48,555 nucleotides of DNA from Alphaproteobacteria bacterium (GTDB lineage Bacteria; Pseudomonadota; Alphaproteobacteria; Rs-D84), in contig WRJH01000002.1 of assembly GCA_009782315.1 (NCBI GenBank), forward strand, positions 1 to 48,555, read 5' to 3'. Positions 1-48,555 of the stretch are shown here, piece by piece (positions within the stretch are counted from its first letter, which is position 1; every line of letters starts with the position of its first letter). The notes below the pieces were generated by a model, which saw nothing but the letters and a program-made list of their open reading frames with translations, ran no database searches and was not told where the DNA came from. The translations under genes were made by a program, and so were the position numbers.

Positions 1-528
1 GCCGGGCGGCTCGCCGCCCAGGTTTTTTTGGGGTCCGCCCGCCAATGCGCGCGCAATCGCGACGCGCTGGCGCATGCCGCCGGACAATTGCGTCGGAACA
101 TACCTTTCGAATTTTTCCAGTCCCACGGATTTCAGCATGTGCCGCGCCCGGCTCGCCCGCTCTTCGGTCGACATTCCGCGGTACATCAGGGGCAGCATGA
201 CATTGTCCAGAACCGTGCGCTTGGTAAGCAGATTAAAATTCTGGAACACAAACCCGATGTATTCGTTCCGCGCGGTGGCAAGTTCGTCCGCCGTCATATG
301 CATGACGTTGTTGCCGTAAAGTTCGTATACGCCCGTCGTCGGCACGTCCAACGCGCCGATTATGTTCATACAGGTGGATTTGCCGGACCCGGACGGCCCC
401 ATGATTGACACGAATTCGCCGGGCTTTATGTCGAACGACACGTCGAACAGGACGCGCGTCACGCCGCCCATTTCTTCGGGGAAATCTTTGTTGACTTTTT
501 TAAGGCTTACGACATTCACGGGTTTCAT
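1..528 (-). CDS. ABC transporter ATP-binding protein, MacB/LolD-like; C-terminal part runs off the window
   Basis: Hand translation of minus strand from ATG at 526-528: MKPVNVVSLKKVNKDF..GEFVSIMGPSGSGKST (Walker A)..FVFQNFNLL..QLSGGMRQRVAIARAL (ABC signature). It is absent from the ORF track because there is no stop in the window. Plus-strand ORFs 28-408 and 74-319 are its shadows. Confidence 0.85.
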   Translation of the reverse strand, partial: MKPVNVVSLKKVNKDFPEEMGGVTRVLFDVSFDIKPGEFVSIMGPSGSGKSTCMNIIGALDVPTTGVYELYGNNVMHMTADELATARNEYIGFVFQNFNLLTKRTVLDNVMLPLMYRGMSTEERASRARHMLKSVGLEKFERYVPTQLSGGMRQRVAIARALAGGPQKNLGGEPPG

Positions 529-595
529 AAATTGGATTATAGCATAAAAACCGGGAACAGATAACTGGAAAAATAGTAGGGAGTTTTTGAAAAAA

Positions 596-669
596 TGGAG
601 GCCTGGGTCGGAATCGAACCGGCATAAACGGATTTGCAGTCCGGTGCATAACCATTCTGCCACCAGGCC
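596..669 (-). tRNA. tRNA-Cys (anticodon GCA)
   Basis: Reverse complement reads GGCCTGGTGGCAGAATGGTTATGCACCGGACTGCAAATCCGTTTATGCCGGTTCGATTCCGACCCAGGCCTCCA. It has a 7-bp acceptor stem GGCCTGG/CCAGGCC, anticodon loop CTGCAAA, T-loop TTCGATT and an encoded CCA. Confidence 0.9.
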
Positions 670-727
670 ATTTTTCAAAATAAACAACTCTCGATTTTCA
701 GCCCGCGCTTCGCTTGGTGAAAATCGG

Positions 728-877
728 GGGTCGGATTGTTCGCTTTCGCTCACTACTCGTTATCGCGACCTTTGGTCGCTGCGCTCGTCTGCGCCTATGG
801 CTTGCCTCGCTTACTCGTATACGAACCGGCATAAACGGATTTGCAGGAAGGTAGCATAACCATTCTGCCACCAGGCC
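728..877 (-). pseudogene. Disrupted tRNA-Cys-like copy directly upstream of the intact tRNA-Cys
   Basis: Reverse complement of 822-877 matches the intact gene from position 1 through the T-loop TTCG, except for a scrambled anticodon stem (GCTACCTTCCTGCAAATCCG). About 84 nt of unrelated sequence follows (738-821). Then comes a T-arm remnant AATCCGACCC (728-737), with no matching 3' acceptor strand. Confidence 0.6.
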
Positions 878-888
878 ATCGCCACAGA

Positions 889-917
889 TTTCTATCAGAT
901 ATATTCGTTGTTTTCAA
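889..917 (-). promoter_or_regulatory. Candidate sigma70 promoter for the tRNA-Cys locus (TTGAAA-17-TAGAAA)
   Basis: Minus strand reads TTGAAA (917-912), a 17-nt spacer, then TAGAAA (894-889). The disrupted tRNA copy begins about 11 nt downstream of the -10. Confidence 0.35.
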
Positions 918-943
918 GCGAAAAACAAATTATACTTTTCGGT

Positions 944-2062
944 ATGATAAAAACCCTTACCATTTCCGATTTCCGCAATCACGAATCCAGCCGGATTATG
1001 GCGAACGTGGCCAAAGCCGTTATAATCACTGGGCCCAACGGCAGCGGCAAGACAAGTATTTTGGAAGCGATTTCAACATTATCCGCAGGGGCGGGACTGC
1101 GCGGGGCAAGCGTCGGCGAGTTGCTGCGCAACTCGCCGACGCAGAGCATAGAGCAGAGAGCAGAGAGCAGAGAATGGGGCGTTGTTGCGGAACTGGACGA
1201 CGATACGAATGTATCCGTATCGTGGCGCGATGGCGATACTTACAGGCGGGCGACCATTGACGGCGACGGCGCGCCGCTTTCCGATTTGGCAAAGGTTTTG
1301 CGGATGGTATGGGTGACGCCGCGGGAAGACCGATTGTTTTGCGACGGCGCGTCCGACCGGCGGGCGTTTTTCGACCGCCTGGCCGCGAATTTCGACCCGT
1401 CGCACATGGGGCGTGCGGCGCGGCTTTCCAAACTGTTGTCCGAACGGGCGTTTGCGTTGAAGTCGTGGCTTGCCGCACGTAGCCCGCAGGGCGAAGTGTG
1501 GATGGATGGAATCGACAAACAGATTGCGCAAACGGCGGTATCGGTCGCCGCCGCCCGTATAAAATACATCGGCGAAATAAATTATTTTCTGCAAGACGCG
1601 CGATATTCTTTAACCATTGCCGGATGTTTGGAAGAAAAACTGGCGGCGGGTATGGCGGCCGCGGATGCGGAACGCGAATATCTGGAATACTTGTCGGGCG
1701 CGCGGACGCTTTGCGGCGACAAGATGACCATAGACGGCGCGCACAAATCCGATTTTGTGATGTTTAACGGCATGCTGGGCATGAACGTCCAAATGACCAG
1801 CACGGGCCAGCAGAAATCCGCGCTGTTATCGCTGGTCATCGCGCATGCGAAACTGGTGCGGGCGCGCACGGGCGCGCGACCCGTCATATTGCTGGACGAA
1901 GCGGCGGCGCATCTGGATGTCGCCGCGCGGGAAAATTTGTTTGCCGAACTTGCCGCCGCGGATTCCCAAGTCTGGGCGACGGGAATCGACAAAGGCCTGT
2001 TCAACGGAATCGACGGTGCGGTATTTGTCGCTTGCGAAAACGGACGAATTGTTGAACAATAG
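944..2062 (+). CDS. recF: DNA replication and repair protein RecF
   Basis: ORF 908-2062. The likely start is ATG 944 (MIKTLTISDFRNHE). Walker A ITGPNGSGKTSILEAI; SMC-like signature STGQQKSALLSL; Walker B VILLDEAAAHLD. Confidence 0.85.
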   Translation: MIKTLTISDFRNHESSRIMANVAKAVIITGPNGSGKTSILEAISTLSAGAGLRGASVGELLRNSPTQSIEQRAESREWGVVAELDDDTNVSVSWRDGDTYRRATIDGDGAPLSDLAKVLRMVWVTPREDRLFCDGASDRRAFFDRLAANFDPSHMGRAARLSKLLSERAFALKSWLAARSPQGEVWMDGIDKQIAQTAVSVAAARIKYIGEINYFLQDARYSLTIAGCLEEKLAAGMAAADAEREYLEYLSGARTLCGDKMTIDGAHKSDFVMFNGMLGMNVQMTSTGQQKSALLSLVIAHAKLVRARTGARPVILLDEAAAHLDVAARENLFAELAAADSQVWATGIDKGLFNGIDGAVFVACENGRIVEQ

Positions 2063-2066
2063 AATC

Positions 2067-2525
2067 ATGGCAAAGAACATTGACTATCAACAGCTTTTGG
2101 AAAACGCGCTGCGCACCGTCGTGAAAGACGCGCTGACCCATGCGCAGTTCAATGGCCTGGGCGAAAATACCCATTTTTACATAACGTTCCGCACAAGAGA
2201 GCCGGGTGTGAATATCCCCGATTTTCTGCGCCTGCGCTATCCCGAAGTTATGACAATCGTTTTGCAGTATTCGTTTTCCAATCTGAACGTCACGGACAAG
2301 GAATTCGGCGTGACGCTGACATTCGACGGCCGGCCGTTCTATATACATATACCGTACGATGCGCTGGTCGAATTCAAGGACCCGTCCGTTGATTTCATGC
2401 TGCAATTCCAAAACCGCGGGCATAACGATTCCAGCAATGATTTAGAGCTTCCCCTGGCGCAGACGCCGGCCGAAGACAAGGGCAGGGTGGTCAGCCTGGA
2501 AGATTTCAAGAAAAATAAAAAATAG
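2067..2525 (+). CDS. sspB: ClpXP adaptor SspB-like protein (alphaproteobacterial type)
   Basis: Internal ATG of ORF 1845-2525, 2 nt after the recF stop. ALRTVVKDAL..HFYITFRTREPGVNIPDFLRLRYPEVMTIVLQYSF..VTLTFDG..FKDPSVDFMLQF matches the remembered SspB-family pattern. Confidence 0.7.
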   Translation: MAKNIDYQQLLENALRTVVKDALTHAQFNGLGENTHFYITFRTREPGVNIPDFLRLRYPEVMTIVLQYSFSNLNVTDKEFGVTLTFDGRPFYIHIPYDALVEFKDPSVDFMLQFQNRGHNDSSNDLELPLAQTPAEDKGRVVSLEDFKKNKK

Positions 2526-2578
2526 CCGGACGTATCCTGCATATGGTATAATGAAACCTGCAAAAAAAGGAGAAAAGT

Positions 2579-2761
2579 ATGAACAAACTTGTAAATTTGA
2601 TTATTACGCTGGGTGTGATTGCGGTTATCCTGTTCGCCGGATATTTCTTTGGCCAACTGGTTGCCGAACACACAAGCCTGGATGCGATGTTTTCCGCGAT
2701 GGCGGGTATTCTGGTCGGAATTGCCGGCGGATACTTTGTATTGCCAAAGATTGTGAAATAA
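2579..2761 (+). CDS. Small two-TM membrane protein, unknown function
   Basis: 60-aa ORF with RBS AAAGGAGAAAAGT-ATG and two hydrophobic helices. An extended -10 TGgTATAAT lies at 2544-2552, and a terminator follows. Confidence 0.55.
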   Translation: MNKLVNLIITLGVIAVILFAGYFFGQLVAEHTSLDAMFSAMAGILVGIAGGYFVLPKIVK

Positions 2762-2762
2762 G

Positions 2763-2787
2763 AAAACGCCGCTTTCGCGGCGTTTTT
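2763..2787. terminator. Bidirectional intrinsic terminator between the small membrane gene and accC
   Basis: AAAACGCCGC-TTTC-GCGGCGTTTTT: a GC stem flanked by an A-run and a T-run. Confidence 0.7.
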
Positions 2788-4132
2788 ACTTCTTTTCCAA
2801 AAACCTTTCCAGCCAATGGTTGTCGATTTTTAACGATTTGACGTCTTTATTGGCCAATAATTTCTTGTGCAGCGGAATCGTCGTTTTAACGCCTTCGATT
2901 GAAAATTCGTCCAGCGCCCGCGCGGAACGCAATATGCACGCCGCGCGCGTCGGCGCCCACACAATCAGCTTTGCAATCATGGAATCATAGGTCGGCGGAA
3001 TGCGCCAACCGTCGTACGCCGCGGAATCAACCCGCACGCCCAGCCCCCCCGGCGGTGAATACGCGGTAATCGTTCCGGCGTTCGGGACAAAGGTTTCCGG
3101 GTCTTCGGCGTTTATCCGGAATTCCATCGCATGCCCCACCGGTTTCAAATCCTTTTGCGTATATCCCAATTTTTCGCCCATTGCTATGCGTATCTGTTCG
3201 TGCACCAAATCAACATTGTACACCATTTCGGTGACGGGGTGTTCGACTTGCAGCCGGGTGTTCATTTCCAGGAAATAAAACAGGCCGTCCTGGAACATGA
3301 ATTCCATCGTTCCCGCGTTCACGTATCCCATTTGTTTCGCGGCCTTTTGGCATATATCAATCATTTCCTTGCGCGTGCCGGGTTCAATCGACGCGGCGGG
3401 GCATTCTTCCATGACTTTCTGGTGCTTGCGCTGCAAAGTGCAGTCGCGTTCGCCGAATATCACGACGTTGCCGTGGGTGTCGCCCAGAACCTGAAACTCT
3501 ATATGTTGCGGTGTTTCAAGCAGCTTTTCCATATACAGCGTGTCGTCGCCGAAACCGTTTGCCGCCTCTGCCCGGGTCATTTGGAACGCGTCCGCCATTT
3601 CCGCCGCCGCATAAACCCGCCGCATGCCCTTGCCGCCGCCGCCGGCGGATGCCTTTAATATCACGGGATACCCGGTTTTTTCCGCCCATTCCAACGCGGA
3701 TTCGACCGAATCAACGGAACCGCTTGACCCCGGAACCACGGGCAGACCGCATTGTTCGGCCGTTTTTTTCGCGGCGACTTTATCGCCCATGCGGCGTATC
3801 GTATCGGCGTCCGGACCAATCCATATCAGTTTGTGTATGACGACCTTGTCGACAAAATCGGCGCGTTCGGACAGGAATCCGTAACCCGGGTGAATAGCGT
3901 CCGCATTGGTAAGCAGCGCGGCGGTAAGTATCGCCGATTCGTTAAGGTACGATTCGCGCGCCGGCGCCGGCCCTATGCATACCGATTCGTCCGCCAATTT
4001 CACATGCAAAGAATCTTTGTCCGCGGTCGAATACACGGCGACCGAACGTATTCCCATGTCGCGGCACGCGCGTATTATGCGCAGGGCGATTTCCCCGCGG
4101 TTGGCAATTAAAATCTTTTTTATGGATGGCAT
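2786..4132 (-). CDS. accC: Acetyl-CoA carboxylase biotin carboxylase subunit
   Basis: 448 aa. MPSIKKILIANRGEIALRIIRAC, ATP-grasp glycine loop KASAGGGGKGMR, EMNTRLQVEHPVTE. Confidence 0.95.
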   Translation of the reverse strand: MPSIKKILIANRGEIALRIIRACRDMGIRSVAVYSTADKDSLHVKLADESVCIGPAPARESYLNESAILTAALLTNADAIHPGYGFLSERADFVDKVVIHKLIWIGPDADTIRRMGDKVAAKKTAEQCGLPVVPGSSGSVDSVESALEWAEKTGYPVILKASAGGGGKGMRRVYAAAEMADAFQMTRAEAANGFGDDTLYMEKLLETPQHIEFQVLGDTHGNVVIFGERDCTLQRKHQKVMEECPAASIEPGTRKEMIDICQKAAKQMGYVNAGTMEFMFQDGLFYFLEMNTRLQVEHPVTEMVYNVDLVHEQIRIAMGEKLGYTQKDLKPVGHAMEFRINAEDPETFVPNAGTITAYSPPGGLGVRVDSAAYDGWRIPPTYDSMIAKLIVWAPTRAACILRSARALDEFSIEGVKTTIPLHKKLLANKDVKSLKIDNHWLERFLEKK

Positions 4133-4138
4133 GGTTTT

Positions 4139-4231
4139 AGAGGTATGAGGTAAGAGGTATGAGGTAAGAAGTATTTAGAGTTGATTTGCTCTATACCTTT
4201 TACCTAATACCTAATACCTCATACCTTCCTC
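4139..4231. repeat. Inverted pair of 7-nt-period arrays (GAGGTAT/GAGGTAA vs TACCTAA/TACCTCA) between accB and accC
   Basis: Left arm gaggtat gaggtaa gaggtat gaggtaa gaagtat. Right arm ataccttt tacctaa tacctaa tacctca taccttc. The arms are mutually complementary. Confidence 0.85.
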
Positions 4232-4233
4232 TA

Positions 4234-4683
4234 TTATTCTACCAACATAAGCGGCTGGTCGAATTCGACCGCCTGGCCGTCTTTGATGTATATCTCTTTG
4301 ACCGTGCCGCTTTTTTCGGCCTTTACCGGATTGAACGTCTTCATCGCTTCGATAAGCGCAAGCGTGTCGCCGGCGCCCACAGTCTGGCCGACCTTTACAA
4401 ACACCGCCGCGCCCGGTTCCGGCGCAAGATACGCAACGCCGACCATTGGAGATTTAACCGCGTTCGCAAAATCCAACGGCACCGCGCATTCGGTCGGCAT
4501 GCCGGCGGAATTGCCAGGCGAATAATGCGCGGACGCGCCCGCGGAAACGATATTTTTTTGTTTTGAAAGGTGTATTTCCTTGCGGAATATTCCGAACAGG
4601 AAGGATGTTTCAACCTTGAATTCCGTCAATCCCATTTTATCCATCATGTGGGACATTTGCTCTATCTTACTATAAGATGACAT
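4234..4683 (-). CDS. accB: Acetyl-CoA carboxylase biotin carboxyl carrier protein
   Basis: Internal ATG 4683 of ORF 4234-4878 (MSSYSKIEQ, RBS AGGAA). Biotinylation motif IEAMKT and C-terminal lipoyl-like fold sequence. It lies upstream of accC. Confidence 0.9.
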   Translation of the reverse strand: MSSYSKIEQMSHMMDKMGLTEFKVETSFLFGIFRKEIHLSKQKNIVSAGASAHYSPGNSAGMPTECAVPLDFANAVKSPMVGVAYLAPEPGAAVFVKVGQTVGAGDTLALIEAMKTFNPVKAEKSGTVKEIYIKDGQAVEFDQPLMLVE

Positions 4684-4765
4684 AAAGGTTCCTTTTTGTA
4701 TTCTCTCTGGCGCTTTTTCGCCGAATGTGAAAGATTGTATCATGGAAATATGGGTTGTCAAGCGC

Positions 4766-4981
4766 CTATGGCACGGGGTCGTATCCCCCGCCCCCGCCCG
4801 GGCGGCATCTTGCAATCCGGCGCAAAGCCATGGCGCCGCCGCGAAGGGCCCCGTATTTTTCAATCGCCCCCTTTGCATATTCGCTGCACGTCGGGGTAAA
4901 CCGGCACGCCGCCCGCCCGCCGATGATGGGAGAGATTAAATTCTGGTAAGCGCGGATAAGATAAAGGGCGAAGTGTTTCAT
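4766..4981 (-). CDS. yidD: Membrane protein insertion efficiency factor YidD
   Basis: 71 aa. YQNLISP..CRFTPTCSEYA..A..KYG..G...A..RI.RC.P is the conserved YidD pattern. Confidence 0.9.
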   Translation of the reverse strand: MKHFALYLIRAYQNLISPIIGGRAACRFTPTCSEYAKGAIEKYGALRGGAMALRRIARCRPGGGGGYDPVP

Positions 4982-4984
4982 TTT

Positions 4985-5046
4985 AACTGAGAGCTGAGAA
5001 CTGATATCTGAGAACTGGTTATCAGCTTTCAGTTCTCAGTTTTCAA
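4985..5046. repeat. Inverted pair of 7-nt-period arrays (CTGAGAA family) between rnpA and yidD
   Basis: aactgag agctgag aactgat atctgag aactgg / ttatcag ctttcag ttctcag ttttcaa. The right arm encodes the last residues (KTEN-stop) of RnpA. Confidence 0.8.
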
Positions 5047-5361
5047 TTTCTTCATCGCCGTTCGCATCAGATTTTGCGCCAATGTAAAATCGGCGTCCAG
5101 AATCCGCGCGCGGACGATGAATATGTAATCCAAATCCGGCGACATGTATTTTTCGCATCCGCGTATCCATACGCGCAGCATGCGCTTGCCGCGATTGCGG
5201 TCCACCGCGCGGCGAAGGGTCTTTTTTGTGGATTTTATTCCGTATTTCGCGTCGCCCGGCCAGCGCGTCGGTCGCGCGCGCGCGATAAAGAATTCCGTCC
5301 GAAACGTGGGGTCGTTGTCGGACAATTCGAAATCTTTGTATTTTTTTATAACCGTTCTCAT
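5029..5361 (-). CDS. rnpA: Ribonuclease P protein component
   Basis: 110 aa, basic. RRAVDRNRGKRMLR (RNR-type motif). It lies directly upstream of yidD as in the common rnpA-yidD arrangement. Confidence 0.85.
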   Translation of the reverse strand: MRTVIKKYKDFELSDNDPTFRTEFFIARARPTRWPGDAKYGIKSTKKTLRRAVDRNRGKRMLRVWIRGCEKYMSPDLDYIFIVRARILDADFTLAQNLMRTAMKKLKTEN

Positions 5362-5456
5362 ACGCTGAATGGTATCAGAAAAAATGCCAAGTGCAAATTT
5401 TGTATTTACTTTTGGTTTTTATGATATAATATGAAGACCCGAGAGAGAGAGAACCG

Positions 5457-6776
5457 TTGAAAAAATTAATCATTGCATTGCTTTTTATGCCGTTCGCCGC
5501 AAATGCCGCGGATGATTGCAATACGCGCAAAACCGTGCCATCCGACCCCCAGACTTTACAGGAAATCGTAGAGATGGGCCTGTGCCGCAATCCGAACACG
5601 GCGGCGTCATATTTGGCGGCCAAGCAATCGCGCATGAATAGAAACGCAGGATTCGCCCCCTATCTGCCCGATGTATCCGCATCGGCGTCGGTGTCGCGAA
5701 GATATGCGACGGAGACCTGGTCCGACAATATGACGTCGACCGGCCTTTCGGCGTCCTGGCTGATATTCGATTTCGGAAAGCGCGAATCGGATTTCGGCAA
5801 TCTGAACGCTTCTTTTCGCGCGGCCAATCTTGATTACAACAATACCGTTCAGAATTACATATACGAACTGGTCGCGGCGTATTACGGAATGCTGTCGTCC
5901 GATGCCGAAATTACGGCGGCGAAAGAACTGGTCACCGTCGCCCGCGGCGCAAAGCAGACGGCGGATACGAAATTCAAGGCCGGAACCGTGGCGCGCGCGG
6001 ACGTCCTGCGCGCGGACACCAATATGGCGGCCCGCGAATTGGAATTACAGCGCGCGACCGGAAACGGACAAATCGCGCGCGGACGGATATTGTTCCTGTT
6101 ATCGTTCCCCCAGGACCAGGAACTGCAAATAACAGACATGCCCATAGAATTCGGCAGCGCGGCCGAAATGAAAAATGTCGAAGAATTAATCGAAAGGGCA
6201 AAGCGCCAGCGGCCGGACTTGCTGTCCGCCGAAGCGTCGGCATCCGCCGCATGGCATCGGCGCAATGCCGCTTTCCTTCGTAATCTGCCGTCCATATCCG
6301 CCAACGGCAACCTTTCGTACGACCCGACAAAGAATTACGACCAATACGGCGCGGGCCCGGATTATAAATTCGACGGCAGCACTATCGGCATCCGCGCCAG
6401 CATGCCTATATTCGCAGGATTCGCGAATATGAACAACATCCGCGCGACCCAGGCGGCGTATGAACGCGCGAACGAATTGGCGCGTGCCCGCGAAGATACC
6501 GTCGCTATGGATATATGGACGGCATACCAGAATTACCAGACCGCGCAGAAAGTTTTGGTCCAGACGGGCGCTCTTTTGAAATCCGCGACGGAATCCGAAC
6601 GCGTTGTCGCCGGAATGTACAAAGTCGGCCGGGCGACCATGCTGGATTGGCAGACGGCCCAGGCGGATTTGGCCAGCGCGCGCCGCCAGGATATCACGGC
6701 GCGGTACGATTTATATGTAAAGCGTGCCAGCATGGCCCTGGCATTGGGCGAATTGCGAGAAAATCTGAAAAATTAA
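5457..6776 (+). CDS. TolC-family outer membrane efflux protein
   Basis: 439 aa, TTG start, signal peptide MKKLIIALLFMPFAANA. It has two-repeat OEP-like coiled-coil composition. A membrane fusion protein gene follows 15 nt later. Confidence 0.8.
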   Translation: MKKLIIALLFMPFAANAADDCNTRKTVPSDPQTLQEIVEMGLCRNPNTAASYLAAKQSRMNRNAGFAPYLPDVSASASVSRRYATETWSDNMTSTGLSASWLIFDFGKRESDFGNLNASFRAANLDYNNTVQNYIYELVAAYYGMLSSDAEITAAKELVTVARGAKQTADTKFKAGTVARADVLRADTNMAARELELQRATGNGQIARGRILFLLSFPQDQELQITDMPIEFGSAAEMKNVEELIERAKRQRPDLLSAEASASAAWHRRNAAFLRNLPSISANGNLSYDPTKNYDQYGAGPDYKFDGSTIGIRASMPIFAGFANMNNIRATQAAYERANELARAREDTVAMDIWTAYQNYQTAQKVLVQTGALLKSATESERVVAGMYKVGRATMLDWQTAQADLASARRQDITARYDLYVKRASMALALGELRENLKN

Positions 6777-6791
6777 AAACCGGGGTAAGAC

Positions 6792-8051
6792 ATGAAAAAG
6801 ATTAAACAAACCAGACCGAACAGGTTTTTGGAATTTATAAAAAGACCTTTCCGTTTTATATGGCGGAACAAATGGAAGACGTTTTTGCTGCTGGTCATCA
6901 TCGGCGGCGCGTTCTATTTTACTCACCGGCCCAGGACAAATAACGACAATTTTATAACAACGCCGATTACCCGCGGCAACCTGAAACAGGTCGTTACCGC
7001 GACCGGTGAAATCCGCCCGCTGAACACCATCAAAGTCGGGTCCCAGGTTTCCGGAATAATCGAAGAGATTTACGTCGATTTCAACGACAAGGTTAAAAAA
7101 GACCAGGTTCTGTTGCGCATCGACCCATCCGTTTTACAGGCTACGGTCAACGAATCAAAGGCCGCGCTGGATTCCGCCATTGTCACGCGTAATTTTGACC
7201 GCGCGGAAATGGGCCGGTCGCAGACATTGTTCAAACAGGGATTCATCGCGCGTTCCGAAATGGAACAGGCCGAAACAAGATTCAAAACATCCGAAGAATC
7301 TGTCCGCCGCGCACAGTCGCAATACGACCGCGCCGTAACCAATTTGAACTTTGCGACCATAACGTCGCCGGTCGACGGCACCGTGATTTCGCGACGCGTG
7401 GACCGCGGCCAGACCGTCGCCGCTTCGTTCCAGGCGCCCGACCTGTTTGAAATCGCCGAAGACCTGTCCCAGATGCGTATCGAAACATCGGTGTCCGAGG
7501 CTGACATAGGCGTGATAAAAGAAGGACAGAACGTGACGTTCACCGTCGACGCATATCCGTCCCAGGTGTTCGACGGAATCGTGCGACAAATCCGCCTGTC
7601 GCCATCCACTGTATCAAACGTTGTTATATACACAACAATCATCGACGTGGACAACAGCGATTTACGCCTGATGCCGGGGATGACCGCCTTTGTGACCATT
7701 GCGGTTGCCGAAAAGGAAGACGTTTGGAAAGCGCTTAATTCCGCGTTCCTGGTCCGCAATTTCAACGGTGTATACGATGACCCTTGCATAAAATCCGGCG
7801 ATTGCACACCGCGCAATACGTTATTGATTGAACGCGGTGGAAATGTCGTTCTGGTGCCGTACAAACGCGGCCTGGTCACGGCGACCGAAACCGAAATAGT
7901 TGTGGAAAATCAGGACATGCTGAAAGAGGGCGATAAAATCATAACCGGCAAGGTCGGCGTCGCGCGCGGTAACGCGACCGGCGGCCAGATTGGGCAGCGC
8001 GGCGGCATGGGCGGTGGCGGCGGTGGTATGGGCGGCGGCGGACGCAGATAA
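6792..8051 (+). CDS. HlyD/MacA-family periplasmic adaptor (membrane fusion protein) with Gly-rich tail
   Basis: 419 aa with an N-terminal TM anchor. Coiled-coil hairpin region; FATITSPVDGTVISRRVDRGQTV lipoyl-like motif. C-terminus GGMGGGGGGMGGGGRR. Confidence 0.8.
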   Translation: MKKIKQTRPNRFLEFIKRPFRFIWRNKWKTFLLLVIIGGAFYFTHRPRTNNDNFITTPITRGNLKQVVTATGEIRPLNTIKVGSQVSGIIEEIYVDFNDKVKKDQVLLRIDPSVLQATVNESKAALDSAIVTRNFDRAEMGRSQTLFKQGFIARSEMEQAETRFKTSEESVRRAQSQYDRAVTNLNFATITSPVDGTVISRRVDRGQTVAASFQAPDLFEIAEDLSQMRIETSVSEADIGVIKEGQNVTFTVDAYPSQVFDGIVRQIRLSPSTVSNVVIYTTIIDVDNSDLRLMPGMTAFVTIAVAEKEDVWKALNSAFLVRNFNGVYDDPCIKSGDCTPRNTLLIERGGNVVLVPYKRGLVTATETEIVVENQDMLKEGDKIITGKVGVARGNATGGQIGQRGGMGGGGGGMGGGGRR

Positions 8052-8077
8052 AAAAGCCGGCCTTTGGCCGGTTTTTT
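8050..8077 (+). terminator. Intrinsic terminator after the adaptor gene
   Basis: AAAAAAGCCGGCC-TTT-GGCCGGTTTTTT. Confidence 0.75.
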
Positions 8078-8103
8078 CAACTAACAGCTAGCAACTAACA
8101 ACT
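8078..8103. repeat. 7-nt-period array (CAACTAA family), left arm of a distant inverted pair
   Basis: caactaa cagctag caactaa caact. It is complementary (24 of 26) to the array at 8571-8607. Confidence 0.8.
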
Positions 8104-8298
8104 TTTTTGATGTTTTCGGGCATTTATTTTATCGTCGATTTCTTTTAATTCGGCTTTCTTTTCCAACGCGTCGATTTTCACCATAATGCGGAACATTTCT
8201 TCGGCCAGCAATCGCCATATATCGTCCCGGATTTTTTTGTTTTTTATAATATACGAAACCGCCCGTGTTATTATTTCGTCTTTTTCTGTTTCGGTCAT
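8095..8298 (-). CDS. Small hypothetical protein (67 aa, charged, helical)
   Basis: ORF with RBS ACAGGAGAAAATC-ATG. I recognise no family. It lies downstream of a promoter-leader-terminator unit. Confidence 0.45.
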   Translation of the reverse strand: MTETEKDEIITRAVSYIIKNKKIRDDIWRLLAEEMFRIMVKIDALEKKAELKEIDDKINARKHQKSC

Positions 8299-8314
8299 GA
8301 TTTTCTCCTGTCTT

Positions 8315-8362
8315 GTAGGGACGTGCTGTGCCCGCCCCGGAGCGTATGCAATACGCCCCTAC
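8315..8362. repeat. GTAG-headed REP-like palindrome doublet
   Basis: gtagggacgtgctgtgcccgcc..ggagcgtatgcaatacgcccctac. Both ends read GTAGGG inward, which is the classical REP head tetranucleotide GTAG followed by a GC-rich palindrome. Confidence 0.5.
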
Positions 8363-8370
8363 GAATCAAC

Positions 8371-8536
8371 AAAAAAGCCATCTTGAAAAAGATGGCAGGA
8401 GGTTAGAAACAATGTAACTAATTGTGCGGCTTATTCGATATATTCACCGCCCTCCTGCCTGATGACAGGAGGCTTTGACGCAAGTCCCAGCGAGTTACGA
8501 GGTTTCTACACCTCAATGCCGGAATACCCGGACATC
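8371..8536 (-). ncRNA. Candidate structured leader/ncRNA with terminator-antiterminator architecture
   Basis: It is bounded by a near-consensus promoter (8543-8571) and a terminator GCCATCTT-TTTCA-AGATGGC plus T6 (8396-8371 on the minus strand). Internal helices: ACCGCC/GGCGGT, CCGG-GUAUU-CCGG, GAGGU-GUAGAAA-CCUC, CCUCCUG-UCAUCAGG-CAGGAGG. The GGCAGGAGG strand can alternatively pair with CCUCCUGCC, which overlaps the terminator stem. Confidence 0.45.
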
Positions 8537-8542
8537 GGCGGT

Positions 8543-8571
8543 ATTATATACCGAAATATATTCATATGCAA
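8543..8571 (-). promoter_or_regulatory. Near-consensus sigma70 promoter TTGCAT-17-TATAAT (minus strand)
   Basis: The plus strand shows ATTATA at 8543-8548 and ATGCAA at 8566-8571, with a 17-nt spacer. Confidence 0.55.
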
Positions 8572-8607
8572 GTTGTTAGTTGTTAGCTGTTAGTTCTTAG
8601 TTGTTAG
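8571..8607. repeat. 7-nt-period array (TTGTTAG family), right arm of distant inverted pair
   Basis: agttgttag ttgttag ctgttag ttcttag ttgttag. Confidence 0.8.
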
Positions 8608-8625
8608 TTTTTTAATCCTTGCCGC

Positions 8626-8654
8626 TTGCATATCGAAAATATACTGTTTATAAT
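8626..8654 (+). promoter_or_regulatory. Near-consensus sigma70 promoter TTGCAT-17-TATAAT for pnp
   Basis: TTGCAT 8626-8631, 17-nt spacer, TATAAT 8649-8654. It is about 105 nt upstream of the pnp start and divergent from the 8543-8571 promoter. Confidence 0.55.
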
Positions 8655-8761
8655 GCGTTTCGCACAAGGGGCGATTATTCTGTTTTATGCGAGATTTGCA
8701 TAGAATTGAATGATTATCTCTTTGTGTTAAATAACAACATTAAAACACAGGAGATACTATT

Positions 8762-10930
8762 ATGGTATTTGGTAAATTATTCAAAAAAGATGAAAAAACA
8801 ACATTAAACAACCCGGTTGCCGTATCCATGGAATGGGGCGGCGAAACATTGACCCTTGAAACCGGCCGCTTTGCCAAACAGGCGCACAGCGTTATGGCGA
8901 CAATGGGCCAGACGATGGTATTGGTGTCCGTGGTCGGCGAAAAGACCGCCGTCGAAGGGCAAGATTTCTTTCCCCTGACCGTCGATTACCAGGAAAAATT
9001 CGCGTCCGCCGGACGTATTCCGGGCTCCCGCGACCGCCGCGAAGGACGCACAACCACGGCCGAAACATTGACCGCGCGCCTGATTGACCGGCCCATCCGC
9101 CCGCTGTTTCCCGAAACTTTCAAAAACAAAGTTCAAATCACCGCGACCGTGTTTTCGTATGACAAGAAAAACAGCCCGGACATTCTGGCGATGGTTGCGT
9201 CGTCGGCCGCGCTGGCCATTTCCGGCATTCCGTTTTCGGGCCCCATCGGCGCCGCGCGCGTGGGATATGAAGATGGCAAATATATGCTGAACCCGGCCGT
9301 TCGCGAACGCGACAATCTGGAATTGGATATGGTCGTTGCGGGAACAAGCGAAGGCGTCCTTATGGTTGAATCGGAAATCGGCGAATTGGACGAAAAAACG
9401 ACGCTTGGCGCCGTTAAATTCGGCTTTGACGCGTTTCAGCCCGTCATCAAATTAATCCAGGAATTGAAAGAAAAAGCCGGCAAAGAACCGTGGGCTGCCG
9501 AAGAACACGCGCCGGAATACAAAGCCATGCAAAAGGATTTTGAACAATTCGCCGGCGAAACGGAATCCGCATTGGGCATATCCGAAAAGCTGTTGCGTCT
9601 GGATACCATCGCGCAAATCAGGGACAAGGCACTTTCCCGCATACCCGAACTGTTTCCGGAAACGACCGTATCTGCGACCACATTGAAATCATGGGGCGCG
9701 GAAATAATGGACAATCTGACCGGACGCATTATGCGCGGAAATATATTGGCCGGAAATCCCCGTATCGACGGCCGCGACAACAAGACCGTGCGTCCCATCG
9801 AATGCGAAGTCGGCATACTGCCGCGCGCGCATGGTTCCGCTTTGTTCACACGCGGCGAAACGCAGGGGCTGGTGACACTGACACTGGGCGGCGCGTCGGA
9901 CGCTTTGCCGATTGAAAGCATGGACGGCAAATCCGAAGAGCCGTTTATCATGAACTATAACTTCCCGGGATTCTCGGTTGGCGAAGCCAAAATGCTGCGC
10001 GGACCGGGTCGTCGCGAAATAGGGCACGGTAACCTGGCGCTGCGGGCACTGCGCCCCATGCTGCCGGCCAAGGACAAGTTTGATTACACAATCCGCATCG
10101 TATCCGACATATTGGAATCCAACGGCTCGTCATCTATGGCGACGGTATGCGGCGGAACGCTTGCCATGATGGACGGCGGTGTGCCGATGACCAAACCGGT
10201 CGCGGGTATTGCCATGGGTCTGATTAAAGAGGGCGCGCAATATGCGGTCTTGACCGACATATTGGGCGACGAAGACCATCTGGGCGACATGGATTTCAAA
10301 GTCGCAGGAACCAAAGACGGAATTACTTCGTTGCAGATGGATATCAAAATCACTTCCATAACGTTTGAAATCATGGAAAAGGCTTTGGCCCAGGCGAAAG
10401 ACGGACGCATACACATCCTTGACGTGATGTCGAAAGCCATAAAGGCGCCGCGCAAAGAATTGTCCGAATTCGCGCCCCAGGCGTTCGTGATGAAAATCCA
10501 TCCGGATAAAATCCGCGAAGTGATTGGAAAAGGCGGCAGCGTCATCAAATCCATCACCGCAGATACGAATACCGGTATCGACCTGGCCGACGACGGCACC
10601 GTTAAAATCATGTACACGGACGTCGCCGACCGCGACGCGGCCGTCGAACGAATCAAAGCCATAACGGCGGAACCCGAAGTCGGCGTGATATACGAAGGCG
10701 TGGTATCCGGCAAAAAGGATTTCGGGCTGTTCGTGAAAGTCATGAACGGAACGTTCGAATCCATGGTTCATATTTCCGAAATTACCGGCGAAAGACTGAA
10801 CACCATCGAAGACGCCAAATTGAAAGAGGGCGACAAGGTGTTCGTGAAATACTTAGGGTTGGACAAACGCGGCAAAACCCGCATGTCGATGGTTGGGATT
10901 GACCAGAAGACGGGTGTTGAAAAAAAATAA
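8762..10930 (+). CDS. pnp: Polyribonucleotide nucleotidyltransferase (PNPase)
   Basis: 722 aa, RBS AGGAG. Two RNase PH-like regions (WGGETLTLETGRFAKQA; RREIGHGNLA; GDMDFKVAGT), a KH region (IGKGGSVIKSI) and a C-terminal S1. Confidence 0.95.
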   Translation: MVFGKLFKKDEKTTLNNPVAVSMEWGGETLTLETGRFAKQAHSVMATMGQTMVLVSVVGEKTAVEGQDFFPLTVDYQEKFASAGRIPGSRDRREGRTTTAETLTARLIDRPIRPLFPETFKNKVQITATVFSYDKKNSPDILAMVASSAALAISGIPFSGPIGAARVGYEDGKYMLNPAVRERDNLELDMVVAGTSEGVLMVESEIGELDEKTTLGAVKFGFDAFQPVIKLIQELKEKAGKEPWAAEEHAPEYKAMQKDFEQFAGETESALGISEKLLRLDTIAQIRDKALSRIPELFPETTVSATTLKSWGAEIMDNLTGRIMRGNILAGNPRIDGRDNKTVRPIECEVGILPRAHGSALFTRGETQGLVTLTLGGASDALPIESMDGKSEEPFIMNYNFPGFSVGEAKMLRGPGRREIGHGNLALRALRPMLPAKDKFDYTIRIVSDILESNGSSSMATVCGGTLAMMDGGVPMTKPVAGIAMGLIKEGAQYAVLTDILGDEDHLGDMDFKVAGTKDGITSLQMDIKITSITFEIMEKALAQAKDGRIHILDVMSKAIKAPRKELSEFAPQAFVMKIHPDKIREVIGKGGSVIKSITADTNTGIDLADDGTVKIMYTDVADRDAAVERIKAITAEPEVGVIYEGVVSGKKDFGLFVKVMNGTFESMVHISEITGERLNTIEDAKLKEGDKVFVKYLGLDKRGKTRMSMVGIDQKTGVEKK

Positions 10931-10966
10931 AGGCACTGGGCACTAGTAACTAGTGCCTAGTCCCTG
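10931..10966. repeat. Palindromic 7-nt-period array (GGCACTA family) downstream of pnp
   Basis: aggcact gggcact agtaact agtgcct agtccct, self-complementary around ACTAGT. Confidence 0.7.
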
Positions 10967-10990
10967 TGAAGCGACCGAAAGGAGCAAGCG

Positions 10991-11290
10991 ATGGACATGA
11001 AAGCATTGATGGAGCAGGCAAAGGGTCTGCAAGCGAAAGTCGCCGCGGCCCAGGAATCGTTGGGCCAGACGACGGTAAAGGGCATCGCCGCGGGTGGGCT
11101 GGCCATTGTCGAAATGTCCGGCAAATACGACCTGGTCAAACTGACTTTGTCGCCGGATTTGATGAAAGAGGACGTCGACACCGCGACCGGAATCATCGCC
11201 GCGGCGTTCGGCGACGCAAAAGCCAAGGCCGACGCGACGATAGACAAGGTAATGTCGGCGGCCACCGCCGGAATGCCGATGCCAAATTAA
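10991..11290 (+). CDS. ybaB: Nucleoid-associated protein YbaB/EbfC
   Basis: 99 aa, RBS GAAAGGAG. M..LM.QA..LQ.K....Q..L......G.AGGG.V.V...G......L.I.P.L...D.. is the typical YbaB pattern. Confidence 0.85.
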   Translation: MDMKALMEQAKGLQAKVAAAQESLGQTTVKGIAAGGLAIVEMSGKYDLVKLTLSPDLMKEDVDTATGIIAAAFGDAKAKADATIDKVMSAATAGMPMPN

Positions 11291-11385
11291 ATCTAATAAC
11301 GCATCTGCTTGCGATTTGCTTTGGTCATGTATATCAAATACACTCCCGCCGCAAATCGCAGCGCATCTGCATCATTATCTTTAAT

Positions 11386-11413
11386 TTGATTTTTTCCGTA
11401 TACTTGATAATAT
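11386..11413 (+). promoter_or_regulatory. Candidate promoter TTGATT-16-TAATAT for the tRNA-Val locus
   Basis: TTGATT 11386-11391, TAATAT 11408-11413. The disrupted tRNA copy starts 10 nt downstream. Confidence 0.4.
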
Positions 11414-11423
11414 GCATCAGTTC

Positions 11424-11600
11424 GGGTGATTAGCTCAGTTGGTAGAGCGTCTGGTTTACATCCAGCAGGTCGGCGGTTCGCCCGTCTCGCAAATTTACGC
11501 AAAGCGTAAATTTGTGCGAGCCGAGGTTGAAAACCACGGCGAACACGAGACGGAGCGCCACGGCGCAGCGAAGCGGAGACGGGCGAGCCGAAATTTTATA
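11424..11600 (+). pseudogene. Disrupted tRNA-Val-like copy directly upstream of intact tRNA-Val
   Basis: 11424-11480 is identical to the intact gene through the T-loop TTCG, except for acceptor bases 3-4 (GGGTGAT vs GGACGAT). A 105-nt insert follows (11481-11585), bounded by inverted repeats CCCGTCTC/GAGACGGG. Then comes AGCC and no 3' acceptor strand. Confidence 0.6.
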
Positions 11601-11676
11601 GGACGATTAGCTCAGTTGGTAGAGCGTCTGGTTTACATCCAGCAGGTCGGCGGTTCGAGCCCGTCATCGTCCACCA
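11601..11676 (+). tRNA. tRNA-Val (anticodon TAC)
   Basis: GGACGATTAGCTCAGTTGGTAGAGCGTCTGGTTTACATCCAGCAGGTCGGCGGTTCGAGCCCGTCATCGTCCACCA. Acceptor GGACGAT/ATCGTCC, anticodon loop TTTACAT, encoded CCA. Confidence 0.9.
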
Positions 11677-11683
11677 AAAATCA

Positions 11684-11710
11684 AACGGCCCCTGCGGCCG
11701 TTTTATTTTT
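11684..11710 (+). terminator. Intrinsic terminator after tRNA-Val
   Basis: AACGGCC-CCTG-CGGCCGTT followed by TTATTTTT. Confidence 0.7.
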
Positions 11711-11741
11711 GGTTTATTATTATCGTTATAATGGACAAATT

Positions 11742-12164
11742 CTAGTCAAACTCGCCGGGAATGATTTCGCCGCTTTCCGTAACCGTGAAATACGGATCGC
11801 CCAGTTTCAAAATCTCGTCTTTTGAATATGTATGCGTCAATTTACACGGTGTCGGCGTGTCGGACGGGCCCCATTCTCCGTTGCCCAAATGTTTATTTTT
11901 GTAATGAAACCACTGTTTGCCATTGTTCCAAAATGCGCCGCTGTGATCGCCTTCGTATCTGGCGCCGCGTTCCGACGCGACCCTTTCGTAATCAAGCGTA
12001 AAGCCCGCGCCGCCCGCCGCGCTTGCCCAAGAATCCGTATAAACAAAAATATATTCATGCTCACCGCATGCCAAATCAACCGCCTTTACCGGAAAATCAT
12101 TGTGCGCGCCGCCGCCCGAGCAAGCGCACAGAAACACCGCCAAAAGCAACACATGTTTTTTCAT
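11742..12164 (-). CDS. Lipoprotein, possibly MliC-family lysozyme inhibitor
   Basis: 140 aa with lipobox LAVFLCAC-S. ACGEHEYIFVY..ASERGARYEGD..GAFWNNGKQ..C resembles the remembered MliC pattern (Y.C.., SGARY, FW.KG, C). Confidence 0.5.
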   Translation of the reverse strand: MKKHVLLLAVFLCACSGGGAHNDFPVKAVDLACGEHEYIFVYTDSWASAAGGAGFTLDYERVASERGARYEGDHSGAFWNNGKQWFHYKNKHLGNGEWGPSDTPTPCKLTHTYSKDEILKLGDPYFTVTESGEIIPGEFD

Positions 12165-12239
12165 TCGACACCCTTTTATGGATTCAGTATATCAGATTTT
12201 TATTTGAAACTCTTTATTTTATTCGCTAAACTGCGCCTG

Positions 12240-13175
12240 ATGAAACAACTCTCTATTCTTTCCAGATACGATGCCGCCGCCCCGGCGTTGGAATTGCTGA
12301 AAACCCCGAATTCGCCGCGGCGAAACGGACTGATTGAATTGTATCAGACCGGTCTGCCGTCAAATAATGCGGTTCTGTTTGAACATTCGGACAGTCCGGG
12401 TCTGGTGCGGGAAAAGATAGAAAATTTTTGCCGCGCCGAAATCTCCATGAAAAGCATAGTGGCGACGGTGCGGTATGACGGCGGTCCGGGCGGCAACGGC
12501 AAATCTTCCGGCGTGTCGCATAAACTGAACAATCCGGATGCAATGGAAAAGGAAGTGTCGTCCGGTCTTTCCGACGGCTTTCTGCCCATGCTGGCCGGAT
12601 TTGCGAACAATCACCGCGCCGAAACGCAGGCCGCCGCGTGCGTCCGGGTTATCGGAAAAAACCAGATTTCGATAGAAATGCTGGGGCCGGGATACAACGC
12701 TTCCGTCCTTACCAAAGGACAGGTGCCGCCCGCATTGCGGTTGGATATGAAACCTAACTCCCCCGATATAACCGACCTGGCAAAGAACGCAAGTCCGGAA
12801 CATTTGATTCTGCGTTTTTATGTGTATAACGAGGCGGCGCTGCTGTCCCCGGAAGTTCTTGCCGCCACGCGCGCCGAACGCGCCCTGATACTGCTGGGGC
12901 TGTTGGCCAAAATGAATAAAAGAAGCCCGGAAGAAGAAGAGGCGTGGTTGCGCGACAACGGCTTTGCGGATTTTATCGACAAAAACCTGGTTGTTTCCAT
13001 GTCGGATATAACGACGATTTTTGGATTTGCCGCCAGGCTTCGGACTTACTTGGACACCGGCGGCAAGCGGCCGCAAGAAATATTTGCTTTCAGCACGCTT
13101 AAGCTGCCGCATGGCAAATGGGCGCTGGACAACCTGTACGGTCCGGATAAATTTATCGCGCAAAAGCAGAGATAG
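12240..13175 (+). CDS. Hypothetical protein (311 aa), no recognised domain
   Basis: Internal ATG 12240 of ORF 11832-13175. The upstream part of that ORF overlaps the lipoprotein gene on the other strand. No signal peptide. Confidence 0.5.
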   Translation: MKQLSILSRYDAAAPALELLKTPNSPRRNGLIELYQTGLPSNNAVLFEHSDSPGLVREKIENFCRAEISMKSIVATVRYDGGPGGNGKSSGVSHKLNNPDAMEKEVSSGLSDGFLPMLAGFANNHRAETQAAACVRVIGKNQISIEMLGPGYNASVLTKGQVPPALRLDMKPNSPDITDLAKNASPEHLILRFYVYNEAALLSPEVLAATRAERALILLGLLAKMNKRSPEEEEAWLRDNGFADFIDKNLVVSMSDITTIFGFAARLRTYLDTGGKRPQEIFAFSTLKLPHGKWALDNLYGPDKFIAQKQR

Positions 13176-13208
13176 GTTTGTTTAATTTGAAATAGTAGAT
13201 GCAAAAGC

Positions 13209-14366
13209 CTATTGGTTTGTTTCAAACAAATCAAGATAGTCCTTGTAAACCCATTTTTGTCCATAGACCGAATCACCTAATTTTATTGGATATAATATCC
13301 CCATACCAACCATACGCTCTATCAATTTATAGGCGCCTTTCGGTGTCATCCGCGTCCATTTGATGATGTCGGCAATCCCGGCTATTGGAACGCCGTATAG
13401 TTTTTCAAGCACCGTCATTGTGGATGCGGCTGATGTTTTGCCCAGCTTTGCTATCTTTGCAATATCGCGTTCGTGCAAGCTTGTTATTCCAGCGCAAGTT
13501 TGTATTGCAGACCCTGCGGTTTGTACAACACCTTCCAAGAAAAAATCCAACCATTCTTCAACTTTGCCTTCGTGGTAACCATCTAATTTTTCATAGTACA
13601 ATTTCTTGTGTTTGTTGAAAAACGATGACAAATACAATACTGGCATATTCAGTAGTTTGTTTTGCCACAAGAACATGGTTATAAGCATGCGTCCGGTACG
13701 TCCGTTTCCATCATTGAACGGATGGATTGTTTCAAATTGTGCGTGCAATAATCCCGCTTTGACCAAAGGTTGGTATTCATTGCTGTAATGAACAAATTTT
13801 TCTAAATCGCCAAGCGCCGGGATTACCTCTGTCGGTGGCGGTGGAACGAATTGCGCGTCTTCCGGTTTAGTGCCGGCAATCCAATTTTGCGATTTTCTGA
13901 ATTCACCGGGATACGCATGCTGGGTCGCGCGCGCGCCAATCATTAACTCTTTATGTAGCTCGCAAACAAATCGTAAAGAAAACGGGAATTCTTTCGCGCG
14001 TTTCAGACCATAATTAAGGGCGTCTATATAATATACGATATCGTTGACATCCGCCGGGATATTTGAACCAGGTTCTTCGTTTTCATGTTCAATCGCATCC
14101 ATCATTGTAGCATTTGTGCCTTCTATGTTGCTTGACGACGAAGCGTCTTTCAAAACGAACATCTTCAAAAAACAGTCCTTGTCCGGCAGACGTTCGGTAA
14201 TACCGTCCAGTTTGCCGATAACATGAATCGCGGCGGTGTGTTTCAGTTGCAACGCGTTACTGAACTCGAATGGCACATGCGGTGGAAAAGGACGCGGAAT
14301 AAATGCGTTGTATCCATGGGGTTGACGGACGTAATCGCCAATGATAATTTTGTCTTTTTTTGACAT
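13209..14366 (-). CDS. Fic-family protein (putative AMPylase), class II with N-terminal inhibitory motif and C-terminal wHTH-like region
   Basis: 385 aa. Fic motif HPFNDGNGRTGR; upstream S-SNI-EG fits the [ST]xxxE[GN] inhibitory helix; Fic_N-like YNAFIPRPFPP. The gene is visibly AT-richer than its neighbours. Confidence 0.85.
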   Translation of the reverse strand: MSKKDKIIIGDYVRQPHGYNAFIPRPFPPHVPFEFSNALQLKHTAAIHVIGKLDGITERLPDKDCFLKMFVLKDASSSSNIEGTNATMMDAIEHENEEPGSNIPADVNDIVYYIDALNYGLKRAKEFPFSLRFVCELHKELMIGARATQHAYPGEFRKSQNWIAGTKPEDAQFVPPPPTEVIPALGDLEKFVHYSNEYQPLVKAGLLHAQFETIHPFNDGNGRTGRMLITMFLWQNKLLNMPVLYLSSFFNKHKKLYYEKLDGYHEGKVEEWLDFFLEGVVQTAGSAIQTCAGITSLHERDIAKIAKLGKTSAASTMTVLEKLYGVPIAGIADIIKWTRMTPKGAYKLIERMVGMGILYPIKLGDSVYGQKWVYKDYLDLFETNQ

Positions 14367-14396
14367 TTTTCGACCTCTTTATATTAACAGTACTAT

Positions 14397-14471
14397 AAAC
14401 AGTTCATAATTTCAAGTATAAAGTGAACTGTTTTATGTAAATTGTTCATATTTGTATTACAAAAGTGAACT
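14397..14471. promoter_or_regulatory. Operator-like inverted repeats (TGAAC half-sites) upstream of fic
   Basis: AAACAGTTCA (14397-14406) and TGAACTGTTT (14424-14433) form a perfect 10-bp inverted repeat. Further half-sites are ATTGTTCA (about 14441) and GTGAACTA (about 14464). Confidence 0.4.
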
Positions 14472-14513
14472 ATTTTTCTGGAAATTTGTGGTATTGGTTG
14501 CTAGTCTTTAACA

Positions 14514-14867
14514 ATGCATACAAAAACTTTGAATTTTGGAAGGTTTAAGGACTGGTTCGTGCGGAATATATCCGGTGACGATATCCTGTATATAAAATCA
14601 ACCGATGCCGAAAGCTGGCCTTTTTTCGCCCCGTCCGACAATTATTCCGGCATATCCGTTACAAATGAAGAATATTCCATCGAAAACCGGGCCGTGTTGG
14701 TTTGTGTAAACGAAAGGGTTTATATAAAAGGCCCGACGGATACGATTCAATGCCAATCGGGTTTTTTGACGGATAAGTCGGAAAATCTGACGTTCAAATT
14801 CACGCCGGAACAGGCCCGGCAGATGGTGGGTCTGATGTCTTTTCTGGTGGAACAAACAGAACGGTAA
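14514..14867 (+). CDS. Hypothetical protein (117 aa)
   Basis: ORF divergent from fic, AT-richer, with no recognised motif. Confidence 0.4.
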   Translation: MHTKTLNFGRFKDWFVRNISGDDILYIKSTDAESWPFFAPSDNYSGISVTNEEYSIENRAVLVCVNERVYIKGPTDTIQCQSGFLTDKSENLTFKFTPEQARQMVGLMSFLVEQTER

Positions 14868-14928
14868 GGCAATTTATTCTTGAAAACCGCCATATTCCGT
14901 GCTAGATTTTGTGCAAAAGGCGGACACA

Positions 14929-15783
14929 ATGAAAAACTATTACATCGACGTCGGCAGCAGCACCGTAAAGACCTATTGCGAAGAAAAAGGAAAGCTGGAT
15001 TTAATCGACGAAAAATCCATTCTGTTCAAAAACGGATTTACCCCGGAATTGGGCGTAGACGATGAAAACGTCCAGCTTATGCTGCGCCATCTTTTGTCTT
15101 TGGACATTCCCCCGGCAAAAACTTTCGCGACCGGAATCTGGCGCGAAATTCCCGCGGCCCAGGCCGAATATCTGGATTCCGTATTTGCGCCCATGGGTTT
15201 TAATATAATTTCGCACGAACAAGAGGCCGAATATCTGAAACGCGCGGCCGATTTGGATTTTGGCGGCAAAAAGGTCATGATTATAAATATGGGCGGCAAG
15301 ACGACGGAAATCGTTTCGCGCAAAGGCGATACGGCGGAAATAAAAACCATAAAAGTCGGCGTTGCGGACTTGCTTAACGCGTTCCCCGAACAAAACGAAG
15401 AAATTTCGGCCGCAAAACTGGAAGACATGGAAAAATTCGTCGACGAAAAACTGGCCGATGAAGTATTCGACACGGATTATGATTTCGCGATTTTAACCGG
15501 GGAACTGCGGTTCCAGAAACTGACCGATTATCCGCATTCAAAGAACAAATCCTTTAAGGATGCCAATCATCCGGTGCAACAATCGCTTTCCGACTTTATT
15601 CGCGGGACGGAACATATATTTTACGAATTGACGTACACCCAGCTGCGCGAACTGATGCCCAAAAATCCCAATTGGATGAGCGGCGCGCGCGCCGGCGCCG
15701 TTCTGCCCCTGGCAGTATTCCGCCGCGCGAATATCGATTGCATAGTGCCCAGCGATTTGAATCTGATAAATGGCGTAATATAA
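14929..15783 (+). CDS. ASKHA-fold protein, Ppx/GppA-phosphatase-like
   Basis: Internal ATG 14929 of ORF 14899-15783. YYIDVGSSTVK (phosphate-1-like), ISHEQEAEYLKRA, IINMGGKTTEIV (phosphate-2-like). Confidence 0.5.
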   Translation: MKNYYIDVGSSTVKTYCEEKGKLDLIDEKSILFKNGFTPELGVDDENVQLMLRHLLSLDIPPAKTFATGIWREIPAAQAEYLDSVFAPMGFNIISHEQEAEYLKRAADLDFGGKKVMIINMGGKTTEIVSRKGDTAEIKTIKVGVADLLNAFPEQNEEISAAKLEDMEKFVDEKLADEVFDTDYDFAILTGELRFQKLTDYPHSKNKSFKDANHPVQQSLSDFIRGTEHIFYELTYTQLRELMPKNPNWMSGARAGAVLPLAVFRRANIDCIVPSDLNLINGVI

Positions 15784-15785
15784 AA

Positions 15786-15810
15786 CCCGGCATTGCCGGG
15801 ATTTATTTTT
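15786..15810. terminator. Bidirectional terminator between the ASKHA gene and rlmN
   Basis: CCCGGC-ATT-GCCGGG followed by ATTTATTTTT. Confidence 0.65.
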
Positions 15811-16876
15811 GGCCAAGGCGCAATTGACCGCATGCGGAACCGATATCCGCGCCGCGCGTCCGCCGGATGCGCGTATGAATTCCATTTTCTTTCAATATAT
15901 CTTGGAACCTGTGCACCGCATTGTTTGACGGCGCGGCGAATTCCCCCCTTTCCGCAACCGCATTCCATGGGATTAGATTTACCATAACATTCTTGTCTTT
16001 TAACAGCGCGGAAAGTTCGGCGGCTTGTTCCGGCGAATCGTTCGTGCCGGCCAATAATATATATTCAATCATCAACTGGCGGCCGGTTTTATCGCTGTGC
16101 GCGAATGCCGCGTCCAGAACGTCAGTAATCGGATAGCGATTGTTGACAGGCATCAGGCGTCCGCGTAATTCGTCGTTTGGCGCGTGCAACGAAATCGCCA
16201 GATTCACCGGCCGGCCCCATTCGATTAATTCATTAATTCCGGGAACAATGCCGCAAGTCGATACCGTCATGCGGCGCCATGAAATGCCAAGCTTTTCATT
16301 CGCCGTTTCCAAAAATCCGCGCAGGGCTCCTGTATTCTGCAAAGGTTCGCCCGTGCCCATAACCACAATATGCGACACGTCGCCATTAGGACGTGAAGCG
16401 TAAGGCGTAAGGCGTGAAGCGTGAAGTGTCCATTGCGCAACCAATACTTGGGAAATCATTTCGTTTGATGTCAGGTTTCTTTTCAGGCCCAGCAACGTCG
16501 ATGCGCAGAATTTACAGCCCATTGCGCACCCGGCCTGGGACGATACGCACACGCTGTTGCCGTAACTGGTGCGCATAAGGACGGTTTCGATAATATCGTG
16601 TTCGTGATTCGTGTTCGTGGTTCGCAACAGGAATTTAGTTGTCTGGCCGTCGGCCGATTCCAACTTTTGTTCAATAGTGCAGGGCAGGGTTTGCGCAAGT
16701 CCATCCAAGTCGCCCCGCAGATTTTCGGGCAGGTTTTTCATAACCGAAAAATCAGGCGCGCCGCGCCAAAGCCATTCCAGAATTTGTTTCGCCCGGAATT
16801 TCGGCTGGCCCATGCCGACGACAAACTGTTCCAGTTCAGGCAGAGTCATGTTAAAGAGAATTGGCTTGGTTGTCAT
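15803..16876 (-). CDS. rlmN: 23S rRNA/tRNA adenine-C2 methyltransferase RlmN (radical SAM)
   Basis: 357 aa. FRAKQILEWL; radical SAM cluster motif GCAMGCKFCAS; VVMGTGEPL; IPWN. It contains an in-frame heptamer array at 16392-16428. Confidence 0.9.
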   Translation of the reverse strand: MTTKPILFNMTLPELEQFVVGMGQPKFRAKQILEWLWRGAPDFSVMKNLPENLRGDLDGLAQTLPCTIEQKLESADGQTTKFLLRTTNTNHEHDIIETVLMRTSYGNSVCVSSQAGCAMGCKFCASTLLGLKRNLTSNEMISQVLVAQWTLHASRLTPYASRPNGDVSHIVVMGTGEPLQNTGALRGFLETANEKLGISWRRMTVSTCGIVPGINELIEWGRPVNLAISLHAPNDELRGRLMPVNNRYPITDVLDAAFAHSDKTGRQLMIEYILLAGTNDSPEQAAELSALLKDKNVMVNLIPWNAVAERGEFAAPSNNAVHRFQDILKENGIHTRIRRTRGADIGSACGQLRLGQK

Positions 16877-16957
16877 AATAGGTAATAGGTATTAGGTAAT
16901 AGGTATTAGGTATTAGGTAACATACTTCATACCTATTACCTAATACCTAATACCTAA
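16877..16957. repeat. Inverted pair of 7-nt-period arrays (GGTAATA/GGTATTA) between rlmN and surA-like
   Basis: aggtaat aggtatt aggtaat aggtatt aggtatt aggtaa ..catacttcat.. acctatt acctaat acctaat acc. Confidence 0.85.
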
Positions 16958-17808
16958 ATTGCCCCCTTGTAATTCTGGTCATTTATCACAATCACCGCTT
17001 TGCGGCGCAGTTGTTTCAATTGCTGGTCGCCGATGAACATCGCCCGCTTGAACACCGCGTTCTGTTTTATTATATCGTCCAGTTCGCCGTATTCCTTCAT
17101 CTTTTGCCGTTTGCATACCAGCAAGACCGACCGGTCGGGCCCGCGCGACGACCAGGCAAGCAGCGGCAGGTCCGCAATCCGTCCGCGCGTTTCCACAGAC
17201 AATTCGAATTCCGGCGCAGTGATGCGCGTCGGCGCGCCGCCCAAATTCCACGCAATCTTTTCGGCCGTATCGCAATCTTTGGCCGGGGTTAATTTTTCGG
17301 CGACCGATTCCGGAATATCCGCAAGCCGCACAAGAGTCACGTCTATGGGAAGGCCGCGGCTGCGCGAAAGTTCCGCGATTTCGTCCTTTATATCCCGGTC
17401 GGTCACATTCACCGCCGGCATTATCGTGCGGCCGATAATCATCTGCCATGCGATATGCGATTTCGTCGCAAAGCGCAACATTTCCATTCCAACAGAATCA
17501 AGGCCCGAAACATCAAACCCGCGCGATTTCATATTGTCGATTTCCTTCTTAACTTCGGCGTCGGACGGGTTGATTTGTATCTGGGCCGCAAAGCCCAGCT
17601 TTATGTTGTCGTCTATGATATTGGAAAGGGCGCGCAGACGGTTGTCCGTTCCCGAATCGCCCTGTATATTCATCAGTTTCACCCGCGCGGTTATATCGCG
17701 GTCCGTTATCGGCGCGCCGTTGACGCTTGCTATAACCGATGCGCATTGCGCAACACAAGGCATAAGGCATAAGGCATAAGGCATAAGAAATTTGCAAATT
17801 GTTTTCAT
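16954..17808 (-). CDS. SurA-N-domain-like periplasmic chaperone (no obvious PPIase domain)
   Basis: 284 aa with a signal peptide. VNGAPITDRDI..R..L and the position immediately downstream of lptD (TAATG overlap) fit the lptD-surA arrangement. The signal peptide is encoded by a GGCATAA array. Confidence 0.6.
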   Translation of the reverse strand: MKTICKFLMPYALCLMPCVAQCASVIASVNGAPITDRDITARVKLMNIQGDSGTDNRLRALSNIIDDNIKLGFAAQIQINPSDAEVKKEIDNMKSRGFDVSGLDSVGMEMLRFATKSHIAWQMIIGRTIMPAVNVTDRDIKDEIAELSRSRGLPIDVTLVRLADIPESVAEKLTPAKDCDTAEKIAWNLGGAPTRITAPEFELSVETRGRIADLPLLAWSSRGPDRSVLLVCKRQKMKEYGELDDIIKQNAVFKRAMFIGDQQLKQLRRKAVIVINDQNYKGAI

Positions 17809-19874
17809 TATTTTTTTCCCTCTACTAATTTAAGGCTGAACGACAGTTTGAAAGTCGTGTTTCCGACGTAATTTTCGCTTTCGTCGTCCAGGTTGGTCCT
17901 TATCGCGCCGTCGCGCAGATATTCGAACCCTATCATATAGCACGGATGTTCGTAATAAAGCCCTGCATTCTGACGCTGTATCCGTTCGTCGGTGATATTG
18001 TAAATCGTGCGCGTGCGAAGATTCCACCGTTCCGTAAGCCCCAGGCCGAATCCGCCGACTATTTCGTTGTTGCGGCTGTTTTCCGTAAGCGCGTCGTCCA
18101 GCTGGACCGCGATTATATATCCCGCTTCGACATAATTTCTTTTGCCCAGGCGGGCCGTGGATTCAATATGGCGCAGTGCCAGGTTGGAATTCGCGAAACG
18201 CGCGCGGTTGTTTATCATAAACCAATCCTTATACTCGGCCGACAGCCGCCCGACAAAGTCCGACCCGCCGTTATGGTATCCGGAATTCGGGTCCAAATCT
18301 TTCGGTTTGGAAAAGTCGTAAGTCTGTCCGGCAAACCCGGATACGGATATGCCGCCGCGCGAAAAAGCGGACCAGCCAAGCCCGTAATCCGCATAATCGC
18401 CGTTCACCCAAAGGTCGTATCCGGAAAGCCGGTTGTCCGAAAAAAGCGTCGCGTCCGACAAGACCGAACCGGAAGAATCTATGTTCGCAAAGGCCGGCGT
18501 TTCCAAAACGCGCATGGCCGTGTACCGCACCCGCGGTTCTATGACATGGGTCCAGTCCCGTCGTTCGTTATTTACCAGGGGCAGCGCCCACTGGGCGTAT
18601 CCCGACGGCAGAAAGCGCGCCCGGGACCCGGAAAATCCAACCTCTCCGTCCAGCATGTCCGTGTTGTTGAAATAATAAAAATCGTACCGCGACGACGCCG
18701 CGAGAGTAACCCGCTGGCCGCCCCATATCGTCCACGGCGATGTGACGGTAGCAGACCCCAGCATTCTTTGCATATTGCCCGCCGTTTCGGAATTGTATAT
18801 GCCAATCATATCGCCCATAAAGGACACGTACGTATCGCCGTATACGGGCGCGGTTTGATACACGCCGTGAATATTCGGCAGTATGTCGCCGGAAATGCTG
18901 GACGATTGGACGCCGGGCATTACGCGCAGTTCCTGGAACACGTGCGCGTCTGTGCGGACGTATCCGCTGTCCGCAAAAACTTCCATCCGGGCGCCCGAAT
19001 CAAGAAACGGCTGGGCGTCATAGAACCCGTAATGCTGCAAATAAGTCTTGTCGGACGCACGCTGTAAAAATAATTTCGCGCGGGCGTGTTCGCCCAGTTC
19101 AATCAAATCTTCGTTGAACACGTGCCAGCGGTCGTTGCCCGCCCGGTTGCTGGTGTACGACCCCGTCGTCCGGAAACTGGAATGATGCGCGTTCAGCCGG
19201 TGCTCCAACTGCCATATCGGATTTTCCGCGGTAAGATACCCGGGCGTAAAGGTAAAATCGTGAGTGTCCGAAACCACAATGTAAAGCGGCAGGTTAACCT
19301 GGGTCCCCATGTTGTTCGTCGTGTTCACATAGGGAATCAGGAATCCGGATTTGCGCTTTATGCTGGGGTCCGGATACGACAGGTACGGCGACCAGAATAT
19401 CGGAACATCATAGGCCCAGAACACCGCGTTATAGAATTCCATCATGCGCGCGTCGGCGTCGTGGCGCATGCGGTCGGCCGACACCTCCCACGCGTTCACA
19501 TTGGTGTCGCAGTCGCCGCACGCCGTGTACACGACGCTTTGGGCAAGCGTTATGTTATCCTGTTTTTCGACGGATGCGGCCGAAAAGTGCGTGCGGGTCC
19601 CCAGCCATACTTCGACACGCTGTCCGCCCGCATGCGCGCCGCGATTGTCCATATACGCGTCAAGCAGGGTCATGCGCTTGCCGTCCGACGTTTCCATTTT
19701 TGTGTCGCCGGCCGTCTTTATGGATTGCGTTTTGCGGTCGAATTCTATCCTGTCGGCCGTGATGGTTTTGTCGGAGCTAGTGTCAAGAGAGAGAGCGTGA
19801 GCCGAACTGAAAACTAATAACGAAGAACCAAGAACCAGCGTCATACGAAAGAAAATCGGAAAATGGTATTTCAT
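17808..19874 (-). CDS. lptD: LPS-assembly outer membrane protein LptD
   Basis: 688 aa with a signal peptide. N-terminal OstA-like ADRIEFD; RKSGFLIPY motif; large beta-barrel region. Confidence 0.85.
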   Translation of the reverse strand: MKYHFPIFFRMTLVLGSSLLVFSSAHALSLDTSSDKTITADRIEFDRKTQSIKTAGDTKMETSDGKRMTLLDAYMDNRGAHAGGQRVEVWLGTRTHFSAASVEKQDNITLAQSVVYTACGDCDTNVNAWEVSADRMRHDADARMMEFYNAVFWAYDVPIFWSPYLSYPDPSIKRKSGFLIPYVNTTNNMGTQVNLPLYIVVSDTHDFTFTPGYLTAENPIWQLEHRLNAHHSSFRTTGSYTSNRAGNDRWHVFNEDLIELGEHARAKLFLQRASDKTYLQHYGFYDAQPFLDSGARMEVFADSGYVRTDAHVFQELRVMPGVQSSSISGDILPNIHGVYQTAPVYGDTYVSFMGDMIGIYNSETAGNMQRMLGSATVTSPWTIWGGQRVTLAASSRYDFYYFNNTDMLDGEVGFSGSRARFLPSGYAQWALPLVNNERRDWTHVIEPRVRYTAMRVLETPAFANIDSSGSVLSDATLFSDNRLSGYDLWVNGDYADYGLGWSAFSRGGISVSGFAGQTYDFSKPKDLDPNSGYHNGGSDFVGRLSAEYKDWFMINNRARFANSNLALRHIESTARLGKRNYVEAGYIIAVQLDDALTENSRNNEIVGGFGLGLTERWNLRTRTIYNITDERIQRQNAGLYYEHPCYMIGFEYLRDGAIRTNLDDESENYVGNTTFKLSFSLKLVEGKK

Positions 19875-19907
19875 GTTCAGTTCTTAGTTTTTAGTTATTA
19901 GTTTTTT
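19807..19907. repeat. Imperfect inverted heptamer arrays spanning the lptG-stop / lptD-start junction
   Basis: ctgaaaactaataacgaagaaccaagaaccag (encodes the LptD signal peptide LVLGSSLLVFS) versus gttcagttcttagtttttagttattag (encodes the LptG C-terminus). About 17 of 21 positions are complementary in the best segment. Confidence 0.65.
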
Positions 19908-20969
19908 ATCCGAAAGTATGAAAAACAGAACTATGACGATTGCGGCCTGGCCGCCGGCAATCGCGAAAAAACCGGAAAGCGTGACGGCCAGGTCGGACAA
20001 AATCATAAACGCGGCCATCGCGGCGGCCATGCCAAAAGTCGCCATAGGCGCCGCCATATTAAACCCGGACCGGCGAAGCAGCGACGATTTCAAAAGCATG
20101 GTCATGGCGATAAGCGCCAAAATCAAATTCATAAAAGGACCCAAAAACCGCGTCGATAATTCGGTAATAATACGCTTGCGGTTGTTATCGCTGAACGTTT
20201 CAAGATGCGTCGCGTCATGGACCAGATGCGCGCTTGAAAGTCTGCTTACGCGGAAGACGTTTCCCTGCTCCCTGTCCGCCAGATTCATGTCCATATCCAT
20301 GGAATCGAACGTGCCGACCGCAAAATTGTCGTCGCGGAACTGGACGCTGCCAAGGGTCATGACCATGGATAGCCCGCGGCTGGTATGAATCAATTTTCCA
20401 TTATCCGCAGAAATTGTCATCTGGTTCCTTTGGTCGCGGTTGTCGTACAGCATCAGTTTGGACAAATCGTTGCCGGCCACGTTTTCGACAAACACCACAA
20501 GACCGCGCGCCATTTGGGTGAACGTCGCCTCTTGCAGTTTCAAATGCGCCAGACCGTACCGCATCTCCCACTGGGTGTCGTAAAACTTTACCTGGGTTAT
20601 AGGCACAACAAACATGTTCATCGCGAAATGTATGGCCGTAACGGCGCCCGCAAACCAAAGCGCCGGCCGCGCAATCTGCATAGGGGACAGGCCCGCCGCC
20701 GCCGCGACCGTTATTTCGCGGTCGGATATAAGCCTGCTGTACAGGAACACCACGGATATAAATACCGAAAACGGCATGATGATTGAAATTATAAGCGGCA
20801 GCATCATCGCCGTCAGCCCCAGAAATCCGAAAATGCCGATGCCGTACTGTATAAGGAATTTCAGCATGGTAAGTATGTGCATCATCCACGCCAGGCCGGC
20901 CAGCACCAGCAAAAGCATTATGAAAAATACCAAAATTTGGCGCGCAAAATAAATCGACAGGGTTTTCAT
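19884..20969 (-). CDS. lptG: LPS export ABC permease, LptF/LptG (YjgP/YjgQ) family, probably LptG
   Basis: Internal ATG 20969 (MKTLSIYFARQIL) of ORF 19884-21101. It has six-TM YjgP/YjgQ-like topology and lies directly upstream of lptD. The ORF extension 20970-21101 is translated repeat DNA. Confidence 0.75.
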   Translation of the reverse strand: MKTLSIYFARQILVFFIMLLLVLAGLAWMMHILTMLKFLIQYGIGIFGFLGLTAMMLPLIISIIMPFSVFISVVFLYSRLISDREITVAAAAGLSPMQIARPALWFAGAVTAIHFAMNMFVVPITQVKFYDTQWEMRYGLAHLKLQEATFTQMARGLVVFVENVAGNDLSKLMLYDNRDQRNQMTISADNGKLIHTSRGLSMVMTLGSVQFRDDNFAVGTFDSMDMDMNLADREQGNVFRVSRLSSAHLVHDATHLETFSDNNRKRIITELSTRFLGPFMNLILALIAMTMLLKSSLLRRSGFNMAAPMATFGMAAAMAAFMILSDLAVTLSGFFAIAGGQAAIVIVLFFILSDKKLITKN

Positions 20970-21103
20970 TCGTGGTCCGTGTTCGTGGTTCGTGGTCGTG
21001 GTCCGGGGTATTCTAGTACAATGGATTGCAATATCAAACTTTTTTTCTTGACCCAAACCATGAACCACGACCACGAGCCACCAGCACGAACCACCAACCA
21101 CGA
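20969..21103. repeat. Inverted pair of 7-nt-period arrays (TCGTGGT / ACCACGA) in the lptG-nusA divergent region
   Basis: ttcgtggt ccgtgt tcgtggt tcgtgg tcgtggt ccgg ... aaccatg aaccacg accacga gccacc agcacg aaccacc aaccacga. Confidence 0.85.
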
Positions 21104-21109
21104 TTTTCC

Positions 21110-21138
21110 TTGCAATCCGCCGATTCGTGATTCATAAT
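21110..21138 (+). promoter_or_regulatory. Candidate promoter TTGCAA-17-CATAAT for nusA
   Basis: TTGCAA 21110-21115, CATAAT 21133-21138. Confidence 0.45.
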
Positions 21139-21165
21139 GCCGTTGTTCTTTAATAAATAAATTAG

Positions 21166-21194
21166 AGAGCGGGTTCATAAGAACCCGCTCTTTT
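21166..21194 (+). terminator. Terminator-like hairpin in the nusA leader (possible attenuator)
   Basis: AGAGCGGGTTC-ATAA-GAACCCGCTCT followed by TTTT. It lies between the candidate promoter and the RBS AAAAGGAG (about 21199-21206). Confidence 0.45.
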
Positions 21195-21214
21195 AAGTAA
21201 AAAGGAGTTATAAC

Positions 21215-22789
21215 GTGTCATTCGAATCCATGCCCAGACAGGACTTGCTGCTTGCAATCGAATCACTTGCCGCCGAAAAGATAATCGACCGCGAAATCGT
21301 CATAGAATCGCTGGAAGCGGCAATCGCCAAAATCGCCGGACAAAAATACGGGGCCGAATTCAACATAGTGGCGGATATCGACCGCAAAAACGGCGCAATT
21401 CACGTAAAGCGCCTGTTCGACGTTGTCGACCCCGCGGATCTGGGCGAAGACGAGCTGGGCGAGCCGGTGCAATTCAACAGCGACACCATGCTGACCGTAA
21501 CAGAGGCGAAAAAATATTCGAAAGACCCGAAAATCGGCGACGTCGTGTCCGACCCGCTGCCGGAACCGGAATTCGGCCGCATGGCTTTCCAAACCGCAAA
21601 GCAAATCATGACCGCGCGCGTCCGCGACGCGGAAAAAGGACGCCAGTTCGAAGAATTCAAAGACAATATCGGCGACATAGTCAGCGGCATGGTCAAACGC
21701 ATAGAATTCGGAAACGTGTTCGTCGACATAAACGGCAAAGCCGAAGGTTATATAAAATCGTCCGAACTTATCCCCGGCGAAAAACTGCAGCCGGGCGACC
21801 GCGTGCGCGCCCTGGTCATGGACGTCGCGCGTTCCAACAGCGGCCCGCAGATTTTCCTGACCCGCACGCATCCGATGTTCATGGAAAAACTGTTCATGCA
21901 GGAAGTGCCGGAAATATACGAAGGCATAATAAAAATCAAGTCCGTCGCCCGCGCGCCGGGCAGCCACGCAAAGATTGCCGTCACCACAGACGACCCGTCA
22001 ATCGACGCCGTCGGCATGACGGTCGGCATGAAAGGCACCCGCATACAGCCGGTCATCAACGAATGCCACGGTGAAAAAATCGACGTGATACTTTATTCCG
22101 AAGACCCCGCCGTATTCATCGTCAATTCCATGCAGCCGGCAAAGGTTCAGAAGATAATCGTCGACGAAGACACGCGAACCGCCGCAGTCGTCGTGAACGA
22201 AGACCAGCAGTCTTTGGCTATCGGCCGCCGCGGACAGAACGTGCGTCTGGCGTCCCAGCTGACCGGATGGAACATCGACGTCATGAACGAAATGGAAGAA
22301 CAGGAAAAACGCGCCAAAGAATTCAAGGAAAAGACCGAACTGTTCACCAAAGGGCTGGACGTCGACGAAATGATTGCGCACCTGCTTATCACCGAAGGGT
22401 TCAGGACAATCGAAGAAATCGCGTACGTCGATTCGGCCGAACTTTCCAGAATCGAAGGGTTCGACGCCGATTTGGCCGCCGAATTGCAGGGCCGCGCCAA
22501 AGCCCATATCGAAAAGATGGAACAGGAATACAAGGATACCGGGCATGCGCTTGGCATGGCGGACGATTTGCTGTTCTTTGATTTCGTAAAGCGTCCGACA
22601 ATACTTGCGCTGGGGCGCGCGGGCGTGCGCTCTTTATCCGACCTGGCCGATTTGGCGTCAGACGAGCTGGTCGAAATACTGGGCGAAGACAATATGTCCG
22701 AACGCCTGGCCGGCCGCATAGTCATGAAGGCGCGCGAAGTCGCGTACGGAATAGGGGATAGCGGGGAAGAGGAAGAAGAACAGGAATAA
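21215..22789 (+). CDS. nusA: Transcription termination/antitermination factor NusA
   Basis: 524 aa, GTG start. S1 region IVSGMVKRIEFGNVFVDI; KH region AIGRRGQNVRLASQLTGWNIDV; C-terminal acidic repeats. Confidence 0.95.
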   Translation: MSFESMPRQDLLLAIESLAAEKIIDREIVIESLEAAIAKIAGQKYGAEFNIVADIDRKNGAIHVKRLFDVVDPADLGEDELGEPVQFNSDTMLTVTEAKKYSKDPKIGDVVSDPLPEPEFGRMAFQTAKQIMTARVRDAEKGRQFEEFKDNIGDIVSGMVKRIEFGNVFVDINGKAEGYIKSSELIPGEKLQPGDRVRALVMDVARSNSGPQIFLTRTHPMFMEKLFMQEVPEIYEGIIKIKSVARAPGSHAKIAVTTDDPSIDAVGMTVGMKGTRIQPVINECHGEKIDVILYSEDPAVFIVNSMQPAKVQKIIVDEDTRTAAVVVNEDQQSLAIGRRGQNVRLASQLTGWNIDVMNEMEEQEKRAKEFKEKTELFTKGLDVDEMIAHLLITEGFRTIEEIAYVDSAELSRIEGFDADLAAELQGRAKAHIEKMEQEYKDTGHALGMADDLLFFDFVKRPTILALGRAGVRSLSDLADLASDELVEILGEDNMSERLAGRIVMKAREVAYGIGDSGEEEEEQE

Positions 22790-22791
22790 TT

Positions 22792-22870
22792 CGTTACCCG
22801 TGAACCGTAACCCGTAGTCCGTAAATAAATTACGGATAACGGATAACGGATAACGGGTTACGGCGAACGA
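22792..22870. repeat. Inverted pair of 7-nt-period arrays (CGTAACC / ACGGATA) between nusA and infB
   Basis: cgttacc cgtgaac cgtaacc cgtagtc cgtaaat aa attacgg ataacgg ataacgg ataacgg gttacgg. Confidence 0.85.
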
Positions 22871-22881
22871 AGTGAGCGAAT

Positions 22882-25257
22882 ATGGCAACATTAACACTTA
22901 AAAAATCTGTCGACACGGGCGCGGTTCAAAGCGCAAAGGGCGCGGTCATATCCGTAGAGCGCCGGCGCAAAATCGAAATCCCGGGCGCGCGCACCCTGCG
23001 GGAAGAGCCGAAATCCCCCGCCCCCCAAAGCGCCGCGGACGAAAAGCTGCGCGCCATATTAGAGGCGAACAAAGAACGCGAAGCCCAGCGCCAGAAACAA
23101 CAGGCCGAAGACGACGCCCTGCGCGCGCGCCGCGATGCGGAAATCGCCCGCGAAGAGGAGGAATATGCCGCCGTAAAGGAAAAACTGAACGCGAAAGCCG
23201 CCGTGGAAGAAGATGACAGGAATCAGGAATCGGGAACCAGGAATCAGTCGTTCGGCCGCCCGTCTTTCGCCGCGCCCAAAGCGGCCGACGACGATGAAAA
23301 CGATGCGCGGAAAAACAAAGGCAAAAAGGGAAGCGTTAAAAAAGATTTTTCCAAAGGCAAGATTTCCATACGCGACATAGTCATGTCTTCGGACGACGAG
23401 GGCGATTCTGAAATGGGAATCCGCGCGGGCGGGCACCGCCGCAGCGACGCGTCCTTGAAACGATTCCGCGACAAGGCGCGCCAGATGTTCGCGGCCCCGC
23501 AAAAAGTATCGCGCGAAGTCGTTATCGGCGATTCCATCACGGTCAAGGAACTGGCCGCCGCCATGGCCGAAAAGGTCGGCGCGGTTGTCAAAAAACTGAT
23601 GGAAATGGGAATGATGGCGTCGCAGAACCAGTCGCTGGACGCGGATACCGCGGAACTTGTCGCAACCGAATTCGGCGCGGCTGTCAAACGCGTCGTAACA
23701 GCGCCGCACGCCGAATTGCTTTCCCGCGCGGCAAACCCGGACAATATGAAACCCCGCGCGCCGGTCGTTACCGTCGTGGGCCATGTCGACCATGGAAAGA
23801 CTTCCCTTTTGGACGCATTTCGCGGCGCGAACGTGGTCGCAAAGGAAGCCGGCGGAATAACACAGCATATCGCCGCGTACGAAGAAAAATCGGCATCCGG
23901 AAAAATGATAACTTTCCTGGACACACCCGGGCACGAAACCTTTTCCGCAATGCGCGCGCGCGGCGCAAATATGGCCGACATCGTCGTCCTGGTCGTCGCC
24001 GCGAACGATTCCATAATGCCGCAGACTGTCGAAGCAATCAGTCATATCCGCGCCGCAAAGGTTCCGTTCATTGTCGCGATTAATAAAATAGATTTGTTTG
24101 ATGCCGACGCGCAGCGCGTCAAAACCGACCTGTTGCGGCACGAGGTTCAGGTAGAGCAAATGGGCGGCGACGTTCAATCGGTCGAGATTTCCGCGACCAA
24201 AAAAATCAACCTGGACAAACTGGAAGACGCGATTCTGGTCCAGGCCGAACTGATGGATTTAAAGGCCGACCCGGACATGCCGGCCGTTGCCACCGTCGTG
24301 GAGGCAAAAATGGAAAAAGGCCTGGGGCCGACGGCGACAGTGCTGGTTCAACAGGGACGGCTTTCCGTCGGCGACGTGTTCGTCGTTGGCGAAACATGGG
24401 GCCGCGTGCGCGGACTGGTAAATTCGAACGGCGTGCGGGTGAAATCCGCGGGGCCTTCGCAACCCGTCATAGTTTTGGGTCTGGAAACGGTTCCGAACGC
24501 GGGCGACGAATTGCGCGGTCTGGAATCCGAATCCCAAGCGCGCGAAGTGGTGTCGTACAGACAGCATAAAAAACAAACGGAAGCCAACGCCGTCAAACGG
24601 TCGTCCTTGGAAGAATTGTTCGCAAAAAGAGACGAGACGAAAAAACTGACCCTGCCGGTCGTTCTGCGCGCGGATGTCCAGGGTTCGGTCGAAGCCATAC
24701 GCGACATGCTGAAAGGCGTCCAAAGCGACAAGGCCGCAATAGATTTGATTTCCGCAGGCGTCGGCCAGATTACCGAAGGCGACGTACGGCTGGCCGCCGC
24801 GTCTAACGCAATCATAATCGCATTCAATGTCCGCGCCGATTCCGCAGTGCGCGAGGTGGCCAAATCATTGGGCGCGGATATTCGCTATCATTCCATCGTA
24901 TATCGCATTACGGACGAACTGAAAGACGTTCTGACCGGAAAGCTGGCGCCGGAACGCCGCGAAAACTTTATCGGATACGCCGACATTATCGCATTGTTCA
25001 CAGTGGGCAAGGGCGTGCGTGTGGCGGGATGCCGCGTGACCGAGGGCGTGATAAAACGCGACGCCTTTGTCCGCTTGCTTCGCGACAACGTCGTCATATA
25101 CGACGGCAAAATCGGCGTACTGAAACGCGAAAAGAACGAAGTAAAGGAAGTCGGCGTCGGCACGGAATTCGGTATGTCGTTCGACAAGTACAACGACCTG
25201 CGCGAAGGGGATCGCGTCGAATGCTATGAAGTCGAGAATATTAAGGCAACATTATAA
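22882..25257 (+). CDS. infB: Translation initiation factor IF-2
   Basis: 791 aa. G1 [13 protein letters not shown]3 DTPGHE, G4 NKID, with a charged N-terminal region. Confidence 0.95.
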
Positions 25258-25258
25258 G

Positions 25259-25359
25259 TCATAAGGCATAGGGCATAAGGCATAACAAAGTCAGAGATTG
25301 CTGAAATAAATTTCAACAATCGCAAAACTAATATGCCTTATGCCCTATGCCTTATGACT
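25259..25359. repeat. Inverted pair of GGCATAR arrays between convergent infB and rsmE
   Basis: gtcataaggcatagggcataaggcataac ... atatgccttatgccctatgccttatgac. The 44-nt loop has its own small hairpin. The right arm encodes the RsmE C-terminus. Confidence 0.85.
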
Positions 25360-26055
25360 TAGAGCGGCGATAGCCGCGACGGCGGCGGTTTCGGCGCGAA
25401 GGACTGTCGGGCCCAATGATATGCCGGTCGCGTCGGCGTTGTCCAGCGCGGCGAATTCCCTTTCCGAAAAACCGCCTTCGGGGCCTATCAAAACGACTGT
25501 GTCGTTTTGGCGTGAGACGTAAGGCGTAAGACGTGAAGCGTTATTATCAACCGTTCGTTCGTCGGCGAAAAACAATTCGGCTTTCGGTTCACGGCTTTCG
25601 GTTTTCGATAAGAATTCATCAAACTTTACCGGTTCCGCCAATTCCGGCACGCTATTCCGGCCGGATTGTTCCGCCGATTCTATTATGATTTTTCGGACCC
25701 GGTCCCATTTGACGCGATGTTCGTTTACCCGTTCCGTTATCACCGGCTGTAATTTCCGGACGCCCGTCTGCGTCGCCATCGACAGCATCTCTTCCAGCCG
25801 CGATTGTTTTATCGGCGCGAACGCAAGCGTCAAGTCGTTCGACGGGTCAAGGCGGCCGGAAGGCATAAGGCACAGGGCATAAGGCATATTATCTTGTGTG
25901 GCAAGTTTGGCGTGAAATTCTTGCCCATTATTGAAAACCAAAAATTCGTCCGTGCGCATGACCCGCGATAAATAATGTTCGGTGTCTTTCGATATTGAAA
26001 AACTTTTCCCGGTTTCCAGGTTTTCATTCAAATAAATTCTTGGTATATTTTTCAT
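25345..26055 (-). CDS. rsmE: 16S rRNA (uracil1498-N3)-methyltransferase RsmE
   Basis: 236 aa. IPRIYL..HYLSRVMR N-terminal PUA-like region; C-terminal LIGPEGGFSEREF. It carries two in-frame heptamer arrays (25511-25540, 25861-25888). Confidence 0.85.
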   Translation of the reverse strand: MKNIPRIYLNENLETGKSFSISKDTEHYLSRVMRTDEFLVFNNGQEFHAKLATQDNMPYALCLMPSGRLDPSNDLTLAFAPIKQSRLEEMLSMATQTGVRKLQPVITERVNEHRVKWDRVRKIIIESAEQSGRNSVPELAEPVKFDEFLSKTESREPKAELFFADERTVDNNASRLTPYVSRQNDTVVLIGPEGGFSEREFAALDNADATGISLGPTVLRAETAAVAAIAALSHKA

Positions 26056-26060
26056 AATTT

Positions 26061-26092
26061 TATGCCTTATGCCCTATGCCTTATGCCCTTAT
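26061..26092. repeat. TTATGCC-type heptamer array upstream of rsmE
   Basis: tatgccttatgccctatgccttatgccctta. It is inverted relative to the array at 25861-25888 inside rsmE. Confidence 0.75.
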
Positions 26093-26112
26093 TATGATAT
26101 AATAATACCATC

Positions 26113-28347
26113 ATGGCTGCAAAGTTCAATATTTTATCCGTATCCGGCAAAGGCAAGGGCTTTGGTATTTTCAGGTCCAAATCGTACGCGTCCAAAGACC
26201 ATGAATTTCTGAAAATGCAGCTGGTGTTCTGGAAATACCGCTGGCTGTTTTTCGCCTGGGTGTTCGCCATACTTGCGTTCGGGGCCGCGTTCGCCGCCGA
26301 ACACATATTCCGGTACGGTTGGAATCCCGCCACAATCAAATGGCTGTCGGTTTATTTCGACCAGATTATTCATACGTTCGGCCTGCGCGTGTTCGCGGAA
26401 ATTCCGGCATGGTTTTCAAGGGCCGCTTTGCGTCCGGATTTTCCGGTCGTGTTTCCGCTGGTTGTGATAATCGCGTACAACCTGGTCACCATTCCGCTGT
26501 TCACCGAAAAATTCAACCCGCACGGCGAAGATATGTGGGACAGCAGTTCTTCACGCAAAGCGAACGAGGCGGACGTGGCGAAAATGGGCCGGTACGGCGG
26601 TCTGTTCAAAGGCTTTATAATCGTTCTGGGCAAATTCAAAAAGAAGTACCTGATGCTGGACGAAACTTTGTCCGCGCTGTGCGTGGCGCCCCCCGGAATC
26701 GGTAAGACGACCGGAATTGTCCAGCCCACAATCTATAAATGCAACACCGTGTCCATGATTATCAACGACCCGAAGCCGGAACTGGACGATTTGACGTCCG
26801 GATACCGCGCGACTTTGGGACCGGTGTTCATCATGAACTGGGCCGGCCAGGACGAACCGGACAAGGGCGTATATTTTCCGTCTTGGAATCCTTTGTCGCC
26901 GGAACACGTTCCGTTTTTACAGGAAAAGCGCGATTTGTACATAGATTCCATCTGCGCGACGCTGGTCGCGGACAAGGCGTCAAGCACCGCCGACCCGCAC
27001 TGGACCATATCCGGTCGCGCGGCGTTGTCCGGCCTGATCCAATTCATAGTGTCCAAAATAGAGCGGGCGAAATGGAACGATTATTTCAAGGCGCGCCTTT
27101 CCGCCGGGACTTTCGACCGGACGGACGCGGCGCTGCTTGACGAACGGTACGCGATGATGGGGGGCGACCCGAACGCGGATGCGGCGCGGCACATGCTGCA
27201 AACCGGGGCGCTGTCCGCCAATAATTATGTTCCCGTCGGAACCTGGGCCAATATTCCGCCCAGCTGGCTGGGCAAAGAGGCGTCGCTGTCCATGATTCTG
27301 GACTGGTTGAACACCAGCCAAATCAGAATCGCCGAAGAATTGGAGACAAGGCGGAAACAGGGCGACCAGATGGTAATGATGGCCGACCCCATGAAAGACC
27401 TGTTCCAGGATGCCGTCGAAGAGGCAAGGCAATACGGATACGCGCACCGTTCCATACTTGAACTGACGCAATTGGCCAATACCCCGGACAAGGAACGCGG
27501 GTCGATACTTTCGACGGTTATGGCCGGACTTGGCATTTTCCGAAACGCGGCCGTGCGAAACCGCACCAGCCATTCCGATTTCCATTTTTCCGACCTGCGC
27601 GGAATGAAGAATCCGAAAACGGGCAAATTCGAACCCGTGACCGTGTACCTGTCCATAAACCTGGTCGATGCGGAAGCTTTGAATCCCATAACCGCGATAT
27701 TCGTCGAACTGATGTCGTCGTTTTTGCTTACCAACAAACCGAACTCTGTACACGCCGGCCAGACATTGGGGCCGACGCCGACCCTGTTCGTCCTTGACGA
27801 AATGCCGAAAATGCAGAAGATGGAGGCGGTCATAAAAGGACCCGACCTGGGCCGCGGACAACAGGTGTCGTATCTGATAATCGGACAGGATTTGGCCCAA
27901 ATACGGGAAAAATACGGTCCCGACGCGTCCGAGGCCATAATGTCCACCACCGCCGCGAAAATAGTGTTCCGCCAGAACAATTACGAAACCGCCCAGAAAT
28001 TCAGCGTTATAATGGGCGACAAGAAAAAAGTAAAAGAAAAAAAGGACGACAAAGGCGTTATAAAGGAAGAAAAAGAAGCCGCAGAGCCGCTGTTTACTCC
28101 GATGGATATAATGAAAATGGATTCGAACAAAGTACTTGTCATCATGCAGGGTTGGCCCAACCGTCCAATAGAGGCCGACGTACCGTATTATTTCAAGGAC
28201 CCGGAACTGACCGGTCTTTCGAAGATACCGCGCGCGTCGGCGTTGCCGGAATCACTTATCCCGGCGCATCATGCGGCGATGGGATATCCGGGCACGCCGA
28301 AGATTTATGACAATAAAACAAAGACGACCAGAGAATTAAAGTCGTAA
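26113..28347 (+). CDS. Type IV secretion coupling protein, VirD4/TraG family
   Basis: 744 aa with N-terminal TM helices. Walker A CVAPPGIGKTTG; Walker B-like TLFVLDEMPKM; IIGQDLAQIREKYG resembles the conserved Q-rich motif of T4CPs. Confidence 0.8.
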   Translation: MAAKFNILSVSGKGKGFGIFRSKSYASKDHEFLKMQLVFWKYRWLFFAWVFAILAFGAAFAAEHIFRYGWNPATIKWLSVYFDQIIHTFGLRVFAEIPAWFSRAALRPDFPVVFPLVVIIAYNLVTIPLFTEKFNPHGEDMWDSSSSRKANEADVAKMGRYGGLFKGFIIVLGKFKKKYLMLDETLSALCVAPPGIGKTTGIVQPTIYKCNTVSMIINDPKPELDDLTSGYRATLGPVFIMNWAGQDEPDKGVYFPSWNPLSPEHVPFLQEKRDLYIDSICATLVADKASSTADPHWTISGRAALSGLIQFIVSKIERAKWNDYFKARLSAGTFDRTDAALLDERYAMMGGDPNADAARHMLQTGALSANNYVPVGTWANIPPSWLGKEASLSMILDWLNTSQIRIAEELETRRKQGDQMVMMADPMKDLFQDAVEEARQYGYAHRSILELTQLANTPDKERGSILSTVMAGLGIFRNAAVRNRTSHSDFHFSDLRGMKNPKTGKFEPVTVYLSINLVDAEALNPITAIFVELMSSFLLTNKPNSVHAGQTLGPTPTLFVLDEMPKMQKMEAVIKGPDLGRGQQVSYLIIGQDLAQIREKYGPDASEAIMSTTAAKIVFRQNNYETAQKFSVIMGDKKKVKEKKDDKGVIKEEKEAAEPLFTPMDIMKMDSNKVLVIMQGWPNRPIEADVPYYFKDPELTGLSKIPRASALPESLIPAHHAAMGYPGTPKIYDNKTKTTRELKS

Positions 28348-28350
28348 TCC

Positions 28351-29112
28351 ATGAAAACCCGCCTTGCCAAATTTATTGCGGATTCCGGAATCGCTTCGCG
28401 CCGCGATGCGGAACGGATTATCGAATCCGGCGCCGTTTCGGTGAACGGCGAACGCGTGACGACGCCTGTATTTTTTGTCGGGCCGGACGATAATGTCGTC
28501 TTTCGCGGCAAACAGGTTTTACAACGTCGCGGAACGCGCGTAATCGCATTCAACAAGCCTGTGAGCGTCGTCACCAGCACGCGCGACCCGGATGGCCGCA
28601 AGACCGTTTACGATTGTCTGGCGCCCGAAATGCGCGGATTAAAATATATCGGGCGGCTGGATTTCAAAACGACCGGTCTTTTATTGCTGACCGACGACGG
28701 TGCGCTGGCCCGCCGGCTGACATTGCCGGAAACCGGCTTGGTGCGGACGTATGTCGCGAAACTGCGCCCGGATTTGAAGGCGTCCGCGTTTGCGCGAAAA
28801 TTACGCGAATTTTTATCGCCCCTGTCCGCGGACGATTCCATATTTGACACTTTGCGGCGCGGCGCGACGATTGACGGGGTAAAATATGCGCCGATGGATA
28901 TAGAATTGCTGTCGCGTTATCCGCTGTCCGTTCAAATTAAATTAACAGAAGGCAAAAAGAATGAAATCCGCATAGCGTTCGAACATATCGGCCTTCCGGT
29001 ATCCAAACTGCACCGCGAATCATACGGCCCCGTGGAATTGGGGGATTTGAAGCCGGGAGAGTGGAGGGAGTTGGCAGAAGACGAAGTAAAGAAATTAGCA
29101 ATGGGCAATTAG
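28351..29112 (+). CDS. rRNA pseudouridine synthase, RsuA/RluB family
   Basis: 253 aa. S4 domain RLAKFIADSGIASRRDAERII..G.V.VNG; catalytic GRLDFKTTGLLLLTDDG. Confidence 0.85.
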   Translation: MKTRLAKFIADSGIASRRDAERIIESGAVSVNGERVTTPVFFVGPDDNVVFRGKQVLQRRGTRVIAFNKPVSVVTSTRDPDGRKTVYDCLAPEMRGLKYIGRLDFKTTGLLLLTDDGALARRLTLPETGLVRTYVAKLRPDLKASAFARKLREFLSPLSADDSIFDTLRRGATIDGVKYAPMDIELLSRYPLSVQIKLTEGKKNEIRIAFEHIGLPVSKLHRESYGPVELGDLKPGEWRELAEDEVKKLAMGN

Positions 29113-29210
29113 CAATTATCAATTATTGTGCCGATATTCGCCGACAGTTATTTAATATAGATTGTAAGCGAAGCGAACACATTAATTGCTAATTGCCAAT
29201 TGATAATTAA
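29104..29210. repeat. Inverted pair of 7-nt-period arrays (GCAATTA / TAATTGC)
   Basis: ggcaatt agcaatt atcaatt attg ... cattaattgctaattgccaattgataattaa. Confidence 0.8.
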
Positions 29211-29233
29211 AAACGGGCCCAAAGCCCGTTTTT
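29209..29233. terminator. Bidirectional terminator between the pseudouridine synthase and TPR genes
   Basis: AAAAACGGGCC-CAAA-GCCCGTTTTT. Confidence 0.7.
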
Positions 29234-30257
29234 ACATTCCGTTCAGCAATGTCCCCAATCTTTCCATCGCGTCCGCGTCTTTAAGCGCGGTTGCAATGGT
29301 CAATGCCGATTCCAAATCCCCGCGCGCCGCGATAAAATCGCTGGTCACAACGTTCAATGCGGCGGATTTTTCAAAATACGACATCGCGTCGCGCGACATC
29401 TGTTCGCGTTCTTCGGATGTCTGGGCGGTCTGTATCTTTTCGGATATTATGGTTATCGCGGAAACATAATCGCGTGCGGCCGGCGCATACGCGCCCGCGC
29501 CCGTATATGCCTCTGCCCGGCCCGCATAATCGTCGGACACCGGGTCCAGCGCGCTTTCCGCAATCGCCACGGTATAATCTTCCGCCGACGCGTCGAAATC
29601 TTTGGCCCAAAGGCGCAGCTGGGCGCGGCGCGAATATATGTCGCGGTTTGAAAGCATGTCGCTTTTGTTCAAAGTATTTCTTTCCAGCGCCGCGTCAAGG
29701 TCGCGCATGGCCGCTTTGAAATTTTCCTGCCGGATATATGCAAGGGCGCGGTCGTACCAGGCGACGGGATTTTCGTCGTCAAGATTTATCGCGCTGGTGA
29801 AATCGTAAACGGCTTTGGACAGGTCGCCCACTTGCAGATGCGCCTCGCCCCTGTAGATATGCGACATGACGTCGTCCGGATTCGCCTCTATGGCGATGGA
29901 AAAGTCCAAAATGGCGCCGACCCCGTTTCCGGAAACCAGTTTGCCCCGGCCATACGCGAAATATTCGTTCGCAAGTACGGCGCGTTCTTCGTGCGACATG
30001 GCCGTCATGTCGATTATCGCGGCGGCCATCCCGTGATCGTCCCCGGGATTCAGTATGGAATAGCTGCGCCCCATTATATAGAACGTCGCGGATGCAAAGA
30101 ATAAAATTATGCCGAAATATATGTTCCGGGCCAGCCGTCTGCCGCATGGCGCGGGCATTGCGCGGGTCGCGGGCACGTACGCGGCCGCGATGCGCGGCGA
30201 TTTTGCCGCCGGTTTTTTTGTCTTTGCGCGTTTTTTTGAATCTTTTTTGAAAACCAT
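29232..30257 (-). CDS. Membrane-anchored TPR-repeat protein
   Basis: Internal ATG 30257 (MVFKKDSKK, RBS GGGGGGAAGGAA) of ORF 29232-30416. It has one TM helix, then repeated A..Y..RG.A....GD...A..DF..AI motifs. Confidence 0.7.
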   Translation of the reverse strand: MVFKKDSKKRAKTKKPAAKSPRIAAAYVPATRAMPAPCGRRLARNIYFGIILFFASATFYIMGRSYSILNPGDDHGMAAAIIDMTAMSHEERAVLANEYFAYGRGKLVSGNGVGAILDFSIAIEANPDDVMSHIYRGEAHLQVGDLSKAVYDFTSAINLDDENPVAWYDRALAYIRQENFKAAMRDLDAALERNTLNKSDMLSNRDIYSRRAQLRLWAKDFDASAEDYTVAIAESALDPVSDDYAGRAEAYTGAGAYAPAARDYVSAITIISEKIQTAQTSEEREQMSRDAMSYFEKSAALNVVTSDFIAARGDLESALTIATALKDADAMERLGTLLNGM

Positions 30258-30323
30258 TTCCTTCCCCCCTGTCATCTCTATAAACAATTCTATGGGATTT
30301 GCGGGGCAAGAGCAAGGAAAAAA

Positions 30324-30455
30324 TAGGTAACAGGTAATAGGTAATAGGTAGTTCGAGTTAATAGACTGTCTATTATAATAGACAACATGTAAGTGTCCAA
30401 TATATTGGGCAACCACTACTTATTACCTATTACCTATCGCATATCGCCTGTTATC
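30324..30455. repeat. Inverted pair of GGTAATA-type arrays enclosing the TPR-gene promoter
   Basis: aggtaac aggtaat aggtaat aggtag ... ctacttattacctattacctatcgcatatcgcctgttatc. The loop contains TTGGAC-17-TATAAT on the minus strand (30400-30372). Confidence 0.75.
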
Positions 30456-31213
30456 GAGTCGAATTTTTCTTTGCCGACGATAATCGTTCCATCGGAAAAT
30501 TCCGGCCTTGCCTGGGTTTTGATTTCCGTCCGCCAAAAGACGTCCCCGGTGCCGCCCGCTATCGCATACAAGTAACCGTCCGTGCCGACCACATAAGAAA
30601 CGCCCGTCCGGACAATGAACGGCGTGCCGGTGCCGACGCCCGAACACCAAACTTTCGCGCCCGTGTCCGAGTTGAGTTTGCAGAAAGAACCGCCCAATCC
30701 CCCCGCATAGACAAACCGGTCGCCGTCCGTCATTACGGGCGCGACGACGTCAAGTATGCTGGACCCGCCGGTCATCGCGCTGGATTTGAAAATGTCCGCG
30801 ACCCACACCAGGTTGCGCGTAGCCCTATCTATCTTTACGACTTCGCCGGTGGACAGTCCGGCGAATATGTATTTGTCCGTCACCGTCGGCCGTCTTTCGC
30901 CGGAAACATGGGCGGTCGTCGGAAAACCGGAAAATATCCGAATCCGTTCGTCCCCGGATATCCGCCATACTACATTGTTGGAATCCTGTATGTATTCCGC
31001 GGTCCGCACCCCCGGCCGCGATATTTCTTTCAGCGCGTTTTCCGGTACCGGTTTGTCCAGAACCACGATTCCGCCGGTATCGAACACGGAATGCCGTTCG
31101 CCCGGAAGTACCGGGTCCTTGGTGGCGCAGGCGCAAAGCGCTATAAGGCATAGGGCATAAGGCATAGGGCATATGCGCTTTGTAATCATTGAAAGTATTT
31201 TCATCAATCTCAT
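30434..31213 (-). CDS. PQQ-like beta-propeller lipoprotein, BamB-like (short)
   Basis: 259 aa with lipobox LIALCAC-A. Repeated G.v.a.d..tG...W motifs (KIDRATRNLVW, LNSDTGAKVW, AIAGGTGDVFW). It lies downstream of a yfgM-like gene. Confidence 0.6.
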   Translation of the reverse strand: MRLMKILSMITKRICPMPYALCLIALCACATKDPVLPGERHSVFDTGGIVVLDKPVPENALKEISRPGVRTAEYIQDSNNVVWRISGDERIRIFSGFPTTAHVSGERRPTVTDKYIFAGLSTGEVVKIDRATRNLVWVADIFKSSAMTGGSSILDVVAPVMTDGDRFVYAGGLGGSFCKLNSDTGAKVWCSGVGTGTPFIVRTGVSYVVGTDGYLYAIAGGTGDVFWRTEIKTQARPEFSDGTIIVGKEKFDSITGDMR

Positions 31214-31242
31214 ACTTTTATGCCTTATGCCCTATGCCTTGT
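31141..31242. repeat. Inverted GGCATAR arrays straddling the bamB-like start codon
   Basis: ctataaggcatagggcataaggcatagggcata (encodes the signal peptide PMPYALCL) and ttttatgccttatgccctatgccttg. There are 22 consecutive complementary nt, and the start codon 31211-31213 lies in the loop. Confidence 0.85.
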
Positions 31243-31937
31243 TACTTCAACATCTCTGCCTGGGCGGAAATGGATGCGGGCGCGTCCTTGTCCGACGTTA
31301 TGCGGTCCAGCCATTTGCGCGCGGACGCATCGTCGCCGGATGCCAGATATTTTTGCGCAATCAAAAGCATGCCGGTGTAATAGAACGGCGACCGTTTCGT
31401 CTGGACGGGCGCCAAATGGCGCGCAAACTGCCCCGCCGTCATGTCGGTCGCCTTTATGACCGCCAGGTTGATAAGCGCCAAATCCCGAAAATCGCGCGTG
31501 TTGCCGTCTTTGGCCAATTGTTCCAGCCGCACCAGCCCGTCTTCTATATTGCCGGTTTGCAAATCCAGTTTCGCCGCGGAAAACAGCGCCAGGTCCGCCA
31601 TGCCGCCGCCGGACTGTCTTGCGGCGCGGACAAGCGCCTCGCGCGCGGCGGCCGTGTTCCCGGATTCCATCATCATGACGGCCGATTCATACGCGGCGGC
31701 AGATTGGCGCAGGGTCCGCGCGTTGTGCATCCGCAAAAGCTGCAGCCCCGAAACAACGACAATCGCCAGCGCGGCGGCCGCGATAAGAATGCGGGAATGT
31801 TTTTTTACGAAATCGTACGCGGCTTCCGCATGAACCTCTTCATTTACTTCCCTGTACAGCGCGTCTTCGGCGTGGTCTTGCAGCGTCTTTTTCGGCGCGG
31901 CCGGTTTTTTTGCAAATCTTGTCAGCATTGATGCCAT
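31242..31937 (-). CDS. YfgM-like membrane-anchored TPR-like protein
   Basis: Internal ATG 31937 (MASMLTRF, RBS AAAGGAG) of ORF 31242-32288. It has one TM helix followed by a helical-repeat domain, and lies upstream of the bamB-like gene as in yfgM-bamB. Confidence 0.55.
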   Translation of the reverse strand: MASMLTRFAKKPAAPKKTLQDHAEDALYREVNEEVHAEAAYDFVKKHSRILIAAAALAIVVVSGLQLLRMHNARTLRQSAAAYESAVMMMESGNTAAAREALVRAARQSGGGMADLALFSAAKLDLQTGNIEDGLVRLEQLAKDGNTRDFRDLALINLAVIKATDMTAGQFARHLAPVQTKRSPFYYTGMLLIAQKYLASGDDASARKWLDRITSDKDAPASISAQAEMLK

Positions 31938-31987
31938 CGGTTGCTCCTTTTTCATCTTTGGCAATGATACTATTGTTTTCATCCCAT

Positions 31988-32015
31988 TTGCAATCTTTTT
32001 AATTTGCACTATACT
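31988..32015 (+). promoter_or_regulatory. Candidate promoter TTGCAA-16-TATACT abutting the rpoH start
   Basis: TTGCAA 31988-31993, TATACT 32010-32015. The ATG at 32023 is only 8 nt past the -10, so the mRNA may be leaderless. Confidence 0.4.
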
Positions 32016-32022
32016 GGTTGGC

Positions 32023-32955
32023 ATGAAAGTCAAAAGCGAAAAGAGACAAGACAACGATACAAGGGACGAAGCCGCCCTGCCGGCCGTCTGCAACCCCTTG
32101 CCCATTGTGACGTCCGACGACGCCAATCTGGAACGGTATATCCGGTCCGTCCAGAATTTTCCCATGCTTTCCGCCGAAGAGGAATACGAATACGCGCAAA
32201 GCTGGCGCCGGGCGGGCGACAAGTTCGCGGCCGAAAAACTGGTGTCCAGCCATCTGCGCATGGTCGTTTCCGTCGCGTACGATTTCAAGAATTACGGAAT
32301 TCCCGTCGCGGATTTGATTGCCAGCGGCAATTTGGGACTGATGCAGGCGCTTTCCAAATTCGACCCGGAACGCGGATTCCGGTTTTCAACGTACGCCATG
32401 TTCTGGATAAAGGCGGAGATTTACGACACCGTTCTGAACAACTGGTCTTTGGTAAAAATCGGAACGTCGGCGAATCAAAAGCGCGTGTTCTTTAACCTGG
32501 CGCGGGCCAAACGCGCGCTGGGCATAATGGACAACAATCTTTCCGACGACCAGACAAAGCAAATCGCGGAATATTTGGAAGTTCCGGAACTGGACGTGTC
32601 GCGCATGCAAAAACGCATCGCCGCGCGCGATTTGTCGCTGAACCGGCCGGCGCGCGACGAGTCCGATTCGCCGGACATGCTTTCCAATCTGGCGGATGAC
32701 GAAAATTCAATCGAAGACAAATTAGAACAATCGCAATTCAGAAATTTCGGGCGCGAGCTGTTGCAAAAACATCTGGCGGCGATGCCGGAACGCGACCGCG
32801 AAATTTTAATCGCAAGGCGCCTGTCCGACCCGGCGCCGACCCTGGAGCAATTATCCGAACGGCACAAGATTTCGCGCGAACGCGTCCGGCAGATAGAAGA
32901 GCGGGCGTTTGCAAAACTGCGGGACGCGATTCTGGCGGATGCCAACAAGTCATAA
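32023..32955 (+). CDS. rpoH: RNA polymerase sigma-32 factor RpoH
   Basis: 310 aa. Region 2 LVSSHLRMVVSVA, YAMFWIKAEI; RpoH-box-like QKRVFFNLARAK; region 4.2 ISRERVRQIEERA. Confidence 0.9.
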   Translation: MKVKSEKRQDNDTRDEAALPAVCNPLPIVTSDDANLERYIRSVQNFPMLSAEEEYEYAQSWRRAGDKFAAEKLVSSHLRMVVSVAYDFKNYGIPVADLIASGNLGLMQALSKFDPERGFRFSTYAMFWIKAEIYDTVLNNWSLVKIGTSANQKRVFFNLARAKRALGIMDNNLSDDQTKQIAEYLEVPELDVSRMQKRIAARDLSLNRPARDESDSPDMLSNLADDENSIEDKLEQSQFRNFGRELLQKHLAAMPERDREILIARRLSDPAPTLEQLSERHKISRERVRQIEERAFAKLRDAILADANKS

Positions 32956-33051
32956 GGCATAGGGCATAAGGCATAAATAATATGAGATTGATTAAACTAG
33001 TTTCAATAAGCACAAAACTGATATGCCTTATGCCCTATGCCTTATGCCTTG
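32949..33051. repeat. Inverted GGCATAR arrays straddling the porin-like start codon
   Basis: gtcataaggcatagggcataaggcataaat ... atatgccttatgccctatgccttatgccttg. The 24-nt core ataaggcatagggcataaggcata is the same as at 25261 and 31143. The right arm encodes CLMPYALCLA. Confidence 0.85.
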
Positions 33052-34028
33052 CGTCGCCTGCGGCGGCATACACATACAACAGGGACGGCGTCGGGCTGCG
33101 CCTGAACGGATACGGGACTGCGGGCGCCGCTTTCCCTGAACCGCTGATTTACGATTACCGCGTTCGCGGCCAGGCGAATTACGCCGTGCGAGGCGGCTGG
33201 ACATTGGGCGCCGTTTATTCTTTTGACCGGCTGGCCTATGAATTCGACAGATATTATTCCGACGCGTTCATATTCGCGGAAAGCCCGTACGGCCGCACGG
33301 AATTGGGTTGGACCGAATCGGTTGCGGCGAAACTGGGGCTGGGGCTGCCCGATGTCGGCGCCCTGCGAATGAACAACACGCCGATTTTATACAAGGTGAC
33401 CGATACGTCGGACGTTATTTCAAATTCAACATTAACAGGGACCAGATATTCTTTCCGCGCAACCGCCGTGTCGCTGCCCACCAATGTTGTTCAGGCCGGC
33501 ATGTCGGTTTCGCCGTTCGATACGCATTTTAATTCTGCGACCGACGTCGGAATAAAATTCCGACAGCCGCACGGCAAGACAAAACTGGCGCTGTCCGCCG
33601 CCGCCGGATTTGTGGACAGCCCCCGCGATTTGAACGCGGATATTTATACAGCGCCCGTCACCGCTGATTCGCGCATGCAGGCCGCGTTGGGTGCGAATGT
33701 TCAATACACCAGTTGGAATTTCGGAGCGACCGTTCGCGGGATTTACGACCATAACGCGATAACGCGCCCGTCGGACGGATTGCAGACCGGCGTCGGCGCC
33801 AGTTACGACTTCCTTGCCTGGTCCGCGTCGGTATCGTACATATTGTCCAACGTCGGTATATGGGGCAACCATCCGGACTATCCGAATTCGACGACCACCC
33901 ATACCGGCATTGTGTCGCTGCGTTACAAAATCGACGAATATTTCGAAATGTTCGGGTCGGGCGGCGCGGTGTCATCCCCGGGTGACGTACAACCGTTTGT
34001 TGCCGCCGGACTGCATGGAAAGTTTTGA
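32982..34028 (+). CDS. Outer membrane beta-barrel (porin-like) protein
   Basis: 348 aa with a signal peptide. Alternating beta-strand pattern with aromatic girdles; C-terminal ..GLHGKF ends in Phe, as in OMP sorting signals. Confidence 0.6.
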   Translation: MRLIKLVSISTKLICLMPYALCLASPAAAYTYNRDGVGLRLNGYGTAGAAFPEPLIYDYRVRGQANYAVRGGWTLGAVYSFDRLAYEFDRYYSDAFIFAESPYGRTELGWTESVAAKLGLGLPDVGALRMNNTPILYKVTDTSDVISNSTLTGTRYSFRATAVSLPTNVVQAGMSVSPFDTHFNSATDVGIKFRQPHGKTKLALSAAAGFVDSPRDLNADIYTAPVTADSRMQAALGANVQYTSWNFGATVRGIYDHNAITRPSDGLQTGVGASYDFLAWSASVSYILSNVGIWGNHPDYPNSTTTHTGIVSLRYKIDEYFEMFGSGGAVSSPGDVQPFVAAGLHGKF

Positions 34029-34042
34029 AATTTGAAAAATAT

Positions 34043-34180
34043 AAACGCCGCGAAAGCGGCGTAAAAAATTAAATCATTCACATTTGTTAGACCGGCTTGC
34101 GTGTGGTTTTGGTCCCGTAGTGTATAAGATATACATGAGGGGCCAAAACCGCGCGCAATGCGGTTTCGGACAAGGTAATA
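34043..34180 (+). repeat. About 140-bp conserved element, copy A (terminator hairpin plus long conserved stem-loop)
   Basis: Aligns along its whole length with 36333-36468. It lies between the stop codons of convergent genes (porin-like and yip1-like). Confidence 0.75.
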
Positions 34181-34182
34181 AG

Positions 34183-34797
34183 TTATCTGTAACATTCCAG
34201 CGCGGCGGCATAGTTTTTAAGGGAAAGCCAGCCGAACCGATAATCCGTCGCATACACCGTCAGCATAAAGAAAGCAAACGCGCCGATGACGATAAGGACG
34301 CGCGTCCTGTTTCCCTTCATGCAATACACCGCGATGTTGTAAAGCAGGAACAGCACGTATATGTCGACAATCGCGCTGATGACCCATAACGACACGCAGC
34401 CCCAGGCCAGCGAATTCAAAACCAGTATCACCGGATATATAAAGAACACCGACGCCAGACCCTTTATCGCGATTTCCCAATCGCGTTCGCCGCCCGTTAT
34501 TTCCGACACCATCATCAGCATGCCGCCCAAAACGAACAGTATCGCGACCGCCATAACCGGAACGATTACCAGTTTTGAAAATATCAATTGCAGCGTCAAT
34601 TCCGCCCCGCCGATTTTCTGTATCACCAGAACCATTATCCCGCCCAGCAGACCGTACAGGAACGCCTTCATCATGGATTCGTCCATATTCCCGTCCGCGA
34701 CGATTTTCGAAAAGAACTGTTTTGGGTTCATGATTATCTGCACTATGTGCGAGAACCAGATTGCGAACATGCGTTTGTATGAATTACGTTTGGCCAT
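34183..34797 (-). CDS. Yip1-family integral membrane protein
   Basis: 204 aa, five hydrophobic helices, N-terminal I..P..FF pattern. Family assignment is from memory only. Confidence 0.5.
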   Translation of the reverse strand: MAKRNSYKRMFAIWFSHIVQIIMNPKQFFSKIVADGNMDESMMKAFLYGLLGGIMVLVIQKIGGAELTLQLIFSKLVIVPVMAVAILFVLGGMLMMVSEITGGERDWEIAIKGLASVFFIYPVILVLNSLAWGCVSLWVISAIVDIYVLFLLYNIAVYCMKGNRTRVLIVIGAFAFFMLTVYATDYRFGWLSLKNYAAALECYR

Positions 34798-34805
34798 TTT
34801 ATACT

Positions 34806-34991
34806 CCGTTTACCGTTTACCGTTTACCGTTTACCGCCTTTCGCGACTTTCGGCAAATGAATCACGGAATTTGCACTTTGTTAAATTCCACTGTATAATA
34901 AACACGAATAAACAAAAAAACAATCACAAAATTTTCGTTATTTGTTCCGCATTGCGCGGTGAACGGAAAACGGAAAACGGAAAACGGAAAT
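34806..34991. repeat. Inverted CCGTTTA / AACGGAA arrays enclosing the yip1-der divergent promoter region
   Basis: ccgttta x4 at 34806-34840 and ggtgaac ggaaaac ggaaaac ggaaaac ggaaata at 34958-34991. The der ATG is at 34992. Confidence 0.85.
34871..34899 (+). promoter_or_regulatory. Near-consensus promoter TTGCAC-17-TATAAT for der
   Basis: TTGCAC 34871-34876, TATAAT 34894-34899. Confidence 0.5.
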
Positions 34992-36326
34992 ATGAAAATC
35001 GCAATCGCAGGGCGACCCAATACGGGAAAATCAACGCTGTTCAACCAGTTGACGCGTTCGCGCGACGCCATCGTCCACAACAGGCCGGGCGTTACCCGCG
35101 ACGTGGTTTCCGGCATGCTGCGCATGGCCGAAGACACGGATATAGAACTGTTCGACACCGCGGGATTGGAAACGAAAACCGACGAAATTGGTAAAATTTC
35201 AACAGACAAATCGTTGGCCGCGATAAAGGGCGCGGACGCGGTCCTGTTCGTGGTCGACGGCAAGGCGGGGCTGGTGCCGGGCGATACGGAATGGACGCGC
35301 ATTGTAAAAAAGGCGGGAAAGCCCGTATTGTTGCTGGTTAATAAAACCGAGGGCAAACGCACAGGCGATTTGTCCGAATTTTACAAACTGGGCCTGGGCG
35401 AGCCGGTGCCGGTTTCGGCGGAACACAAACAGGGGTTCGATGCGATTTCCGAATTTATATCGAAACTTGAAAAACCAAATCAGAAATCAGAAATCGAAAA
35501 TCAGAAATCAAGCGACGCGATTCGCGTCGCGATTATGGGACAGCCGAATGTCGGCAAGTCCACATTGGTGAATAAAATTCTGGGCGAAGACCGCGTAATC
35601 GTCCGCGACGAACCCGGCGTCACCCGCGATACCATCGCGATAAAAACAAAATTCCTGGGCCGCGATATGACGATTGTCGACACCGCCGGTCTGCGGCGCA
35701 AGGCCGGAATCACGGACGATGTCGAAACTTTGGCCGCGCTGAAATCACTTGACGCCATTTCCAAATCCGATGCCGTCATCCTGATAGTCGACGCGACGAA
35801 AAATATCGAAAACCAGGCGCTGGGCATCGCAGGGAGAGTGTACGACGCCGGAAAAATCCTGGCGGTCGCTTTGAACAAATGGGACCTGGTGCCGGAAGAA
35901 ATACGCGAAGACAAGCTGTTGAAATTAAAGCACCAGTTTGCGGACAGCTTTCACCAGATTATAAAACCGCTGATACTGCCCATCAGCGCGGAACAGGGGC
36001 GCGGCGTTAAAAACATGATAAAGCGCGTGTACGAATTGTGGGACCTTTCCAACGAACACGCCGCGACAAGTTTCGTAAATCGCACGCTTGAAAAACTGAT
36101 GGCCGCGCGCCAGCCGCCTATGTCGCGCCTGAAACGTCCGATGAAAATAAAATTCGCCAGCCAGACCGGAAAACGCCCGATGCGAATAACCGTCAATGTC
36201 GGCGGCACATCCGATATTCCCGAATCATATACCCGATATCTGCGCAAGGGGATTGCAAAGGCGCTGCGCTGGGAATCGCTGCCCGTCGTAATCGAATACG
36301 CGAAAACAGAAAACCCGTACGATTAG
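34992..36326 (+). CDS. der: Ribosome-associated GTPase Der (EngA)
   Basis: Internal ATG 34992 (MKIAIAGRPNTGKSTLFN). The second G domain has GQPNVGKSTLVN, DTAG and NKWD motifs, followed by a KH-like C-terminus. A heptamer array lies in the inter-domain linker. Confidence 0.95.
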   Translation: MKIAIAGRPNTGKSTLFNQLTRSRDAIVHNRPGVTRDVVSGMLRMAEDTDIELFDTAGLETKTDEIGKISTDKSLAAIKGADAVLFVVDGKAGLVPGDTEWTRIVKKAGKPVLLLVNKTEGKRTGDLSEFYKLGLGEPVPVSAEHKQGFDAISEFISKLEKPNQKSEIENQKSSDAIRVAIMGQPNVGKSTLVNKILGEDRVIVRDEPGVTRDTIAIKTKFLGRDMTIVDTAGLRRKAGITDDVETLAALKSLDAISKSDAVILIVDATKNIENQALGIAGRVYDAGKILAVALNKWDLVPEEIREDKLLKLKHQFADSFHQIIKPLILPISAEQGRGVKNMIKRVYELWDLSNEHAATSFVNRTLEKLMAARQPPMSRLKRPMKIKFASQTGKRPMRITVNVGGTSDIPESYTRYLRKGIAKALRWESLPVVIEYAKTENPYD

Positions 36327-36332
36327 AAATAT

Positions 36333-36468
36333 AAAACGCCGCGCAAGCGGCGTTAAAAATAAATTATTCGCATTCGTTAGGCCGGCTTGCGGGTGTTTTT
36401 GGGTGTGAAGTGTATAGATGATACATGAACACCCAAAAGCGCCCGCAATGCGGTTTCGGACGAGGTAA
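36333..36468 (+). repeat. About 140-bp conserved element, copy B
   Basis: Same architecture and orientation as 34043-34180. It lies between the der stop and the lpoB-like stop. Confidence 0.75.
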
Positions 36469-37083
36469 TTACCAGCGCGGGGCGCGTTTGCCTTCTTTAA
36501 GTATCGGCTGTTCGTTTTCCCAAACCGACAGGCCCGTCTTCAAATCCGTCAGTGTCAGCTGCAGATAATATTCCACGCGTTCGTTTTTGCTGTCGAACCA
36601 TCCGCTGTCCAGTTTCAGATTACGCTGCAACATCTTGCCCGACAAGGACATGTTCGGCGCGACCAATGTTCCCTTGCCCGCGAATGAATTGGCGGCGTAT
36701 TCCGAATTGCCGCGCATATCGCGCATTGTGTTGCTGGTCGTGTCTTCGCCGCCGAAATTAGTGGCAATCTGTGCGCGGCCGGAATTGACCAGGTCGCTGC
36801 GGATTTTCTTGGTCAGTATGTCCGTGTCGAAACGCTGCTGGGTGTCGTTAATCATCGGGCCCATTGCGATAACCGGGTCTTTGATTCGCGCGAATCCGCC
36901 GGATTTGAACATGGAATTAACCATTTCTTCGGCCGTGTTCGTCCAATCCCTATATTCCAATTCCATCACATGGCTCATCCCCGATACCGCTTTCGAATCG
37001 TTCGTGTCGATTACTTTCGTTCCGCCGCAGGCGCAGAGCATAAGGCATAAGGCATAAGGCATAAGGCATTTTATTTTGTTCAT
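36469..37083 (-). CDS. LpoB-like (COG3417-type) lipoprotein
   Basis: 204 aa with lipobox LMLCAC-G. DWTNTAEEMVNSM..IAMGPMINDTQQRFDTDILTKKIRSDLVNSGRAQI resembles the LpoB-family core. From memory. Confidence 0.5.
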   Translation of the reverse strand: MNKIKCLMPYALCLMLCACGGTKVIDTNDSKAVSGMSHVMELEYRDWTNTAEEMVNSMFKSGGFARIKDPVIAMGPMINDTQQRFDTDILTKKIRSDLVNSGRAQIATNFGGEDTTSNTMRDMRGNSEYAANSFAGKGTLVAPNMSLSGKMLQRNLKLDSGWFDSKNERVEYYLQLTLTDLKTGLSVWENEQPILKEGKRAPRW

Positions 37084-37086
37084 AGT

Positions 37087-38340
37087 TTATCCTTTTAGTT
37101 TTATTATTTTTGGTTTAATTTCTTCGTTCGGCAATCTTATGTAGACAAGATGGTTTCCGTGTCTTTCAATTTTGAATTCTGTAACAACTGTACCACCGGA
37201 TTTTAATGTAATCAAGCAATCATTGCTTTTGCACTTTGCATCCTTGTCAATCCGCAGCACGTATATTTTCTTTGGCAATGTGGCCCATGTTCGGATTTCG
37301 GCGCTGGTCATAGCCATGCCGGCCGCGACCGCCGCGATTCCGCCAAGCGTTCCGCCGTAATGGTTCGCCGTGCCCTGCATCGCCAATTTCGTCGCCGCGC
37401 TTGCGGCCGCGCGCAGCGCATCGTTGACCGCGTATTCTTTGTATTCCGTCATAAACATGGCGTCGATGTTCGCGACCAATTCCGCCCCGTCGACGGCTTG
37501 CCCGCCGTCAAGCATAATCGGTTCCGACACTGCAATCGATACGGCGCTTACGCCGCCGGCGGTAACCATGGGCCAATCGATTCGCCGTTCGATCAATTTC
37601 GGCGAAAATCCCGATTCGATAAATATCCATGCAGTGTTTACGGGCGTGCGCCGCGCGGAAGCGGCGGCCAGGTCTTGTTTTATAAATTTGTTGCCGGGCG
37701 CCATTCCGTCCGCGCGCGACAGGTATGTGCGCGCGGTTTCAAAATCCGACGGGCCCGACGCGAAATTCAAAAAATATATTCCGGCAAGGTAAGTCAACGC
37801 CGGATTCATAATATCCTTGAAAGATTCCCAAGACGCGTTTTCGGCGCGCAATTGTTTGCCCAGGCCGTTCGAATCTTTTTCCTTTTTACGAATCAGCGAC
37901 GCGTATTCGGCGGACAGGCGCTGTTGTTTCGCGTACGATTGATTTATAATCACGCGGGCGTCGGCTGTTCGTCCGTCCGCAATCGCGGACCATATCTGGT
38001 AATACGAAACAAACAGGTCGTCCATAAAATACGGCTTGTAATCCGCGGACAGATTTCCGGCGATGGCGCGGCCGATTTCGCCGGTTATGCCGGAAGACTG
38101 CGCTTTTTCCATCCGGCGGTTTATGGATTCGAATTCTTTGTCCGCGTCGCCGAATTTATTTTGTTGGAACAGCGCGTTCCCGGAAAGCAAAGGGTCCAGG
38201 TTTTTATCGCCGACTTTTTGTTTTTCGAATACGCCCGCCTTGAAATCGGCCCGCGCGTCGTCAAGGCGTTTTTCCATAGACCCGGCGCAGGCGCCAAGAA
38301 AGAGCATAGAGCATAGAGCAAAGATAATAGACTTGTTCAT
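37087..38340 (-). CDS. Lipoprotein of unknown function (417 aa)
   Basis: Lipobox LFLGAC-A. It is co-oriented with the lpoB-like gene, 3 nt upstream of it. The signal peptide is partly encoded by a GAGCATA array. Confidence 0.6.
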   Translation of the reverse strand: MNKSIIFALCSMLFLGACAGSMEKRLDDARADFKAGVFEKQKVGDKNLDPLLSGNALFQQNKFGDADKEFESINRRMEKAQSSGITGEIGRAIAGNLSADYKPYFMDDLFVSYYQIWSAIADGRTADARVIINQSYAKQQRLSAEYASLIRKKEKDSNGLGKQLRAENASWESFKDIMNPALTYLAGIYFLNFASGPSDFETARTYLSRADGMAPGNKFIKQDLAAASARRTPVNTAWIFIESGFSPKLIERRIDWPMVTAGGVSAVSIAVSEPIMLDGGQAVDGAELVANIDAMFMTEYKEYAVNDALRAAASAATKLAMQGTANHYGGTLGGIAAVAAGMAMTSAEIRTWATLPKKIYVLRIDKDAKCKSNDCLITLKSGGTVVTEFKIERHGNHLVYIRLPNEEIKPKIIKLKG

Positions 38341-38380
38341 GAACGGGATTATAGAACAAAAAACAAAAAAGTGAAATTAT

Positions 38381-38671
38381 TTAATTCTTGTTCAATTGCG
38401 TCAGGAAATCGGGAAACGATTCGTCGTCGCCTTCGCTTTCTTCGGCATCCGCCGGTTCCGCCGGTTTCGGGCCGCCCCGCTGGCCGTCGATTTTATTCTG
38501 TTCATCGCTGACAATGCGGCCGTAATGTTCCGCCATCTGAAGCAGGCGTTCGCGTTCGATTTCGTCCGCCGTTGTGCGCGCCTGGTCCAGGTATTGTTTT
38601 CTTTTCTGGCGCCAGCGATGGCACCGCTGTATCATGATGCCGGTGGACGATTGATTTTTTTTATGCTGCAT
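38381..38671 (-). CDS. DUF4167-like small protein (alphaproteobacterial)
   Basis: 96 aa. Basic N-terminus, Y...A........R....Q.AEHY.RIV core and an acidic tail, as remembered for DUF4167. Confidence 0.55.
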   Translation of the reverse strand: MQHKKNQSSTGIMIQRCHRWRQKRKQYLDQARTTADEIERERLLQMAEHYGRIVSDEQNKIDGQRGGPKPAEPADAEESEGDDESFPDFLTQLNKN

Positions 38672-38782
38672 GAAATAAACCTGATTAAAGGCACTAGGGG
38701 ACGCCTAGGCACTGGTTGATATTATTAAATTTGGGAAATTAAATCCTTTTAACCCGTTTATTATATACCGCCTTAAAACCGT

Positions 38783-38811
38783 TTGCAATAATTTTTTTAT
38801 ACCGCTAGAAT
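38783..38811 (+). promoter_or_regulatory. Candidate promoter TTGCAA-17-TAGAAT abutting the first pilin-like gene
   Basis: TTGCAA 38783-38788, TAGAAT 38806-38811. The ATG at 38818 is 7 nt downstream of the -10, so the mRNA may be leaderless. Confidence 0.4.
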
Positions 38812-38817
38812 TCCTTT

Positions 38818-40266
38818 ATGGAGAGGGTTGGAAATTCATCGGGAAACTTTATGCTGCAGGCGCTTTTGGCGCTGTCGCTGGTTGTCGCGTTTATGCCCAT
38901 GCTGGTCAAAAAAATGTCGCGAACCGGTCTGGACGCCCAGATGAACGCCGCCGTATCCCAGATTAATTCGGTCATTCCCGCCGCGCGCGCCTTTGGGAAA
39001 GACAATGCGGACCGGTTTATGTACGGCAAGACGGAATACGAAGGCAAGGATTTTGCGGACGCGCTGGAGGCGTACGGTCTGCCCATCGGATTCGTGCCGC
39101 GCACCCCGTTCGGACAAAAAGTGACGATGGTCGTGACCAAAGACGAATTGGACACAATCGCGTGGATACGGATGTCCGGCGGAGGCGTCCGCGGGATAGA
39201 CAAGGCGGAAATCGCGCTGCGCTTAGGGTTCTGGGCGGGAGAGCCGGACGGCGACGAAATCCGCGGCGCGACGGGCGGATGGAATATCGACATGTCCGCG
39301 TTTTCATACAAACCCATGCCCGGCTCTGTTTACGTCCGCGTTCCCTTGGACGGCGAATTTTCAGACCTTTTGGCCGTGCGCGCGCGCACCCCTGAAAACA
39401 ACAGGATGCATGTCGCGCTGAACATGGGCGGCCGCGACATCAGGGGCGCGCGCGACATATCCGCGGTTGAAGGCAGGTTCAGAAATATCCTGGCCGGCGA
39501 TATGGTGCTTTCCGGGACGGAAGACGGAAGAAGACAGCGGCACAGATTCGGCAATATGAAAATCCGCCGCGCCGTATTCCAGACGAAAAACATGTCGAAC
39601 GCGCTGAACATATCGCGGGGGTCGCTTTCCGCCAAATACGTTTCCGCGCCGTCGGTGTCCAGATACGGCGATGCGGGCTCTTTAACCGGCGAAGTCGTAT
39701 CCGCCCACAGTTTCACCATGGAGGAGGGGCGCGGCGGATTTACCGGCCCGGGAATATGGGATGTGCAGGGCAACGCCGTATTCCACAACATAACGCTTTC
39801 CGTCGAGAGGGCCGAAATCGCCGGATTCATCAACGCGGCGCGCGGCCAGGACGTATTCATCAGCGAAGACGGGACGGATATCATCAACAATAAATCGGGG
39901 ATAGAAACAAACGTCGTCGCGGCGACGGCCGTCACGCTGCGCGACCAGACGTCCGCGCGCCTTTTGGCCGGGGGAACCGGCCCGATTATCGCGGACGTGC
40001 GGCCCGCCGGCGTGTCCGTTCTGCCCGATGCCGCCATCGCCGGAATAAACAACAACGATATAAAAATTATCCGATATCCGTTAGAGGCGTCCGACGTACA
40101 AACCGGATGCAATGATTTCATAGCCGACAATATGTACGGTCTGGGCGTGACGTATAACCGGGAATCGCTGGCCCAGAATATCGTTTGCAGATTTATGTTC
40201 TGGCAGCGGCTGGAACAAAGAATCAACATGAAGAAATGTCTGCTGGAAGGAAAGGAAAAATGCTAG
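38818..40266 (+). CDS. Large type IV pilin-like protein, paralog A (482 aa)
   Basis: The N-terminus MERVGNSSG/NFMLQALLALSLVVAFMPMLV looks like a class III (prepilin) signal with Gln at +5. The mid-region motif NRMHVALNMGGRDIRGARDI is shared with paralogs B and C. Confidence 0.65.
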   Translation: MERVGNSSGNFMLQALLALSLVVAFMPMLVKKMSRTGLDAQMNAAVSQINSVIPAARAFGKDNADRFMYGKTEYEGKDFADALEAYGLPIGFVPRTPFGQKVTMVVTKDELDTIAWIRMSGGGVRGIDKAEIALRLGFWAGEPDGDEIRGATGGWNIDMSAFSYKPMPGSVYVRVPLDGEFSDLLAVRARTPENNRMHVALNMGGRDIRGARDISAVEGRFRNILAGDMVLSGTEDGRRQRHRFGNMKIRRAVFQTKNMSNALNISRGSLSAKYVSAPSVSRYGDAGSLTGEVVSAHSFTMEEGRGGFTGPGIWDVQGNAVFHNITLSVERAEIAGFINAARGQDVFISEDGTDIINNKSGIETNVVAATAVTLRDQTSARLLAGGTGPIIADVRPAGVSVLPDAAIAGINNNDIKIIRYPLEASDVQTGCNDFIADNMYGLGVTYNRESLAQNIVCRFMFWQRLEQRINMKKCLLEGKEKC

Positions 40267-41489
40267 AACAGCGCGGAAGCAATCTTCTTGAAACATTGCT
40301 GGCCATCGGGTTGGTTTCGGCGATGGCGCCTTTTGTGTACAACCGCGTGGCCGAAGTCAGCCGCGATATAAAAGACGTCGCCATGGCGCGGCAGATAGCG
40401 GGGTGGAAATACCCCGTGTCCGGATTTATCCGAAGCAGTCAGATGAATTGGGAGGAAGACAAGCTGGTCGAATTGGACGCAAAGGAATTGCAAGAGATTG
40501 CAGGTAAGGAAATCAAAGGCGCTATAGCGATGACGCCCGCTTTCGCATTCATTGAAAAGTTCAGACATCTGGGCGGCGTCACGGTCGAGGCATATCTGTT
40601 GTTCCCAGGAAAATTCGACGGAATCCGAATGCATAAGATAGCGCGTCATCTGGGCGCGGACGCCGCCGTCGCGGGGCCGGAAAACACGGCGTTTTCCGTC
40701 GGCGGCGGATGGAGCATAGAGACGGAAATGATGCAGGAAAACGATTTGGTGTACCGGATACCGGTCGAATTGCCCCGGGATGATTCGTTCAATTTTATGC
40801 ACCGGGTGGATGCGGGCGACGAACGTCTGAACACCATGGAGCGCAATCTGATGATGGCGCGCAACAACGTGACGAACGCCGGCGCCGTGGGCGCGGGACT
40901 GCTTGATTCTAAGATGGTGTCCGGATGGTTCGCGGCCATAGAATCGTTCGCCGCGGACGAAGCAGTGTTTCCGGACGGCGCGAACATGGACGGAAGCAAC
41001 GCGTCGTTCGACGGAGTTCGCGTCATGGGCGACGTCGTCGGATTCAGAAACATCCAGGCGGATTTGTTCGAAGGCGGCGGCGGCGCGGGAAACTGGTCCG
41101 CCCAGGGCGATATAATCGCAAGCCGCGCCCAGATTATGGAATCGGTCCGCGTCGGGCGGACCATGACCGTAAAGTCGGCGACATCAAGGACCGTTTCCGG
41201 ATTCACAGGGATCAGCGCGTACAACCTGACCGTGCCGTTCGTGTCCGCGGACGAGATGCGCTTTGCGGACGGATTGGGTCTGGTCGTGTCAAACGAACTG
41301 TCGTCAAGTTATTCCGATGCGCCGCTGAAACTGGGCAACTGGATGTTAACATCGCAAAGCGCGGCGCCCGGATTTTCGTCGTTAACCGTTTCTAATGCGG
41401 GAAACATGGAGTTCAATGTGCCGGCGGAAAAATTCGGGGAAATAATGAAGGAAGGATGGAAGGATTCAGAGAGCATAGAGCAAAGATAA
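40260..41489 (+). CDS. Large type IV pilin-like protein, paralog B (409 aa)
   Basis: Internal ATG 40260 overlaps the stop of A (ATGCTAG). MLEQRG/SNLLETLLAIGLVSAMAPF is a short basic leader ending in Gly, with Glu at +5 and a hydrophobic helix. FMHRVDAGDERLNTMERNLMMARNNVTNAG. Confidence 0.7.
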   Translation: MLEQRGSNLLETLLAIGLVSAMAPFVYNRVAEVSRDIKDVAMARQIAGWKYPVSGFIRSSQMNWEEDKLVELDAKELQEIAGKEIKGAIAMTPAFAFIEKFRHLGGVTVEAYLLFPGKFDGIRMHKIARHLGADAAVAGPENTAFSVGGGWSIETEMMQENDLVYRIPVELPRDDSFNFMHRVDAGDERLNTMERNLMMARNNVTNAGAVGAGLLDSKMVSGWFAAIESFAADEAVFPDGANMDGSNASFDGVRVMGDVVGFRNIQADLFEGGGGAGNWSAQGDIIASRAQIMESVRVGRTMTVKSATSRTVSGFTGISAYNLTVPFVSADEMRFADGLGLVVSNELSSSYSDAPLKLGNWMLTSQSAAPGFSSLTVSNAGNMEFNVPAEKFGEIMKEGWKDSESIEQR

Positions 41490-41587
41490 TAGAGCATAGA
41501 TGGGGTCGTTACAGGTGTTGAATATAAAAAAATATTTTTCAAATTGTTCAAAGCATTTATGCTCTATGCTCTATGCTCTATGCTCTG
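41468..41587. repeat. Inverted GAGCATA arrays between pilin-like genes B and C
   Basis: agagagcatagagcaaagataatagagcatagatgg ... tttatgctctatgctctatgctctatgctctg. Confidence 0.85.
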
Positions 41588-42888
41588 CGCGTTCGCATAG
41601 CGAACGTGCGGAACGCGGCGGAATGATGGTAGAGCTGTTGCTGGCGCTGGCATTGGCGGCGGCCATGCTGCCCTTTCTGGTCGGACAAGAGAACGCCCGG
41701 GTGCGCCGCGCGGAAAATCTGAAAGCGGCCGCCGATATGGCCGCCGTCCGGTCCGCTTTGGAAAAATACATGGAGGAAAACAAAAGAGAGCTGTTGTCGT
41801 CCGTCGGCCGCAACGTTGTTCGCGTGTCTTTGGAAGATTTAGAGGAATTCGATTTGAACGTAGAATCATTGGGCAGGGCGGAACAGTTCCAGATGCGCGT
41901 CGTGAAAAGCGCCGACCGCGGCGGACGGTCCTTCCTGCAAGGAATCGTCGTTATGGACATAGACGGCGCGGCGCCCATTCGCACGCGCGAAATCGCGCTG
42001 GCCGCGGGCGCGGGCGCCGGCATGGCCGACGGCCCGGACACGTTCGGCGCGTTCGGAACATGGCGAACAAAAGCCAATATATGGAACGCAAGGTTCAGCG
42101 ACCGGTCGTTGCTGGACATGACCGCCGCCGTCGTATCCGGCGAAGAATTCCTGCGCCGTGTTTCGGGCGGCGGCGCGGACGACGCAACAATGCGGTCCGA
42201 CCTGGCCATGGGCGGGCACGATATAACGGGGGCGGGTTCAATATTCGCAGAGGCTTCTAAATTCACGGAAACCATAAACGCGAATACAGCGGGCGCCAAC
42301 CGTCTGGTTGTCGAAAACAGGCCCGCTTTGGATGGAAATATCGCCGTCGCCGGCGAAGCGCTGGTATCGGGCGCGCTTTCTTCCGATTCCCGCGGCATAG
42401 ATACGCAACGCATGACCGTGCCGGGACGCGCGCGGTTTTCTTCGGTCGCCGCGCTGCGGCTTTGGGCGGGCGATCTGACGCTGGGCGGATTTTCCGTGTC
42501 GGATATGGATGAAAAAGCTGCCAGTCTTTCGGTCGGAGGGTCCATAGACATGACCGGCGGACGCGTTACCGCAATGCAGATGTTCGTCGGCGGAGGCGGC
42601 AGCGTGACGCCGCGCCTGGTGGTTCGGGAAAGAATCGAAGACCCGAAAAACGCCGCGTATTTCTGGGACTTTTCCGCACGCGACGCGGTGTTTTTCGACG
42701 TAATGCTGCCCGCGTTGCCCCAGATGATGAGACAAGCCGCGCGCGGCGCCGACACAAGCACGTACGCATACCGGGCGATGTCCGCCGTATTCAATAACAA
42801 CAACGCGACTGTCGCGGATTACGCGCGCGCGCTTTCCGAAATAGAGCGAAGGATTTCGGCGGAATACGACAGGTTGAATTTGGAATAA
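41500..42888 (+). CDS. Large type IV pilin-like protein, paralog C (start uncertain: 41500, 41566 or 41623)
   Basis: ..AERG/GMMVELLLALALAAAMLPFLV has Glu at +5 after a Gly. ATMRSDLAMGGHDITGAG motif. The first about 40 codons of the ORF are heptamer-repeat DNA. Confidence 0.65.
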   Translation: MGSLQVLNIKKYFSNCSKHLCSMLYALCSARSHSERAERGGMMVELLLALALAAAMLPFLVGQENARVRRAENLKAAADMAAVRSALEKYMEENKRELLSSVGRNVVRVSLEDLEEFDLNVESLGRAEQFQMRVVKSADRGGRSFLQGIVVMDIDGAAPIRTREIALAAGAGAGMADGPDTFGAFGTWRTKANIWNARFSDRSLLDMTAAVVSGEEFLRRVSGGGADDATMRSDLAMGGHDITGAGSIFAEASKFTETINANTAGANRLVVENRPALDGNIAVAGEALVSGALSSDSRGIDTQRMTVPGRARFSSVAALRLWAGDLTLGGFSVSDMDEKAASLSVGGSIDMTGGRVTAMQMFVGGGGSVTPRLVVRERIEDPKNAAYFWDFSARDAVFFDVMLPALPQMMRQAARGADTSTYAYRAMSAVFNNNNATVADYARALSEIERRISAEYDRLNLE

Positions 42889-42900
42889 ATTTCCTTTACA

Positions 42901-43383
42901 ATGCGCGTTGATATGAAAATCAAATGCCCTTTTTGCAGAACGGATTACGCGGCGGACATCCCCGGCGGCAAGCGCGCGGAATGCGCGCTGTGCGGACATG
43001 CGTGGATGCCGCCCAGACACCGCGGCCCGATTCTGATATGGGGTGCGGTCCTTTTTGCCGCCGTGTTTGCAGGGATGGCCGCGGTCAGATATATGCCGAC
43101 AAAAAAACCGAAAGCGCCCCTGGTCATCGAAATGACCGGCGTCCAAAAGACGGCCGAAGAAGCATGGGTCGTATCGGGCCGCGTCAGAAATTTGTCCGGA
43201 AAAATTTACGGAATTCCGGATATGGCGCTGGTCGTGAAAAATAACGCGGGCGACGAGGTTCTGCGCCAGAAAGTGCGCCCGCCGGTGCCGATTCTGGATA
43301 TAGGAGAGGCGGCGGAATTCGCCCACACTATCGCCGATTTTCCGCCGGCTGCGAAAAAACTGGCGGTGGAGTTTATAAAGTAG
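42901..43383 (+). CDS. Zinc-ribbon (MJ0042-type) + TM + DUF3426-like protein, ZitP-like
   Basis: 160 aa. KCPFCRTDY..(16)..CALCGHAW is a CxxC..CxxC ribbon. TM helix ILIWGAVLFAAVFAGMAAV. The C-terminal beta-rich domain has VSGRVRNLSG..VVKNNAGDEVL..LDIGEAAEF. Confidence 0.65.
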   Translation: MRVDMKIKCPFCRTDYAADIPGGKRAECALCGHAWMPPRHRGPILIWGAVLFAAVFAGMAAVRYMPTKKPKAPLVIEMTGVQKTAEEAWVVSGRVRNLSGKIYGIPDMALVVKNNAGDEVLRQKVRPPVPILDIGEAAEFAHTIADFPPAAKKLAVEFIK

Positions 43384-43509
43384 AGCATAGATAATAGAGC
43401 ATAGAGTATAACAATGGAGAATATACAAATGATGACATTAAAAAATAAATCTATGAAATTTTTCAAAAACATATATCTATGCTCTATGCTCTATGCTCTA
43501 TGCTCTATT
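43381..43509. repeat. Inverted GAGCATA arrays straddling the start of the next exported-protein gene
   Basis: tagagcatagataatagagcatagagtata ... atctatgctctatgctctatgctctatgctctatt. The start codons 43414/43429/43453 lie in the loop. The right arm encodes LCSMLYALCSI. Confidence 0.85.
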
Positions 43510-43932
43510 TGCGCGCACGCGCAATCCCTGCCGCCGGCGACCATCACAATGTTCGCGACCAGCGCGGATTGGGAGGCAATCACCGGCATGCGCATGTCCG
43601 AATACCGCGTGACTTTCGGCCGCGACAGGTCCGTATCGACAATTGGAACGGAACTGTATTTTCTGGACGCGTTTCCTTGTTTCGGCCAGGCCGAGGCCGC
43701 GCGCGCATGGGTCGCCCCCGCGACATCGTTCCAGATGGACAACGACGCGCGCATGCGCATCGTGTGCGTGTATCCGCCGAAAGAATTACAGTTCGCTTTC
43801 CGCGAAGTGCGGCGCGACGCAGTTCAGGGCGTAACCACGGGAATCGCCGTATGTCCGGCAGCGCACAGCGGACGGAATTTGACCGTGCGCCTGAACGAAT
43901 GCGAAAGAACAGACTGGAATGACATCAAATAA
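43429..43932 (+). CDS. Small exported protein, unknown function
   Basis: ORF 43414-43932. The preferred start is ATG 43429 (RBS GGAGA 8 nt upstream). Signal peptide ..FFKNIYLCSMLYALCSICAHA/QS. It overlaps the rluD start by 14 nt. Confidence 0.55.
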   Translation: MMTLKNKSMKFFKNIYLCSMLYALCSICAHAQSLPPATITMFATSADWEAITGMRMSEYRVTFGRDRSVSTIGTELYFLDAFPCFGQAEAARAWVAPATSFQMDNDARMRIVCVYPPKELQFAFREVRRDAVQGVTTGIAVCPAAHSGRNLTVRLNECERTDWNDIK

Positions 43933-44887
43933 TAAATTTATTTTTATCGTTGAAGACGGGGATGCGGGAATTCGCGTCGACAAGTTTGTCGCGTCCAAAA
44001 TTCCGGAATATTCGCGGTCGGAGATTCAGAAATTCCAAATCACGAAAAACGGCAATGAAATAAAACTTTCCGATAAAGTAAAAGTCGGCGAAGAATACGA
44101 AGTAATTATTCCAGAAAAAAAACCGGTAAACGTTAAACGGAAAACGGTAAACGAAACGATGTCGTTAGACATCGTTTATGAAGACGCCGACATCATCGTA
44201 ATAAACAAGCCGCGCGGAATAGCCATGTATCCCGGCGCCGGACGCGAAGATGGAACATTGGTCCAGGCGGTCCTTGCGCACACAGAATTGTCGTCCATCG
44301 GTGCGGACGGAATGCGCCCCGGCGTCGTGCACCGTCTGGACAAAGATACCAGCGGCGTTATAGTTTTTGCAAAAACCGACGCGGCGCACCGCGTGCTGTC
44401 CCATGTTTTCTCCGAACACAATCTGGTGCGGAAATACATCGCGTTCGTATGGGGCGTTCCGAACTGGCTGGGTGCCGACATATCCGGAAACATCGGACGG
44501 TCGACGCGCAACAGACAAAAAATGACAATGCTGAAAACCGGCGGCAAGCCGGCGAAGACACACGCCGAAGTCATCAACGTCTGGCCGCGGACCGGAATTT
44601 CGGAATTGCGGTGCACTTTGGAAACCGGGCGGACGCACCAGATTCGCGTGCATTTGTCGGCGCACGGTTTTCCGGTTTTATGCGACCCGATTTACGGTCG
44701 CGGACAGACAAGGCTGGGCAGCGTCAAGAACCCGGAATTGTTGGAATTTATCCGGGCGGGCGGCGGCCAGATGCTGCACGCCGAAGTCTTGGAACTTTCC
44801 CATCCGATTACGGGCGAAATGTTGAAATTCAAGGCGAAACTTCCCGACGATATGCGTGAATTGAAAGAGATTTTGAATGATATGTAG
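43919..44887 (+). CDS. rluD: 23S rRNA pseudouridine synthase RluD (RluA family)
   Basis: 322 aa. S4 domain; catalytic HRLDKDTSGVIVFAKT; GRTHQIRVHL. Confidence 0.9.
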   Translation: MTSNNKFIFIVEDGDAGIRVDKFVASKIPEYSRSEIQKFQITKNGNEIKLSDKVKVGEEYEVIIPEKKPVNVKRKTVNETMSLDIVYEDADIIVINKPRGIAMYPGAGREDGTLVQAVLAHTELSSIGADGMRPGVVHRLDKDTSGVIVFAKTDAAHRVLSHVFSEHNLVRKYIAFVWGVPNWLGADISGNIGRSTRNRQKMTMLKTGGKPAKTHAEVINVWPRTGISELRCTLETGRTHQIRVHLSAHGFPVLCDPIYGRGQTRLGSVKNPELLEFIRAGGGQMLHAEVLELSHPITGEMLKFKAKLPDDMRELKEILNDM

Positions 44888-45108
44888 GGGCTTTCCTGCC
44901 CCCGCCGGGTCCCGGCGCAATCAAAGATTGCGCGGGGTGGCTTTGCGGGGCGGGATAGAACTTGTTAGCACAAAGTGCGTTACAAGTTCTTGGGTGGGGG
45001 GAATTATTGGCTACCCCCACCCAAGAAAATCTAACTCGTTTCACTCGTAAGATTTTCTATCCCGCCCCGCAAGGGGGCAGGAACGTGTCCGCAAGGGGGC
45101 GCCCCTAC
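44884..45108. repeat. 225-bp GTAG-ended multi-hairpin palindromic element
   Basis: Outer pairs: GTAGGGGC/GCCCCTAC, TTCCTGCCCC/GGGGCAGGAA, GCGGGGCGGGATAGAA/TTCTATCCCGCCCCGC, CTTGGGTGGGGG/CCCCCACCCAAG. There are three local hairpins (GCGCAATC-AAA-GATTGCGC, CTTGT..ACAAG, GAAAATCT..AGATTTTC). Confidence 0.65.
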
Positions 45109-45176
45109 AAGTCCCACTTTTTGCTTTTATATTTTGCCACTATATGATAAAATAAGATGAAAAGAAGAGGGAAAAT

Positions 45177-48100
45177 ATGTCAAAAGTTTCCAAAAAACTT
45201 GTTGTTTTTGCGACGCTTGCGTTTGGGCTTTGCGGCATTGCCGCGGCGCAGCTGGTCGGACCAAATCCGAACCCGACCGCGCGGCCGGCCGTTGTCGCCG
45301 CGAATGTCGGCACGATTCAAGACCGCGGGCCGTCAATGCGCCAGCTGCGGCCGCTGACCACCACGGGCACAACGGGCACCAATACCCCGGGCGAATACAA
45401 CGGAACATGCGACAATCCCGTGCCGGAACAATTGGATGCTCTGCGCTGCACCATGCGCTATATGTCGTGCCTGAAAATGGAAATGGTCTGCGGTGAAAAT
45501 TTCGAATTGTGCGACACCGAAGAAAGATTCAAAGCCGGACGCATGTATTGCGAATCCGAACTGGTCAGATGTCCGGCGGACGTCATAAACCACATGTTCG
45601 GACTGGACGGCACCGACGGATATGCAAAAGTTTCATGGACCGACGACAACGCGTCTGCCAACCGCGCGCTTTGTGACGGAGAATGGAAAGTCGTTCGGCG
45701 CAGCCTTTTGCGCGGCGGCACAACGATACAGCTTTCCGATATCAAGCTGCGCTTTAGCACCAACGACGGTGCGAACCAGAAAAGCGCATTGGGCCGTGAA
45801 ATCTGGGCCGGCGCGCTGTGGGCGGCCAGTCATGCGGTCACAACATGCGAACGCGTCGCGAACGCGTGCCTGACCCGCGCATGCCAGGACAGTCCGCATA
45901 AATGCCTTGACATTGACCGCACGACCATGCAGCTGGATTCTGTAAACAACATACTGAACGACGCCCTGGAGAAATTGCCAGTGGGCGGCAGCGCCACAAA
46001 TCCGACCAACCTGGCGCGGCTGGGGATACGCAACGCGCTGTCCGAATTACAGGCGCTTTCCGACCCGACGTCGGTGTTCTTTGACAACCAACGGGGTTCT
46101 GTGGATGTCGACCAGACATTGGTAAAGAATTACGCGAACAACATGTTGTTGGACGCAACGGCCGTGAACAAATATTTAGAGGCGGAATGCAAAATTGAAA
46201 TCGGTTCCAACCGGTTCTGCTATATGACCGTGAATCCGTCGAACGGCGTGAATATCATGAACCAGCTGGACATAACCGACCCGTTGGAACAATACATGAC
46301 GTACCAACAGGTGATGAGCGGCACGATGAACCGCAAAAACTGGGTCCAGACGCAGGCCATAGAATGGCTGGCCGCGGCGGTCGCCAGTTCGTACGCGCGC
46401 TGTACTATGGCGACGGAAACATGCATAAAAGATTCTTGCGGCCGCGGGTCTATGGCCATGTGTTATGGAATGGCGCGCGATGCCCAGGGTCAGGTTAAAT
46501 TATGGACGGGCGCCAGCAACGAACTGATAGAAACTTTCTGCAAACCGCAAATCAACGACAACCAGTATTGCCGGAATCTGGCGCCAAACAACGGCAGCCT
46601 GTGGCCGACCATATGGAACACAAGCGATGGCAAGGGTTTGGCGTTGCGGCTTTCAACCCGGTTGCAAAGCACTTTCTCGCAGACCGGATTGAACAAAATG
46701 GAACAGACGTGCCAAAACGCCGCAAAGCAATGCGTGCGACGCGAATGCGGGGACGATTTTACCGGATGCCTGATACGCGGCGTGGATGAAAACAGCGGCC
46801 GGAACCAGGGCGTGTTCGGCACAAACAATGTGATTTCGGGCGTTCGCGCCGGCGGATTTTCCCGCGAAATGGCCCAGGGACTTTGCATAGGCACGGTTAA
46901 AAACATCCAGATGTGCCGCGATTGGTTCGATTTGAACTATGCATTGAAAGCGGACGGATGGGTAGGACCGGAAGGAGATAGCTCTGGCGTTTATAATTGG
47001 AGCAGCTTTAACTGGGATTCTTTGAATTCGGCAAAGGCCGGGGAATCGGCGCGCGACGCGTGGGCCGGCATGTGCACTTCGGCCGTGACGTATTTCAGGG
47101 ACGTTACCGTGGAACTTGAACAAGACGAGGATGGCAAGTATACCGGGAATTATACCACCACGCCGAACGACGAATTGTCGATGCAATCGTCGGACAATGC
47201 GAATTGCGCGTTGAACGAAAAGGCGATATTCAACAACCTTATCGACGAAGTCGCGATGGAGGCACAGCAGAGATTGGTGTACCAGGCGAACGCCGCAAAG
47301 AACGCGTGCGAAGCGCGCAACCGCGTTGCCGCCGCCCAGGATAATTTTATGTGGGCCGCTGTGGATTCAAGTTTTGATGATTGGGGTACCTATGCCGTAA
47401 AGGGGCTTGCCACGGATAAAGTAGAACGGACGGCGTATGTGTGGGGCGGGTTCTGCGCGGTGCGCGTGTCAATGGTTGCGACGAATACCACGTTGGAAAA
47501 GCACTTTACGAATAACACCCGGTATTTCTCTGTGGGCGATACGATTATGTGCGGTTCATGGCTGACCGATTCCGATATGAAGGCAATTATAAAGACGCTT
47601 GAAAGTGAGGTAAAGAAACCGGGAACCAATGTTCAGACCGCCGCATGGACCGGCGCGATTATCGCCGCAGTTGGCGGGAATATGGCGCATAATTCGATAA
47701 TGAACACCATGGAAAAGAATAAAACAAATGATCAAATGGTATGCGATGTTAAAAATGCAGGTTGCAATAAGTGCACAGATAGTACTAAAGCACACGTGGT
47801 GGTTGAACTTAATGATAAAAAAATAACTGTTAGTGGATGTAAAACCGAAGACGAAGCCGAAGACGAAGCCGACGACATAACTAAATTTAGTGTCGCTAAT
47901 TATAGCGATACTAAAGTATGTGAAGCACAAGTTAAAAGTTTTAAAGAAAGTAAAACGTGTGTAGAATCTGCGTCTTTGAAAGAGCGCGGCCTGATTGGTT
48001 TTAACGATGGCAGGGGCGGGTTTGCATGGGGTAATCTCGCAACCACGGTCGGTTCCGGTGTGATAGGTTATATGGCGACAAAGAGAATAGCGGAAGAACG

Positions 48101-48233
48101 TCGCGATGCGTTGCACCGTGAACGCAAAGACGCGGCCGTTGCGGAATTCATGGATTCCATAGGTTCCGAAATCCATTGCATAGTGGGCGGAAAGAACGCC
48201 GGCCGATTCGGCGATTTGATAGAAATCAAATAA
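45177..48233 (+). CDS. Large cysteine-rich exported protein with C-terminal hydrophobic segments (1018 aa), unknown function
   Basis: RBS GAAGAGGGAAAAT-ATG. Signal peptide MSKVSKKLVVFATLAFGLCGIAAA/Q. About 39 Cys, including four C-x6-C-x4/6-C-x6/7-C modules. Two hydrophobic stretches lie near the C-terminus. Confidence 0.7.
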   Translation: MSKVSKKLVVFATLAFGLCGIAAAQLVGPNPNPTARPAVVAANVGTIQDRGPSMRQLRPLTTTGTTGTNTPGEYNGTCDNPVPEQLDALRCTMRYMSCLKMEMVCGENFELCDTEERFKAGRMYCESELVRCPADVINHMFGLDGTDGYAKVSWTDDNASANRALCDGEWKVVRRSLLRGGTTIQLSDIKLRFSTNDGANQKSALGREIWAGALWAASHAVTTCERVANACLTRACQDSPHKCLDIDRTTMQLDSVNNILNDALEKLPVGGSATNPTNLARLGIRNALSELQALSDPTSVFFDNQRGSVDVDQTLVKNYANNMLLDATAVNKYLEAECKIEIGSNRFCYMTVNPSNGVNIMNQLDITDPLEQYMTYQQVMSGTMNRKNWVQTQAIEWLAAAVASSYARCTMATETCIKDSCGRGSMAMCYGMARDAQGQVKLWTGASNELIETFCKPQINDNQYCRNLAPNNGSLWPTIWNTSDGKGLALRLSTRLQSTFSQTGLNKMEQTCQNAAKQCVRRECGDDFTGCLIRGVDENSGRNQGVFGTNNVISGVRAGGFSREMAQGLCIGTVKNIQMCRDWFDLNYALKADGWVGPEGDSSGVYNWSSFNWDSLNSAKAGESARDAWAGMCTSAVTYFRDVTVELEQDEDGKYTGNYTTTPNDELSMQSSDNANCALNEKAIFNNLIDEVAMEAQQRLVYQANAAKNACEARNRVAAAQDNFMWAAVDSSFDDWGTYAVKGLATDKVERTAYVWGGFCAVRVSMVATNTTLEKHFTNNTRYFSVGDTIMCGSWLTDSDMKAIIKTLESEVKKPGTNVQTAAWTGAIIAAVGGNMAHNSIMNTMEKNKTNDQMVCDVKNAGCNKCTDSTKAHVVVELNDKKITVSGCKTEDEAEDEADDITKFSVANYSDTKVCEAQVKSFKESKTCVESASLKERGLIGFNDGRGGFAWGNLATTVGSGVIGYMATKRIAEERRDALHRERKDAAVAEFMDSIGSEIHCIVGGKNAGRFGDLIEIK

Positions 48234-48236
48234 AGC

Positions 48237-48268
48237 AAAACCCCCGGCGAAAGCCGGGGGTTTGTTTT
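48237..48268 (+). terminator. Intrinsic terminator after the Cys-rich gene
   Basis: AAAACCCCCGGC-GAAA-GCCGGGGGTTTGTTTT. Confidence 0.8.
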
Positions 48269-48269
48269 A

Positions 48270-48555
48270 TGCCGTTATGCACCACCCGTCATTGCGAGGA
48301 ATGTTTGTCTGATGCGCAAGCGTCTGCAAACATGACGAAGCAATCCAGTCAAATAGAGTGCGCCAGCAAAGCTGGCGCGTCAAATCACTGGATTGCTGCG
48401 TCGCGGTCGCCGGCGTTTCACGCCGGACTCGCACTCCTCGCAATGACGGCTATATATAAATGCGCTTGTATGACAAACACTCCTCGCAATGACAGGATGG
48501 GTGTAATTTGACGCTATGATGACTTTCCCGCAATGATGATTATAGAGTGCGCCAG
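48270..48555. repeat. Cluster of CATTGCGAGG / CCTCGCAATGAC REP-like units, runs off the window
   Basis: GTCATTGCGAGG (about 48287), CCTCGCAATGACGG (about 48447), CCTCGCAATGACAGG (about 48491), CCCGCAATGATG (about 48528). ATAGAGTGCGCCAG is repeated at about 48352 and 48542. Confidence 0.6.

What the first reader, a model, noticed from the sequence alone, without database searches (positions are those of the whole stretch)
1144..44158. Genome-pervasive tandem arrays with a strict 7-nt period, mostly as inverted pairs at gene boundaries
- **Count and form:** I count more than 25 loci in 48.5 kb carrying 3-6 tandem, slightly degenerate heptamers.
- **Unit families:** Units differ between loci but fall into a few families. 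These are GGCATAR (at least 8 loci), GAGCATA (about 5), GGTAATA/GAGGTAW (3), AACGGAA/ACGGATA/CGTAACC (about 4), CGTRAGG (2), TCGTGGT, TTGTTAG, CTGAGAA, GCAATTA, GGCACTA, AAATCAG and AGGAATC.
- **Typical intergenic layout:** An array, a 10-100-nt loop, then the reverse-complement array. Examples are 4139-4231, 16877-16957, 22792-22870, 25259-25359 and 29104-29210.
- **What they are not:** They differ from classical terminators, which the genome also has with ordinary GC stems and T-runs. They are not CRISPRs, since there are no spacers and the period is 7. They also differ from the GTAG-headed REPs present here.
- **Novelty:** I know of no described repeat class with this architecture. The closest analogy I can name is the Rickettsia palindromic elements.
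Basis: seen in the sequence. Interest (0 to 1): 0.8.

Follow-up and report, generated by a model that had tools for sequence, protein, structure and literature searches.

The report
Heptamer-repeat hairpins that also encode signal peptides
An uncultured termite-gut bacterium has its gene junctions packed with short 7-base tandem repeats, mostly as back-to-back inverted pairs; the repeat type is already known from other bacteria, but here it is unusually dense and varied, and is even translated as the greasy core of protein export signals.

Summary
The window has 39 period-7 arrays against about 1 expected, and no other period is enriched. About 15 inverted pairs fold into 25-35 bp hairpins (z -5 to -13). 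Three contigs from a second sample are 100% identical across the arrays, so this is not an assembly artefact.

The source is an uncultured gut alphaproteobacterium. Arrays occur in its termite-gut relatives, each with different units, and are absent from about 65 more distant relatives at the same loci.

The novelty claim is overstated. Heptanucleotide repeats are a described class, and inverted intergenic pairs are published for Xanthomonas (Rehm 2015). These hairpins are not terminators, CRISPRs or REPs.

What appears new:
- Density roughly 15 times that reported for Xanthomonas, with many non-G-rich unit families.
- Hairpin position is kept between genomes while the unit sequence turns over.
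- Whole arm-loop-arm elements are copied within a genome.
- The pyrimidine-rich arm encodes the hydrophobic core of 7 of 9 signal peptides (BamB, LptD, LpoB and others); purine-rich arrays sit in hydrophilic linkers.

Best reading: slippage-driven, self-spreading palindromic repeats filtered by selection. A regulatory role in translation is not excluded.

The parts
4139..4228 (.). Inverted pair (GAGGTAW)x5 / (ATACCTN)x5 with an 18-nt loop. It fills the accB-accC junction (both genes on the minus strand).
   Evidence: 29/36 complementary; z -8.9
4985..5049 (.). Inverted pair (AACTGAG)x4.7 / (CTCAGTT-like)x4.6 with almost no loop, in the accB/OEP divergent region.
16876..16957 (.). Inverted pair (TAATAGG)x6.4 / (ATACCTA)x4.1 with an 8-nt loop. 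It runs exactly from the surA-like stop codon to the rlmN start codon.
   Evidence: (z -8.7)
19805..19906 (.). Inverted pair AACTAAG / AGTTCTT spanning the lptF stop and the lptD start. The inner arm (19805-19837) encodes the LptD signal-peptide core LVLGSSLLVFS.
20969..21103 (.). Inverted pair with alternating 7/6-nt units (TTCGTGG.TCCGTG / AACCACG.AACCAC) and a 50-nt loop holding a promoter-like site, in the lptF/nusA divergent region. It abuts the lptF start codon.
22792..22863 (.). Inverted pair (CCGTNNN)x4.7 / (ACGGATA)x3.6-5 between nusA and infB. Only 4 of 7 nt pair in each unit (periodic mismatch).
   Evidence: z -5.2
25250..25365 (+). AAGGCAT palindromic element, copy 1 (non-coding), between the convergent infB and rsmE. 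Both stop codons lie inside the arms.
   Evidence: 31/34; z -13.5
25860..26092 (.). AAGGCAT arms 171 nt apart. The left arm is translated inside rsmE as MPYALCLMP; the right arm lies just upstream of the rsmE start.
29093..29210 (.). Inverted pair (AATTAGC)x4.7 / (TAATTGC)x3.7 between the convergent rluB and TPR genes.
   Evidence: z -6.2
30322..30437 (.). Inverted pair (AATAGGT)x4.1 / (TACCTAT)x3 between bamB and the TPR gene. The loop holds the best promoter-like match in the scanned region (11/12).
   Evidence: (z -7.0)
31143..31244 (-). AAGGCAT element, copy 2. The TPR21 stop is at the outer edge and the bamB start codon is in the loop. The inner arm encodes the BamB signal-peptide core ICPMPYALCLI, followed by a lipobox.
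   Evidence: (z -7.5)
32947..33052 (+). AAGGCAT element, copy 3. The sig70 stop is in the 5' arm and the hyp348 start codon is in the loop. The 3' arm encodes ICLMPYALCL.
   Evidence: (z -9.5)
34806..34990 (.). Inverted pair (CCGTTTA)x4.4 / (AACGGAA)x4.1 bracketing the 125-nt hyp204/der divergent promoter region. Each arm ends 1-8 nt before a start codon.
41470..41586 (+). AGAGCAT element copy with a degenerate 5' arm and a perfect (TATGCTC)x4 3' arm. The orf462 ATG comes directly after the 5' arm.
   Evidence: (z -7.5)
43381..43508 (+). AGAGCAT element copy. The orf160 stop is at the edge and the orf172 start is in the loop. The 3' arm (TCTATGC)x4.7 encodes LCSMLYALCS of the signal peptide.
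   Evidence: identical in the second sample; z -8.1
17754..17787 (-). Solo array (ATGCCTT)x4.4 encoding LMPYALCLMPC, the signal-peptide core of the SurA-like protein.
37038..37069 (-). Solo array (ATGCCTT)x4.6 encoding CLMPYALCLM of the LpoB lipoprotein signal peptide.
   Evidence: identical in the second sample
38301..38324 (-). Solo array (ATGCTCT)x3.4 encoding FALCSML of a lipoprotein signal peptide (lipo417), followed by the lipobox LGAC.
1143..1173 (+). Array (AGAGCAG)x4.4 in frame inside the recF-like gene (SIEQRAESRE). Together with the adjacent ATGGGGCGTT it matches the 5' half of the AGAGCAT element.
8571..8609 (.). Solo intergenic array (AGTTGTT)x5.6 upstream of pnp.
16392..16426 (-). 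Array (CTTCACG)x5 in frame inside rlmN (LHASRLTPYAS), in a hypervariable insertion. A second 6/7-nt array lies at 16596-16624 (TNTNHEHD).
23217..23247 (+). Array (CAGGAAT)x4.4 in frame in the variable N-terminal region of IF-2 ([10 protein letters not shown]).
35477..35510 (+). Array (AAATCAG)x4.9 in frame in the linker between the two GTPase domains of Der (NQKSEIENQKS).
44121..44153 (+). Array (CGGTAAA)x4.3 in frame inside the rluD-like pseudouridine synthase gene.

Best explanation
These are heptanucleotide simple-sequence-repeat arrays (the 'long SSR' or STRR kind), organised mostly as inverted pairs that form 70-130-nt palindromic hairpin elements. I read them as a clade-specific, fast-turnover, essentially selfish or neutral repeat system with four parts.

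1. Units are gained and lost by replication slippage in steps of about 7 nt (6-8 nt in some families). This step is inferred.
2. Whole arm-loop-arm elements or half-elements are copied between loci of one genome, which gives genome-specific unit families. The copying is shown by the shared loops and shared variant order. The copying mechanism is unknown; ectopic gene conversion or hairpin-specific mobilisation in trans are candidates.
3. The two arms stay largely complementary through palindrome-maintaining template switching or through selection. This step is inferred.
4. Purifying selection decides where and in which orientation arrays survive. This step is shown.
   - They fill intergenic gaps flush with stop and start codons.
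   - The stop-free pyrimidine-rich strand is tolerated and used as the hydrophobic core of signal peptides.
   - The purine-rich strand is tolerated in hydrophilic linkers.

They are not terminators. Any effect on translation or mRNA fate is a secondary consequence.
For: - **A whole-genome state.** Arrays are all-or-none per genome and phylogenetically patchy. They are present in the termite-gut lineages and absent in nested relatives (L003, and the L010-L017 group) and in about 65 more distant relatives, some of equal GC.
- **Position kept, sequence not.** At the nusA-infB, surA-rlmN and bamB 5' junctions, every array-bearing genome has a periodic-stem hairpin with a different unit. Array-free relatives have 2-24 nt there.
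- **Units shared within a genome more than across orthologous sites.** AAGGCAT occurs at 6 loci in the window, while only 1 of 5 sites compared with L002 keeps the unit.
- **Whole-element paralogy.** Three AAGGCAT copies share a ~45-nt loop and the same mirrored order of variant units. The AGAGCAT copies share the AGATAAT variant and loop sequence, and the array inside recF-like is a half-element.
- **One arm can expand alone.** A perfect (CATAGAG)x10.5 array faces a 4.4-unit coding arm. Perfect coding arms face degenerate 5' arms.
- **No single functional context.** Tandem junctions 12/21, divergent 5/9, convergent 2/9; one hairpin between two canonical terminators in L155; promoter-like sites inside long loops.
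- **Selection filter.** Of 114 arrays in 11 loci, the 30 in the first 40 codons are 65% pyrimidine on the sense strand with mean hydropathy +1.26. The 26 internal ones are 40% pyrimidine with mean hydropathy -1.26. Intragenic arrays sit in hypervariable linkers.
- **Precedent.** Slippage-prone heptamer SSRs and inverted pairs are described in other bacteria.
Against: - No unit-number polymorphism was seen. Three contigs from a second sample are identical, so slippage is inferred from between-genome differences and arm asymmetry, not observed.
- The copying mechanism is unidentified. No transposase or RAYT is encoded in 59 kb, and no target-site duplications were seen by eye.
- The layout is very regular. 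Stop codons lie within -6 to +22 nt of the hairpin edge in 11 of 12 cases, start codons 30-35 nt in or 0-8 nt after the array, and this architecture persists across genomes with different units. That could equally indicate function.
- The nusA-infB hairpin has periodic mismatches, which simple palindrome-correcting template switching does not predict.
Confidence: 0.55

Rival explanations
1. The hairpins are cis-regulatory RNA structures. When both arms are on one transcript, the 25-35 bp stem hides or frames the start codon of the downstream gene. Translation would then depend on ribosomes finishing the upstream gene (translational coupling), on melting of the stem, or on RNase III-type processing. 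In other positions they would act as 3' stabilisers, as REP elements do.
For: - Stop codons of upstream genes lie within -6 to +22 nt of the hairpin edge in 11 of 12 cases.
- Start codons lie just after the 5' arm (+30 to +35) in five genes, or 0-8 nt after the array in five others.
- The architecture '5' arm, loop with start codon, 3' arm' recurs at orthologous bamB, hyp348 and surA genes in W, L002 and L014 with different units.
- The stems are very stable (z down to -13.5).
- Most Xanthomonas heptamer repeats are transcribed, and the TAACTGA repeats also abut start codons.
Against: - Close relatives with the same operons have no hairpin at all (L003, L007, L017, L020), so the structure is dispensable.
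- Hairpins also sit between convergent genes, and between two terminators in L155.
- Hairpins also occur around divergent promoter regions, where promoter-like sites in the loop imply that transcripts carry only one arm.
- Solo arrays without a partner encode signal peptides too (surA-like, lpoB, lipo417).
- Stems of -45 to -60 kcal/mol across essential genes (lptD, bamB) would be strongly inhibitory.
Confidence: 0.2
2. They are non-autonomous mobile elements (MITE- or REPIN-like) that are made, moved or homogenised by a dedicated trans-acting enzyme encoded elsewhere in array-bearing genomes. Examples would be a hairpin-recognising HUH/Y1 transposase or another nuclease. Loss of that enzyme explains the array-free relatives.
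For: - Multi-copy families have homologous loops and identical variant order.
- Unit families are genome-specific.
- The distribution among close relatives is all-or-none.
- Arms are more conserved than loops, as in REPINs.
Against: - No transposase or RAYT in 59 kb; the only nuclease-like gene is a small, widespread GIY-YIG protein.
- No GTAG/CTAC head.
- No target-site duplications seen.
- The AGGTA family shares arms but not loops.
- The stem base TTCGT...ACGAA is conserved at the nusA-infB site in W, L002 and L009, and the same junctions are occupied in different genomes. Both fit in-situ turnover better than repeated insertion.
- Single arms expand alone.
Confidence: 0.2
3. They are contingency loci. 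Because 7 is not a multiple of 3, gaining or losing one unit in a signal-peptide array switches an envelope protein off or on, as the CTCTT repeats do in Neisseria opa genes. Upstream arrays would tune promoter or leader strength, as the 7-bp repeats do in Haemophilus hmw promoters.
For: - Arrays lie in the leader-peptide coding region of 7 of 9 exported proteins in the window and in two more on the rest of the contig.
- A 10.5-unit perfect array lies upstream of o455.
- Precedents: opa CTCTT leader repeats (PMC3960869). Papers on heptanucleotide repeats in H. influenzae HMW1A phase variation turned up in a search; the details of that system are from my own knowledge.
Against: - The genes affected include essential housekeeping envelope machinery (LptD, BamB, a SurA-like protein, LpoB), for which an off state would be harmful or lethal.
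- Most arrays have only 3-5 units, which is short for high-frequency slippage.
- Two independent samples carry identical unit numbers.
- Most arrays are not in coding sequence.
Confidence: 0.07
4. The arrays are phased binding sites for a single-strand nucleic-acid-binding protein that covers about 7 nt per monomer (an OB-fold cold-shock or S1-like protein, as proposed for the TAACTGA repeats). The period, not the sequence, would be what is selected.
For: - The period is conserved while the unit sequence is not.
- The nusA-infB hairpin keeps a 7-nt register on both arms although only 4 of 7 nt pair.
- CspB binds heptamer repeats one protein per unit (as summarised in PMC4679880).
Against: - Periods of 6, 8 and alternating 6/7 occur in the same clade.
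- Units are too diverse for a sequence-specific binder.
- Pairing into long duplexes would exclude a single-strand binder.
- Arrays are absent from close relatives, which surely encode the same cold-shock and S1 proteins (inference).
Confidence: 0.04
5. The arrays are an assembly artefact or a chance feature of composition.
For: The window is a MEGAHIT metagenome contig. One independent JGI contig ends inside a hairpin loop, showing that such repeats do disturb assembly.
Against: - 0-1 arrays are expected by chance against 15-39 observed.
- Three contigs from another sample and assembler are 100% identical across arrays and a full hairpin.
- The same proteins are recorded from NCBI, Logan and JGI sources.
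- Arrays are present in MAGs from several independent projects.
- Arrays are in frame within conserved genes.
Confidence: 0.01

Closest known systems
Xanthomonas GGGAATC heptamer SSRs, including inverted pairs (Rehm et al. 2015, PMC4692102)
   Same: - Tandem 7-nt units, typically about 4 copies, mostly intergenic.
- 70-75 cases per genome of two arrays in convergent orientation that could form stem-loops.
- Position is conserved between related genomes while length and sequence vary, and the single-versus-paired type is preserved.
- A minority overlap ORFs.
   Different: - One G-rich unit interpreted as G-quadruplex-forming. Here there are at least 12 unit families at GC 0.40, with no G-tracts (1 G4 motif in the window).
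- Density here is about 5-8 arrays per 10 kb against about 0.4 per 10 kb (186 loci in a genome of roughly 5 Mb; the genome size is from my own knowledge).
- The unit sequence differs between close relatives here.
- Translation as signal peptides is not reported there.
Long simple sequence repeats with 5-11-nt units, heptanucleotide class (Mrazek et al. 2007, as summarised in PMC4679880 and PMC4692102)
   Same: - Tandem heptamers far in excess of expectation.
- Phylogenetically sporadic distribution.
- Mostly non-coding.
- Slippage proposed as the origin.
   Different: That survey did not describe inverted pairing, multi-copy elements with conserved loops, or systematic use in signal peptides. 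This lineage (uncultured termite-gut Alphaproteobacteria) was not available then.
TAACTGA direct repeats of Beggiatoaceae, cyanobacteria and Bacteroidetes (MacGregor 2015, PMC4679880)
   Same: - 2-6 copies of a heptamer, mostly intergenic, often ending within a few nt of a start codon.
- The forward strand has stops in all frames and the reverse strand is translatable.
- Reverse-orientation arrays occur inside variable protein loops.
- 7-nt-step indels are seen between strains.
   Different: - A single unit shared across phyla, and almost never inverted (1 of 170 sets).
- Here TAACTGA never occurs in tandem, most arrays are paired, and there are many units.
Cyanobacterial STRR heptamers (Calothrix/Anabaena; cited in PMC4692102, details from memory)
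   Same: Several different tandem heptanucleotide families in one genome, intergenic.
   Different: Different lineage and units (none in tandem here). An inverted-pair architecture is not, to my knowledge, a defining feature.
Neisseria opa CTCTT coding repeats (PMC3960869)
   Same: A pyrimidine-rich SSR whose unit length is not a multiple of three lies in the leader-peptide coding region of outer-membrane proteins.
   Different: There it is confined to one phase-variable adhesin family and has many units. Here it is in housekeeping envelope-biogenesis genes with 3-5 units, and variation was not observed.
REP/BIME/REPIN, Correia and other MITE-like palindromic elements
   Same: - Short, multi-copy, intergenic palindromes that are genome-specific.
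- Stems are better conserved than loops.
- They sit at gene junctions and can carry promoters or affect mRNA.
   Different: - No GTAG head.
- No RAYT or transposase found in 59 kb.
- No target-site duplication seen.
- Stems are built of tandem short-period units, which is not a feature of those families.
Rickettsia palindromic elements
   Same: Palindromic repeats in an alphaproteobacterium that are tolerated in frame inside protein-coding genes, at surface or variable regions (for the behaviour here).
   Different: Those elements are 100-150-bp families of fixed sequence, not tandem heptamer arrays. Sequence similarity was not tested here.

Membership tests
Heptanucleotide long SSRs (LSSR, Mrazek 2007) | Head-to-tail tandem copies of a 5-11-nt unit (here 7 nt), at least 3 copies | tested here: met
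   45 period-7 TRF rows, 2.3-7.1 copies
Heptanucleotide long SSRs (LSSR, Mrazek 2007) | Longer or more frequent than expected from base composition | tested here: met
   15 against 0; 39 against 1.0
Heptanucleotide long SSRs (LSSR, Mrazek 2007) | Enriched outside coding sequence | tested here: met
   52 of 114 arrays are intergenic, although 86% of the window is coding
Heptanucleotide long SSRs (LSSR, Mrazek 2007) | Copy number changes in unit steps (slippage) between strains | tested here: inconclusive
   The two samples are identical. Arm asymmetry of 10.5 against 4.4 units and between-genome differences are indirect.
Xanthomonas-type inverted heptamer SSR pairs (Rehm 2015) | Two arrays of the same unit in convergent orientation close together in an intergenic region | tested here: met
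   About 15 pairs, arms 80-97% complementary
Xanthomonas-type inverted heptamer SSR pairs (Rehm 2015) | Same gene context in related genomes with variable length and sequence | tested here: met
   nusA-infB, surA-rlmN, bamB and hyp348 sites
Xanthomonas-type inverted heptamer SSR pairs (Rehm 2015) | G-rich unit GGGAATC with G-quadruplex potential | tested here: not met
   GGGAATC never occurs in tandem; 1 G4 motif in the window; arrays have GC 0.40
TAACTGA repeats (MacGregor 2015) | Unit TAACTGA in direct repeats | tested here: not met
   1 single copy, 0 tandem
TAACTGA repeats (MacGregor 2015) | Arrays end within a few nt upstream of start codons | tested here: met
   0-8 nt for rlmN, accC, der, hyp204 and lptF
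Cyanobacterial STRR | STRR unit sequences (recalled from memory: CCCCAGT, TTGGTCA, CAACAGT) in a cyanobacterial genome | tested here: not met
   None in tandem. The lineage is Alphaproteobacteria.
REP/BIME/REPIN | GTAG/CTAC-headed short imperfect palindrome | tested here: not met
   0 matches to GTAG N4-30 CTAC, 1.9 expected
REP/BIME/REPIN | Associated RAYT (Y1 transposase) gene in the genome | tested here: inconclusive
   None in the 59-kb contig. The rest of the genome was not available.
MITE | Terminal inverted repeats and multiple copies with a homologous interior | tested here: met
   The AAGGCAT and AGAGCAT families share loops. The AGGTA family does not.
MITE | Target-site duplications and a cognate transposase | tested here: inconclusive
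   No duplication seen in the flanks of the three AAGGCAT copies (by eye). No transposase on the contig.
Intrinsic (Rho-independent) terminator | G+C-rich stem followed by a T-run | tested here: not met
   None of the heptamer hairpins is among the 49 terminator-like sites. The L155 hairpin lies between two canonical terminators.
CRISPR array | 23-50-nt repeats separated by unique spacers of similar length | tested here: not met
   Units are 7 nt and head-to-tail with no spacers
Rickettsia palindromic elements | In-frame insertion into protein-coding genes at tolerant sites | tested here: met
   IF-2, Der, RsmE, RlmN and the RecF-like protein
Rickettsia palindromic elements | Match to the RPE family consensus sequences | not tested
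Rfam gave no hit.
Phase-variable coding SSR (Neisseria opa type) | SSR with a unit that is not a multiple of 3, inside the leader-peptide coding region | tested here: met
   7 of 9 signal peptides in the window
Phase-variable coding SSR (Neisseria opa type) | Repeat number varies within populations and switches the reading frame | tested here: inconclusive
   No variation between the two samples. Raw reads were not available.

The most novel reading that the evidence does not exclude
A clade-specific, trans-acting process (an unidentified enzyme or an altered replication or repair regime) writes and homogenises short-period hairpin arrays genome-wide. The resulting elements act as portable gene-boundary cassettes: an all-frame stop, then a start codon with a basic n-region in the loop, then a hydrophobic array. 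These cassettes would create or replace signal peptides of envelope proteins and gate their translation through the hairpin.
Probability: 0.12. Interest if true: 0.8.

Novelty: new variant of a known kind. Interest (0 to 1): 0.55.

Why it matters
It has been unexplained since the 2007 SSR surveys why heptamers dominate bacterial long SSRs, and how one unit comes to occupy hundreds of loci. MacGregor 2015 states that 'no mechanism is evident'.

This clade offers an unusually favourable case:
- Very dense arrays with many unit families.
- Whole-element paralogues within a genome.
- Array-rich and array-free sister genomes, so the genetic determinant could be sought by comparative genomics.

It also shows, apparently for the first time, SSR arrays routinely supplying the hydrophobic core of signal peptides of housekeeping envelope proteins (BamB, LptD, LpoB, a SurA-like protein), and supplying linker segments of cytoplasmic proteins. 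That is a concrete route by which 'junk' repeats become protein sequence.

There are practical consequences too. Such arrays break assemblies, cause start codons to be mis-called, and generate spurious small ORFs.

Tried and rejected
- **Peptide search.** Searching 5.8 billion proteins with (MPYALCL)x6, to count array-encoded peptides genome-wide, returned only 16 tiny ORFs.
- **Same-species strains.** The metagenome scan for same-species strains, to test unit-number polymorphism, found nothing above 89% IF-2 identity. Only three short JGI contigs of the same strain were recovered, all identical.
- **Rfam.** Only tRNAs were found.
- **REP hairpins.** None were found.
- **Mobilising enzyme.** Pfam scans of 37 ORFs on the 59-kb contig found no transposase or RAYT; the only nuclease-like gene is a small GIY-YIG protein.
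- **Terminator reading.** Rejected: no T-tails, and the L155 hairpin lies between two real terminators.
- **CRISPR.** Rejected: no spacers.
- **G-quadruplex reading** (the interpretation given for Xanthomonas). Rejected: no G-tracts.
- **Purine-arm rule.** The idea that the purine-rich arm always precedes a start codon as a Shine-Dalgarno mimic was dropped. At accB-accC and surA-rlmN the pyrimidine-rich arm abuts the start codon.
- **Signal-peptide prediction.** No signal-peptide predictor was available. Signal peptides were judged from the n-region, hydrophobic core and lipobox or AXA pattern, and from family membership (BamB, LpoB, LptD).

Full report

Yes. Tandem Repeats Finder reports 45 period-7 rows between 1143 and 44153, with 2.3-7.1 copies each; most have 3-6. 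A strict self-match scan finds 15 arrays at period 7. It finds none at periods 4-6, 8-11, 13 or 15; only the multiple 14 (11 arrays) and a single array at 12 appear. Twenty dinucleotide-preserving shuffles gave zero at every period. A more lenient scan gives 39 arrays against 1.0 expected (maximum 5) under a first-order Markov model. The arrays make up 2.6% of the window and have GC 0.40 against 0.53 overall.

About 15 loci are inverted pairs whose arms are 80-97% complementary. They fold into 25-35 bp stems with z-scores of -5.2 to -13.5, and 0 of 200 shuffles fold as well. Nineteen of 39 gene junctions carry arrays, in every orientation context: tandem 12/21, divergent 5/9, convergent 2/9.

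The period is not strictly 7: the lptF/nusA hairpin alternates 7 and 6, and relatives have period-8 and period-6 families. No GTAG...CTAC REP-like hairpins exist in the window.

**2. Not an artefact.**

The window is part of a 59-kb MEGAHIT contig from ENA assembly ERZ27257320. Three contigs from a different sample and assembler (JGI 3300002505) cover window 36433-37385, 42689-44211 and 25304-26379. All three are 100% identical, including solo arrays and a complete hairpin pair. The array-containing proteins are also on record from NCBI, Logan and JGI sources.

**3. Whose genome, and who else has this?**

The genes are ordinary Gram-negative housekeeping genes: accBC, pnp, rlmN, lptD/F, nusA-infB, rsmE, der, bamB and lpoB. 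IF-2 relatives in 185,579 species genomes are all uncultured gut Alphaproteobacteria. The nearest (72-86% identity) are hindgut MAGs of higher termites (Herve et al. 2020, PMC7024585). Further out are Candidatus Enterousia-like MAGs from vertebrate guts.

I scanned 80 orthologous 20-kb neighbourhoods from the genome collection and 80 more loci from metagenomes. Period-7 arrays occur in the termite-associated lineages, for example 16 in L008, 7 in L014, 6 in L009 (plus 7 of period 8), 9 in L089 and 8 in L155. About 65 more distant relatives have none, including several at GC 0.50-0.55. On an IF-2 tree the trait is patchy: array-free genomes (L003, and the low-GC L010-L017 group) nest among array-rich ones. 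The dominant unit differs in every genome: AAGGCAT and AGAGCAT here, AAATCGT in L008, AAATCAC in L004, AAATCTT in L009, AAAAATG in L014 and AAGAATG in L053.

**4. Position is conserved; sequence is not.**

In the nusA-infB gap, the window, L002, L004, L006, L008, L009 and L014 each have an 87-118-nt spacer dominated by a hairpin with an internally periodic stem. The units are unrelated (CCGTNNN, GCTGGTG, GTGTAAAA, AGAGTAAG, AGTTATA, TCGTGNC, GTGTCA). The stem base TTCGT...ACGAA and the infB leader are conserved. L003, L007, L017 and L020 have only 6-24 nt there.

The same holds for the surA-rlmN gap and for the 5' ends of bamB, hyp348 and the surA-like gene. Only one of five sites compared between the window and its closest relative L002 keeps the same unit, whereas within the window AAGGCAT occupies six loci. 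Units are therefore more alike among loci of one genome than at the same locus in two genomes. That requires some transfer of sequence between loci.

**5. Whole elements are copied.**

Three AAGGCAT hairpins (25250-25365, 31143-31244 reversed, 32947-33052) share a ~45-nt loop and the same mirrored order of variant units: AAGTCAT-AAGGCAT-AGGGCAT-AAGGCAT. The two AGAGCAT hairpins (41470-41586, 43381-43508) share the odd AGATAAT unit, an ATG directly after the 5' arm, and loop sequence. The array inside the recF-like gene, with its adjacent ATGGGGCGTT, is a half-element of that family. The AGGTA family shares only its arms.

Single arms can also grow alone. On the rest of the contig, a perfect (CATAGAG)x10.5 array faces a 4.4-unit coding arm. 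In the AGAGCAT copies the coding arm is perfect while the 5' arm is degenerate.

**6. The arrays are translated.**

This was not part of the original finding. Seven and three share no common factor, so an array reads as the same 7-residue peptide in all three frames. (ATGCCTT)n gives MPYALCL with no stop, while its complement (AAGGCAT)n has a TAA in every frame.

In the window, 7 of 9 proteins with a recognisable N-terminal signal peptide have their hydrophobic core encoded by an array:

| Protein | N-terminal sequence |
|---|---|
| SurA-like | MKTICKFLMPYALCLMPC... |
| LptD | ...LVLGSSLLVFS... |
| BamB | MRLMKILSMITKRICPMPYALCLIALCAC... |
| hyp348 | MRLIKLVSISTKLICLMPYALCLASPAAA... |
| LpoB | MNKIKCLMPYALCLMLCAC... 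|
| lipo417 | MNKSIIFALCSMLFLGAC... |
| orf172 | ...YLCSMLYALCSICAHA... |

BamB and LpoB belong to lipoprotein families. Two more cases lie on the rest of the contig.

Orthologues in other array-bearing genomes build the same signal peptides from their own units: TATGCTC or CTGTGCT in L002, TTTTCAT in L014, CTTTATG or TGTCACT in L009. Array-free relatives have ordinary signal peptides.

Arrays deeper inside genes sit in hypervariable linkers: the IF-2 N-terminal region, the Der inter-domain linker, the RsmE hinge (MPYALCLMP) and RlmN insertions.

Across 114 arrays in 11 loci the orientation is sorted by context:

| Location | n | Sense-strand pyrimidine | Mean hydropathy |
|---|---|---|---|
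| First 40 codons | 30 | 65% | +1.26 |
| Internal | 26 | 40% | -1.26 |

Signal peptides were judged by eye and by family membership; no predictor was available.

**7. Layout relative to codons.**

Where a gene ends next to a hairpin, its stop codon lies within -6 to +22 nt of the hairpin edge in 11 of 12 cases. For lptD, bamB, hyp348, orf172 and orf462 the start codon lies 30-35 nt in, just after the 5' arm, so it sits at the start of the loop. For rlmN, accC, der, hyp204 and lptF the array ends 0-8 nt before the start codon.

None of the hairpins scores as an intrinsic terminator. In L155 the hairpin downstream of infB lies between two canonical GC-stem/T-run terminators. For pairs with long loops in divergent regions, the best promoter-like matches lie inside the loop. 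Transcripts starting there would carry only one arm.

**8. Most likely explanation.**

I read these as a clade-specific, fast-turnover system of heptanucleotide SSRs organised as palindromic elements.
- Units come and go by slippage (inferred).
- Elements or half-elements are copied between loci (shown by paralogy; mechanism unknown).
- Selection decides where and in which orientation they persist (shown by the sorting rule and the linker and signal-peptide locations).

The all-or-none distribution among close relatives points to a genome-wide cause, either a mutational regime or a trans-acting factor, rather than locus-by-locus function.

The main rival is that the hairpins regulate translation, by coupling or by occlusion of start sites. 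The regular stop/start layout and its persistence across genomes favour this. The complete absence of hairpins in close relatives with the same operons, and their occurrence in contexts where no RNA hairpin can form, argue against it as the primary reason for their existence.

A dedicated mobilising enzyme, phase variation and a phased single-strand binder are less likely but not excluded. No length polymorphism was observed between the two samples, so slippage remains inferred.

**9. Comparison with what is known.**

Heptanucleotide repeats are the commonest long SSR class in many bacteria (Mrazek 2007, as summarised). Cyanobacteria carry several heptamer families. TAACTGA repeats in Beggiatoaceae, cyanobacteria and Bacteroidetes often abut start codons and occur reversed inside variable protein loops.

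Most relevant is Rehm et al. 2015. They describe 186 and 183 GGGAATC arrays in two Xanthomonas genomes, with 70-75 cases of inverted pairs. These are mostly intergenic and at conserved positions, with variable length and sequence. So the architecture is not undescribed.

None of the published units occurs in tandem here, and there is no G-quadruplex potential.

The features that differ:
- Density about 15-fold higher than in Xanthomonas.
- Many AT-rich unit families.
- Turnover of the unit at conserved positions.
- Element-level paralogy.
- Systematic translation into signal-peptide cores.

The nearest analogue for the last point is the CTCTT leader-peptide repeat of Neisseria opa genes. I found no report of it for housekeeping envelope proteins and no paper on repeats in this lineage.

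**10. Verdict.**

- Observation: confirmed.
- Interpretation: partly supported.
- Novelty: a new variant of a known kind, in a new lineage, with a noteworthy coding twist.
- Interest: moderate to high for bacterial genome evolution.

The most useful next steps are whole-genome comparison of array-rich and array-free sister MAGs, and read-level tests for 7-nt length heterogeneity.

Noticed in passing
window 17754-17787, 19805-19837, 31143-31173, 33022-33052, 37038-37069, 38301-38324, 43476-43508: The pyrimidine-rich arm of the arrays encodes the hydrophobic core of 7 of 9 signal peptides in the window (SurA-like, LptD, BamB, hyp348, LpoB, lipo417, orf172). Orthologues in other array-bearing genomes use their own units for the same purpose.
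   Followed up: yes
window 31176-31217 and 32977-33021 (element loops): BamB and hyp348 share not only the array but also the element loop carrying the start codon and a basic n-region (MRLMK / MRLIK). The whole signal peptide therefore looks like a copied cassette. The third copy, at 25286-25331, has CAG in place of ATG and is non-coding.
   Followed up: partly
window 1110-1142: A perfect 15-bp G+C-rich hairpin (GCGTCGGCGAGTTGC TGC GCAACTCGCCGACGC) lies inside the recF-like coding sequence, directly before the in-frame AGAGCAG array. Together they look like an inserted block.
   Followed up: no
window about 10970-16390: A 5.4-kb stretch with six gene junctions has no arrays at all. It holds two tRNA genes, a partial tRNA-like match (11431-11486), a Fic/DOC gene with low third-position GC (0.45) and small ORFs. 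It may be a recently acquired island that has not yet accumulated arrays.
   Followed up: no
window 26113-28347: A lone TraG/VirD4-type type IV coupling protein gene sits beside rsmE. The pairing is conserved in several relatives (L004, L006, L014; T4CP also in L020) with no other conjugation genes nearby.
   Followed up: no
L167 21378-21451 (source contig beyond the window end): A perfect (CATAGAG)x10.5 array, the longest seen, lies upstream of o455. The signal peptide of o455 is encoded by the opposite 4.4-unit arm. It is a good candidate for length polymorphism.
   Followed up: partly
L155 about 1840-1990: In an 82%-identical relative, the heptamer hairpin (AAAGAGT / ACTCTTT) downstream of infB lies between two canonical GC-stem/T-run terminators of the convergent genes.
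   Followed up: partly
L009 6798-6943, 16962-17101, 19239-19363: A Cubitermes-gut relative has inverted pairs built from 8-nt units (GTGACAGA / TCTGTCAC), alongside 7-nt and alternating 6/7-nt families.
   Followed up: partly
L166 (= window 25304-26379): The independent JGI contig ends inside the loop of the infB/rsmE hairpin, which suggests that these palindromes break short-read assemblies.
   Followed up: no
P0016: A 65-aa 'hypothetical protein' from Bartonella sp. AA56HLJMS matches (MPYALCL)n at 100% over about 25 residues. An (ATGCCTT)n array of roughly 11 units therefore exists in another alphaproteobacterium.
   Followed up: no
window 30372-30399, 21010-21037, 34870-34899: The best sigma-70-like promoter matches of the 16-36 kb region lie inside the long loops of inverted pairs, pointing toward the adjacent genes (TPR, lptF, der).
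   Followed up: no
L167 13553-13876: A small (107 aa) stand-alone GIY-YIG nuclease-domain protein is the only nuclease-like gene on the contig. There is no evidence linking it to the repeats.
   Followed up: no

What the first reader, a model, noticed from the sequence alone, without database searches (positions are those of the whole stretch)
11386..11676. tRNA-Val preceded by a promoter-proximal copy broken in the T-loop by a 105-nt hairpin-ended insert
- **Upstream copy:** A candidate promoter (TTGATT-16-TAATAT) is followed 10 nt later by 57 nt that match the intact tRNA-Val from base 1 to the T-loop TTCG. Only acceptor bases 3-4 differ.
- **Insert:** A 105-nt insert begins there. It is bounded by inverted repeats (TCGCCCGTCTC / GAGACGGGCGA) and contains an inner hairpin GCAAATTTACGC-AAA-GCGTAAATTTGTGC.
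- **After the insert:** The T-loop continuation AGCC reappears but the 3' acceptor strand is missing. The intact tRNA follows 15 nt later.
- **Parallel:** The break point is the same as in the tRNA-Cys locus.
Basis: seen in the sequence. Interest (0 to 1): 0.6.

Follow-up and report, generated by a model that had tools for sequence, protein, structure and literature searches.

The report
Relic nuclease cassette in tRNA-Val gene
The broken tRNA-Val copy and its 105-base insert are most likely the remains of a small selfish cassette, normally carrying a tiny GIY-YIG nuclease gene, that cut into the old tRNA-Val gene and left a complete replacement copy beside it; this cassette type seems to be unpublished.

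Summary
A 57-nt copy of tRNA-Val(UAC) at 11424-11480 differs from the intact gene (11601-11676) only at bases 3-4. It stops after the T-loop TTCG and is followed by a 105-nt insert.

The insert is not a generic hairpin. A covariance model built only from eight copies in seven other genomes hits 11481-11585 end to end (40.7 bits, E 4e-6). It has no other hit in this genome.

In six of those eight copies this structured leader directly precedes a 79-aa GIY-YIG nuclease gene. All eight sit after GTTCG of a truncated tRNA, and a complete tRNA follows. One ORF-bearing copy lies at the orthologous ybaB/tRNA-Val locus. Three same-genus relatives have one uninterrupted tRNA-Val there, and one of them shares the promoter that here drives the broken copy.

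My reading is an ORF-less relic of a homing-type GIY-YIG cassette. The closest known elements are phage T4 SegB and fungal mitochondrial mobile ORFs.

Twelve of the 34 detected tRNA genes in this genome carry comparable scars, from several insert families. The tRNA-Cys insert breaks at the same point but belongs to a different family.

Earlier follow-ups of this scan reported the same cassette class on other genomes.

Cleavage, homing and the leader's role are inferred, not shown.

The parts
10991..11290 (+). ybaB/ebfC-family gene, the conserved upstream neighbour of tRNA-Val(UAC) in this bacterial family
   Evidence: Pfam PF02575, E 3e-18. The same gene precedes tRNA-Val in G002, G003, G004, G009, G010 and G021.
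11386..11413 (+). Candidate ancestral tRNA-Val promoter: -35 TTGATT, 16-nt spacer, -10 TAATAT with a TG one base upstream
   Evidence: Read from the sequence. Conserved upstream of the single intact tRNA-Val of same-genus G002. Not called by the strict consensus scan. Function is inferred.
11424..11480 (+). Dead 5' fragment of the ancestral tRNA-Val gene (positions 1-57, ending at T-loop TTCG); acceptor strand GGGTGAT versus GGACGAT in the intact gene
   Evidence: 55 of 57 bases identical to 11601-11657. Rfam tRNA 34.9 bits, partial. It sits next to the promoter region shared with G002.
11481..11585 (+). Structured 'V-type' cassette leader. Domain 1 is helix P1 (CCGTCTCG with CGAGACGG), a variable hairpin and the conserved GCCGAGGTTGAAAACC hairpin. 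Domain 2 is GAGCG...GCGCAG, a small hairpin and GAGACGG, with two broken pairs in this copy.
   Evidence: Model R3, built without this copy, hits exactly 11481-11585 full length (40.7 bits, E 3.7e-6) and nothing else in the window or genome. BLASTN from the window alone finds G021 (74% over 77 nt) and G010 (82% over 49 nt). Covariation.
11586..11589 (+). AGCC: remnant of tRNA positions 58-61 after the leader
   Evidence: Sequence. Seven of the eight other copies keep the matching 4-nt remnant of their own tRNA, such as AGTC, ATTC or AATC.
11590..11600 (+). 11-nt A/T-rich spacer at the position where ORF-bearing relatives carry the ribosome-binding site, the 79-aa GIY-YIG gene and an internal promoter
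   Evidence: Comparison with L062, L063, L067-L070. No ORF remnant is recognisable here.
11601..11676 (+). Intact, presumably functional tRNA-Val(UAC) with encoded CCA; the replacement copy
   Evidence: ARAGORN; Rfam 66.5 bits.
11683..11713 (+). Intrinsic terminator of the tRNA-Val unit
   Evidence: Terminator scan: 8-bp stem followed by a T run.
596..877 (-). Parallel tRNA-Cys locus. It holds a dead 5' copy (877-822), an 84-nt insert of another family (821-738), the remnant AATCCGACCC (737-728), a tRNA-trailer hairpin module (about 727-688) and the intact tRNA-Cys (669-596).
   Evidence: The insert is not recognised by R1 (9.5 bits, E 0.34) or R3. The trailer hairpin recurs after CCA of many tRNAs in 39 of 201 family genomes.

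Best explanation
The locus is the ORF-less relic of a small homing-type GIY-YIG nuclease cassette.

**Intact form of the cassette, as seen in relatives**
- It sits directly after GTTCG of a tRNA stem-loop, usually between T-loop positions 57 and 58.
- It consists of a roughly 100-nt structured leader, a ribosome-binding site, and a 79-aa GIY-YIG gene whose 3' end overlaps a promoter-like sequence.
- A complete copy of the same tRNA then follows.
- The original 5' part of the tRNA is left upstream as a dead fragment, still attached to the old promoter. The tRNA function is never lost.

**State in this window**
- The dead fragment (11424-11480), the leader (11481-11585), the 4-nt T-loop remnant and the replacement tRNA (11601-11676) survive.
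- The nuclease gene is absent, and the second helix of the leader has begun to decay.
- I saw no promoter-like sequence in the 15 nt between leader and tRNA. So the working tRNA-Val is probably transcribed from the old promoter as a precursor with a leader of about 180 nt, which RNase P must remove.

**Shown versus inferred**
- Shown: the architecture, membership of the leader family, the link of that leader to the GIY-YIG gene, the empty site in same-genus relatives, and purifying selection on the gene.
- Inferred: that the nuclease cuts tRNA genes, that spread is by break repair (homing), that an ORF was once present here, and what the leader does.
For: 1. **Membership.** R3 was built from eight leaders in seven other genomes. 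It matches 11481-11585 end to end (40.7 bits, E 3.7e-6) and is the only hit in the window and genome. BLASTN with the window insert alone finds two of those leaders.
2. **Link to the nuclease.** In G021, G010, G135, G116, G082 and G057 the leader lies 3-30 nt upstream of a 79-aa ORF. The ORF matches Pfam GIY-YIG at E 5.5e-15. ORF-less versions like ours occur at G021 tRNA-Val(gac) and G006 tRNA-Met. The G006 copy keeps what looks like the ORF start fused to its end.
3. **Same locus.** G021 carries the ORF-bearing cassette at the orthologous ybaB/tRNA-Val(UAC) locus.
4. **Empty site.** G002, G003 and G004 (same genus) and G009, G010 and G011 have one uninterrupted tRNA-Val after ybaB. G002 shares the promoter region that here precedes the broken copy, so the broken copy occupies the ancestral position.
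5. **Target.** All nine copies start right after GTTCG. One sits after GTTCG in the anticodon loop of tRNA-Pro(cgg).
6. **Selection.** Between cassettes the ORF shows pN 0.13-0.25 against pS 0.61-0.85, which is saturated. The leader still keeps long identical blocks, and 8 base pairs covary.
7. **Trans supply.** This genome still encodes two paralogous mini GIY-YIG genes, directly after tRNA-Met and tRNA-Pro (48-54% identity).
8. **Precedent.** T4 SegB is a GIY-YIG endonuclease whose site contains the T-loop motif GGTTCRANTCC (PMC2330249). SegB-induced breaks generate tandem tRNA-plus-segB repeats (PMC13096335). Fungal mitochondrial mobile ORFs carry a replacement gene end and leave the native end as a dead duplicate (PMC3630166).
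Against: - No trace of the ORF is recognisable in the 15 nt between leader and tRNA, so its former presence here is only inferred.
- The complete tRNA copy still carries an unchanged T-loop, so it is unclear why it would escape cutting.
- The 79-aa protein has only the catalytic domain and no DNA-binding domain. How it would find a site is unknown.
- How a cassette acquires the 5' part of a new tRNA species when it changes tRNA is unexplained.
- The two tRNA copies differ at acceptor positions 3-4 while positions 5-57 are identical. This needs gene conversion or a foreign donor.
- The exact junctions were not confirmed by independent contigs.
Confidence: 0.72

Rival explanations
1. The hairpin-rich leader itself is the mobile unit. 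It would be a small non-autonomous element that inserts into loops of DNA hairpins, here into the T-loop of a tRNA copy. It would be moved in trans, perhaps by the mini GIY-YIG proteins encoded elsewhere in the genome. Under this reading this copy never had an ORF, and the ORF in relatives is a passenger or later addition.
For: - ORF-less copies with the same layout (leader, 4-nt remnant, about 10 A/T-rich nt, tRNA) occur at three different tRNAs in three genomes.
- A second family, the A-type element (model R1), is clearly abundant without ORFs. It has 11-13 copies here and occurs in 88 of 151 family genomes.
- A-type copies lie in D-loops, T-loops and other hairpin loops, and form head-to-tail arrays.
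- Two mini GIY-YIG genes remain in this genome.
Against: - The V-type leader is single-copy here and at most two copies per genome in 151 genomes (9 hits).
- Six of nine copies carry the ORF at a fixed distance.
- The G006 copy looks like an internal ORF deletion.
- A simple insertion into the only tRNA-Val gene would be lethal, and this model does not explain the replacement copy.
Confidence: 0.15
2. The partial copy is an attachment-site scar left by a tyrosine-integrase element that integrated into the T-loop of tRNA-Val and was later almost completely deleted.
For: - Integrases commonly target tRNA T-loops and create tRNA fragments (PMC9897764).
- The genome has two tyrosine recombinases.
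- Several other tRNAs here have 3'-end duplicates downstream (Lys, Asn, Gly, Gln, Pro).
Against: - The 5' part is duplicated here, not the 3' part that integrative elements normally carry.
- The two recombinase genes lie on other contigs (C7, C8).
- The insert belongs to a family that is linked to a GIY-YIG gene, never to an integrase, in the loci examined.
- The same about 100-nt residue at nine loci is not what random deletion of islands would leave.
Confidence: 0.04
3. The arrangement is functional for the cell. Either the upstream copy plus insert is a processed small RNA or regulatory leader of tRNA-Val, or it is exon 1 of a tRNA spliced across the insert to the shared 3' end.
For: - The leader is conserved with covariation although synonymous sites of the neighbouring ORF are saturated.
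- The upstream acceptor strand GGGTGAT could still pair with the intact 3' strand through two G-U pairs (read from the sequence).
- The tRNA must be made from a transcript that includes the leader.
Against: - Same-genus relatives do without it.
- Helix P3 of this copy has two broken pairs.
- There is no acceptor 3' strand of its own, no match to any Rfam family including introns and ribozymes, and an intact gene lies 15 nt away.
- Conservation is explained as well by a role in the cassette's own expression or spread.
Confidence: 0.05
4. Assembly artefact: a chimeric join of reads from two strains at the repeated tRNA sequence.
For: - The genome is a 60-contig metagenome bin at low depth (about 4-8x in the two holder runs).
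- No listed Logan contig spans 11481-11600 exactly.
Against: - The same layout is present in eight other loci of seven independently assembled genomes.
- Contig breaks fall where a 57-nt repeat predicts.
- A related variant contig joins the tRNA-Val 5' part to a V-type leader in run X1.
Confidence: 0.02

Closest known systems
Phage T4/T6 SegB, a free-standing GIY-YIG homing endonuclease in the tRNA gene cluster (PMC2330249, PMC13096335)
   Same: - Both have a GIY-YIG catalytic domain and lie among tRNA genes.
- The SegB site contains the T-loop motif GGTTCRANTCC and SegB often cuts right after CCAR. Here cassettes sit after GTTCG of the T-loop, and paralogous ones sit directly after CCA.
- SegB breaks produce tandem tRNA-plus-nuclease repeats through short homologies.
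   Different: - SegB is a phage protein with a DNA-binding part in addition to the catalytic domain. The protein here is 79 aa and is the catalytic domain only.
- The cassettes here are chromosomal, in small-genome termite-gut bacteria.
- They lie inside a truncated tRNA copy and carry a conserved roughly 100-nt structured leader.
- No cleavage or homing has been shown for them.
Mobile ORF elements (mORFs) of fungal mitochondria, such as Allomyces atp6 and Glomus atp6/atp9/cox2/nad3 (PMC3630166)
   Same: - An endonuclease gene lands inside an essential gene.
- It brings a replacement for the part it displaces.
- The native part is left as a non-functional duplicate next to it.
   Different: - mORFs replace the 3' (C-terminal) end of protein genes, often in frame. 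Here the 5' 57 nt of a tRNA gene are duplicated.
- The native fragment here stays with the old promoter.
- A structured non-coding leader is part of the unit here.
tRNA gene fragments left by integrative elements (PMC9897764)
   Same: Partial tRNA copies lie next to an intact tRNA gene, and the break point is in a tRNA loop.
   Different: - Integrase scars duplicate the 3' part and flank an island that has an integrase gene.
- Here the 5' part is duplicated, and the intervening DNA is a leader linked to a nuclease gene.
Group I introns with GIY-YIG genes in bacterial tRNA genes (PMC3984707)
   Same: Both are a tRNA gene interrupted by a structured element that may carry a GIY-YIG gene.
   Different: - There is no ribozyme core and no Rfam match.
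- The position is the T-loop, not the anticodon loop (with one exception in a relative).
- No 3' exon follows.
- Function is rescued by a second gene copy, not by splicing.

Membership tests
tRNA-riding mini GIY-YIG cassette with V-type leader (defined here from 8 loci in 7 related genomes) | Conserved two-domain leader sequence and structure | tested here: met
   R3, built without the window copy, gives 40.7 bits, E 3.7e-6, full length at 11481-11585. It is the only hit in the genome.
tRNA-riding mini GIY-YIG cassette with V-type leader | The leader starts immediately after GTTCG of a truncated tRNA copy and is followed by a short remnant of the next tRNA bases | tested here: met
   GGTTCG|CCCGTCTCG at 11480/11481 and AGCC at 11586-11589. 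All 8 other copies start after GTTCG, and 7 of them keep the 4-nt remnant.
tRNA-riding mini GIY-YIG cassette with V-type leader | A 79-aa GIY-YIG ORF directly downstream of the leader | tested here: not met
   Only 15 nt lie between the leader and the intact tRNA. TBLASTN finds no GIY-YIG match on contig C2. This copy is therefore a relic or derivative, not a complete member.
tRNA-riding mini GIY-YIG cassette with V-type leader | A complete copy of the same tRNA downstream, with the broken copy at the ancestral position | tested here: met
   Intact tRNA-Val at 11601-11676. The promoter region upstream of the broken copy is shared with G002's single gene.
SegB-type free-standing GIY-YIG homing endonuclease | GIY-YIG catalytic domain | tested here: met
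   Relatives' cassette ORF matches PF01541 at E 5.5e-15. G000 paralogues are at C12 and C16. The ORF is not present in this locus.
SegB-type free-standing GIY-YIG homing endonuclease | Additional DNA-binding region that gives site specificity | tested here: not met
   The ORFs are 79 aa, and Pfam covers residues 1-72 with the catalytic domain alone. 71 homologues of 75-113 aa were found. Longer forms were not searched.
SegB-type free-standing GIY-YIG homing endonuclease | Site-specific cleavage at the tRNA T-loop motif and preferential inheritance in crosses | not testable with these tools
   Only the insertion positions (after GTTCG, or after CCA) are consistent with it.
Integrase att scar at a tRNA gene | Duplicated 3' part of the tRNA flanking an element with an integrase gene | tested here: not met
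   The 5' part (positions 1-57) is duplicated. The two tyrosine recombinase genes are on contigs C7 and C8.
Intron-containing tRNA (group I or bulge-helix-bulge type) | Complete 5' and 3' exons around a recognisable intron | tested here: not met
   ARAGORN and Rfam give only a partial tRNA. There is no intron or ribozyme family at E up to 1. No acceptor 3' strand follows the insert.
Miniature inverted-repeat transposable element | Multiple copies with terminal inverted repeats and target-site duplication | tested here: not met
   It is single-copy in the genome. The terminal inverted repeat is not conserved in the family. No target duplication beyond the tRNA copy itself.

The most novel reading that the evidence does not exclude
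The conserved roughly 100-nt leader is not just a 5' UTR. It would be the working partner of the domain-less 79-aa nuclease.

- **Possible roles:** an RNA (or folded single-stranded DNA) that supplies target recognition or scaffolding for cutting hairpin loops of tRNA genes, or the hairpin 'plug' that marks and protects the occupied site.
- **Consequence:** this would make the cassettes a new kind of structure-guided or RNA-assisted homing system living on tRNA genes.
- **What fits:** the leader is conserved with covariation while synonymous sites are saturated. The protein lacks any DNA-binding domain. All insertion points lie in loops of stem-loops after G.
- **Status:** nothing tested here supports an interaction.
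Probability: 0.1. Interest if true: 0.85.

Novelty: new variant of a known kind. Interest (0 to 1): 0.5.

Why it matters
- **How a selfish element survives in a single-copy essential gene.** tRNA genes are among the most conserved and indispensable DNA in a cell, and in a 0.8-Mb genome most are single-copy. A cassette that cuts into such a gene yet always leaves a working copy shows how this can be done without splicing. It also explains tRNA fragments that confuse annotation.
- **Extent in this lineage.** About a third of the detected tRNA genes here carry such scars, from several insert families. These elements therefore shape tRNA loci, promoters and precursor leaders.
- **Practical interest.** The tiny 79-aa nuclease and its conserved leader are attractive for biochemistry, because the basis of its target choice is unknown.
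- **Publication status.** I found no published description. Earlier follow-ups of this scan reached the same conclusion for other genomes, so this is a further, ORF-less example from another lineage (NCBI labels homologues of the nuclease as from Rickettsiales/Alphaproteobacteria) rather than a first sighting.

Tried and rejected
- **Wrong taxon guess.** I first assumed an ultra-small candidate-phyla-radiation bacterium. I dropped this because NCBI labels homologues of the cassette nuclease as from Rickettsiales/Alphaproteobacteria genome bins, and the holder runs are termite-gut metagenomes.
- **IS200/IS605-type or TnpB/omega-RNA element.** I considered an element with the tRNA continuation acting as a guide. 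No Y1 transposase, TnpB or reverse transcriptase is found in the genome, which is 88% complete. The idea lost its basis once the GIY-YIG link appeared.
- **Retro-copy of mature tRNA.** The duplications often start at tRNA position +1, which suggested this. It is rejected because in G010 and G082 the duplication includes 6 to at least 20 nt of upstream flank.
- **Rfam.** No family other than tRNA reaches threshold in the window or in 11 related loci. The weak hits, such as Clostridiales-1 at 26 bits, look like chance.
- **Model R1 (A-type element).** It does not recognise the Val insert and barely the Cys insert. The Val, Cys and A-type inserts are therefore different families, although they share motifs such as GCGCAG, a GAAG mini-hairpin and a GCG end.
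- **Expression.** No RNA holder was listed for this stretch.
- **Contig check.** No listed contig spans 11481-11600 exactly. This shows nothing either way.
- **Unused tools.** Structure and complex prediction were not used, because no protein is encoded in the finding itself.
- **NCBIfam.** It gives no family name for the mini nucleases.

Full report
**1. What is in the sequence**

tRNA-Val(UAC) lies at 11601-11676 (ARAGORN; Rfam 66.5 bits). It is followed by an intrinsic terminator at 11683-11713.

Upstream, 11424-11480 repeats tRNA positions 1-57. Only positions 3 and 4 differ: GGGTGAT against GGACGAT. The copy stops after the T-loop TTCG.

After the copy come these parts:
- A 105-nt insert at 11481-11585.
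- AGCC, which is tRNA positions 58-61.
- An 11-nt A/T-rich spacer.
- The intact gene.

There is no 3' acceptor strand for the first copy, and no tool calls it a tRNA. The whole 177-nt leader folds much better than shuffled controls (z = -4.9).

The candidate promoter TTGATT-16-TAATAT matches only 8 of 12 consensus positions and is not called by the scan. It has a TG one base upstream of the -10 box and is conserved in a relative.

**2. The pattern is genome-wide**

The window is contig C2 of an 814-kb, 60-contig, 88%-complete genome. Comparing each of the 34 detected tRNA genes with the genome and reading the loci shows partial tRNA copies next to 12 of them.

- **Upstream 5' copies:** Val-tac, Cys, Glu-ctc and four Leu genes.
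- **Downstream 3' copies:** Gln-ctg, Gly-tcc, Asn, Lys and Pro-cgg.

In most of these loci a 70-120-nt hairpin-rich insert sits in a loop of the partial copy. The position is T-loop 57/58, or D-loop 12/13 in the Leu genes.

The inserts fall into several families. The commonest I call A-type, with model R1. It is a long hairpin with three tandem G-A motifs, and 7 of its base pairs covary. It has 11-13 copies here and occurs in 88 of 151 genomes of the same family, sometimes in head-to-tail arrays.

R1 does not recognise the Val insert and hardly recognises the Cys insert.

**3. The orthologous locus in relatives**

tRNA-Val(UAC) follows a ybaB-family gene (Pfam). In same-genus G002, G003 and G004, and in G009, G010 and G011, a single uninterrupted tRNA-Val follows ybaB.

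G002 shares about 130 nt of promoter region with the sequence that precedes the broken copy in the window. The broken copy therefore sits at the ancestral position. Everything from 11481 to at least the 5' part of the intact gene is additional.

**4. What the insert is**

BLASTN with the insert alone found partial matches in other genera. Reading these loci showed the same layout in G021 and G010. A first model added G135, G116, G082, G057 and G006.

The layout in these loci is:
- A tRNA 5' part ending in GTTCG.
- A homologous leader of about 100 nt.
- In seven of the eight, a 4-nt remnant of the next tRNA bases.
- In six of the eight, a ribosome-binding site and a 79-aa ORF.
- A short stretch that includes a promoter-like sequence overlapping the ORF end.
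- A complete copy of the same tRNA.

The ORF is a GIY-YIG catalytic domain and little else (PF01541, E 5.5e-15). The host tRNAs are Pro-ggg (three times), Pro-cgg, Pro-tgg, Val-tac, Val-gac and Met.

In G116 the cassette sits after GTTCG in the anticodon loop of tRNA-Pro(cgg). So GTTCG in a loop, not the T-loop as such, marks the site.

G021 carries the ORF-bearing form at the orthologous ybaB/tRNA-Val(UAC) locus. ORF-less forms like ours occur at G021 Val-gac and G006 Met. The G006 copy keeps a short string that looks like the ORF start fused to the ORF end.

To avoid circularity I built model R3 from the eight foreign leaders only. It matches 11481-11585 over its full length (40.7 bits, E 3.7e-6). 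It finds nothing else in the window or the genome.

In that alignment helix P1 of the window copy is intact, and two pairs of the second domain are broken. This fits decay after loss of the gene.

**5. Signs of function of the cassette**

Between cassettes the ORF has pN 0.13-0.25 against pS 0.61-0.85, which is saturated. The protein is therefore under long-standing purifying selection.

The leader keeps blocks of identical sequence across the same divergence. Eight of its base pairs covary, for example CCGTCTCG/CGAGACGG against CCGTTCCG/CGGAACGG.

In several genomes the dead 5' fragment is 100% identical to the live copy although the cassettes are old. This suggests gene conversion between the repeats (inference).

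This genome still has two paralogous mini GIY-YIG genes, directly after the CCA of tRNA-Met (C12) and tRNA-Pro (C16). They are 48-54% identical to the cassette protein.

**6. Most likely mechanism**

By analogy, the nuclease makes a break in or near the T-arm of a tRNA gene that lacks the cassette. Repair from a cassette-bearing copy installs the leader, the gene and a replacement tRNA part. The native 5' part is stranded upstream.

The precedents are:
- T4 SegB, a GIY-YIG enzyme whose 27-bp site contains GGTTCRANTCC and which often cuts just after CCAR (PMC2330249).
- SegB-dependent tandem amplification of a tRNA-plus-segB unit through short homologies (PMC13096335).
- Fungal mitochondrial mobile ORFs that bring a replacement gene end and leave the native end as a dead duplicate (PMC3630166).

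In the window the nuclease gene has then been lost. I saw no promoter-like sequence in the 15 nt before the intact tRNA. tRNA-Val is therefore presumably made from the ancestral promoter with a 5' leader of about 180 nt that contains a copy of its own first 57 nt. Recombination between the two 53-nt repeats would delete 177 bp. It would give a tRNA whose acceptor stem holds two G-U pairs (read from the sequence).

None of the enzymatic steps is shown. Open problems:
- Why is the intact copy, with an unchanged T-loop, not cut?
- How does a 79-aa catalytic domain find its site?
- How does a cassette acquire the 5' part of a new tRNA species?
- Why do the two copies differ only at acceptor positions 3-4?

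**7. Rival explanations**

- **Leader as mobile unit.** A leader-only mobile hairpin element moved in trans remains possible. However, the leader is single-copy here and rare elsewhere (9 hits in 151 genomes), and it is usually tied to the ORF.
- **Integrase scar.** This does not fit, because the 5' part is duplicated and no integrase accompanies the family.
- **Intron or regulatory RNA.** Same-genus genomes lack it, and this copy is decaying.
- **Assembly error.** The layout recurs in seven other assemblies. The exact junctions could not be confirmed from public contigs.

**8. The tRNA-Cys parallel and other modules**

The Cys copy (877-822) also ends at the T-loop TTCG. Its 84-nt insert is another family and shares a GAGTAAGCGAG motif with the insert at tRNA-Asn.

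It is followed by a hairpin module, CCGATTTTCACC...CTGAAAATCG. In 39 of 201 family genomes this module turns up, usually directly after the CCA of many different tRNAs.

This lineage thus carries several families of small hairpin elements around tRNA genes. A plausible reading, which is inference, is that dead tRNA fragments left by cassettes are safe landing sites for such loop-seeking elements.

**9. Context and novelty**

Homologues of the nuclease are labelled GIY-YIG nuclease family protein from Rickettsiales or Alphaproteobacteria genome bins. The runs that hold the window are termite-gut metagenomes.

My literature searches found SegB, mobile ORFs and integrase-derived tRNA fragments. 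They found no description of chromosomal mini GIY-YIG cassettes that overwrite tRNA genes.

Earlier follow-ups of this scan reported the same class on other genomes and likewise found no publication. Those are unchecked notes that agree with my reading, not independent proof. This locus adds:
- An ORF-less relic.
- A structured two-domain leader with covariation.
- Another host lineage.

Noticed in passing
G000 contigs C29:8697, C10:11787(-), C42:4366(-), C14:3068(-), C34:2535(-), C7:11845, C6:13504, C11:18995 (loci L001-L009): The A-type repeat is 72-118 nt, starts AATCCGAGTAT and ends GAGCG. It folds into a long hairpin with three tandem G-A motifs, and 7 pairs covary. It sits in the D-loops or T-loops of partial tRNA copies and in other hairpin loops. 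It occurs in 88 of 151 family genomes, with up to 15 copies and head-to-tail arrays (for example G105:C4, G142:C7, G050).
   Followed up: partly
window 727-688 (-); also G000:C14:2938-2973 and loci L104-L112: A conserved hairpin module, CCGATTTTCACC...GGCTGAAAATCG, is usually followed by a second GC-rich hairpin. It sits directly after the CCA end of many different tRNA genes in 39 of 201 family genomes. It could be a tRNA trailer or processing signal, or another element that lands after CCA.
   Followed up: partly
G000:C12:5858-6094(-) and G000:C16:4501-4740(+) (L006): Two intact mini GIY-YIG genes (about 79-84 aa) lie right after the CCA of tRNA-Met and tRNA-Pro(cgg). Each is preceded by a CTTCG-rich nested-hairpin region. 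The C16 gene is followed by the 3' half of an A-type element, a copy of tRNA-Pro positions 58-76 and a terminator. The same hairpin region without an ORF fills the tRNA-Ala/tRNA-His spacer on C1.
   Followed up: partly
G116:C1 (L068, about 1470-1900): A V-type cassette with its ORF is inserted after GTTCG of the anticodon loop of tRNA-Pro(cgg) rather than in the T-loop. This points to GTTCG in a loop as the target.
   Followed up: partly
G021:C40 (L015, about 1650-1850): An almost full-length but decayed tRNA-Leu copy carries an A-type element in its D-loop. It lies head to head with a second interrupted copy and an intact tRNA-Leu(aag).
   Followed up: no
G000:C11:3096-3122(-): A promoter-proximal tRNA 5' half with a CAT anticodon context has no recognisable 3' half nearby. 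It could be a fragment or an interrupted Met/Ile tRNA gene.
   Followed up: no
G000:C11:11011-11040(-): A tRNA-like T-arm and acceptor segment lies in a region where ARAGORN finds no gene. It may be the 3' end of a tmRNA that the tool missed, since no tmRNA was called in the genome.
   Followed up: no
G002:C2 (L014), upstream of tRNA-Leu(cag): The Leu-cag arrangement (5' fragment, A-type element, fragment, trailer hairpin, intact gene) is shared by G000 and G005, which are different genera. In both, the fragment tracks the acceptor of the intact gene. In G002 it is reduced to a 12-nt remnant. This is an example of slow decay of such scars.
   Followed up: partly
window 11453-11569, run X1 record 3: A 422-nt contig at higher depth in the same termite-gut run matches the tRNA-Val 5' part joined to a V-type leader at about 89% identity, then runs on unlike the window. 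It is probably a related strain with its own cassette. Its sequence could not be read.
   Followed up: no

What the first reader, a model, noticed from the sequence alone, without database searches (positions are those of the whole stretch)
16392..25540. The same heptamer array is inserted in frame in two unrelated rRNA methyltransferases (RlmN and RsmE)
- **The arrays:** rlmN 16392-16428 reads cgtgaag cgtaagg cgtaagg cgtgaag cgtgaag. rsmE 25511-25540 reads cgtgaga cgtaagg cgtaaga cgtgaag.
- **The peptides:** Both are read in the same frame and give near-identical peptides, HASRLTPYASR in RlmN and ASRLTPYVSRQ in RsmE.
- **Position in RlmN:** The insert sits just before the conserved VVMGTGEPL segment, a region that is a variable loop in E. 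coli RlmN as I remember it.
- **Second insert in RsmE:** RsmE also carries a GGCATAR-derived insert (25861-25888) giving MPYALCLMPSG.
- **Interpretation:** This looks like selfish or slippage-generated DNA tolerated inside essential enzymes, as reported for RPEs in Rickettsia, but with a 7-nt tandem unit.
Basis: partly seen in the sequence, partly recalled or inferred. Interest (0 to 1): 0.7.

Follow-up and report, generated by a model that had tools for sequence, protein, structure and literature searches.

The report
Heptamer repeat arrays translated inside enzymes
Two rRNA methyltransferase genes of an uncultured gut alphaproteobacterium carry short 7-base tandem repeats that are read as protein; they belong to a genome-wide family of such repeats, a new variant of known "selfish repeats inside genes".

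Summary
rlmN (15803-16876, minus) and rsmE (25345-26055, minus) are intact genes. Each contains a CGTRARR heptamer array, and the two arrays match at 27 of 30 bases.

The arrays are only a small part of a larger pattern. The window holds about 42 period-7 arrays, against 0-1 for periods 5, 6, 8 and 9. Most are intergenic inverted pairs that fold into stems of about 30 bp.

The shared peptide is largely forced. Seven bases times three gives 21 nt, so every frame yields the same cyclic heptapeptide, and the opposite strand carries stop codons.

The arrays are not simple insertions:
- The RlmN loop and RsmE region 2 are only about 4 residues longer than in relatives.
- MPYALCLMPS adds no length. 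It is a confidently predicted beta-strand and is kept as a DNA array in three RsmE orthologs with 56-66% protein identity.

The same loops hold different repeats in other lineages, so they are recurrent hot spots.

The best reading is repeat-derived passenger segments tolerated at permissive sites. This resembles the Rickettsia palindromic elements in outcome and cyanobacterial STRR arrays in sequence type. No function is shown, and the route of origin is unresolved.

The parts
15803..16876 (-). rlmN, intact (357 aa)
   Evidence: Pfam RlmN_N and Radical_SAM. PDB RlmN 6fz6 at E 2.6e-77. Catalytic cysteines are invariant.
16392..16426 (-). Heptamer array, sense CTTCACG CTTCACG CCTTACG CCTTACG CTTCACG. 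It encodes LHASRLTPYASR (aa 151-162).
   Evidence: The AF2 model places it at the end of helix 137-155 plus coil 156-166, with pLDDT 68-71 and residues 161-163 below 50. It matches L081 at 34 of 35 nt.
16596..16624 (-). Second array in rlmN, of the ACGAACA/ACGAACC family. It encodes RTTNTNHEHD (aa 85-94), a net +4 aa in a beta-hairpin turn.
   Evidence: TRF. Shared with L206, P0004 and P0005 but absent in L081. Same unit family as the pair upstream of lptF.
25345..26055 (-). rsmE, intact (236 aa)
   Evidence: Pfam Methyltrans_RNA at 2.5e-43. PDB RsmE 4j3c at E 5e-29.
25511..25540 (-). Array in RsmE region 2, sense CG CTTCACG TCTTACG CCTTACG TCTCACG. It encodes NASRLTPYVSR (aa 172-182).
   Evidence: The AF2 model gives coil 171-185 with mean pLDDT 57 for residues 171-180. 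Orthologs carry other repeats at this site.
25576..25607 (-). Array in RsmE region 3 (CGAAAGC-like). It encodes SKTESREPKAE (aa 150-160), a net +6 aa against the shortest orthologs.
   Evidence: TRF, and alignment A2. L084 and L085 carry other arrays at the same position.
25860..25888 (-). Array in RsmE region 1, sense TATGCCT TATGCCC TGTGCCT TATGCCTT. It encodes NMPYALCLMPS (aa 56-66). It equals one arm of the GGCATAA palindromic element.
   Evidence: Predicted strand E57-65 with pLDDT 96. No gap against 4j3c. The DNA array is kept in L083 and L085.
26060..26092 (-). GGCATAA-type array in the rsmE 5' leader, ending 4 nt before the start codon. It is complementary to the region-1 array.
   Evidence: 27 nt at 96% complementarity. 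Predicted 29-bp stem around the start codon, z -8.6.
25254..25361 (.). Palindromic element of about 105 nt (GGCATAA arms plus a 46-nt spacer) between the convergent infB and rsmE. It overlaps both stop codons.
   Evidence: 30-nt arms, 100% complementary. Fold of -61.8 kcal/mol, z -13. Copies with a conserved spacer lie at 31143-31240 and 32947-33050.
16876..16957 (.). TAATAGG/CCTATTA inverted heptamer pair between the surA-like stop and the rlmN start codon. The start codon abuts the array.
   Evidence: The orthologous site has different heptamer pairs in L206 and L207 and none in L081.
20969..21103 (.). Inverted pair (TTCGTGG / AACCACG) upstream of lptF. It is the same unit family as the rlmN array at 16596-16624, and its spacer has a promoter-like site.

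Best explanation
**What it is.** The arrays in rlmN and rsmE are pieces of this genome's dispersed heptanucleotide tandem-repeat families. Those families live mainly in intergenic DNA as inverted pairs that form hairpins.

**How it works.**
- Copies, or short converted patches, of such arrays have ended up inside coding DNA.
- Selection removes nearly all of them.
- Survivors sit where the protein tolerates arbitrary sequence, or where the encoded heptapeptide can substitute for the original element. Such places are surface loops, domain linkers, the N-terminal hydrophobic region of signal peptides, and in one case a hydrophobic beta-strand.
- Survivors must lie in the only stop-free orientation.
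- They are translated as passenger peptides.

**Why the peptides match.** A heptamer array cycles through all three frames every 21 nt. The same unit family therefore always yields the same 7-residue repeat: PYA(S/L)RLT for CCTTACG/CTTCACG and PYALCLM for CCTTATG.

**Shown.** The repeat families, their distribution, intact genes, positions in the alignments and models, recurrence of hot spots, and the ages of the arrays.

**Inferred.** Translation, near-neutrality, and the route of entry. The candidate routes are copying or patch conversion followed by loop-length readjustment, or slippage in place.
For: 1. **Period-7 excess.** 26 arrays at period 7 against 0, 1, 0 and 0 at periods 5, 6, 8 and 9. 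TRF lists about 45 period-7 rows, of which 42 were kept for the census.
2. **Distribution by location.** 4.7 arrays per kb in intergenic DNA, 1.9 per kb in the first 40 codons, and 0.30 per kb in internal coding sequence. This is the pattern expected from purifying selection.
3. **Inverted pairs.** 14 pairs fold with z-scores of -8 to -13.
4. **Intergenic relatives of the coding arrays.** The rsmE region-1 array has 7 copies with at most 3 mismatches. The rlmN array 1 shares its unit with the pair upstream of lptF.
5. **Similarity of the two arrays.** The rlmN and rsmE CGTRARR arrays match at 27 of 30 nt, with the same order of variant units.
6. **Stop codons.** The reverse strands of GGCATAA, CGTAAGG and CGTGAAG are open, and the forward strands carry stops.
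7. **Permissive positions.**
   - RlmN array 2 and RsmE region 2 are low-confidence coils.
   - Arrays in Der and the RluD-like protein lie between Pfam domains.
8. **Recurrent hot spots.**
   - RsmE region 2 holds a different repeat in each of L082, L083, L084 and L085.
   - L026 RlmN carries a repeat in the same loop. The same peptide occurs a second time in that protein.
   - L084 RsmE carries one 33-nt hairpin element at two sites.
9. **Real, not an assembly artefact.** The arrays recur in independent assemblies L081, L083 and L085.
10. **Precedent in the literature.**
    - Heptamer SSR excess and inverted heptamer pairs (PMC4692102).
    - TAACTGA arrays inside ORFs, in the stop-free orientation only (PMC4679880).
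    - In-frame Rickettsia palindromic elements (PMC10969869).
Against: - **Nucleotide-level conservation.** The arrays are better conserved at the nucleotide level than a neutral passenger should be.
  - The rlmN array is 34 of 35 nt identical to L081, while the genes are 79% identical.
  - 11 of 11 synonymous-capable codons are identical against a 59% background (P about 0.003). The codons are rare ones.
- **Length.** No array adds its own length to the protein, so plain insertion does not describe the event.
- **Region 1 of RsmE.** It is a structured strand retained across deep divergence. That segment is under protein-level selection, not merely tolerated.
- **Gene classes.** Five of the six proteins with internal arrays are translation or ribosome-biogenesis factors (P 4e-4, post hoc). 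This could point to a function or to relaxed constraint.
- **Untested.** There are no target-site duplications and no transposase, and no expression data are available.
Confidence: 0.68

Rival explanations
1. The arrays are cis-acting nucleic-acid elements. They would be RNA or DNA sites for a heptamer-binding factor, or pairing partners that control translation or stability of ribosome-biogenesis mRNAs. The peptide would then be a by-product.
For: - The rlmN array is conserved at the nucleotide level beyond protein need.
- The rsmE region-1 array pairs with the 5'-leader array in a predicted 29-bp stem around the start codon.
- Internal arrays cluster in translation factors.
- Arrays abut start codons, as do the TAACTGA repeats of Beggiatoaceae (PMC4679880).
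Against: - The rlmN array has no inverted partner within 1.3 kb.
- The 5'-leader partner of rsmE is absent in L083 and L085, which keep the internal array.
- Unit sequences differ between lineages at the same site.
- The synonymous-codon test for rsmE region 1 is not significant: 5 of 7 against 0.40-0.61.
- No Rfam family matches.
Confidence: 0.14
2. Each array arose in place by replication slippage of a chance proto-repeat. On this view heptamers are simply the favoured slippage unit. There was no copying between loci, and the resemblance between rlmN and rsmE is convergent.
For: - Heptamer SSRs are over-represented in many bacteria, and slippage linked to the polymerase footprint has been proposed (cited in PMC4692102).
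- There are many unrelated unit families in the window.
- The loops are of ancestral length.
Against: - The two arrays share the same order of variant units, at 27 of 30 nt.
- The rsmE region-1 array shares the internal AGGGCAT variant with the dispersed element arms.
- Additions of 7 nt shift the frame, so growth in place needs steps of 21 nt or compensating deletions.
- The observed net changes are +12, +12 and 0 nt.
Confidence: 0.1
3. The arrays are contingency loci. Gain or loss of a 7-nt unit would switch RlmN or RsmE off and on (phase variation).
For: - The unit length is not a multiple of 3.
- Loss of such rRNA methyltransferases can change antibiotic susceptibility (general knowledge).
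Against: - The arrays are short (4-5 units) and imperfect.
- The copy number is identical in the window and L081 despite 21% DNA divergence.
- L206 and L207 hold decayed arrays in loops of similar length: 35 nt in L207 and about one codon longer in L206.
Confidence: 0.04
4. The residues are ordinary ancestral protein sequence, and the DNA periodicity is coincidental.
For: - MPYALCLMPS is conserved in several orthologs and adds no length.
Against: - The chance expectation is 0.00-0.02 for these patterns.
- The same 29-mer occurs at seven other, mostly non-coding, places.
- Most RlmN and RsmE orthologs have unrelated sequence at these positions.
Confidence: 0.02

Closest known systems
Rickettsia palindromic elements (RPEs), selfish repeats inserted in frame in protein-coding genes
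   Same: - Dispersed repeat families of the genome are read in frame inside unrelated housekeeping enzymes.
- The ORFs stay intact and the sites are compatible with the fold.
- The host is an alphaproteobacterium with a host-associated lifestyle (review PMC10969869).
   Different: - RPEs are about 100-150 bp whole palindromic elements that add about 30-50 residues.
- Here the coding pieces are 24-35 nt single arms made of 7-nt tandem units. They add 0-6 residues, and one encodes a core beta-strand.
- No sequence relationship to RPEs was tested or is expected.
Heptanucleotide SSRs / STRR arrays (Calothrix/Nostoc STRRs, Xanthomonas GGGAATC, Nostoc GGGGAYT)
   Same: - The unit is 7 nt, with typically about 4 units per array.
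- There are many loci, mostly intergenic.
- Some form inverted pairs able to make stem-loops (PMC4692102).
- L083 even carries (CCCCAGT)n. From memory, this is the Calothrix STRR1 unit.
   Different: - Those arrays are described as intergenic, with one or a few unit types per genome.
- Here at least 12 unit families coexist in 48 kb.
- Several arrays lie inside conserved enzymes and signal peptides.
TAACTGA direct repeats of marine Beggiatoaceae, cyanobacteria and Bacteroidetes
   Same: - Heptamer arrays of 2-6 copies are often found directly upstream of start codons.
- Stop codons in one orientation restrict arrays within ORFs to the other orientation.
- A few in-ORF cases are reported (PMC4679880).
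- The window array at 4985-5017 contains AACTGAT, a rotation of TAACTGA.
   Different: - In-ORF cases there are mostly at protein ends or in hypothetical proteins.
- The repeats there are direct, not inverted pairs.
- No recurrent hot spots in conserved enzymes were described.
Bacterial MITEs and REP/BIME-type palindromic repeats
   Same: The intergenic elements of about 105 nt (25254-25361, 31143-31240, 32947-33050) are small, palindromic and dispersed, with conserved spacers.
   Different: - The arms are heptamer tandem arrays.
- Target-site duplications were not evident.
- No cognate transposase or RAYT was seen in the window.

Membership tests
RlmN (23S rRNA/tRNA m2A radical-SAM methyltransferase) | RlmN_N plus radical-SAM core, the CX3CX2C cluster, and two further catalytic cysteines | tested here: met
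   Pfam. PDB RlmN at 2.6e-77. C110, C117, C121, C124 and C349 are invariant in 29 orthologs.
RsmE (16S rRNA m3U1498 SPOUT methyltransferase) | PUA-like N-domain plus SPOUT domain with the GPEGG knot motif | tested here: met
   Pfam PF04452 at 2.5e-43. PDB RsmE chains. G191, P192, E193, G194 and G195 are invariant. AF2 pLDDT 90.8.
Heptanucleotide SSR / STRR-type arrays | Head-to-tail copies of a 7-nt unit, three or more units | tested here: met
   TRF period 7, 3.4-5 copies at 16392, 25511 and 25860.
Heptanucleotide SSR / STRR-type arrays | Genome-wide excess of period-7 arrays, mainly intergenic | tested here: met
   26 arrays at period 7 against 0-1 for other periods. Intergenic density is 15 times that of internal coding sequence. 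Only 48.5 kb of the genome was seen.
RPE-like in-frame selfish repeats | A member of a dispersed repeat family is read in frame, and the host ORF stays intact | tested here: met
   For the CGTRARR family only two copies are in the window, plus one more in L081.
RPE-like in-frame selfish repeats | The whole palindromic element (about 100-150 bp) is inserted, adding a peptide module | tested here: not met
   The coding pieces are single arms of 24-35 nt. The net length change is 0 to +6 aa. The rlmN array has no inverted partner.
RPE-like in-frame selfish repeats | The insertion lies at the protein surface or another site compatible with the fold | tested here: inconclusive
   RlmN array 2 and RsmE region 2 are low-pLDDT coils. 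RsmE region 1 is a confident beta-strand. These are models only; no solvent-exposure analysis was done.
MITE | Terminal inverted repeats, target-site duplication and multiple dispersed copies | tested here: inconclusive
   Inverted arms and three copies with a conserved spacer were found. No clear duplication appears at the ends by eye. This applies to the intergenic elements, not to the coding arrays.
Phase-variable SSR contingency locus | Copy number varies between close relatives or within populations, giving on/off frames | tested here: not met
   Five units in both the window and L081. Population reads were not available.

The most novel reading that the evidence does not exclude
In this lineage, heptamer-array hairpin elements act as a renewable source of protein segments and regulatory structure.
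- The same element families would supply signal-peptide cores for envelope proteins.
- They would also supply a structural beta-strand of RsmE and loop segments of ribosome-biogenesis enzymes.
- Their nucleotide-level conservation and their pairing with 5'-leader arms would reflect a shared post-transcriptional control acting on these genes.
- The turnover of unit sequence at fixed sites would be driven by slippage plus hairpin-templated correction.
Probability: 0.15. Interest if true: 0.8.

Novelty: new variant of a known kind. Interest (0 to 1): 0.55.

Why it matters
- It extends the "selfish DNA inside genes" phenomenon, known from Rickettsia palindromic elements, to heptanucleotide tandem arrays. 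The biology of that repeat class has been an open question since the cyanobacterial STRRs were described.
- It shows that fixed positions in conserved enzymes are colonised again and again by whatever repeat is active in each lineage.
- It shows that such repeats can become real structural parts of proteins, here a beta-strand and signal-peptide cores.
- Practically, it warns that such arrays distort ORF starts, alignments and indel-based inferences in metagenome-assembled genomes.

Tried and rejected
- **Protein search with (PYASRLT)n**. Only 5 short ORFs at E<10, so long versions of this peptide are rare. Nothing was learned about other host proteins.
- **Metagenome scan for CCTTACGCCTTACGC**.
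  - More than 120 contigs with 36-72% GC, not relatives.
  - Useful only to show that the unit is widespread and mixes with CCTTATG units.
  - No use for presence/absence polymorphism.
- **GTDB genome scan**. The nearest representative is only 74% identical in RlmN. The Ca. Enterousia loci have essentially no heptamer arrays, so no strain-level comparison was possible.
- **Rfam scan of the window**. Only three tRNAs were found, and none overlaps the arrays.
- **Synonymous-codon test for rsmE region 1**. 5 of 7 against a 0.40-0.61 background, not significant.
- **Search for an inverted partner of the rlmN array**. None found.
- **Phase variation.** Rejected on equal copy number in L081.
- **Pseudogene or frameshift.** Rejected, because the ORFs are intact with all motifs.
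- **Simple terminator role for the hairpins**. The loops are 44-66 nt in four of the six folded hairpins, and 8-18 nt in those at 16872-16960 and 4136-4230. The consensus terminator scan did not pick any of them.
- **Idea not pursued.** One strand of many units carries Shine-Dalgarno-like AAGG, GAGG or TAGG, and the other resembles the CCUUA 3' end of 16S rRNA (from memory). This was not tested.
Full report
**1. The observation**

- 16392-16426 is cgtgaag cgtaagg cgtaagg cgtgaag cgtgaag.
- 25511-25538 is cgtgaga cgtaagg cgtaaga cgtgaag.
- 25860-25888 is a GGCATAR-type array.

The patterns are far above chance.
- CGTRARRCGTRARR occurs 7 times against 0.02 expected.
- The rsmE 30-mer finds the rlmN array with 3 mismatches; none is expected.
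- Both arrays show the same order of variant units.

Both genes lie on the minus strand and are intact.
- The 357-aa ORF at 15803-16876 is RlmN. It has Pfam RlmN_N and Radical_SAM, a PDB RlmN match at E 2.6e-77, and the cluster and catalytic cysteines invariant in orthologs.
- The 236-aa ORF at 25345-26055 is RsmE. It has Pfam PF04452 and PDB RsmE matches, and the GPEGG motif is invariant.

The peptides are as reported. The genes are not pseudogenes.

**2.

The two arrays are a small part of a dense population of heptamer arrays.
- A simple period scan finds 26 arrays at period 7, against 0, 1, 0 and 0 at periods 5, 6, 8 and 9.
- TRF lists about 45 period-7 rows from at least a dozen unit families. 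These include GGCATAA, AGAGCAT, TAATAGG, CCGTTTA, AATTAGC, AGTTGTT, TTCGTGG and CGTAACC. 42 of these arrays were kept for the census.
- Fourteen arrays form inverted pairs 0-171 nt apart. Six tested pairs fold into stems of about 30 bp, with z-scores of -7.7 to -13.
- Three GGCATAA pairs (25254-25361, 31143-31240, 32947-33050) are copies of one palindromic element of about 105 nt, including its spacer.
- Array density is 4.7 per kb in intergenic DNA, 1.9 per kb in the first 40 codons, and 0.30 per kb in internal coding sequence.

The organism is an uncultured alphaproteobacterium related to the gut clade around Candidatus Enterousia. The best species-level genome reaches only 74% RlmN identity. 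The heptamer richness is patchy across the related loci fetched:

| Locus | Period-7 arrays per 10 kb |
|---|---|
| Window | 5.4 |
| L026 | 4.7 |
| L081 (syntenic relative) | 0.8 |
| About 20 Enterousia-type loci | about 0 |

**3. Why the two peptides are alike**

Seven and three are coprime. A heptamer array therefore passes through all three frames every 21 nt and gives the same cyclic heptapeptide in any frame.
- For GGCATAA, CGTAAGG and CGTGAAG the forward strand has a stop in that cycle, and only the reverse strand is open.
- The same strand and the same repeat peptide are therefore forced. Only the exact register is free, a 1-in-3 coincidence.
- The two "different" arrays of rsmE are related. 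CCTTACG is CCTTATG with one transition.
- Metagenome contigs L089, L128 and L133 carry arrays that mix both units.

**4. Insertion or not**

*RlmN.* Alignment of 29 orthologs shows the array in a variable loop between W-x-L-R and KPNGD. That loop is 5-9 residues in relatives and 9 in the window.
- Against L001, which has no array, the loop is 4 residues longer.
- Against E. coli RlmN the segment is 5 residues longer.
- The window has also lost 15 nt just after the array compared with L081.

*RsmE region 2.* The baseline between DER and IGPEGG is 18 residues, and the window has 22.

*RsmE region 1.* MPYALCLMPS adds nothing and aligns without a gap to the solved RsmE structure 4j3c.

*RsmE region 3.* The missed array at 25576-25607 is a net +6 residues.

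*RlmN array 1.* The missed array at 16596-16624 is a net +4 residues.

The arrays therefore largely occupy pre-existing positions instead of adding their own 24-35 nt.

**5. Structure**

The AlphaFold models built from the ortholog alignments place the segments as follows:

| Segment | Residues | Predicted structure | pLDDT |
|---|---|---|---|
| RlmN array 2 | 151-162 | end of helix 137-155, then coil to 166 | 68-71; residues 161-163 below 50 |
| RlmN array 1 | 85-94 | beta-hairpin turn | 76-78 |
| RsmE region 2 | 172-182 | coil | 57 |
| RsmE region 3 | 150-160 | helix end and loop | 84 |
| RsmE region 1 | 56-66 | beta-strand 57-65 of the PUA-like domain | 96 |

RsmE region 1 is thus a structural element encoded by a repeat array.

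**6. Age and turnover**

*The rlmN array.*
- It is present in L081, which has 83% protein and 79% DNA identity, with 34 of 35 bases identical.
- All 11 synonymous-capable codons are identical against a 59% background (P about 0.003). The codons are rare in this genome.
- L206 and L207 hold decayed versions in loops of similar length: five units (35 nt) in L207 and about one codon longer in L206. L001 has a shorter, unrelated loop.

*The rsmE region-1 array.*
- The peptide is kept in three orthologs with 56-66% protein identity (L082, L083, L085).
- It is still a recognisable DNA heptamer array in L083 and L085. In L082 the codons are similar, but the array was not detected.
- The rare CCT and CTT codons are retained.
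- The synonymous test is not significant there.

*RsmE region 2.* Each lineage has something different at this site.

| Locus | Repeat at RsmE region 2 |
|---|---|
| Window | CTTACG-type array |
| L082 | GAACCCG array |
| L083 | CCCCAGT-like array |
| L085 | CTTCATC array |
| L084 | 33-nt hairpin element |

- The L084 hairpin element also sits in region 1 of the same gene.
- The right boundary, just before (Q/H)ND, is shared by several of these inserts.

*L026 RlmN.* It carries a repeat-derived NEPPSLCALRPST segment in the same loop as the window's array. The segment occurs again at a second site, where P0004 and P0017 also have inserts.

These positions are therefore recurrent hot spots, filled by whichever repeat is active in each genome.

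**7. Other coding arrays in the window**

Internal arrays also occur in four other proteins.
- RecF, residues 79-89.
- IF-2, residues 112-122.
- Der, residues 173-184, between the two GTPase domains.
- An RluD-like pseudouridine synthase, residues 69-79, before the catalytic domain.

Five of the six proteins with internal arrays are translation or ribosome-biogenesis factors, against 8 of about 42 genes overall. The hypergeometric P is 4e-4, but the classification was made after the fact.

**8. Explanation**

The evidence fits repeat-derived passenger segments best. Members of dispersed heptamer-array families reach coding DNA. Selection removes most, and survivors sit in the stop-free orientation at sites that tolerate them, or at sites where the encoded peptide can stand in for the original.

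The points that keep this from being settled are:
- the nucleotide-level conservation of the rlmN array;
- the near-absence of added length;
- the bias towards translation factors;
- the predicted 29-bp stem between the rsmE leader array and the internal array. That stem is not conserved in L083 or L085.

Rivals:
- A cis-acting RNA or DNA role remains possible.
- Origin in place by slippage is disfavoured by the shared variant order.
- Phase variation is disfavoured by the equal copy number in L081.

**9. Comparison with known systems**

- In outcome this resembles the Rickettsia palindromic elements (PMC10969869). However, the coding pieces are single short arms made of 7-nt units and add few or no residues.
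- In sequence type it belongs with heptanucleotide SSRs. These include the Calothrix STRRs, Xanthomonas GGGAATC (which also forms inverted pairs) and Nostoc GGGGAYT (PMC4692102).
- It also belongs with the TAACTGA repeats of Beggiatoaceae. There the orientation rule set by stop codons and a few peripheral in-ORF cases were already noted (PMC4679880).
- What appears new is their presence at internal, recurrent sites in conserved enzymes, the array-encoded beta-strand, and the signal-peptide cases.
- I did not find this described for the Enterousia-related clade in the library searches.

**10. Verdict**

- The finding is a new variant of a known kind and of moderate interest.

Noticed in passing
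window 17757-17787, 31143-31173, 33022-33050, 37038-37069, 38301-38324, 43476-43508, 41558-41586: Heptamer arrays encode the hydrophobic core of N-terminal signal or lipoprotein signal peptides.
- SurA-like: MKTICKFLMPYALCLMPCVAQCA.
- BamB, LpoB and g37087, the last with the lipobox LGAC.
- g32982 and g43414.

SurA-like orthologs in L206 and L207 use other tandem arrays for the same region, and L081 uses none. No signal-peptide predictor was available, and some ORF starts are uncertain.
   Followed up: partly
window 25254-25361, 31143-31240, 32947-33050: A palindromic element of about 105 nt with GGCATAA-array arms and a conserved spacer of about 45 nt. In BamB and g32982 the spacer plus one arm encode a shared N-terminus, MRLxKxxSxxTKxICxMPYALCL. 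The element therefore looks like a portable signal-peptide cassette.
   Followed up: partly
window 16872-16960; L206 2095-2195; L207 9925-10010: - The rlmN start codon abuts one arm of a TAATAGG hairpin.
- The stop codon of the upstream surA-like gene lies in the other arm, which suggests possible translational coupling.
- The same intergenic site has heptamer inverted pairs of different unit sequence in L206 (CAGTTGT) and L207 (AAATCAC), and only 24 nt in L081.
   Followed up: partly
window 25255-26092: rsmE is bracketed by four GGCATAA-type arms at 25255-84, 25332-61, 25860-88 and 26060-92. These could pair in alternative ways. The leader arm and the internal arm form a predicted 29-bp stem around the start codon.
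   Followed up: partly
window 20969-21103 and 34806-34990: The spacers of some inverted pairs contain sigma-70-like promoters. Examples are TTGATA-16-TAGAAT upstream of lptF and TTTGCA-18-TATAAT upstream of der. In these cases the arms flank a promoter and do not lie in one transcript.
   Followed up: no
L084 930-1664; L026 10001-11224: In relatives, one repeat element occurs twice in frame within a single gene.
- L084 RsmE has a 33-nt hairpin element (peptide SARGSHIMRPL) at regions 1 and 2.
- L026 RlmN has NEPPSLCALRPST at two loops.
   Followed up: partly
L083 3701-3731; window 4985-5017: - L083 carries (CTGGGGA)n, which is (CCCCAGT)n on the other strand. From memory, this is the unit of cyanobacterial STRR1.
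- The window array at 4985-5017 contains AACTGAT, a rotation of the Beggiatoaceae TAACTGA unit.
   Followed up: no
window 16427-16441 vs L081 10447-10476: The window's RlmN lacks 15 nt present in L081 just after the array. PNGDANNNDVSH becomes PNGDVSH, so loop length was readjusted next to the repeat.
   Followed up: yes
window 1143-1173, 23217-23247, 35477-35510, 44124-44153: Further internal in-frame arrays occur in RecF, IF-2, Der and an RluD-like pseudouridine synthase. Five of the six proteins with internal arrays are translation or ribosome factors (P 4e-4, post hoc).
   Followed up: partly
window 599-669 (-), 11431-11486 (+), 11601-11673 (+): tRNA genes (Rfam) overlap ORFs from the mechanical ORF list. 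Those ORFs (1-759 in part, 10966-11433, 11439-11825) are probably not genes or are shorter than listed.
   Followed up: no
window 26113-28347 and 13209-14366: A VirD4/TraG-type type IV coupling protein lies next to rsmE and is syntenic in L081 and L083. A Fic-domain protein is also present.
   Followed up: no

What the first reader, a model, noticed from the sequence alone, without database searches (positions are those of the whole stretch)
17758..43509. Repeat DNA encodes the hydrophobic core of signal peptides in at least seven exported or outer-membrane proteins
- **GGCATAR arrays read on the complementary strand give MPYALCL.** They occur in the SurA-like protein (FLMPYALCLMPCVAQCAS), BamB-like protein (ICPMPYALCLIALCAC), porin-like protein (LICLMPYALCLASPAAA) and LpoB-like protein (KCLMPYALCLMLCACGG).
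- **GAGCATA arrays give MLYALCS / FALCSML.** They occur in the 417-aa lipoprotein, the 43429 exported protein and the N-terminal extension of pilin-like C.
- **LptD:** Its LVLGSSLLVFS is encoded by a GGTTCTT-type array.
- **Lipoboxes:** In three cases the array runs straight into the lipobox Cys.
- **Two possible readings:** One is exaptation of a mobile or slippery repeat as a ready-made h-region. The other is a contingency-locus arrangement like the CTCTT repeats in Neisseria opa signal peptides, because 7 is not a multiple of 3 and gain or loss of one unit would switch the protein off.
- **Caveat:** The units are imperfect and lptD is essential. This argues against simple phase variation for every case.
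Basis: partly seen in the sequence, partly recalled or inferred. Interest (0 to 1): 0.75.

Follow-up and report, generated by a model that had tools for sequence, protein, structure and literature searches.

The report
Hairpin repeat arms encode signal peptides
In this uncultured termite-gut alphaproteobacterium, short runs of 7-base repeats that form hairpins at gene boundaries are translated as the greasy core of the export signals of at least seven envelope proteins, which shows how freely a signal peptide can be rebuilt from repeat DNA.

Summary
GGCATAR and GAGCATA heptamer arrays are strongly over-represented. They lie downstream of credible start codons in SurA-like, LptD, BamB, LpoB, a porin-like protein, a 417-aa lipoprotein and the 43414 protein, where they form the h-region.

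The pairs fold into hairpins of -31 to -62 kcal/mol that bracket the start codon. They belong to a window-wide population of 45 period-7 arrays with many different units.

More distant relatives lack arrays and have ordinary signal peptides at the same aligned positions. Close relatives carry arrays of other units at the same sites, and the two arms stay complementary.

Arrays also sit in cytoplasmic proteins, but there they encode hydrophilic linkers. Signal-peptide arrays are all hydrophobic. Arrays overlap the first 40 codons in 9 of 12 exported proteins and at most 1 of 32 others.

Best reading: a lineage-specific family of hairpin repeats is retained in coding DNA only where its peptide fits the local protein context.

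The phase-variation reading has little support: arrays have only 3-5 units, sit in housekeeping genes, and show no length differences between assemblies. How the arms spread is unresolved.

The parts
17757..17787 (-). Orphan TTATGCC x4.4 array with perfect units. It encodes surA signal-peptide codons 8-18 (LMPYALCLMPC). No partner arm was found.
   Evidence: A GAGGG Shine-Dalgarno sequence and a TAATG overlap with the lptD stop lie upstream of the array.
19810..19835 (-). 3' arm of the lptD hairpin. It is translated as VLGSSLLVF (codons 14-22).
   Evidence: (I18).
19880..19905 (-). 5' arm of the lptD hairpin. It overlaps the lptG stop codon, and the lptD ATG (19874) lies in the 44-nt loop.
   Evidence: (-31.4 kcal/mol, z -5.4).
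25255..25361 (.). Intergenic copy of the GGCATAA palindromic element, lying between the convergent genes infB and rsmE. Its 30-nt arms are 100% complementary.
   Evidence: I5; -61.8 kcal/mol, z -14.
25860..25888 (-). Array inside cytoplasmic rsmE (codons 56-66, NMPYALCLMPS). It replaces a hydrophobic beta-strand and pairs with the arm at 26061-26087.
   Evidence: (I10).
26061..26087 (-). 5' arm upstream of the rsmE start codon. It is 96% complementary to 25862-25888, with 172 nt of native sequence between the arms.
31143..31173 (-). 3' arm of the bamB element, translated as ICPMPYALCLI. The conserved lipobox Cys follows.
   Evidence: (I22).
31174..31240 (-). Loop and 5' arm (31219-31240) of the bamB element. 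The loop supplies the ATG (31213) and the n-region MRLMKILSMITKR. The 5' arm starts right after the yfgM-like stop codon.
   Evidence: (-46 kcal/mol, z -7.4).
32946..33021 (+). 5' arm (32946-32976, overlapping the rpoH stop) and loop of the porin element. The loop supplies the ATG (32982) and the n-region MRLIKLVSISTKL.
   Evidence: I1; -51.7 kcal/mol, z -8.7.
33022..33051 (+). 3' arm of the porin element, translated as ICLMPYALCLA.
   Evidence: The same MPYALCL core is present in the L035/L121 orthologue.
37038..37069 (-). Orphan TTATGCC x4.6 array with perfect units. It encodes lpoB codons 5-16 (KCLMPYALCLML) and ends 3 codons before the lipobox Cys.
   Evidence: The Shine-Dalgarno sequence and ATG are conserved with array-free orthologues.
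38301..38324 (-). TATGCTC-type array encoding codons 6-14 (IFALCSMLF) of the 417-aa lipoprotein.
41470..41586 (+). GAGCATA hairpin at the junction of pilin-like genes B and C. The 5' arm encodes the last residues and the stop codon of B. The 3' arm (41554-41586) encodes HLCSMLYALCS upstream of the prepilin-like GG|MMVELLL.
   Evidence: I6; -50.7 kcal/mol.
43378..43510 (+). GAGCATA hairpin around the start of the 43414 exported protein. The 3' arm (43476-43510) encodes YLCSMLYALCSIC, followed by AHA|Q.
   Evidence: I7; -47.3 kcal/mol, z -8.1.

Best explanation
This lineage of termite-gut Alphaproteobacteria carries a large population of tandem heptanucleotide arrays. Each array has 3-5 units, occasionally about 10. 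Most occur as inverted pairs 2-170 nt apart that fold into long hairpins at gene junctions.

Why one strand can be read (follows from the genetic code):
- Because 7 and 3 share no factor, a heptamer array gives the same cyclic heptapeptide in all three frames.
- For GGCATAA and GAGCATA, one strand has a stop codon in every frame. The other strand (TTATGCC, TATGCTC) is open, hydrophobic and carries an ATG in every unit.
- An array that overlaps a gene can therefore be read in only one orientation, and it then yields MPYALCL or MLYALCS.

What the sequences show:
- At co-directional gene junctions the 5' arm abuts or supplies the upstream gene's stop codon.
- The loop holds the start codon.
- The 3' arm runs into the downstream gene.

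Inference: such overlaps survive only where the encoded peptide fits the protein.
- Hydrophobic units survive in the loosely constrained h-region of Sec and lipoprotein signal peptides, and in one buried beta-strand of RsmE.
- Hydrophilic units survive in linkers of cytoplasmic proteins.
- In front of other cytoplasmic genes the arm stops just short of the ATG.

In bamB and the porin-like gene, the element also provides the start codon and the positively charged n-region. Most of the signal peptide is therefore repeat-derived, and only the c-region or lipobox is ancestral.

The arrays are not phase switches. How arms spread and stay complementary is not resolved. Candidates are transposition of whole elements, slippage with template switching, and ectopic gene conversion.
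For: The arrays are translated.
- lpoB has the same Shine-Dalgarno sequence and ATG as array-free orthologues, upstream of the array.
- surA starts at a TAATG overlap with lptD, preceded by GAGGG.
- The lipobox Cys or AxA site aligns with that of the orthologues.
- The first-ATG starts used here reproduce sequences already held in the public protein collection under NCBI, ENA or JGI/IMG.

Hairpins.
- Inverted pairs are listed.
- Folding energies are -31 to -62 kcal/mol, with z-scores of -5 to -14.
- Three copies of the GGCATAA element are 75-84% identical, loop included.

Comparison with relatives.
- About 65 more distant relatives have essentially no arrays, whereas the closest relatives have 0.15-1.3 per kb.
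- Array-free BamB, LpoB, lipoprotein, porin and SurA orthologues have ordinary signal peptides.
- The closest relatives carry other units at the same sites. BamB has MPYALCL, LFLIPCSL, MLYALCS or LPFTFCLLP in different genomes.
- The arms remain 88-100% complementary in 13 of the 15 orthologous hairpins whose arms were recovered; porin L121 has a decayed 15-nt arm and lptD L121 reaches 78%.

Context filter.
- Signal-peptide units have a mean Kyte-Doolittle hydropathy of +2.1, and all are at least 1.5. Only 10% of stop-free heptamers reach that value.
- Linker units average -1.3 (Mann-Whitney p = 2e-5).
- Der linkers carry hydrophilic arrays in nearly every close relative.
- Arms stop 0-18 nt before the ATG of accC, lptG, der, infB and recF.

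Enrichment.
- In the window, arrays overlap the first 40 codons in 7 of 9 exported proteins against 0-1 of 26 others.
- On 9.7 kb of the same contig outside the window, two more exported proteins have GAGCATA-type cores. The combined count is 9 of 12 against 0-1 of 32 (p = 3e-6 to 3e-7).
Against: - No SignalP or LipoP run and no experiment. Export is inferred from protein family and from orthologue signal peptides.
- The gene classes used for the Fisher test were assigned by me.
- Simple element insertion does not explain several observations:
  - The lpoB and rsmE arrays replace native sequence of about equal length.
  - At rsmE the arms flank 160-170 nt of native coding sequence.
  - In the genome of L120 and L204, four loci share AAGGAAT arms but have unrelated loops.
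- Complementarity that persists while the unit changes could mean the hairpin itself is under selection. In that case 'tolerated' understates its role.
- Hairpins of -46 to -52 kcal/mol around start codons should impede translation initiation. That is hard to call neutral.
Confidence: 0.72

Rival explanations
1. Selected RNA clamp. The arm pairs are a functional mRNA (or single-stranded DNA) structure that encloses the translation-initiation region. It might act through fold-back inhibition of read-through transcripts, enforced translational coupling, or an RNase III site. On this view the h-region does double duty as peptide and as the 3' stem arm. This reading is compatible with the arrays being translated.
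For: - Start codons of lptD, bamB, porin, the 43414 protein, pilin-like C and rsmE lie between the arms.
- Orthologous hairpins keep 88-100% complementarity while the unit changes.
- At rsmE, both the window and L121 pair an upstream arm with an arm inside the coding sequence about 160-170 nt away.
- The same arms flank locus-specific loops in L120 and L204.
- The hairpins are not canonical terminators. GC-rich terminators with T tracts exist elsewhere in the window.
Against: - surA and lpoB in the window have orphan arrays with no partner.
- lpoB has no array in three close relatives.
- Copies also lie between convergent genes (25255-25361) and inside linkers.
- Slippage combined with quasipalindrome template switching could keep arms complementary without any selection.
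- No Rfam family matches, and no expression data are available.
Confidence: 0.25
2. Contingency loci. Unit gain or loss by slipped-strand mispairing switches these envelope proteins on and off, as CTCTT repeats do in Neisseria opa leader peptides.
For: - The unit length is not a multiple of 3.
- Several arrays are perfect: surA x4.4, lpoB x4.6, the 43414 protein x4.7 and pilin-like C x4.1.
- A perfect 10.6-unit 5' arm exists on the same contig (L210 21378-21451).
Against: - Arrays have only 3-5 units, against 13-24 in phase-variable hmw heptanucleotide tracts (PMC8262952).
- The targets include lptD, surA, bamB and lpoB rather than variable surface antigens.
- The arrays in four JGI/ENA assembly pairs are identical: zero indels, 0-2 mismatches, none located in the arrays.
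- Every orthologous array is in frame.
- ATG occurs in all three frames within the arrays.
- The same arrays occur in untranslated regions and in cytoplasmic proteins.
Confidence: 0.06
3. The arrays are untranslated. The true start codons lie downstream, and the ORFs are over-extended by mechanical ORF calling.
For: - This is true for several neighbours. The arrays before lptG, der, accC and infB are in frame with the long ORF but lie upstream of the conserved start.
- It is possibly true for part of the pilin-like C extension.
Against: - The mature parts begin right after a lipobox Cys or AxA site that aligns with the orthologues. Without the array there would be no h-region.
- No in-frame start codon exists downstream of the arrays and before the cleavage site.
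- The Shine-Dalgarno sequence and ATG upstream of the lpoB array are conserved.
Confidence: 0.03

Closest known systems
Palindromic repeat elements and MITEs co-translated with host genes: Rickettsia RPE, Yersinia YPAL/RU-2, Coxiella QMITE
   Same: - Hairpin elements of about 100-170 nt at gene junctions, with one open reading frame fused in frame to host genes.
- The YPAL ORF is hydrophobic, and the signal peptide of YPO1552 is partly formed by the MITE (PMC2229807).
- QMITEs supply the C-terminal residues and stop codons of neighbouring genes (PMC5896051), as the 5' arms do here.
   Different: - The arms here are tandem heptamers, and their unit changes between genomes and between loci.
- The targets are conserved envelope-biogenesis genes (lptD, surA, bamB, lpoB), and the same sites recur across species.
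- Several arrays replace native sequence or flank it rather than being inserted as a unit.
- No target-site duplication is visible.
Heptanucleotide simple-sequence repeats: cyanobacterial STRR and the TAACTGA repeats of Beggiatoaceae, Cyanobacteria and Bacteroidetes (PMC4679880)
   Same: - 7-nt units in 2-6 tandem copies, mostly intergenic and often abutting start codons.
- One orientation gives stop codons in all frames, and the other gives a repeating heptapeptide.
- Occasional overlap with the ends of ORFs.
   Different: - The arrays here are mostly inverted pairs that form hairpins. In BOGUAY only 1 of 170 repeat sets was an inverted repeat.
- Many different units coexist in one genome.
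- The arrays are systematically translated as signal-peptide cores.
- GGCATAR arrays in other phyla are mostly intergenic (95 of 125) or just upstream of start codons.
Neisseria opa CTCTT leader-peptide repeats (PMC3745409)
   Same: A tandem repeat whose unit is not a multiple of 3 lies in the DNA encoding the hydrophobic part of a leader peptide.
   Different: - opa tracts are long and perfect and switch at about 1e-3 per generation in variable adhesins.
- The arrays here have 3-5 units, often imperfect, in housekeeping genes, with no length variation seen.
REP / BIME / REPIN doublets
   Same: Inverted doublets about 100 nt long that form long hairpins, are abundant at gene junctions and occur in families within a genome.
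   Different: - The arms here are not themselves small palindromes and lack GTAG or CGTC tags.
- They are tandem heptamers.
- No RAYT gene could be looked for.

Membership tests
Sec / lipoprotein signal peptide (n-h-c) | N-terminal position, downstream of a credible start codon | tested here: met
   - The Shine-Dalgarno sequence and ATG of lpoB are conserved with array-free orthologues.
- surA starts at a TAATG overlap with lptD, preceded by GAGGG.
- The lptD N-terminus aligns with that of L121.
- The first-ATG ORFs are already held as proteins in the public collection under NCBI, ENA or JGI/IMG.
Sec / lipoprotein signal peptide (n-h-c) | Basic n-region followed by a hydrophobic core of 7-15 residues | tested here: met
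   - The n-regions are MKTICK, MRLMKILSMITKR, MNKIK, MNK and MKFFKN.
- The array heptapeptides have a Kyte-Doolittle hydropathy of 1.56-3.06.
Sec / lipoprotein signal peptide (n-h-c) | A c-region with AxA or a lipobox L-x-[GA]-C, at the position seen in orthologues | tested here: met
   LCAC|A (bamB), LCAC|G (lpoB), LGAC|A (417-aa lipoprotein), AAA|Y (porin-like), AHA|Q (43414 protein) and AQC|AS (surA) all align with the cleavage sites of array-free orthologues.
Sec / lipoprotein signal peptide (n-h-c) | Demonstrated export and cleavage, or a dedicated predictor score | not testable with these tools
   SignalP and LipoP are not available, and no proteomics data exist.
Phase-variable contingency locus (opa / hmw type) | An SSR inside the ORF or promoter whose unit is not divisible by 3 | tested here: met
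   7-nt units lie inside the leader-coding DNA.
Phase-variable contingency locus (opa / hmw type) | A long perfect tract that supports high slippage rates | tested here: not met
   The coding arrays have 2.7-4.7 units. Phase-variable hmw tracts have 13-24 units (PMC8262952).
Phase-variable contingency locus (opa / hmw type) | Unit-number polymorphism within or between populations | tested here: inconclusive
   Four JGI/ENA assembly pairs show no indels at all and only 0-2 mismatches per pair. These are consensus assemblies, possibly built from the same reads. No read-level data are available.
MITE / palindromic repeat element (RPE, YPAL, Correia) | A unit of about 100-170 bp with terminal inverted repeats that folds into a long stem-loop | tested here: met
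   The units are 96-133 nt with arms of 22-33 nt, and fold at -31 to -62 kcal/mol.
MITE / palindromic repeat element (RPE, YPAL, Correia) | Dispersed copies that share internal sequence as well as their ends | tested here: inconclusive
   - Met for three GGCATAA copies in the window (75-84% identity overall, loops 61-70%).
- Not met in L120 and L204, where the same arms flank unrelated loops.
- Not met at rsmE, where native coding sequence lies between the arms.
MITE / palindromic repeat element (RPE, YPAL, Correia) | Target-site duplication, and filled versus empty sites | tested here: inconclusive
   - No clear duplication is visible at the three full copies.
- Empty sites exist at bamB in L122 and L176 and at lpoB in L121 and L122.
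- The filled sites are replacements of native sequence, not clean insertions.
Heptanucleotide SSR (STRR / TAACTGA class) | Tandem 7-nt units, a few copies each, concentrated in intergenic DNA next to start codons | tested here: met
   - 45 period-7 arrays are present, against 4-6 arrays for each of periods 6, 8 and 9.
- Arms end 0-18 nt before several start codons.
Heptanucleotide SSR (STRR / TAACTGA class) | The named units (STRR1-3, TAACTGA) | tested here: not met
   The units here are GGCATAA, GAGCATA, AGGTATT, TTCGTGG, AATTAGC, CCGTTTA and others. Only AACTGAG (4985-5017) resembles TAACTGA.
REP / REPIN | Each REP is a 20-40 nt imperfect palindrome with a GTAG or CGTC tag, and a RAYT gene is present | tested here: not met
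   The arms are direct heptamer repeats, not palindromes, and carry no GTAG or CGTC tag. The presence of a RAYT gene could not be tested.

The most novel reading that the evidence does not exclude
The arm pairs are not passive repeats. On this reading they form a lineage-wide, actively homogenised system. A genome-specific heptamer 'code' is written on both sides of the translation-initiation regions of envelope genes and some other genes. It would be kept complementary either by selection for an mRNA clamp or by an unknown array-copying mechanism. The signal-peptide h-region would then be dual-coded, as peptide and as RNA stem. In addition, because A-rich and T-rich complementary arms encode hydrophilic and hydrophobic peptides respectively, such a hairpin would be a portable 'start codon + n-region + h-region' export cassette. 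L208 surA illustrates this: MNKEQRTKNKEQITKSK comes from the 5' arm and LFSFVLCYLFFV from the 3' arm.
Probability: 0.25. Interest if true: 0.85.

Novelty: new variant of a known kind. Interest (0 to 1): 0.62.

Why it matters
- It is a natural, replicated experiment on how little sequence information a signal peptide needs. The cores of the leaders of LptD, SurA, BamB and LpoB have been overwritten repeatedly by whatever hydrophobic heptapeptide a 7-base repeat happens to encode.
- It extends the idea of selfish DNA inside proteins, known from Rickettsia RPE and Yersinia YPAL, to tandem-heptamer hairpins. It also gives a simple genetic-code rule for where such repeats can survive.
- The concerted change of complementary arms across loci and species raises an open mechanistic question about how heptanucleotide repeats arise and spread. 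These repeats are abundant in several phyla and remain unexplained.
- For annotation, it shows that low-complexity repeats at 5' ends should not be trimmed automatically from exported proteins.

Tried and rejected
- **Genome-collection scan.** A scan for GGCATARx3 returned mostly cyanobacterial STRR-like arrays. It was useful only because it gave one relative (L035). It could not provide a census of the source genome.
- **Arrays in other phyla.** The context of those arrays shows they are mostly intergenic, so this lineage cannot be generalised to them.
- **Rfam** found only tRNAs.
- **NCBIfam** gave no hits for the porin-like protein, the 417-aa lipoprotein, the 43414 protein or the pilin-like proteins.
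- **Loop motif.** A search for the GGCATAA-element loop motif in all fetched loci found it only in the window's own genome.
- **Protein-level periodicity.** An i/i+7 test on SurA leaders is weak. The arrays span only about 1.5 heptapeptide periods, and only 14 of 112 leaders reach 4 or more matches.
- **Assembly comparison.** Comparing independent assemblies for unit-number differences found none. This is only a weak test.
- **Terminator idea.** The consensus scan does not flag the hairpins, and they lack T tracts. Classical GC-rich terminators are present elsewhere in the window.
- **Assembly artefact.** Rejected. The arrays are shorter than the reads and recur in several samples and species.
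- **Literature.** Searches found no description of this phenomenon.

Full report
**1.

GGCATAR occurs 43 times in the window against 11.2 +/- 3.0 expected. GAGCATA occurs 17 times against 2.6 +/- 1.7. Tandem Repeats Finder lists 45 period-7 arrays, against 0-5 in each of 20 dinucleotide shuffles. Periods 6, 8 and 9 have only 4-6 arrays each.

| Gene | Codons | Peptide |
|---|---|---|
| surA | 8-18 | LMPYALCLMPC |
| lptD | 14-22 | VLGSSLLVF |
| bamB | 14-24 | ICPMPYALCLI |
| porin-like | 14-24 | ICLMPYALCLA |
| lpoB | 5-16 | KCLMPYALCLML |
| 417-aa lipoprotein | 6-14 | IFALCSMLF |
| 43414 protein | 21-33 | YLCSMLYALCSIC |
| pilin-like C | 19-29 | HLCSMLYALCS |

- Pfam confirms LptD, BamB/PQQ_2 and LpoB, and supports SurA_N weakly.
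- NCBI names the SurA orthologues 'SurA N-terminal domain-containing protein'.
- The window is part of a 59.2-kb contig of an uncultured alphaproteobacterial MAG from termite gut. The first-ATG ORFs used here are already held as proteins in the public collection (sources NCBI, ENA, JGI/IMG).

**2. The arrays are translated**

- *lpoB.* The Shine-Dalgarno sequence and the ATG (ctaaaaggataaactATGAACAAA) are conserved with relatives that have no array. The array lies between this start and the conserved lipobox Cys-Gly-Gly-Thr.
- *surA.* The ATG overlaps the lptD stop (TAATG) and is preceded by GAGGG.
- *bamB, lpoB, the 417-aa lipoprotein, the porin-like protein, the 43414 protein and surA.* More distant, array-free orthologues have ordinary signal peptides. 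Their lipobox Cys or AxA site aligns exactly with the residue that follows the array in the window.
- There is no in-frame start codon between the arrays and the cleavage sites. Without the array these exported proteins would have no h-region.
- By contrast, the arrays in front of lptG, der, accC and infB, and in front of recF in relatives, end 0-18 nt before the conserved start codon and are not translated.

**3.

Most arrays are one arm of an inverted pair.

- On the coding strand the 5' arm carries GGCATAA or GAGCATA and has stop codons in all frames. The 3' arm carries TTATGCC or TATGCTC and is open.
- For lptD, bamB, the porin-like gene, the 43414 gene and pilin-like C, the 5' arm abuts or contains the upstream gene's stop codon. 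The start codon lies in the 44-67-nt loop, and the 3' arm is the h-region.
- The predicted RNA hairpins fold at -31 to -62 kcal/mol, with z-scores of -5.4 to -14.
- Three GGCATAA copies are 75-84% identical, loop included: the intergenic copy between infB and rsmE (25255-25361), the bamB copy and the porin copy. In bamB and the porin-like gene the repeated element therefore also supplies the ATG and the n-region (MRLMKILSMITKR and MRLIKLVSISTKL).
- Other intergenic regions hold analogous pairs built from other units, including AGGTATK, AACTGAG, TTCGTGG, AATTAGC, AATAGGT and CCGTTTA/AACGGAA.
- The hairpins are not canonical intrinsic terminators. GC-rich stems with T tracts exist separately in the window. 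They match no Rfam family.

**4. Comparative evidence**

A metagenome scan with the neighbouring 204-aa membrane protein returned 80 syntenic loci.

- Heptamer arrays are present at 0.15-1.3 per kb only in the closest, termite-gut relatives. They are essentially absent from about 65 more distant ones.
- At orthologous positions the close relatives carry arrays of different units:
  - BamB: MPYALCL (window), LFLIPCSL (L120, unit AAGGAAT), MLYALCS (L121), LPFTFCLLP (L124).
  - Porin: MPYALCL (window and L121), LFLIPYSL (L120), CCLLFAVCYLL (L126).
  - LptD: VISCSLLVVSS (L121), ILFLIPYSLFLIP (L204), IYALCFMLYALC (L206).
  - SurA: LIPYSLFLIP (L204), IFIIHCSLFIIHC (L206), LFSFVLCYLFFV (L208).
- Among 120 SurA homologues the mature N-terminus, A(S/T)V(V/I)AT(V/I)NG, is conserved. 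Many leaders from close relatives have array-like cores, whereas the more distant ones have plain leaders.
- LpoB has an array only in the window.
- In 13 of the 15 orthologous hairpins whose arms were recovered, the two arms remain 88-100% complementary even though the unit differs between genomes.

**5. The same process reaches cytoplasmic proteins, with matching chemistry**

- The Der inter-domain linker carries hydrophilic arrays in nearly every close relative. The window has NQKSEIENQKSS at 35477-35510, and relatives have LEFRVESLDR, SHQPPATSHE and others.
- InfB, RecF and RluD also contain hydrophilic arrays.
- RsmE carries NMPYALCLMPS in place of a hydrophobic beta-strand, with no net insertion. 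L121 (VVSCSLLVVSP) and L129 (INYSLFIIHS) carry other arrays at the same site.
- Signal-peptide units have a mean Kyte-Doolittle hydropathy of +2.1, and all are at least 1.5. Only 10% of stop-free heptamers reach that value. Linker units average -1.3 (Mann-Whitney p = 2e-5).
- In the window, arrays overlap the first 40 codons in 7 of 9 Sec or lipoprotein precursors, against 0-1 of 26 other proteins.
- As an out-of-sample check I fetched 9.7 kb of the same contig beyond the window. Two more exported proteins there have GAGCATA-type cores (MKKRFYALCSMLYALPSL and ...RRISMLYALCSMLLLAAAPQAAFA). None of the cytoplasmic genes in that stretch has one. The combined count is 9 of 12 against 0-1 of 32 (p = 3e-6 to 3e-7). 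I assigned the gene classes from family membership and orthologue leaders, not with SignalP.

**6. How it most likely works**

Two things follow directly from the genetic code and the sequences.

- A heptamer array yields the same cyclic heptapeptide in all three frames, because it samples all seven cyclic trinucleotides.
- GGCATAA and GAGCATA contain TAA or TAG, so that strand is closed in every frame. TTATGCC and TATGCTC are open, hydrophobic (LCLMPYA, YALCSML) and contain ATG.

Arrays of three or more units therefore offer an ATG in each frame.

By inference, arrays and hairpins arise or land at gene junctions. Any overlap with a coding region is filtered by whether the heptapeptide fits there. 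The signal-peptide h-region is the most permissive place for a T/C-rich arm.

A-rich and T-rich complementary arms encode hydrophilic and hydrophobic peptides respectively. A hairpin can therefore mimic the n-h layout of a leader. L208 surA, as annotated, reads MNKEQRTKNKEQITKSK from the 5' arm and LFSFVLCYLFFV from the 3' arm.

Prolines and tyrosines inside the cores suggest tolerance rather than optimisation.

**7. Phase variation is unlikely**

- The coding arrays have 2.7-4.7 units, and some are imperfect.
- Known phase-variable heptanucleotide tracts have 13-24 units (PMC8262952). The opa CTCTT tracts switch at about 1e-3 per generation in variable adhesins (PMC3745409).
- The targets here are housekeeping envelope genes.
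- All orthologous arrays are in frame.
- Four pairs of JGI and ENA assemblies show no indels at all and only 0-2 mismatches per pair. This last test is weak, because these are consensus assemblies and may derive from the same reads.

**8. What remains unexplained**

Whole-element transposition fits the three similar copies in the window. It does not fit the following:

- The lpoB and rsmE arrays replace native sequence of about equal length.
- The rsmE arms flank 160-170 nt of conserved coding sequence, both in the window and in L121, with different units.
- In the genome represented by L120 and L204, four loci (lptD, surA, porin, bamB) share AAGGAAT arms around unrelated, locus-specific loops.

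Some combination of slippage, template switching between arms, ectopic gene conversion and possibly selection for pairing is needed to explain these cases.

A selected RNA clamp around the initiation region remains a live rival or complement to the tolerance model. It could act through fold-back inhibition, translational coupling or RNase III processing.

**9. Relation to known systems**

- The closest precedents are palindromic elements co-translated with host genes. Rickettsia RPE inserts in frame into conserved proteins. Yersinia YPAL/RU-2 has a hydrophobic ORF that forms part of the predicted signal peptide of YPO1552 (PMC2229807). Coxiella QMITEs donate C-terminal residues and stop codons (PMC5896051).
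- Heptanucleotide repeats that abut start codons, with stop codons in one orientation and a heptapeptide in the other, are described for TAACTGA (PMC4679880). Those are almost all direct repeats, not hairpins.
- I found no description of inverted heptamer arrays that bracket start codons and serve as signal-peptide cores.
- I therefore rate this a new variant of a known kind.

Noticed in passing
window 35477-35510; also L120 535-562, L123 783-851, L124 9301-9329, L125 4170-4240, L146 1229-1326: The linker between the two GTPase domains of Der/EngA carries a translated heptamer array in nearly every close relative. The unit differs each time, and some relatives have an inverted pair inside the coding sequence.
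   Followed up: partly
window 25860-25888 and 26061-26087; L121 19003-19039 and 19198-19228; L129 3160-3188: In cytoplasmic RsmE a hydrophobic beta-strand is replaced by an array at the same site in three genomes, each with a different unit. In the window and in L121 this array pairs with an arm upstream of the start codon, about 160-170 nt away.
   Followed up: partly
window 34806-34836 and 34962-34990: Two near-complementary perfect arrays (CCGTTTA x4.4 and AACGGAA x4.1) flank the divergent promoter region between the yip1-like gene and der. Each ends within 9 nt of its start codon.
   Followed up: no
window 1143-1173, 23217-23247, 44124-44153: Further translated arrays lie inside cytoplasmic genes: recF (SIEQRAESREW), the N-terminal region of infB ([11 protein letters not shown]) and the rluD-like gene.
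   Followed up: no
L210 21378-21451 (same contig, outside the window): A perfect 10.6-unit CATAGAG array forms the 5' arm in front of a 455-aa exported protein. This is the longest tract seen and the best candidate for length variation.
   Followed up: no
L210 14077-14109: A perfect GCCGAGA x4.7 array lies inside an inositol-monophosphatase-like gene and is translated as SALGSRLSALG.
   Followed up: no
window 11431-11486 and 11601-11676: A partial tRNA-like match (Rfam 34.9 bits) lies 115 nt upstream of tRNA-Val. Poorly characterised ORFs and a Fic gene (13209-14366) follow. This could be the scar of an integrated element.
   Followed up: no
window 26113-28347 and 38818-42888: A VirD4/TraG-like type IV coupling protein is present, together with a cluster of three large proteins that have prepilin-like N-termini (G|FMLQALL, G|SNLLETLL, GG|MMVELLL) and no family hits.
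   Followed up: no
window 5485-5491: The TolC-like leader (LKKLIIALLFMPFAANA) contains a single TTATGCC unit but no array. The 1018-aa exported protein at 45177 has no array either. These are the two array-free signal peptides in the window.
   Followed up: partly
L208 2224-2330: In one relative the stop-free 5' arm (GAACAAA x7) is annotated as translated and gives the lysine-rich n-region of SurA. The complementary 3' arm gives the h-region.
   Followed up: partly
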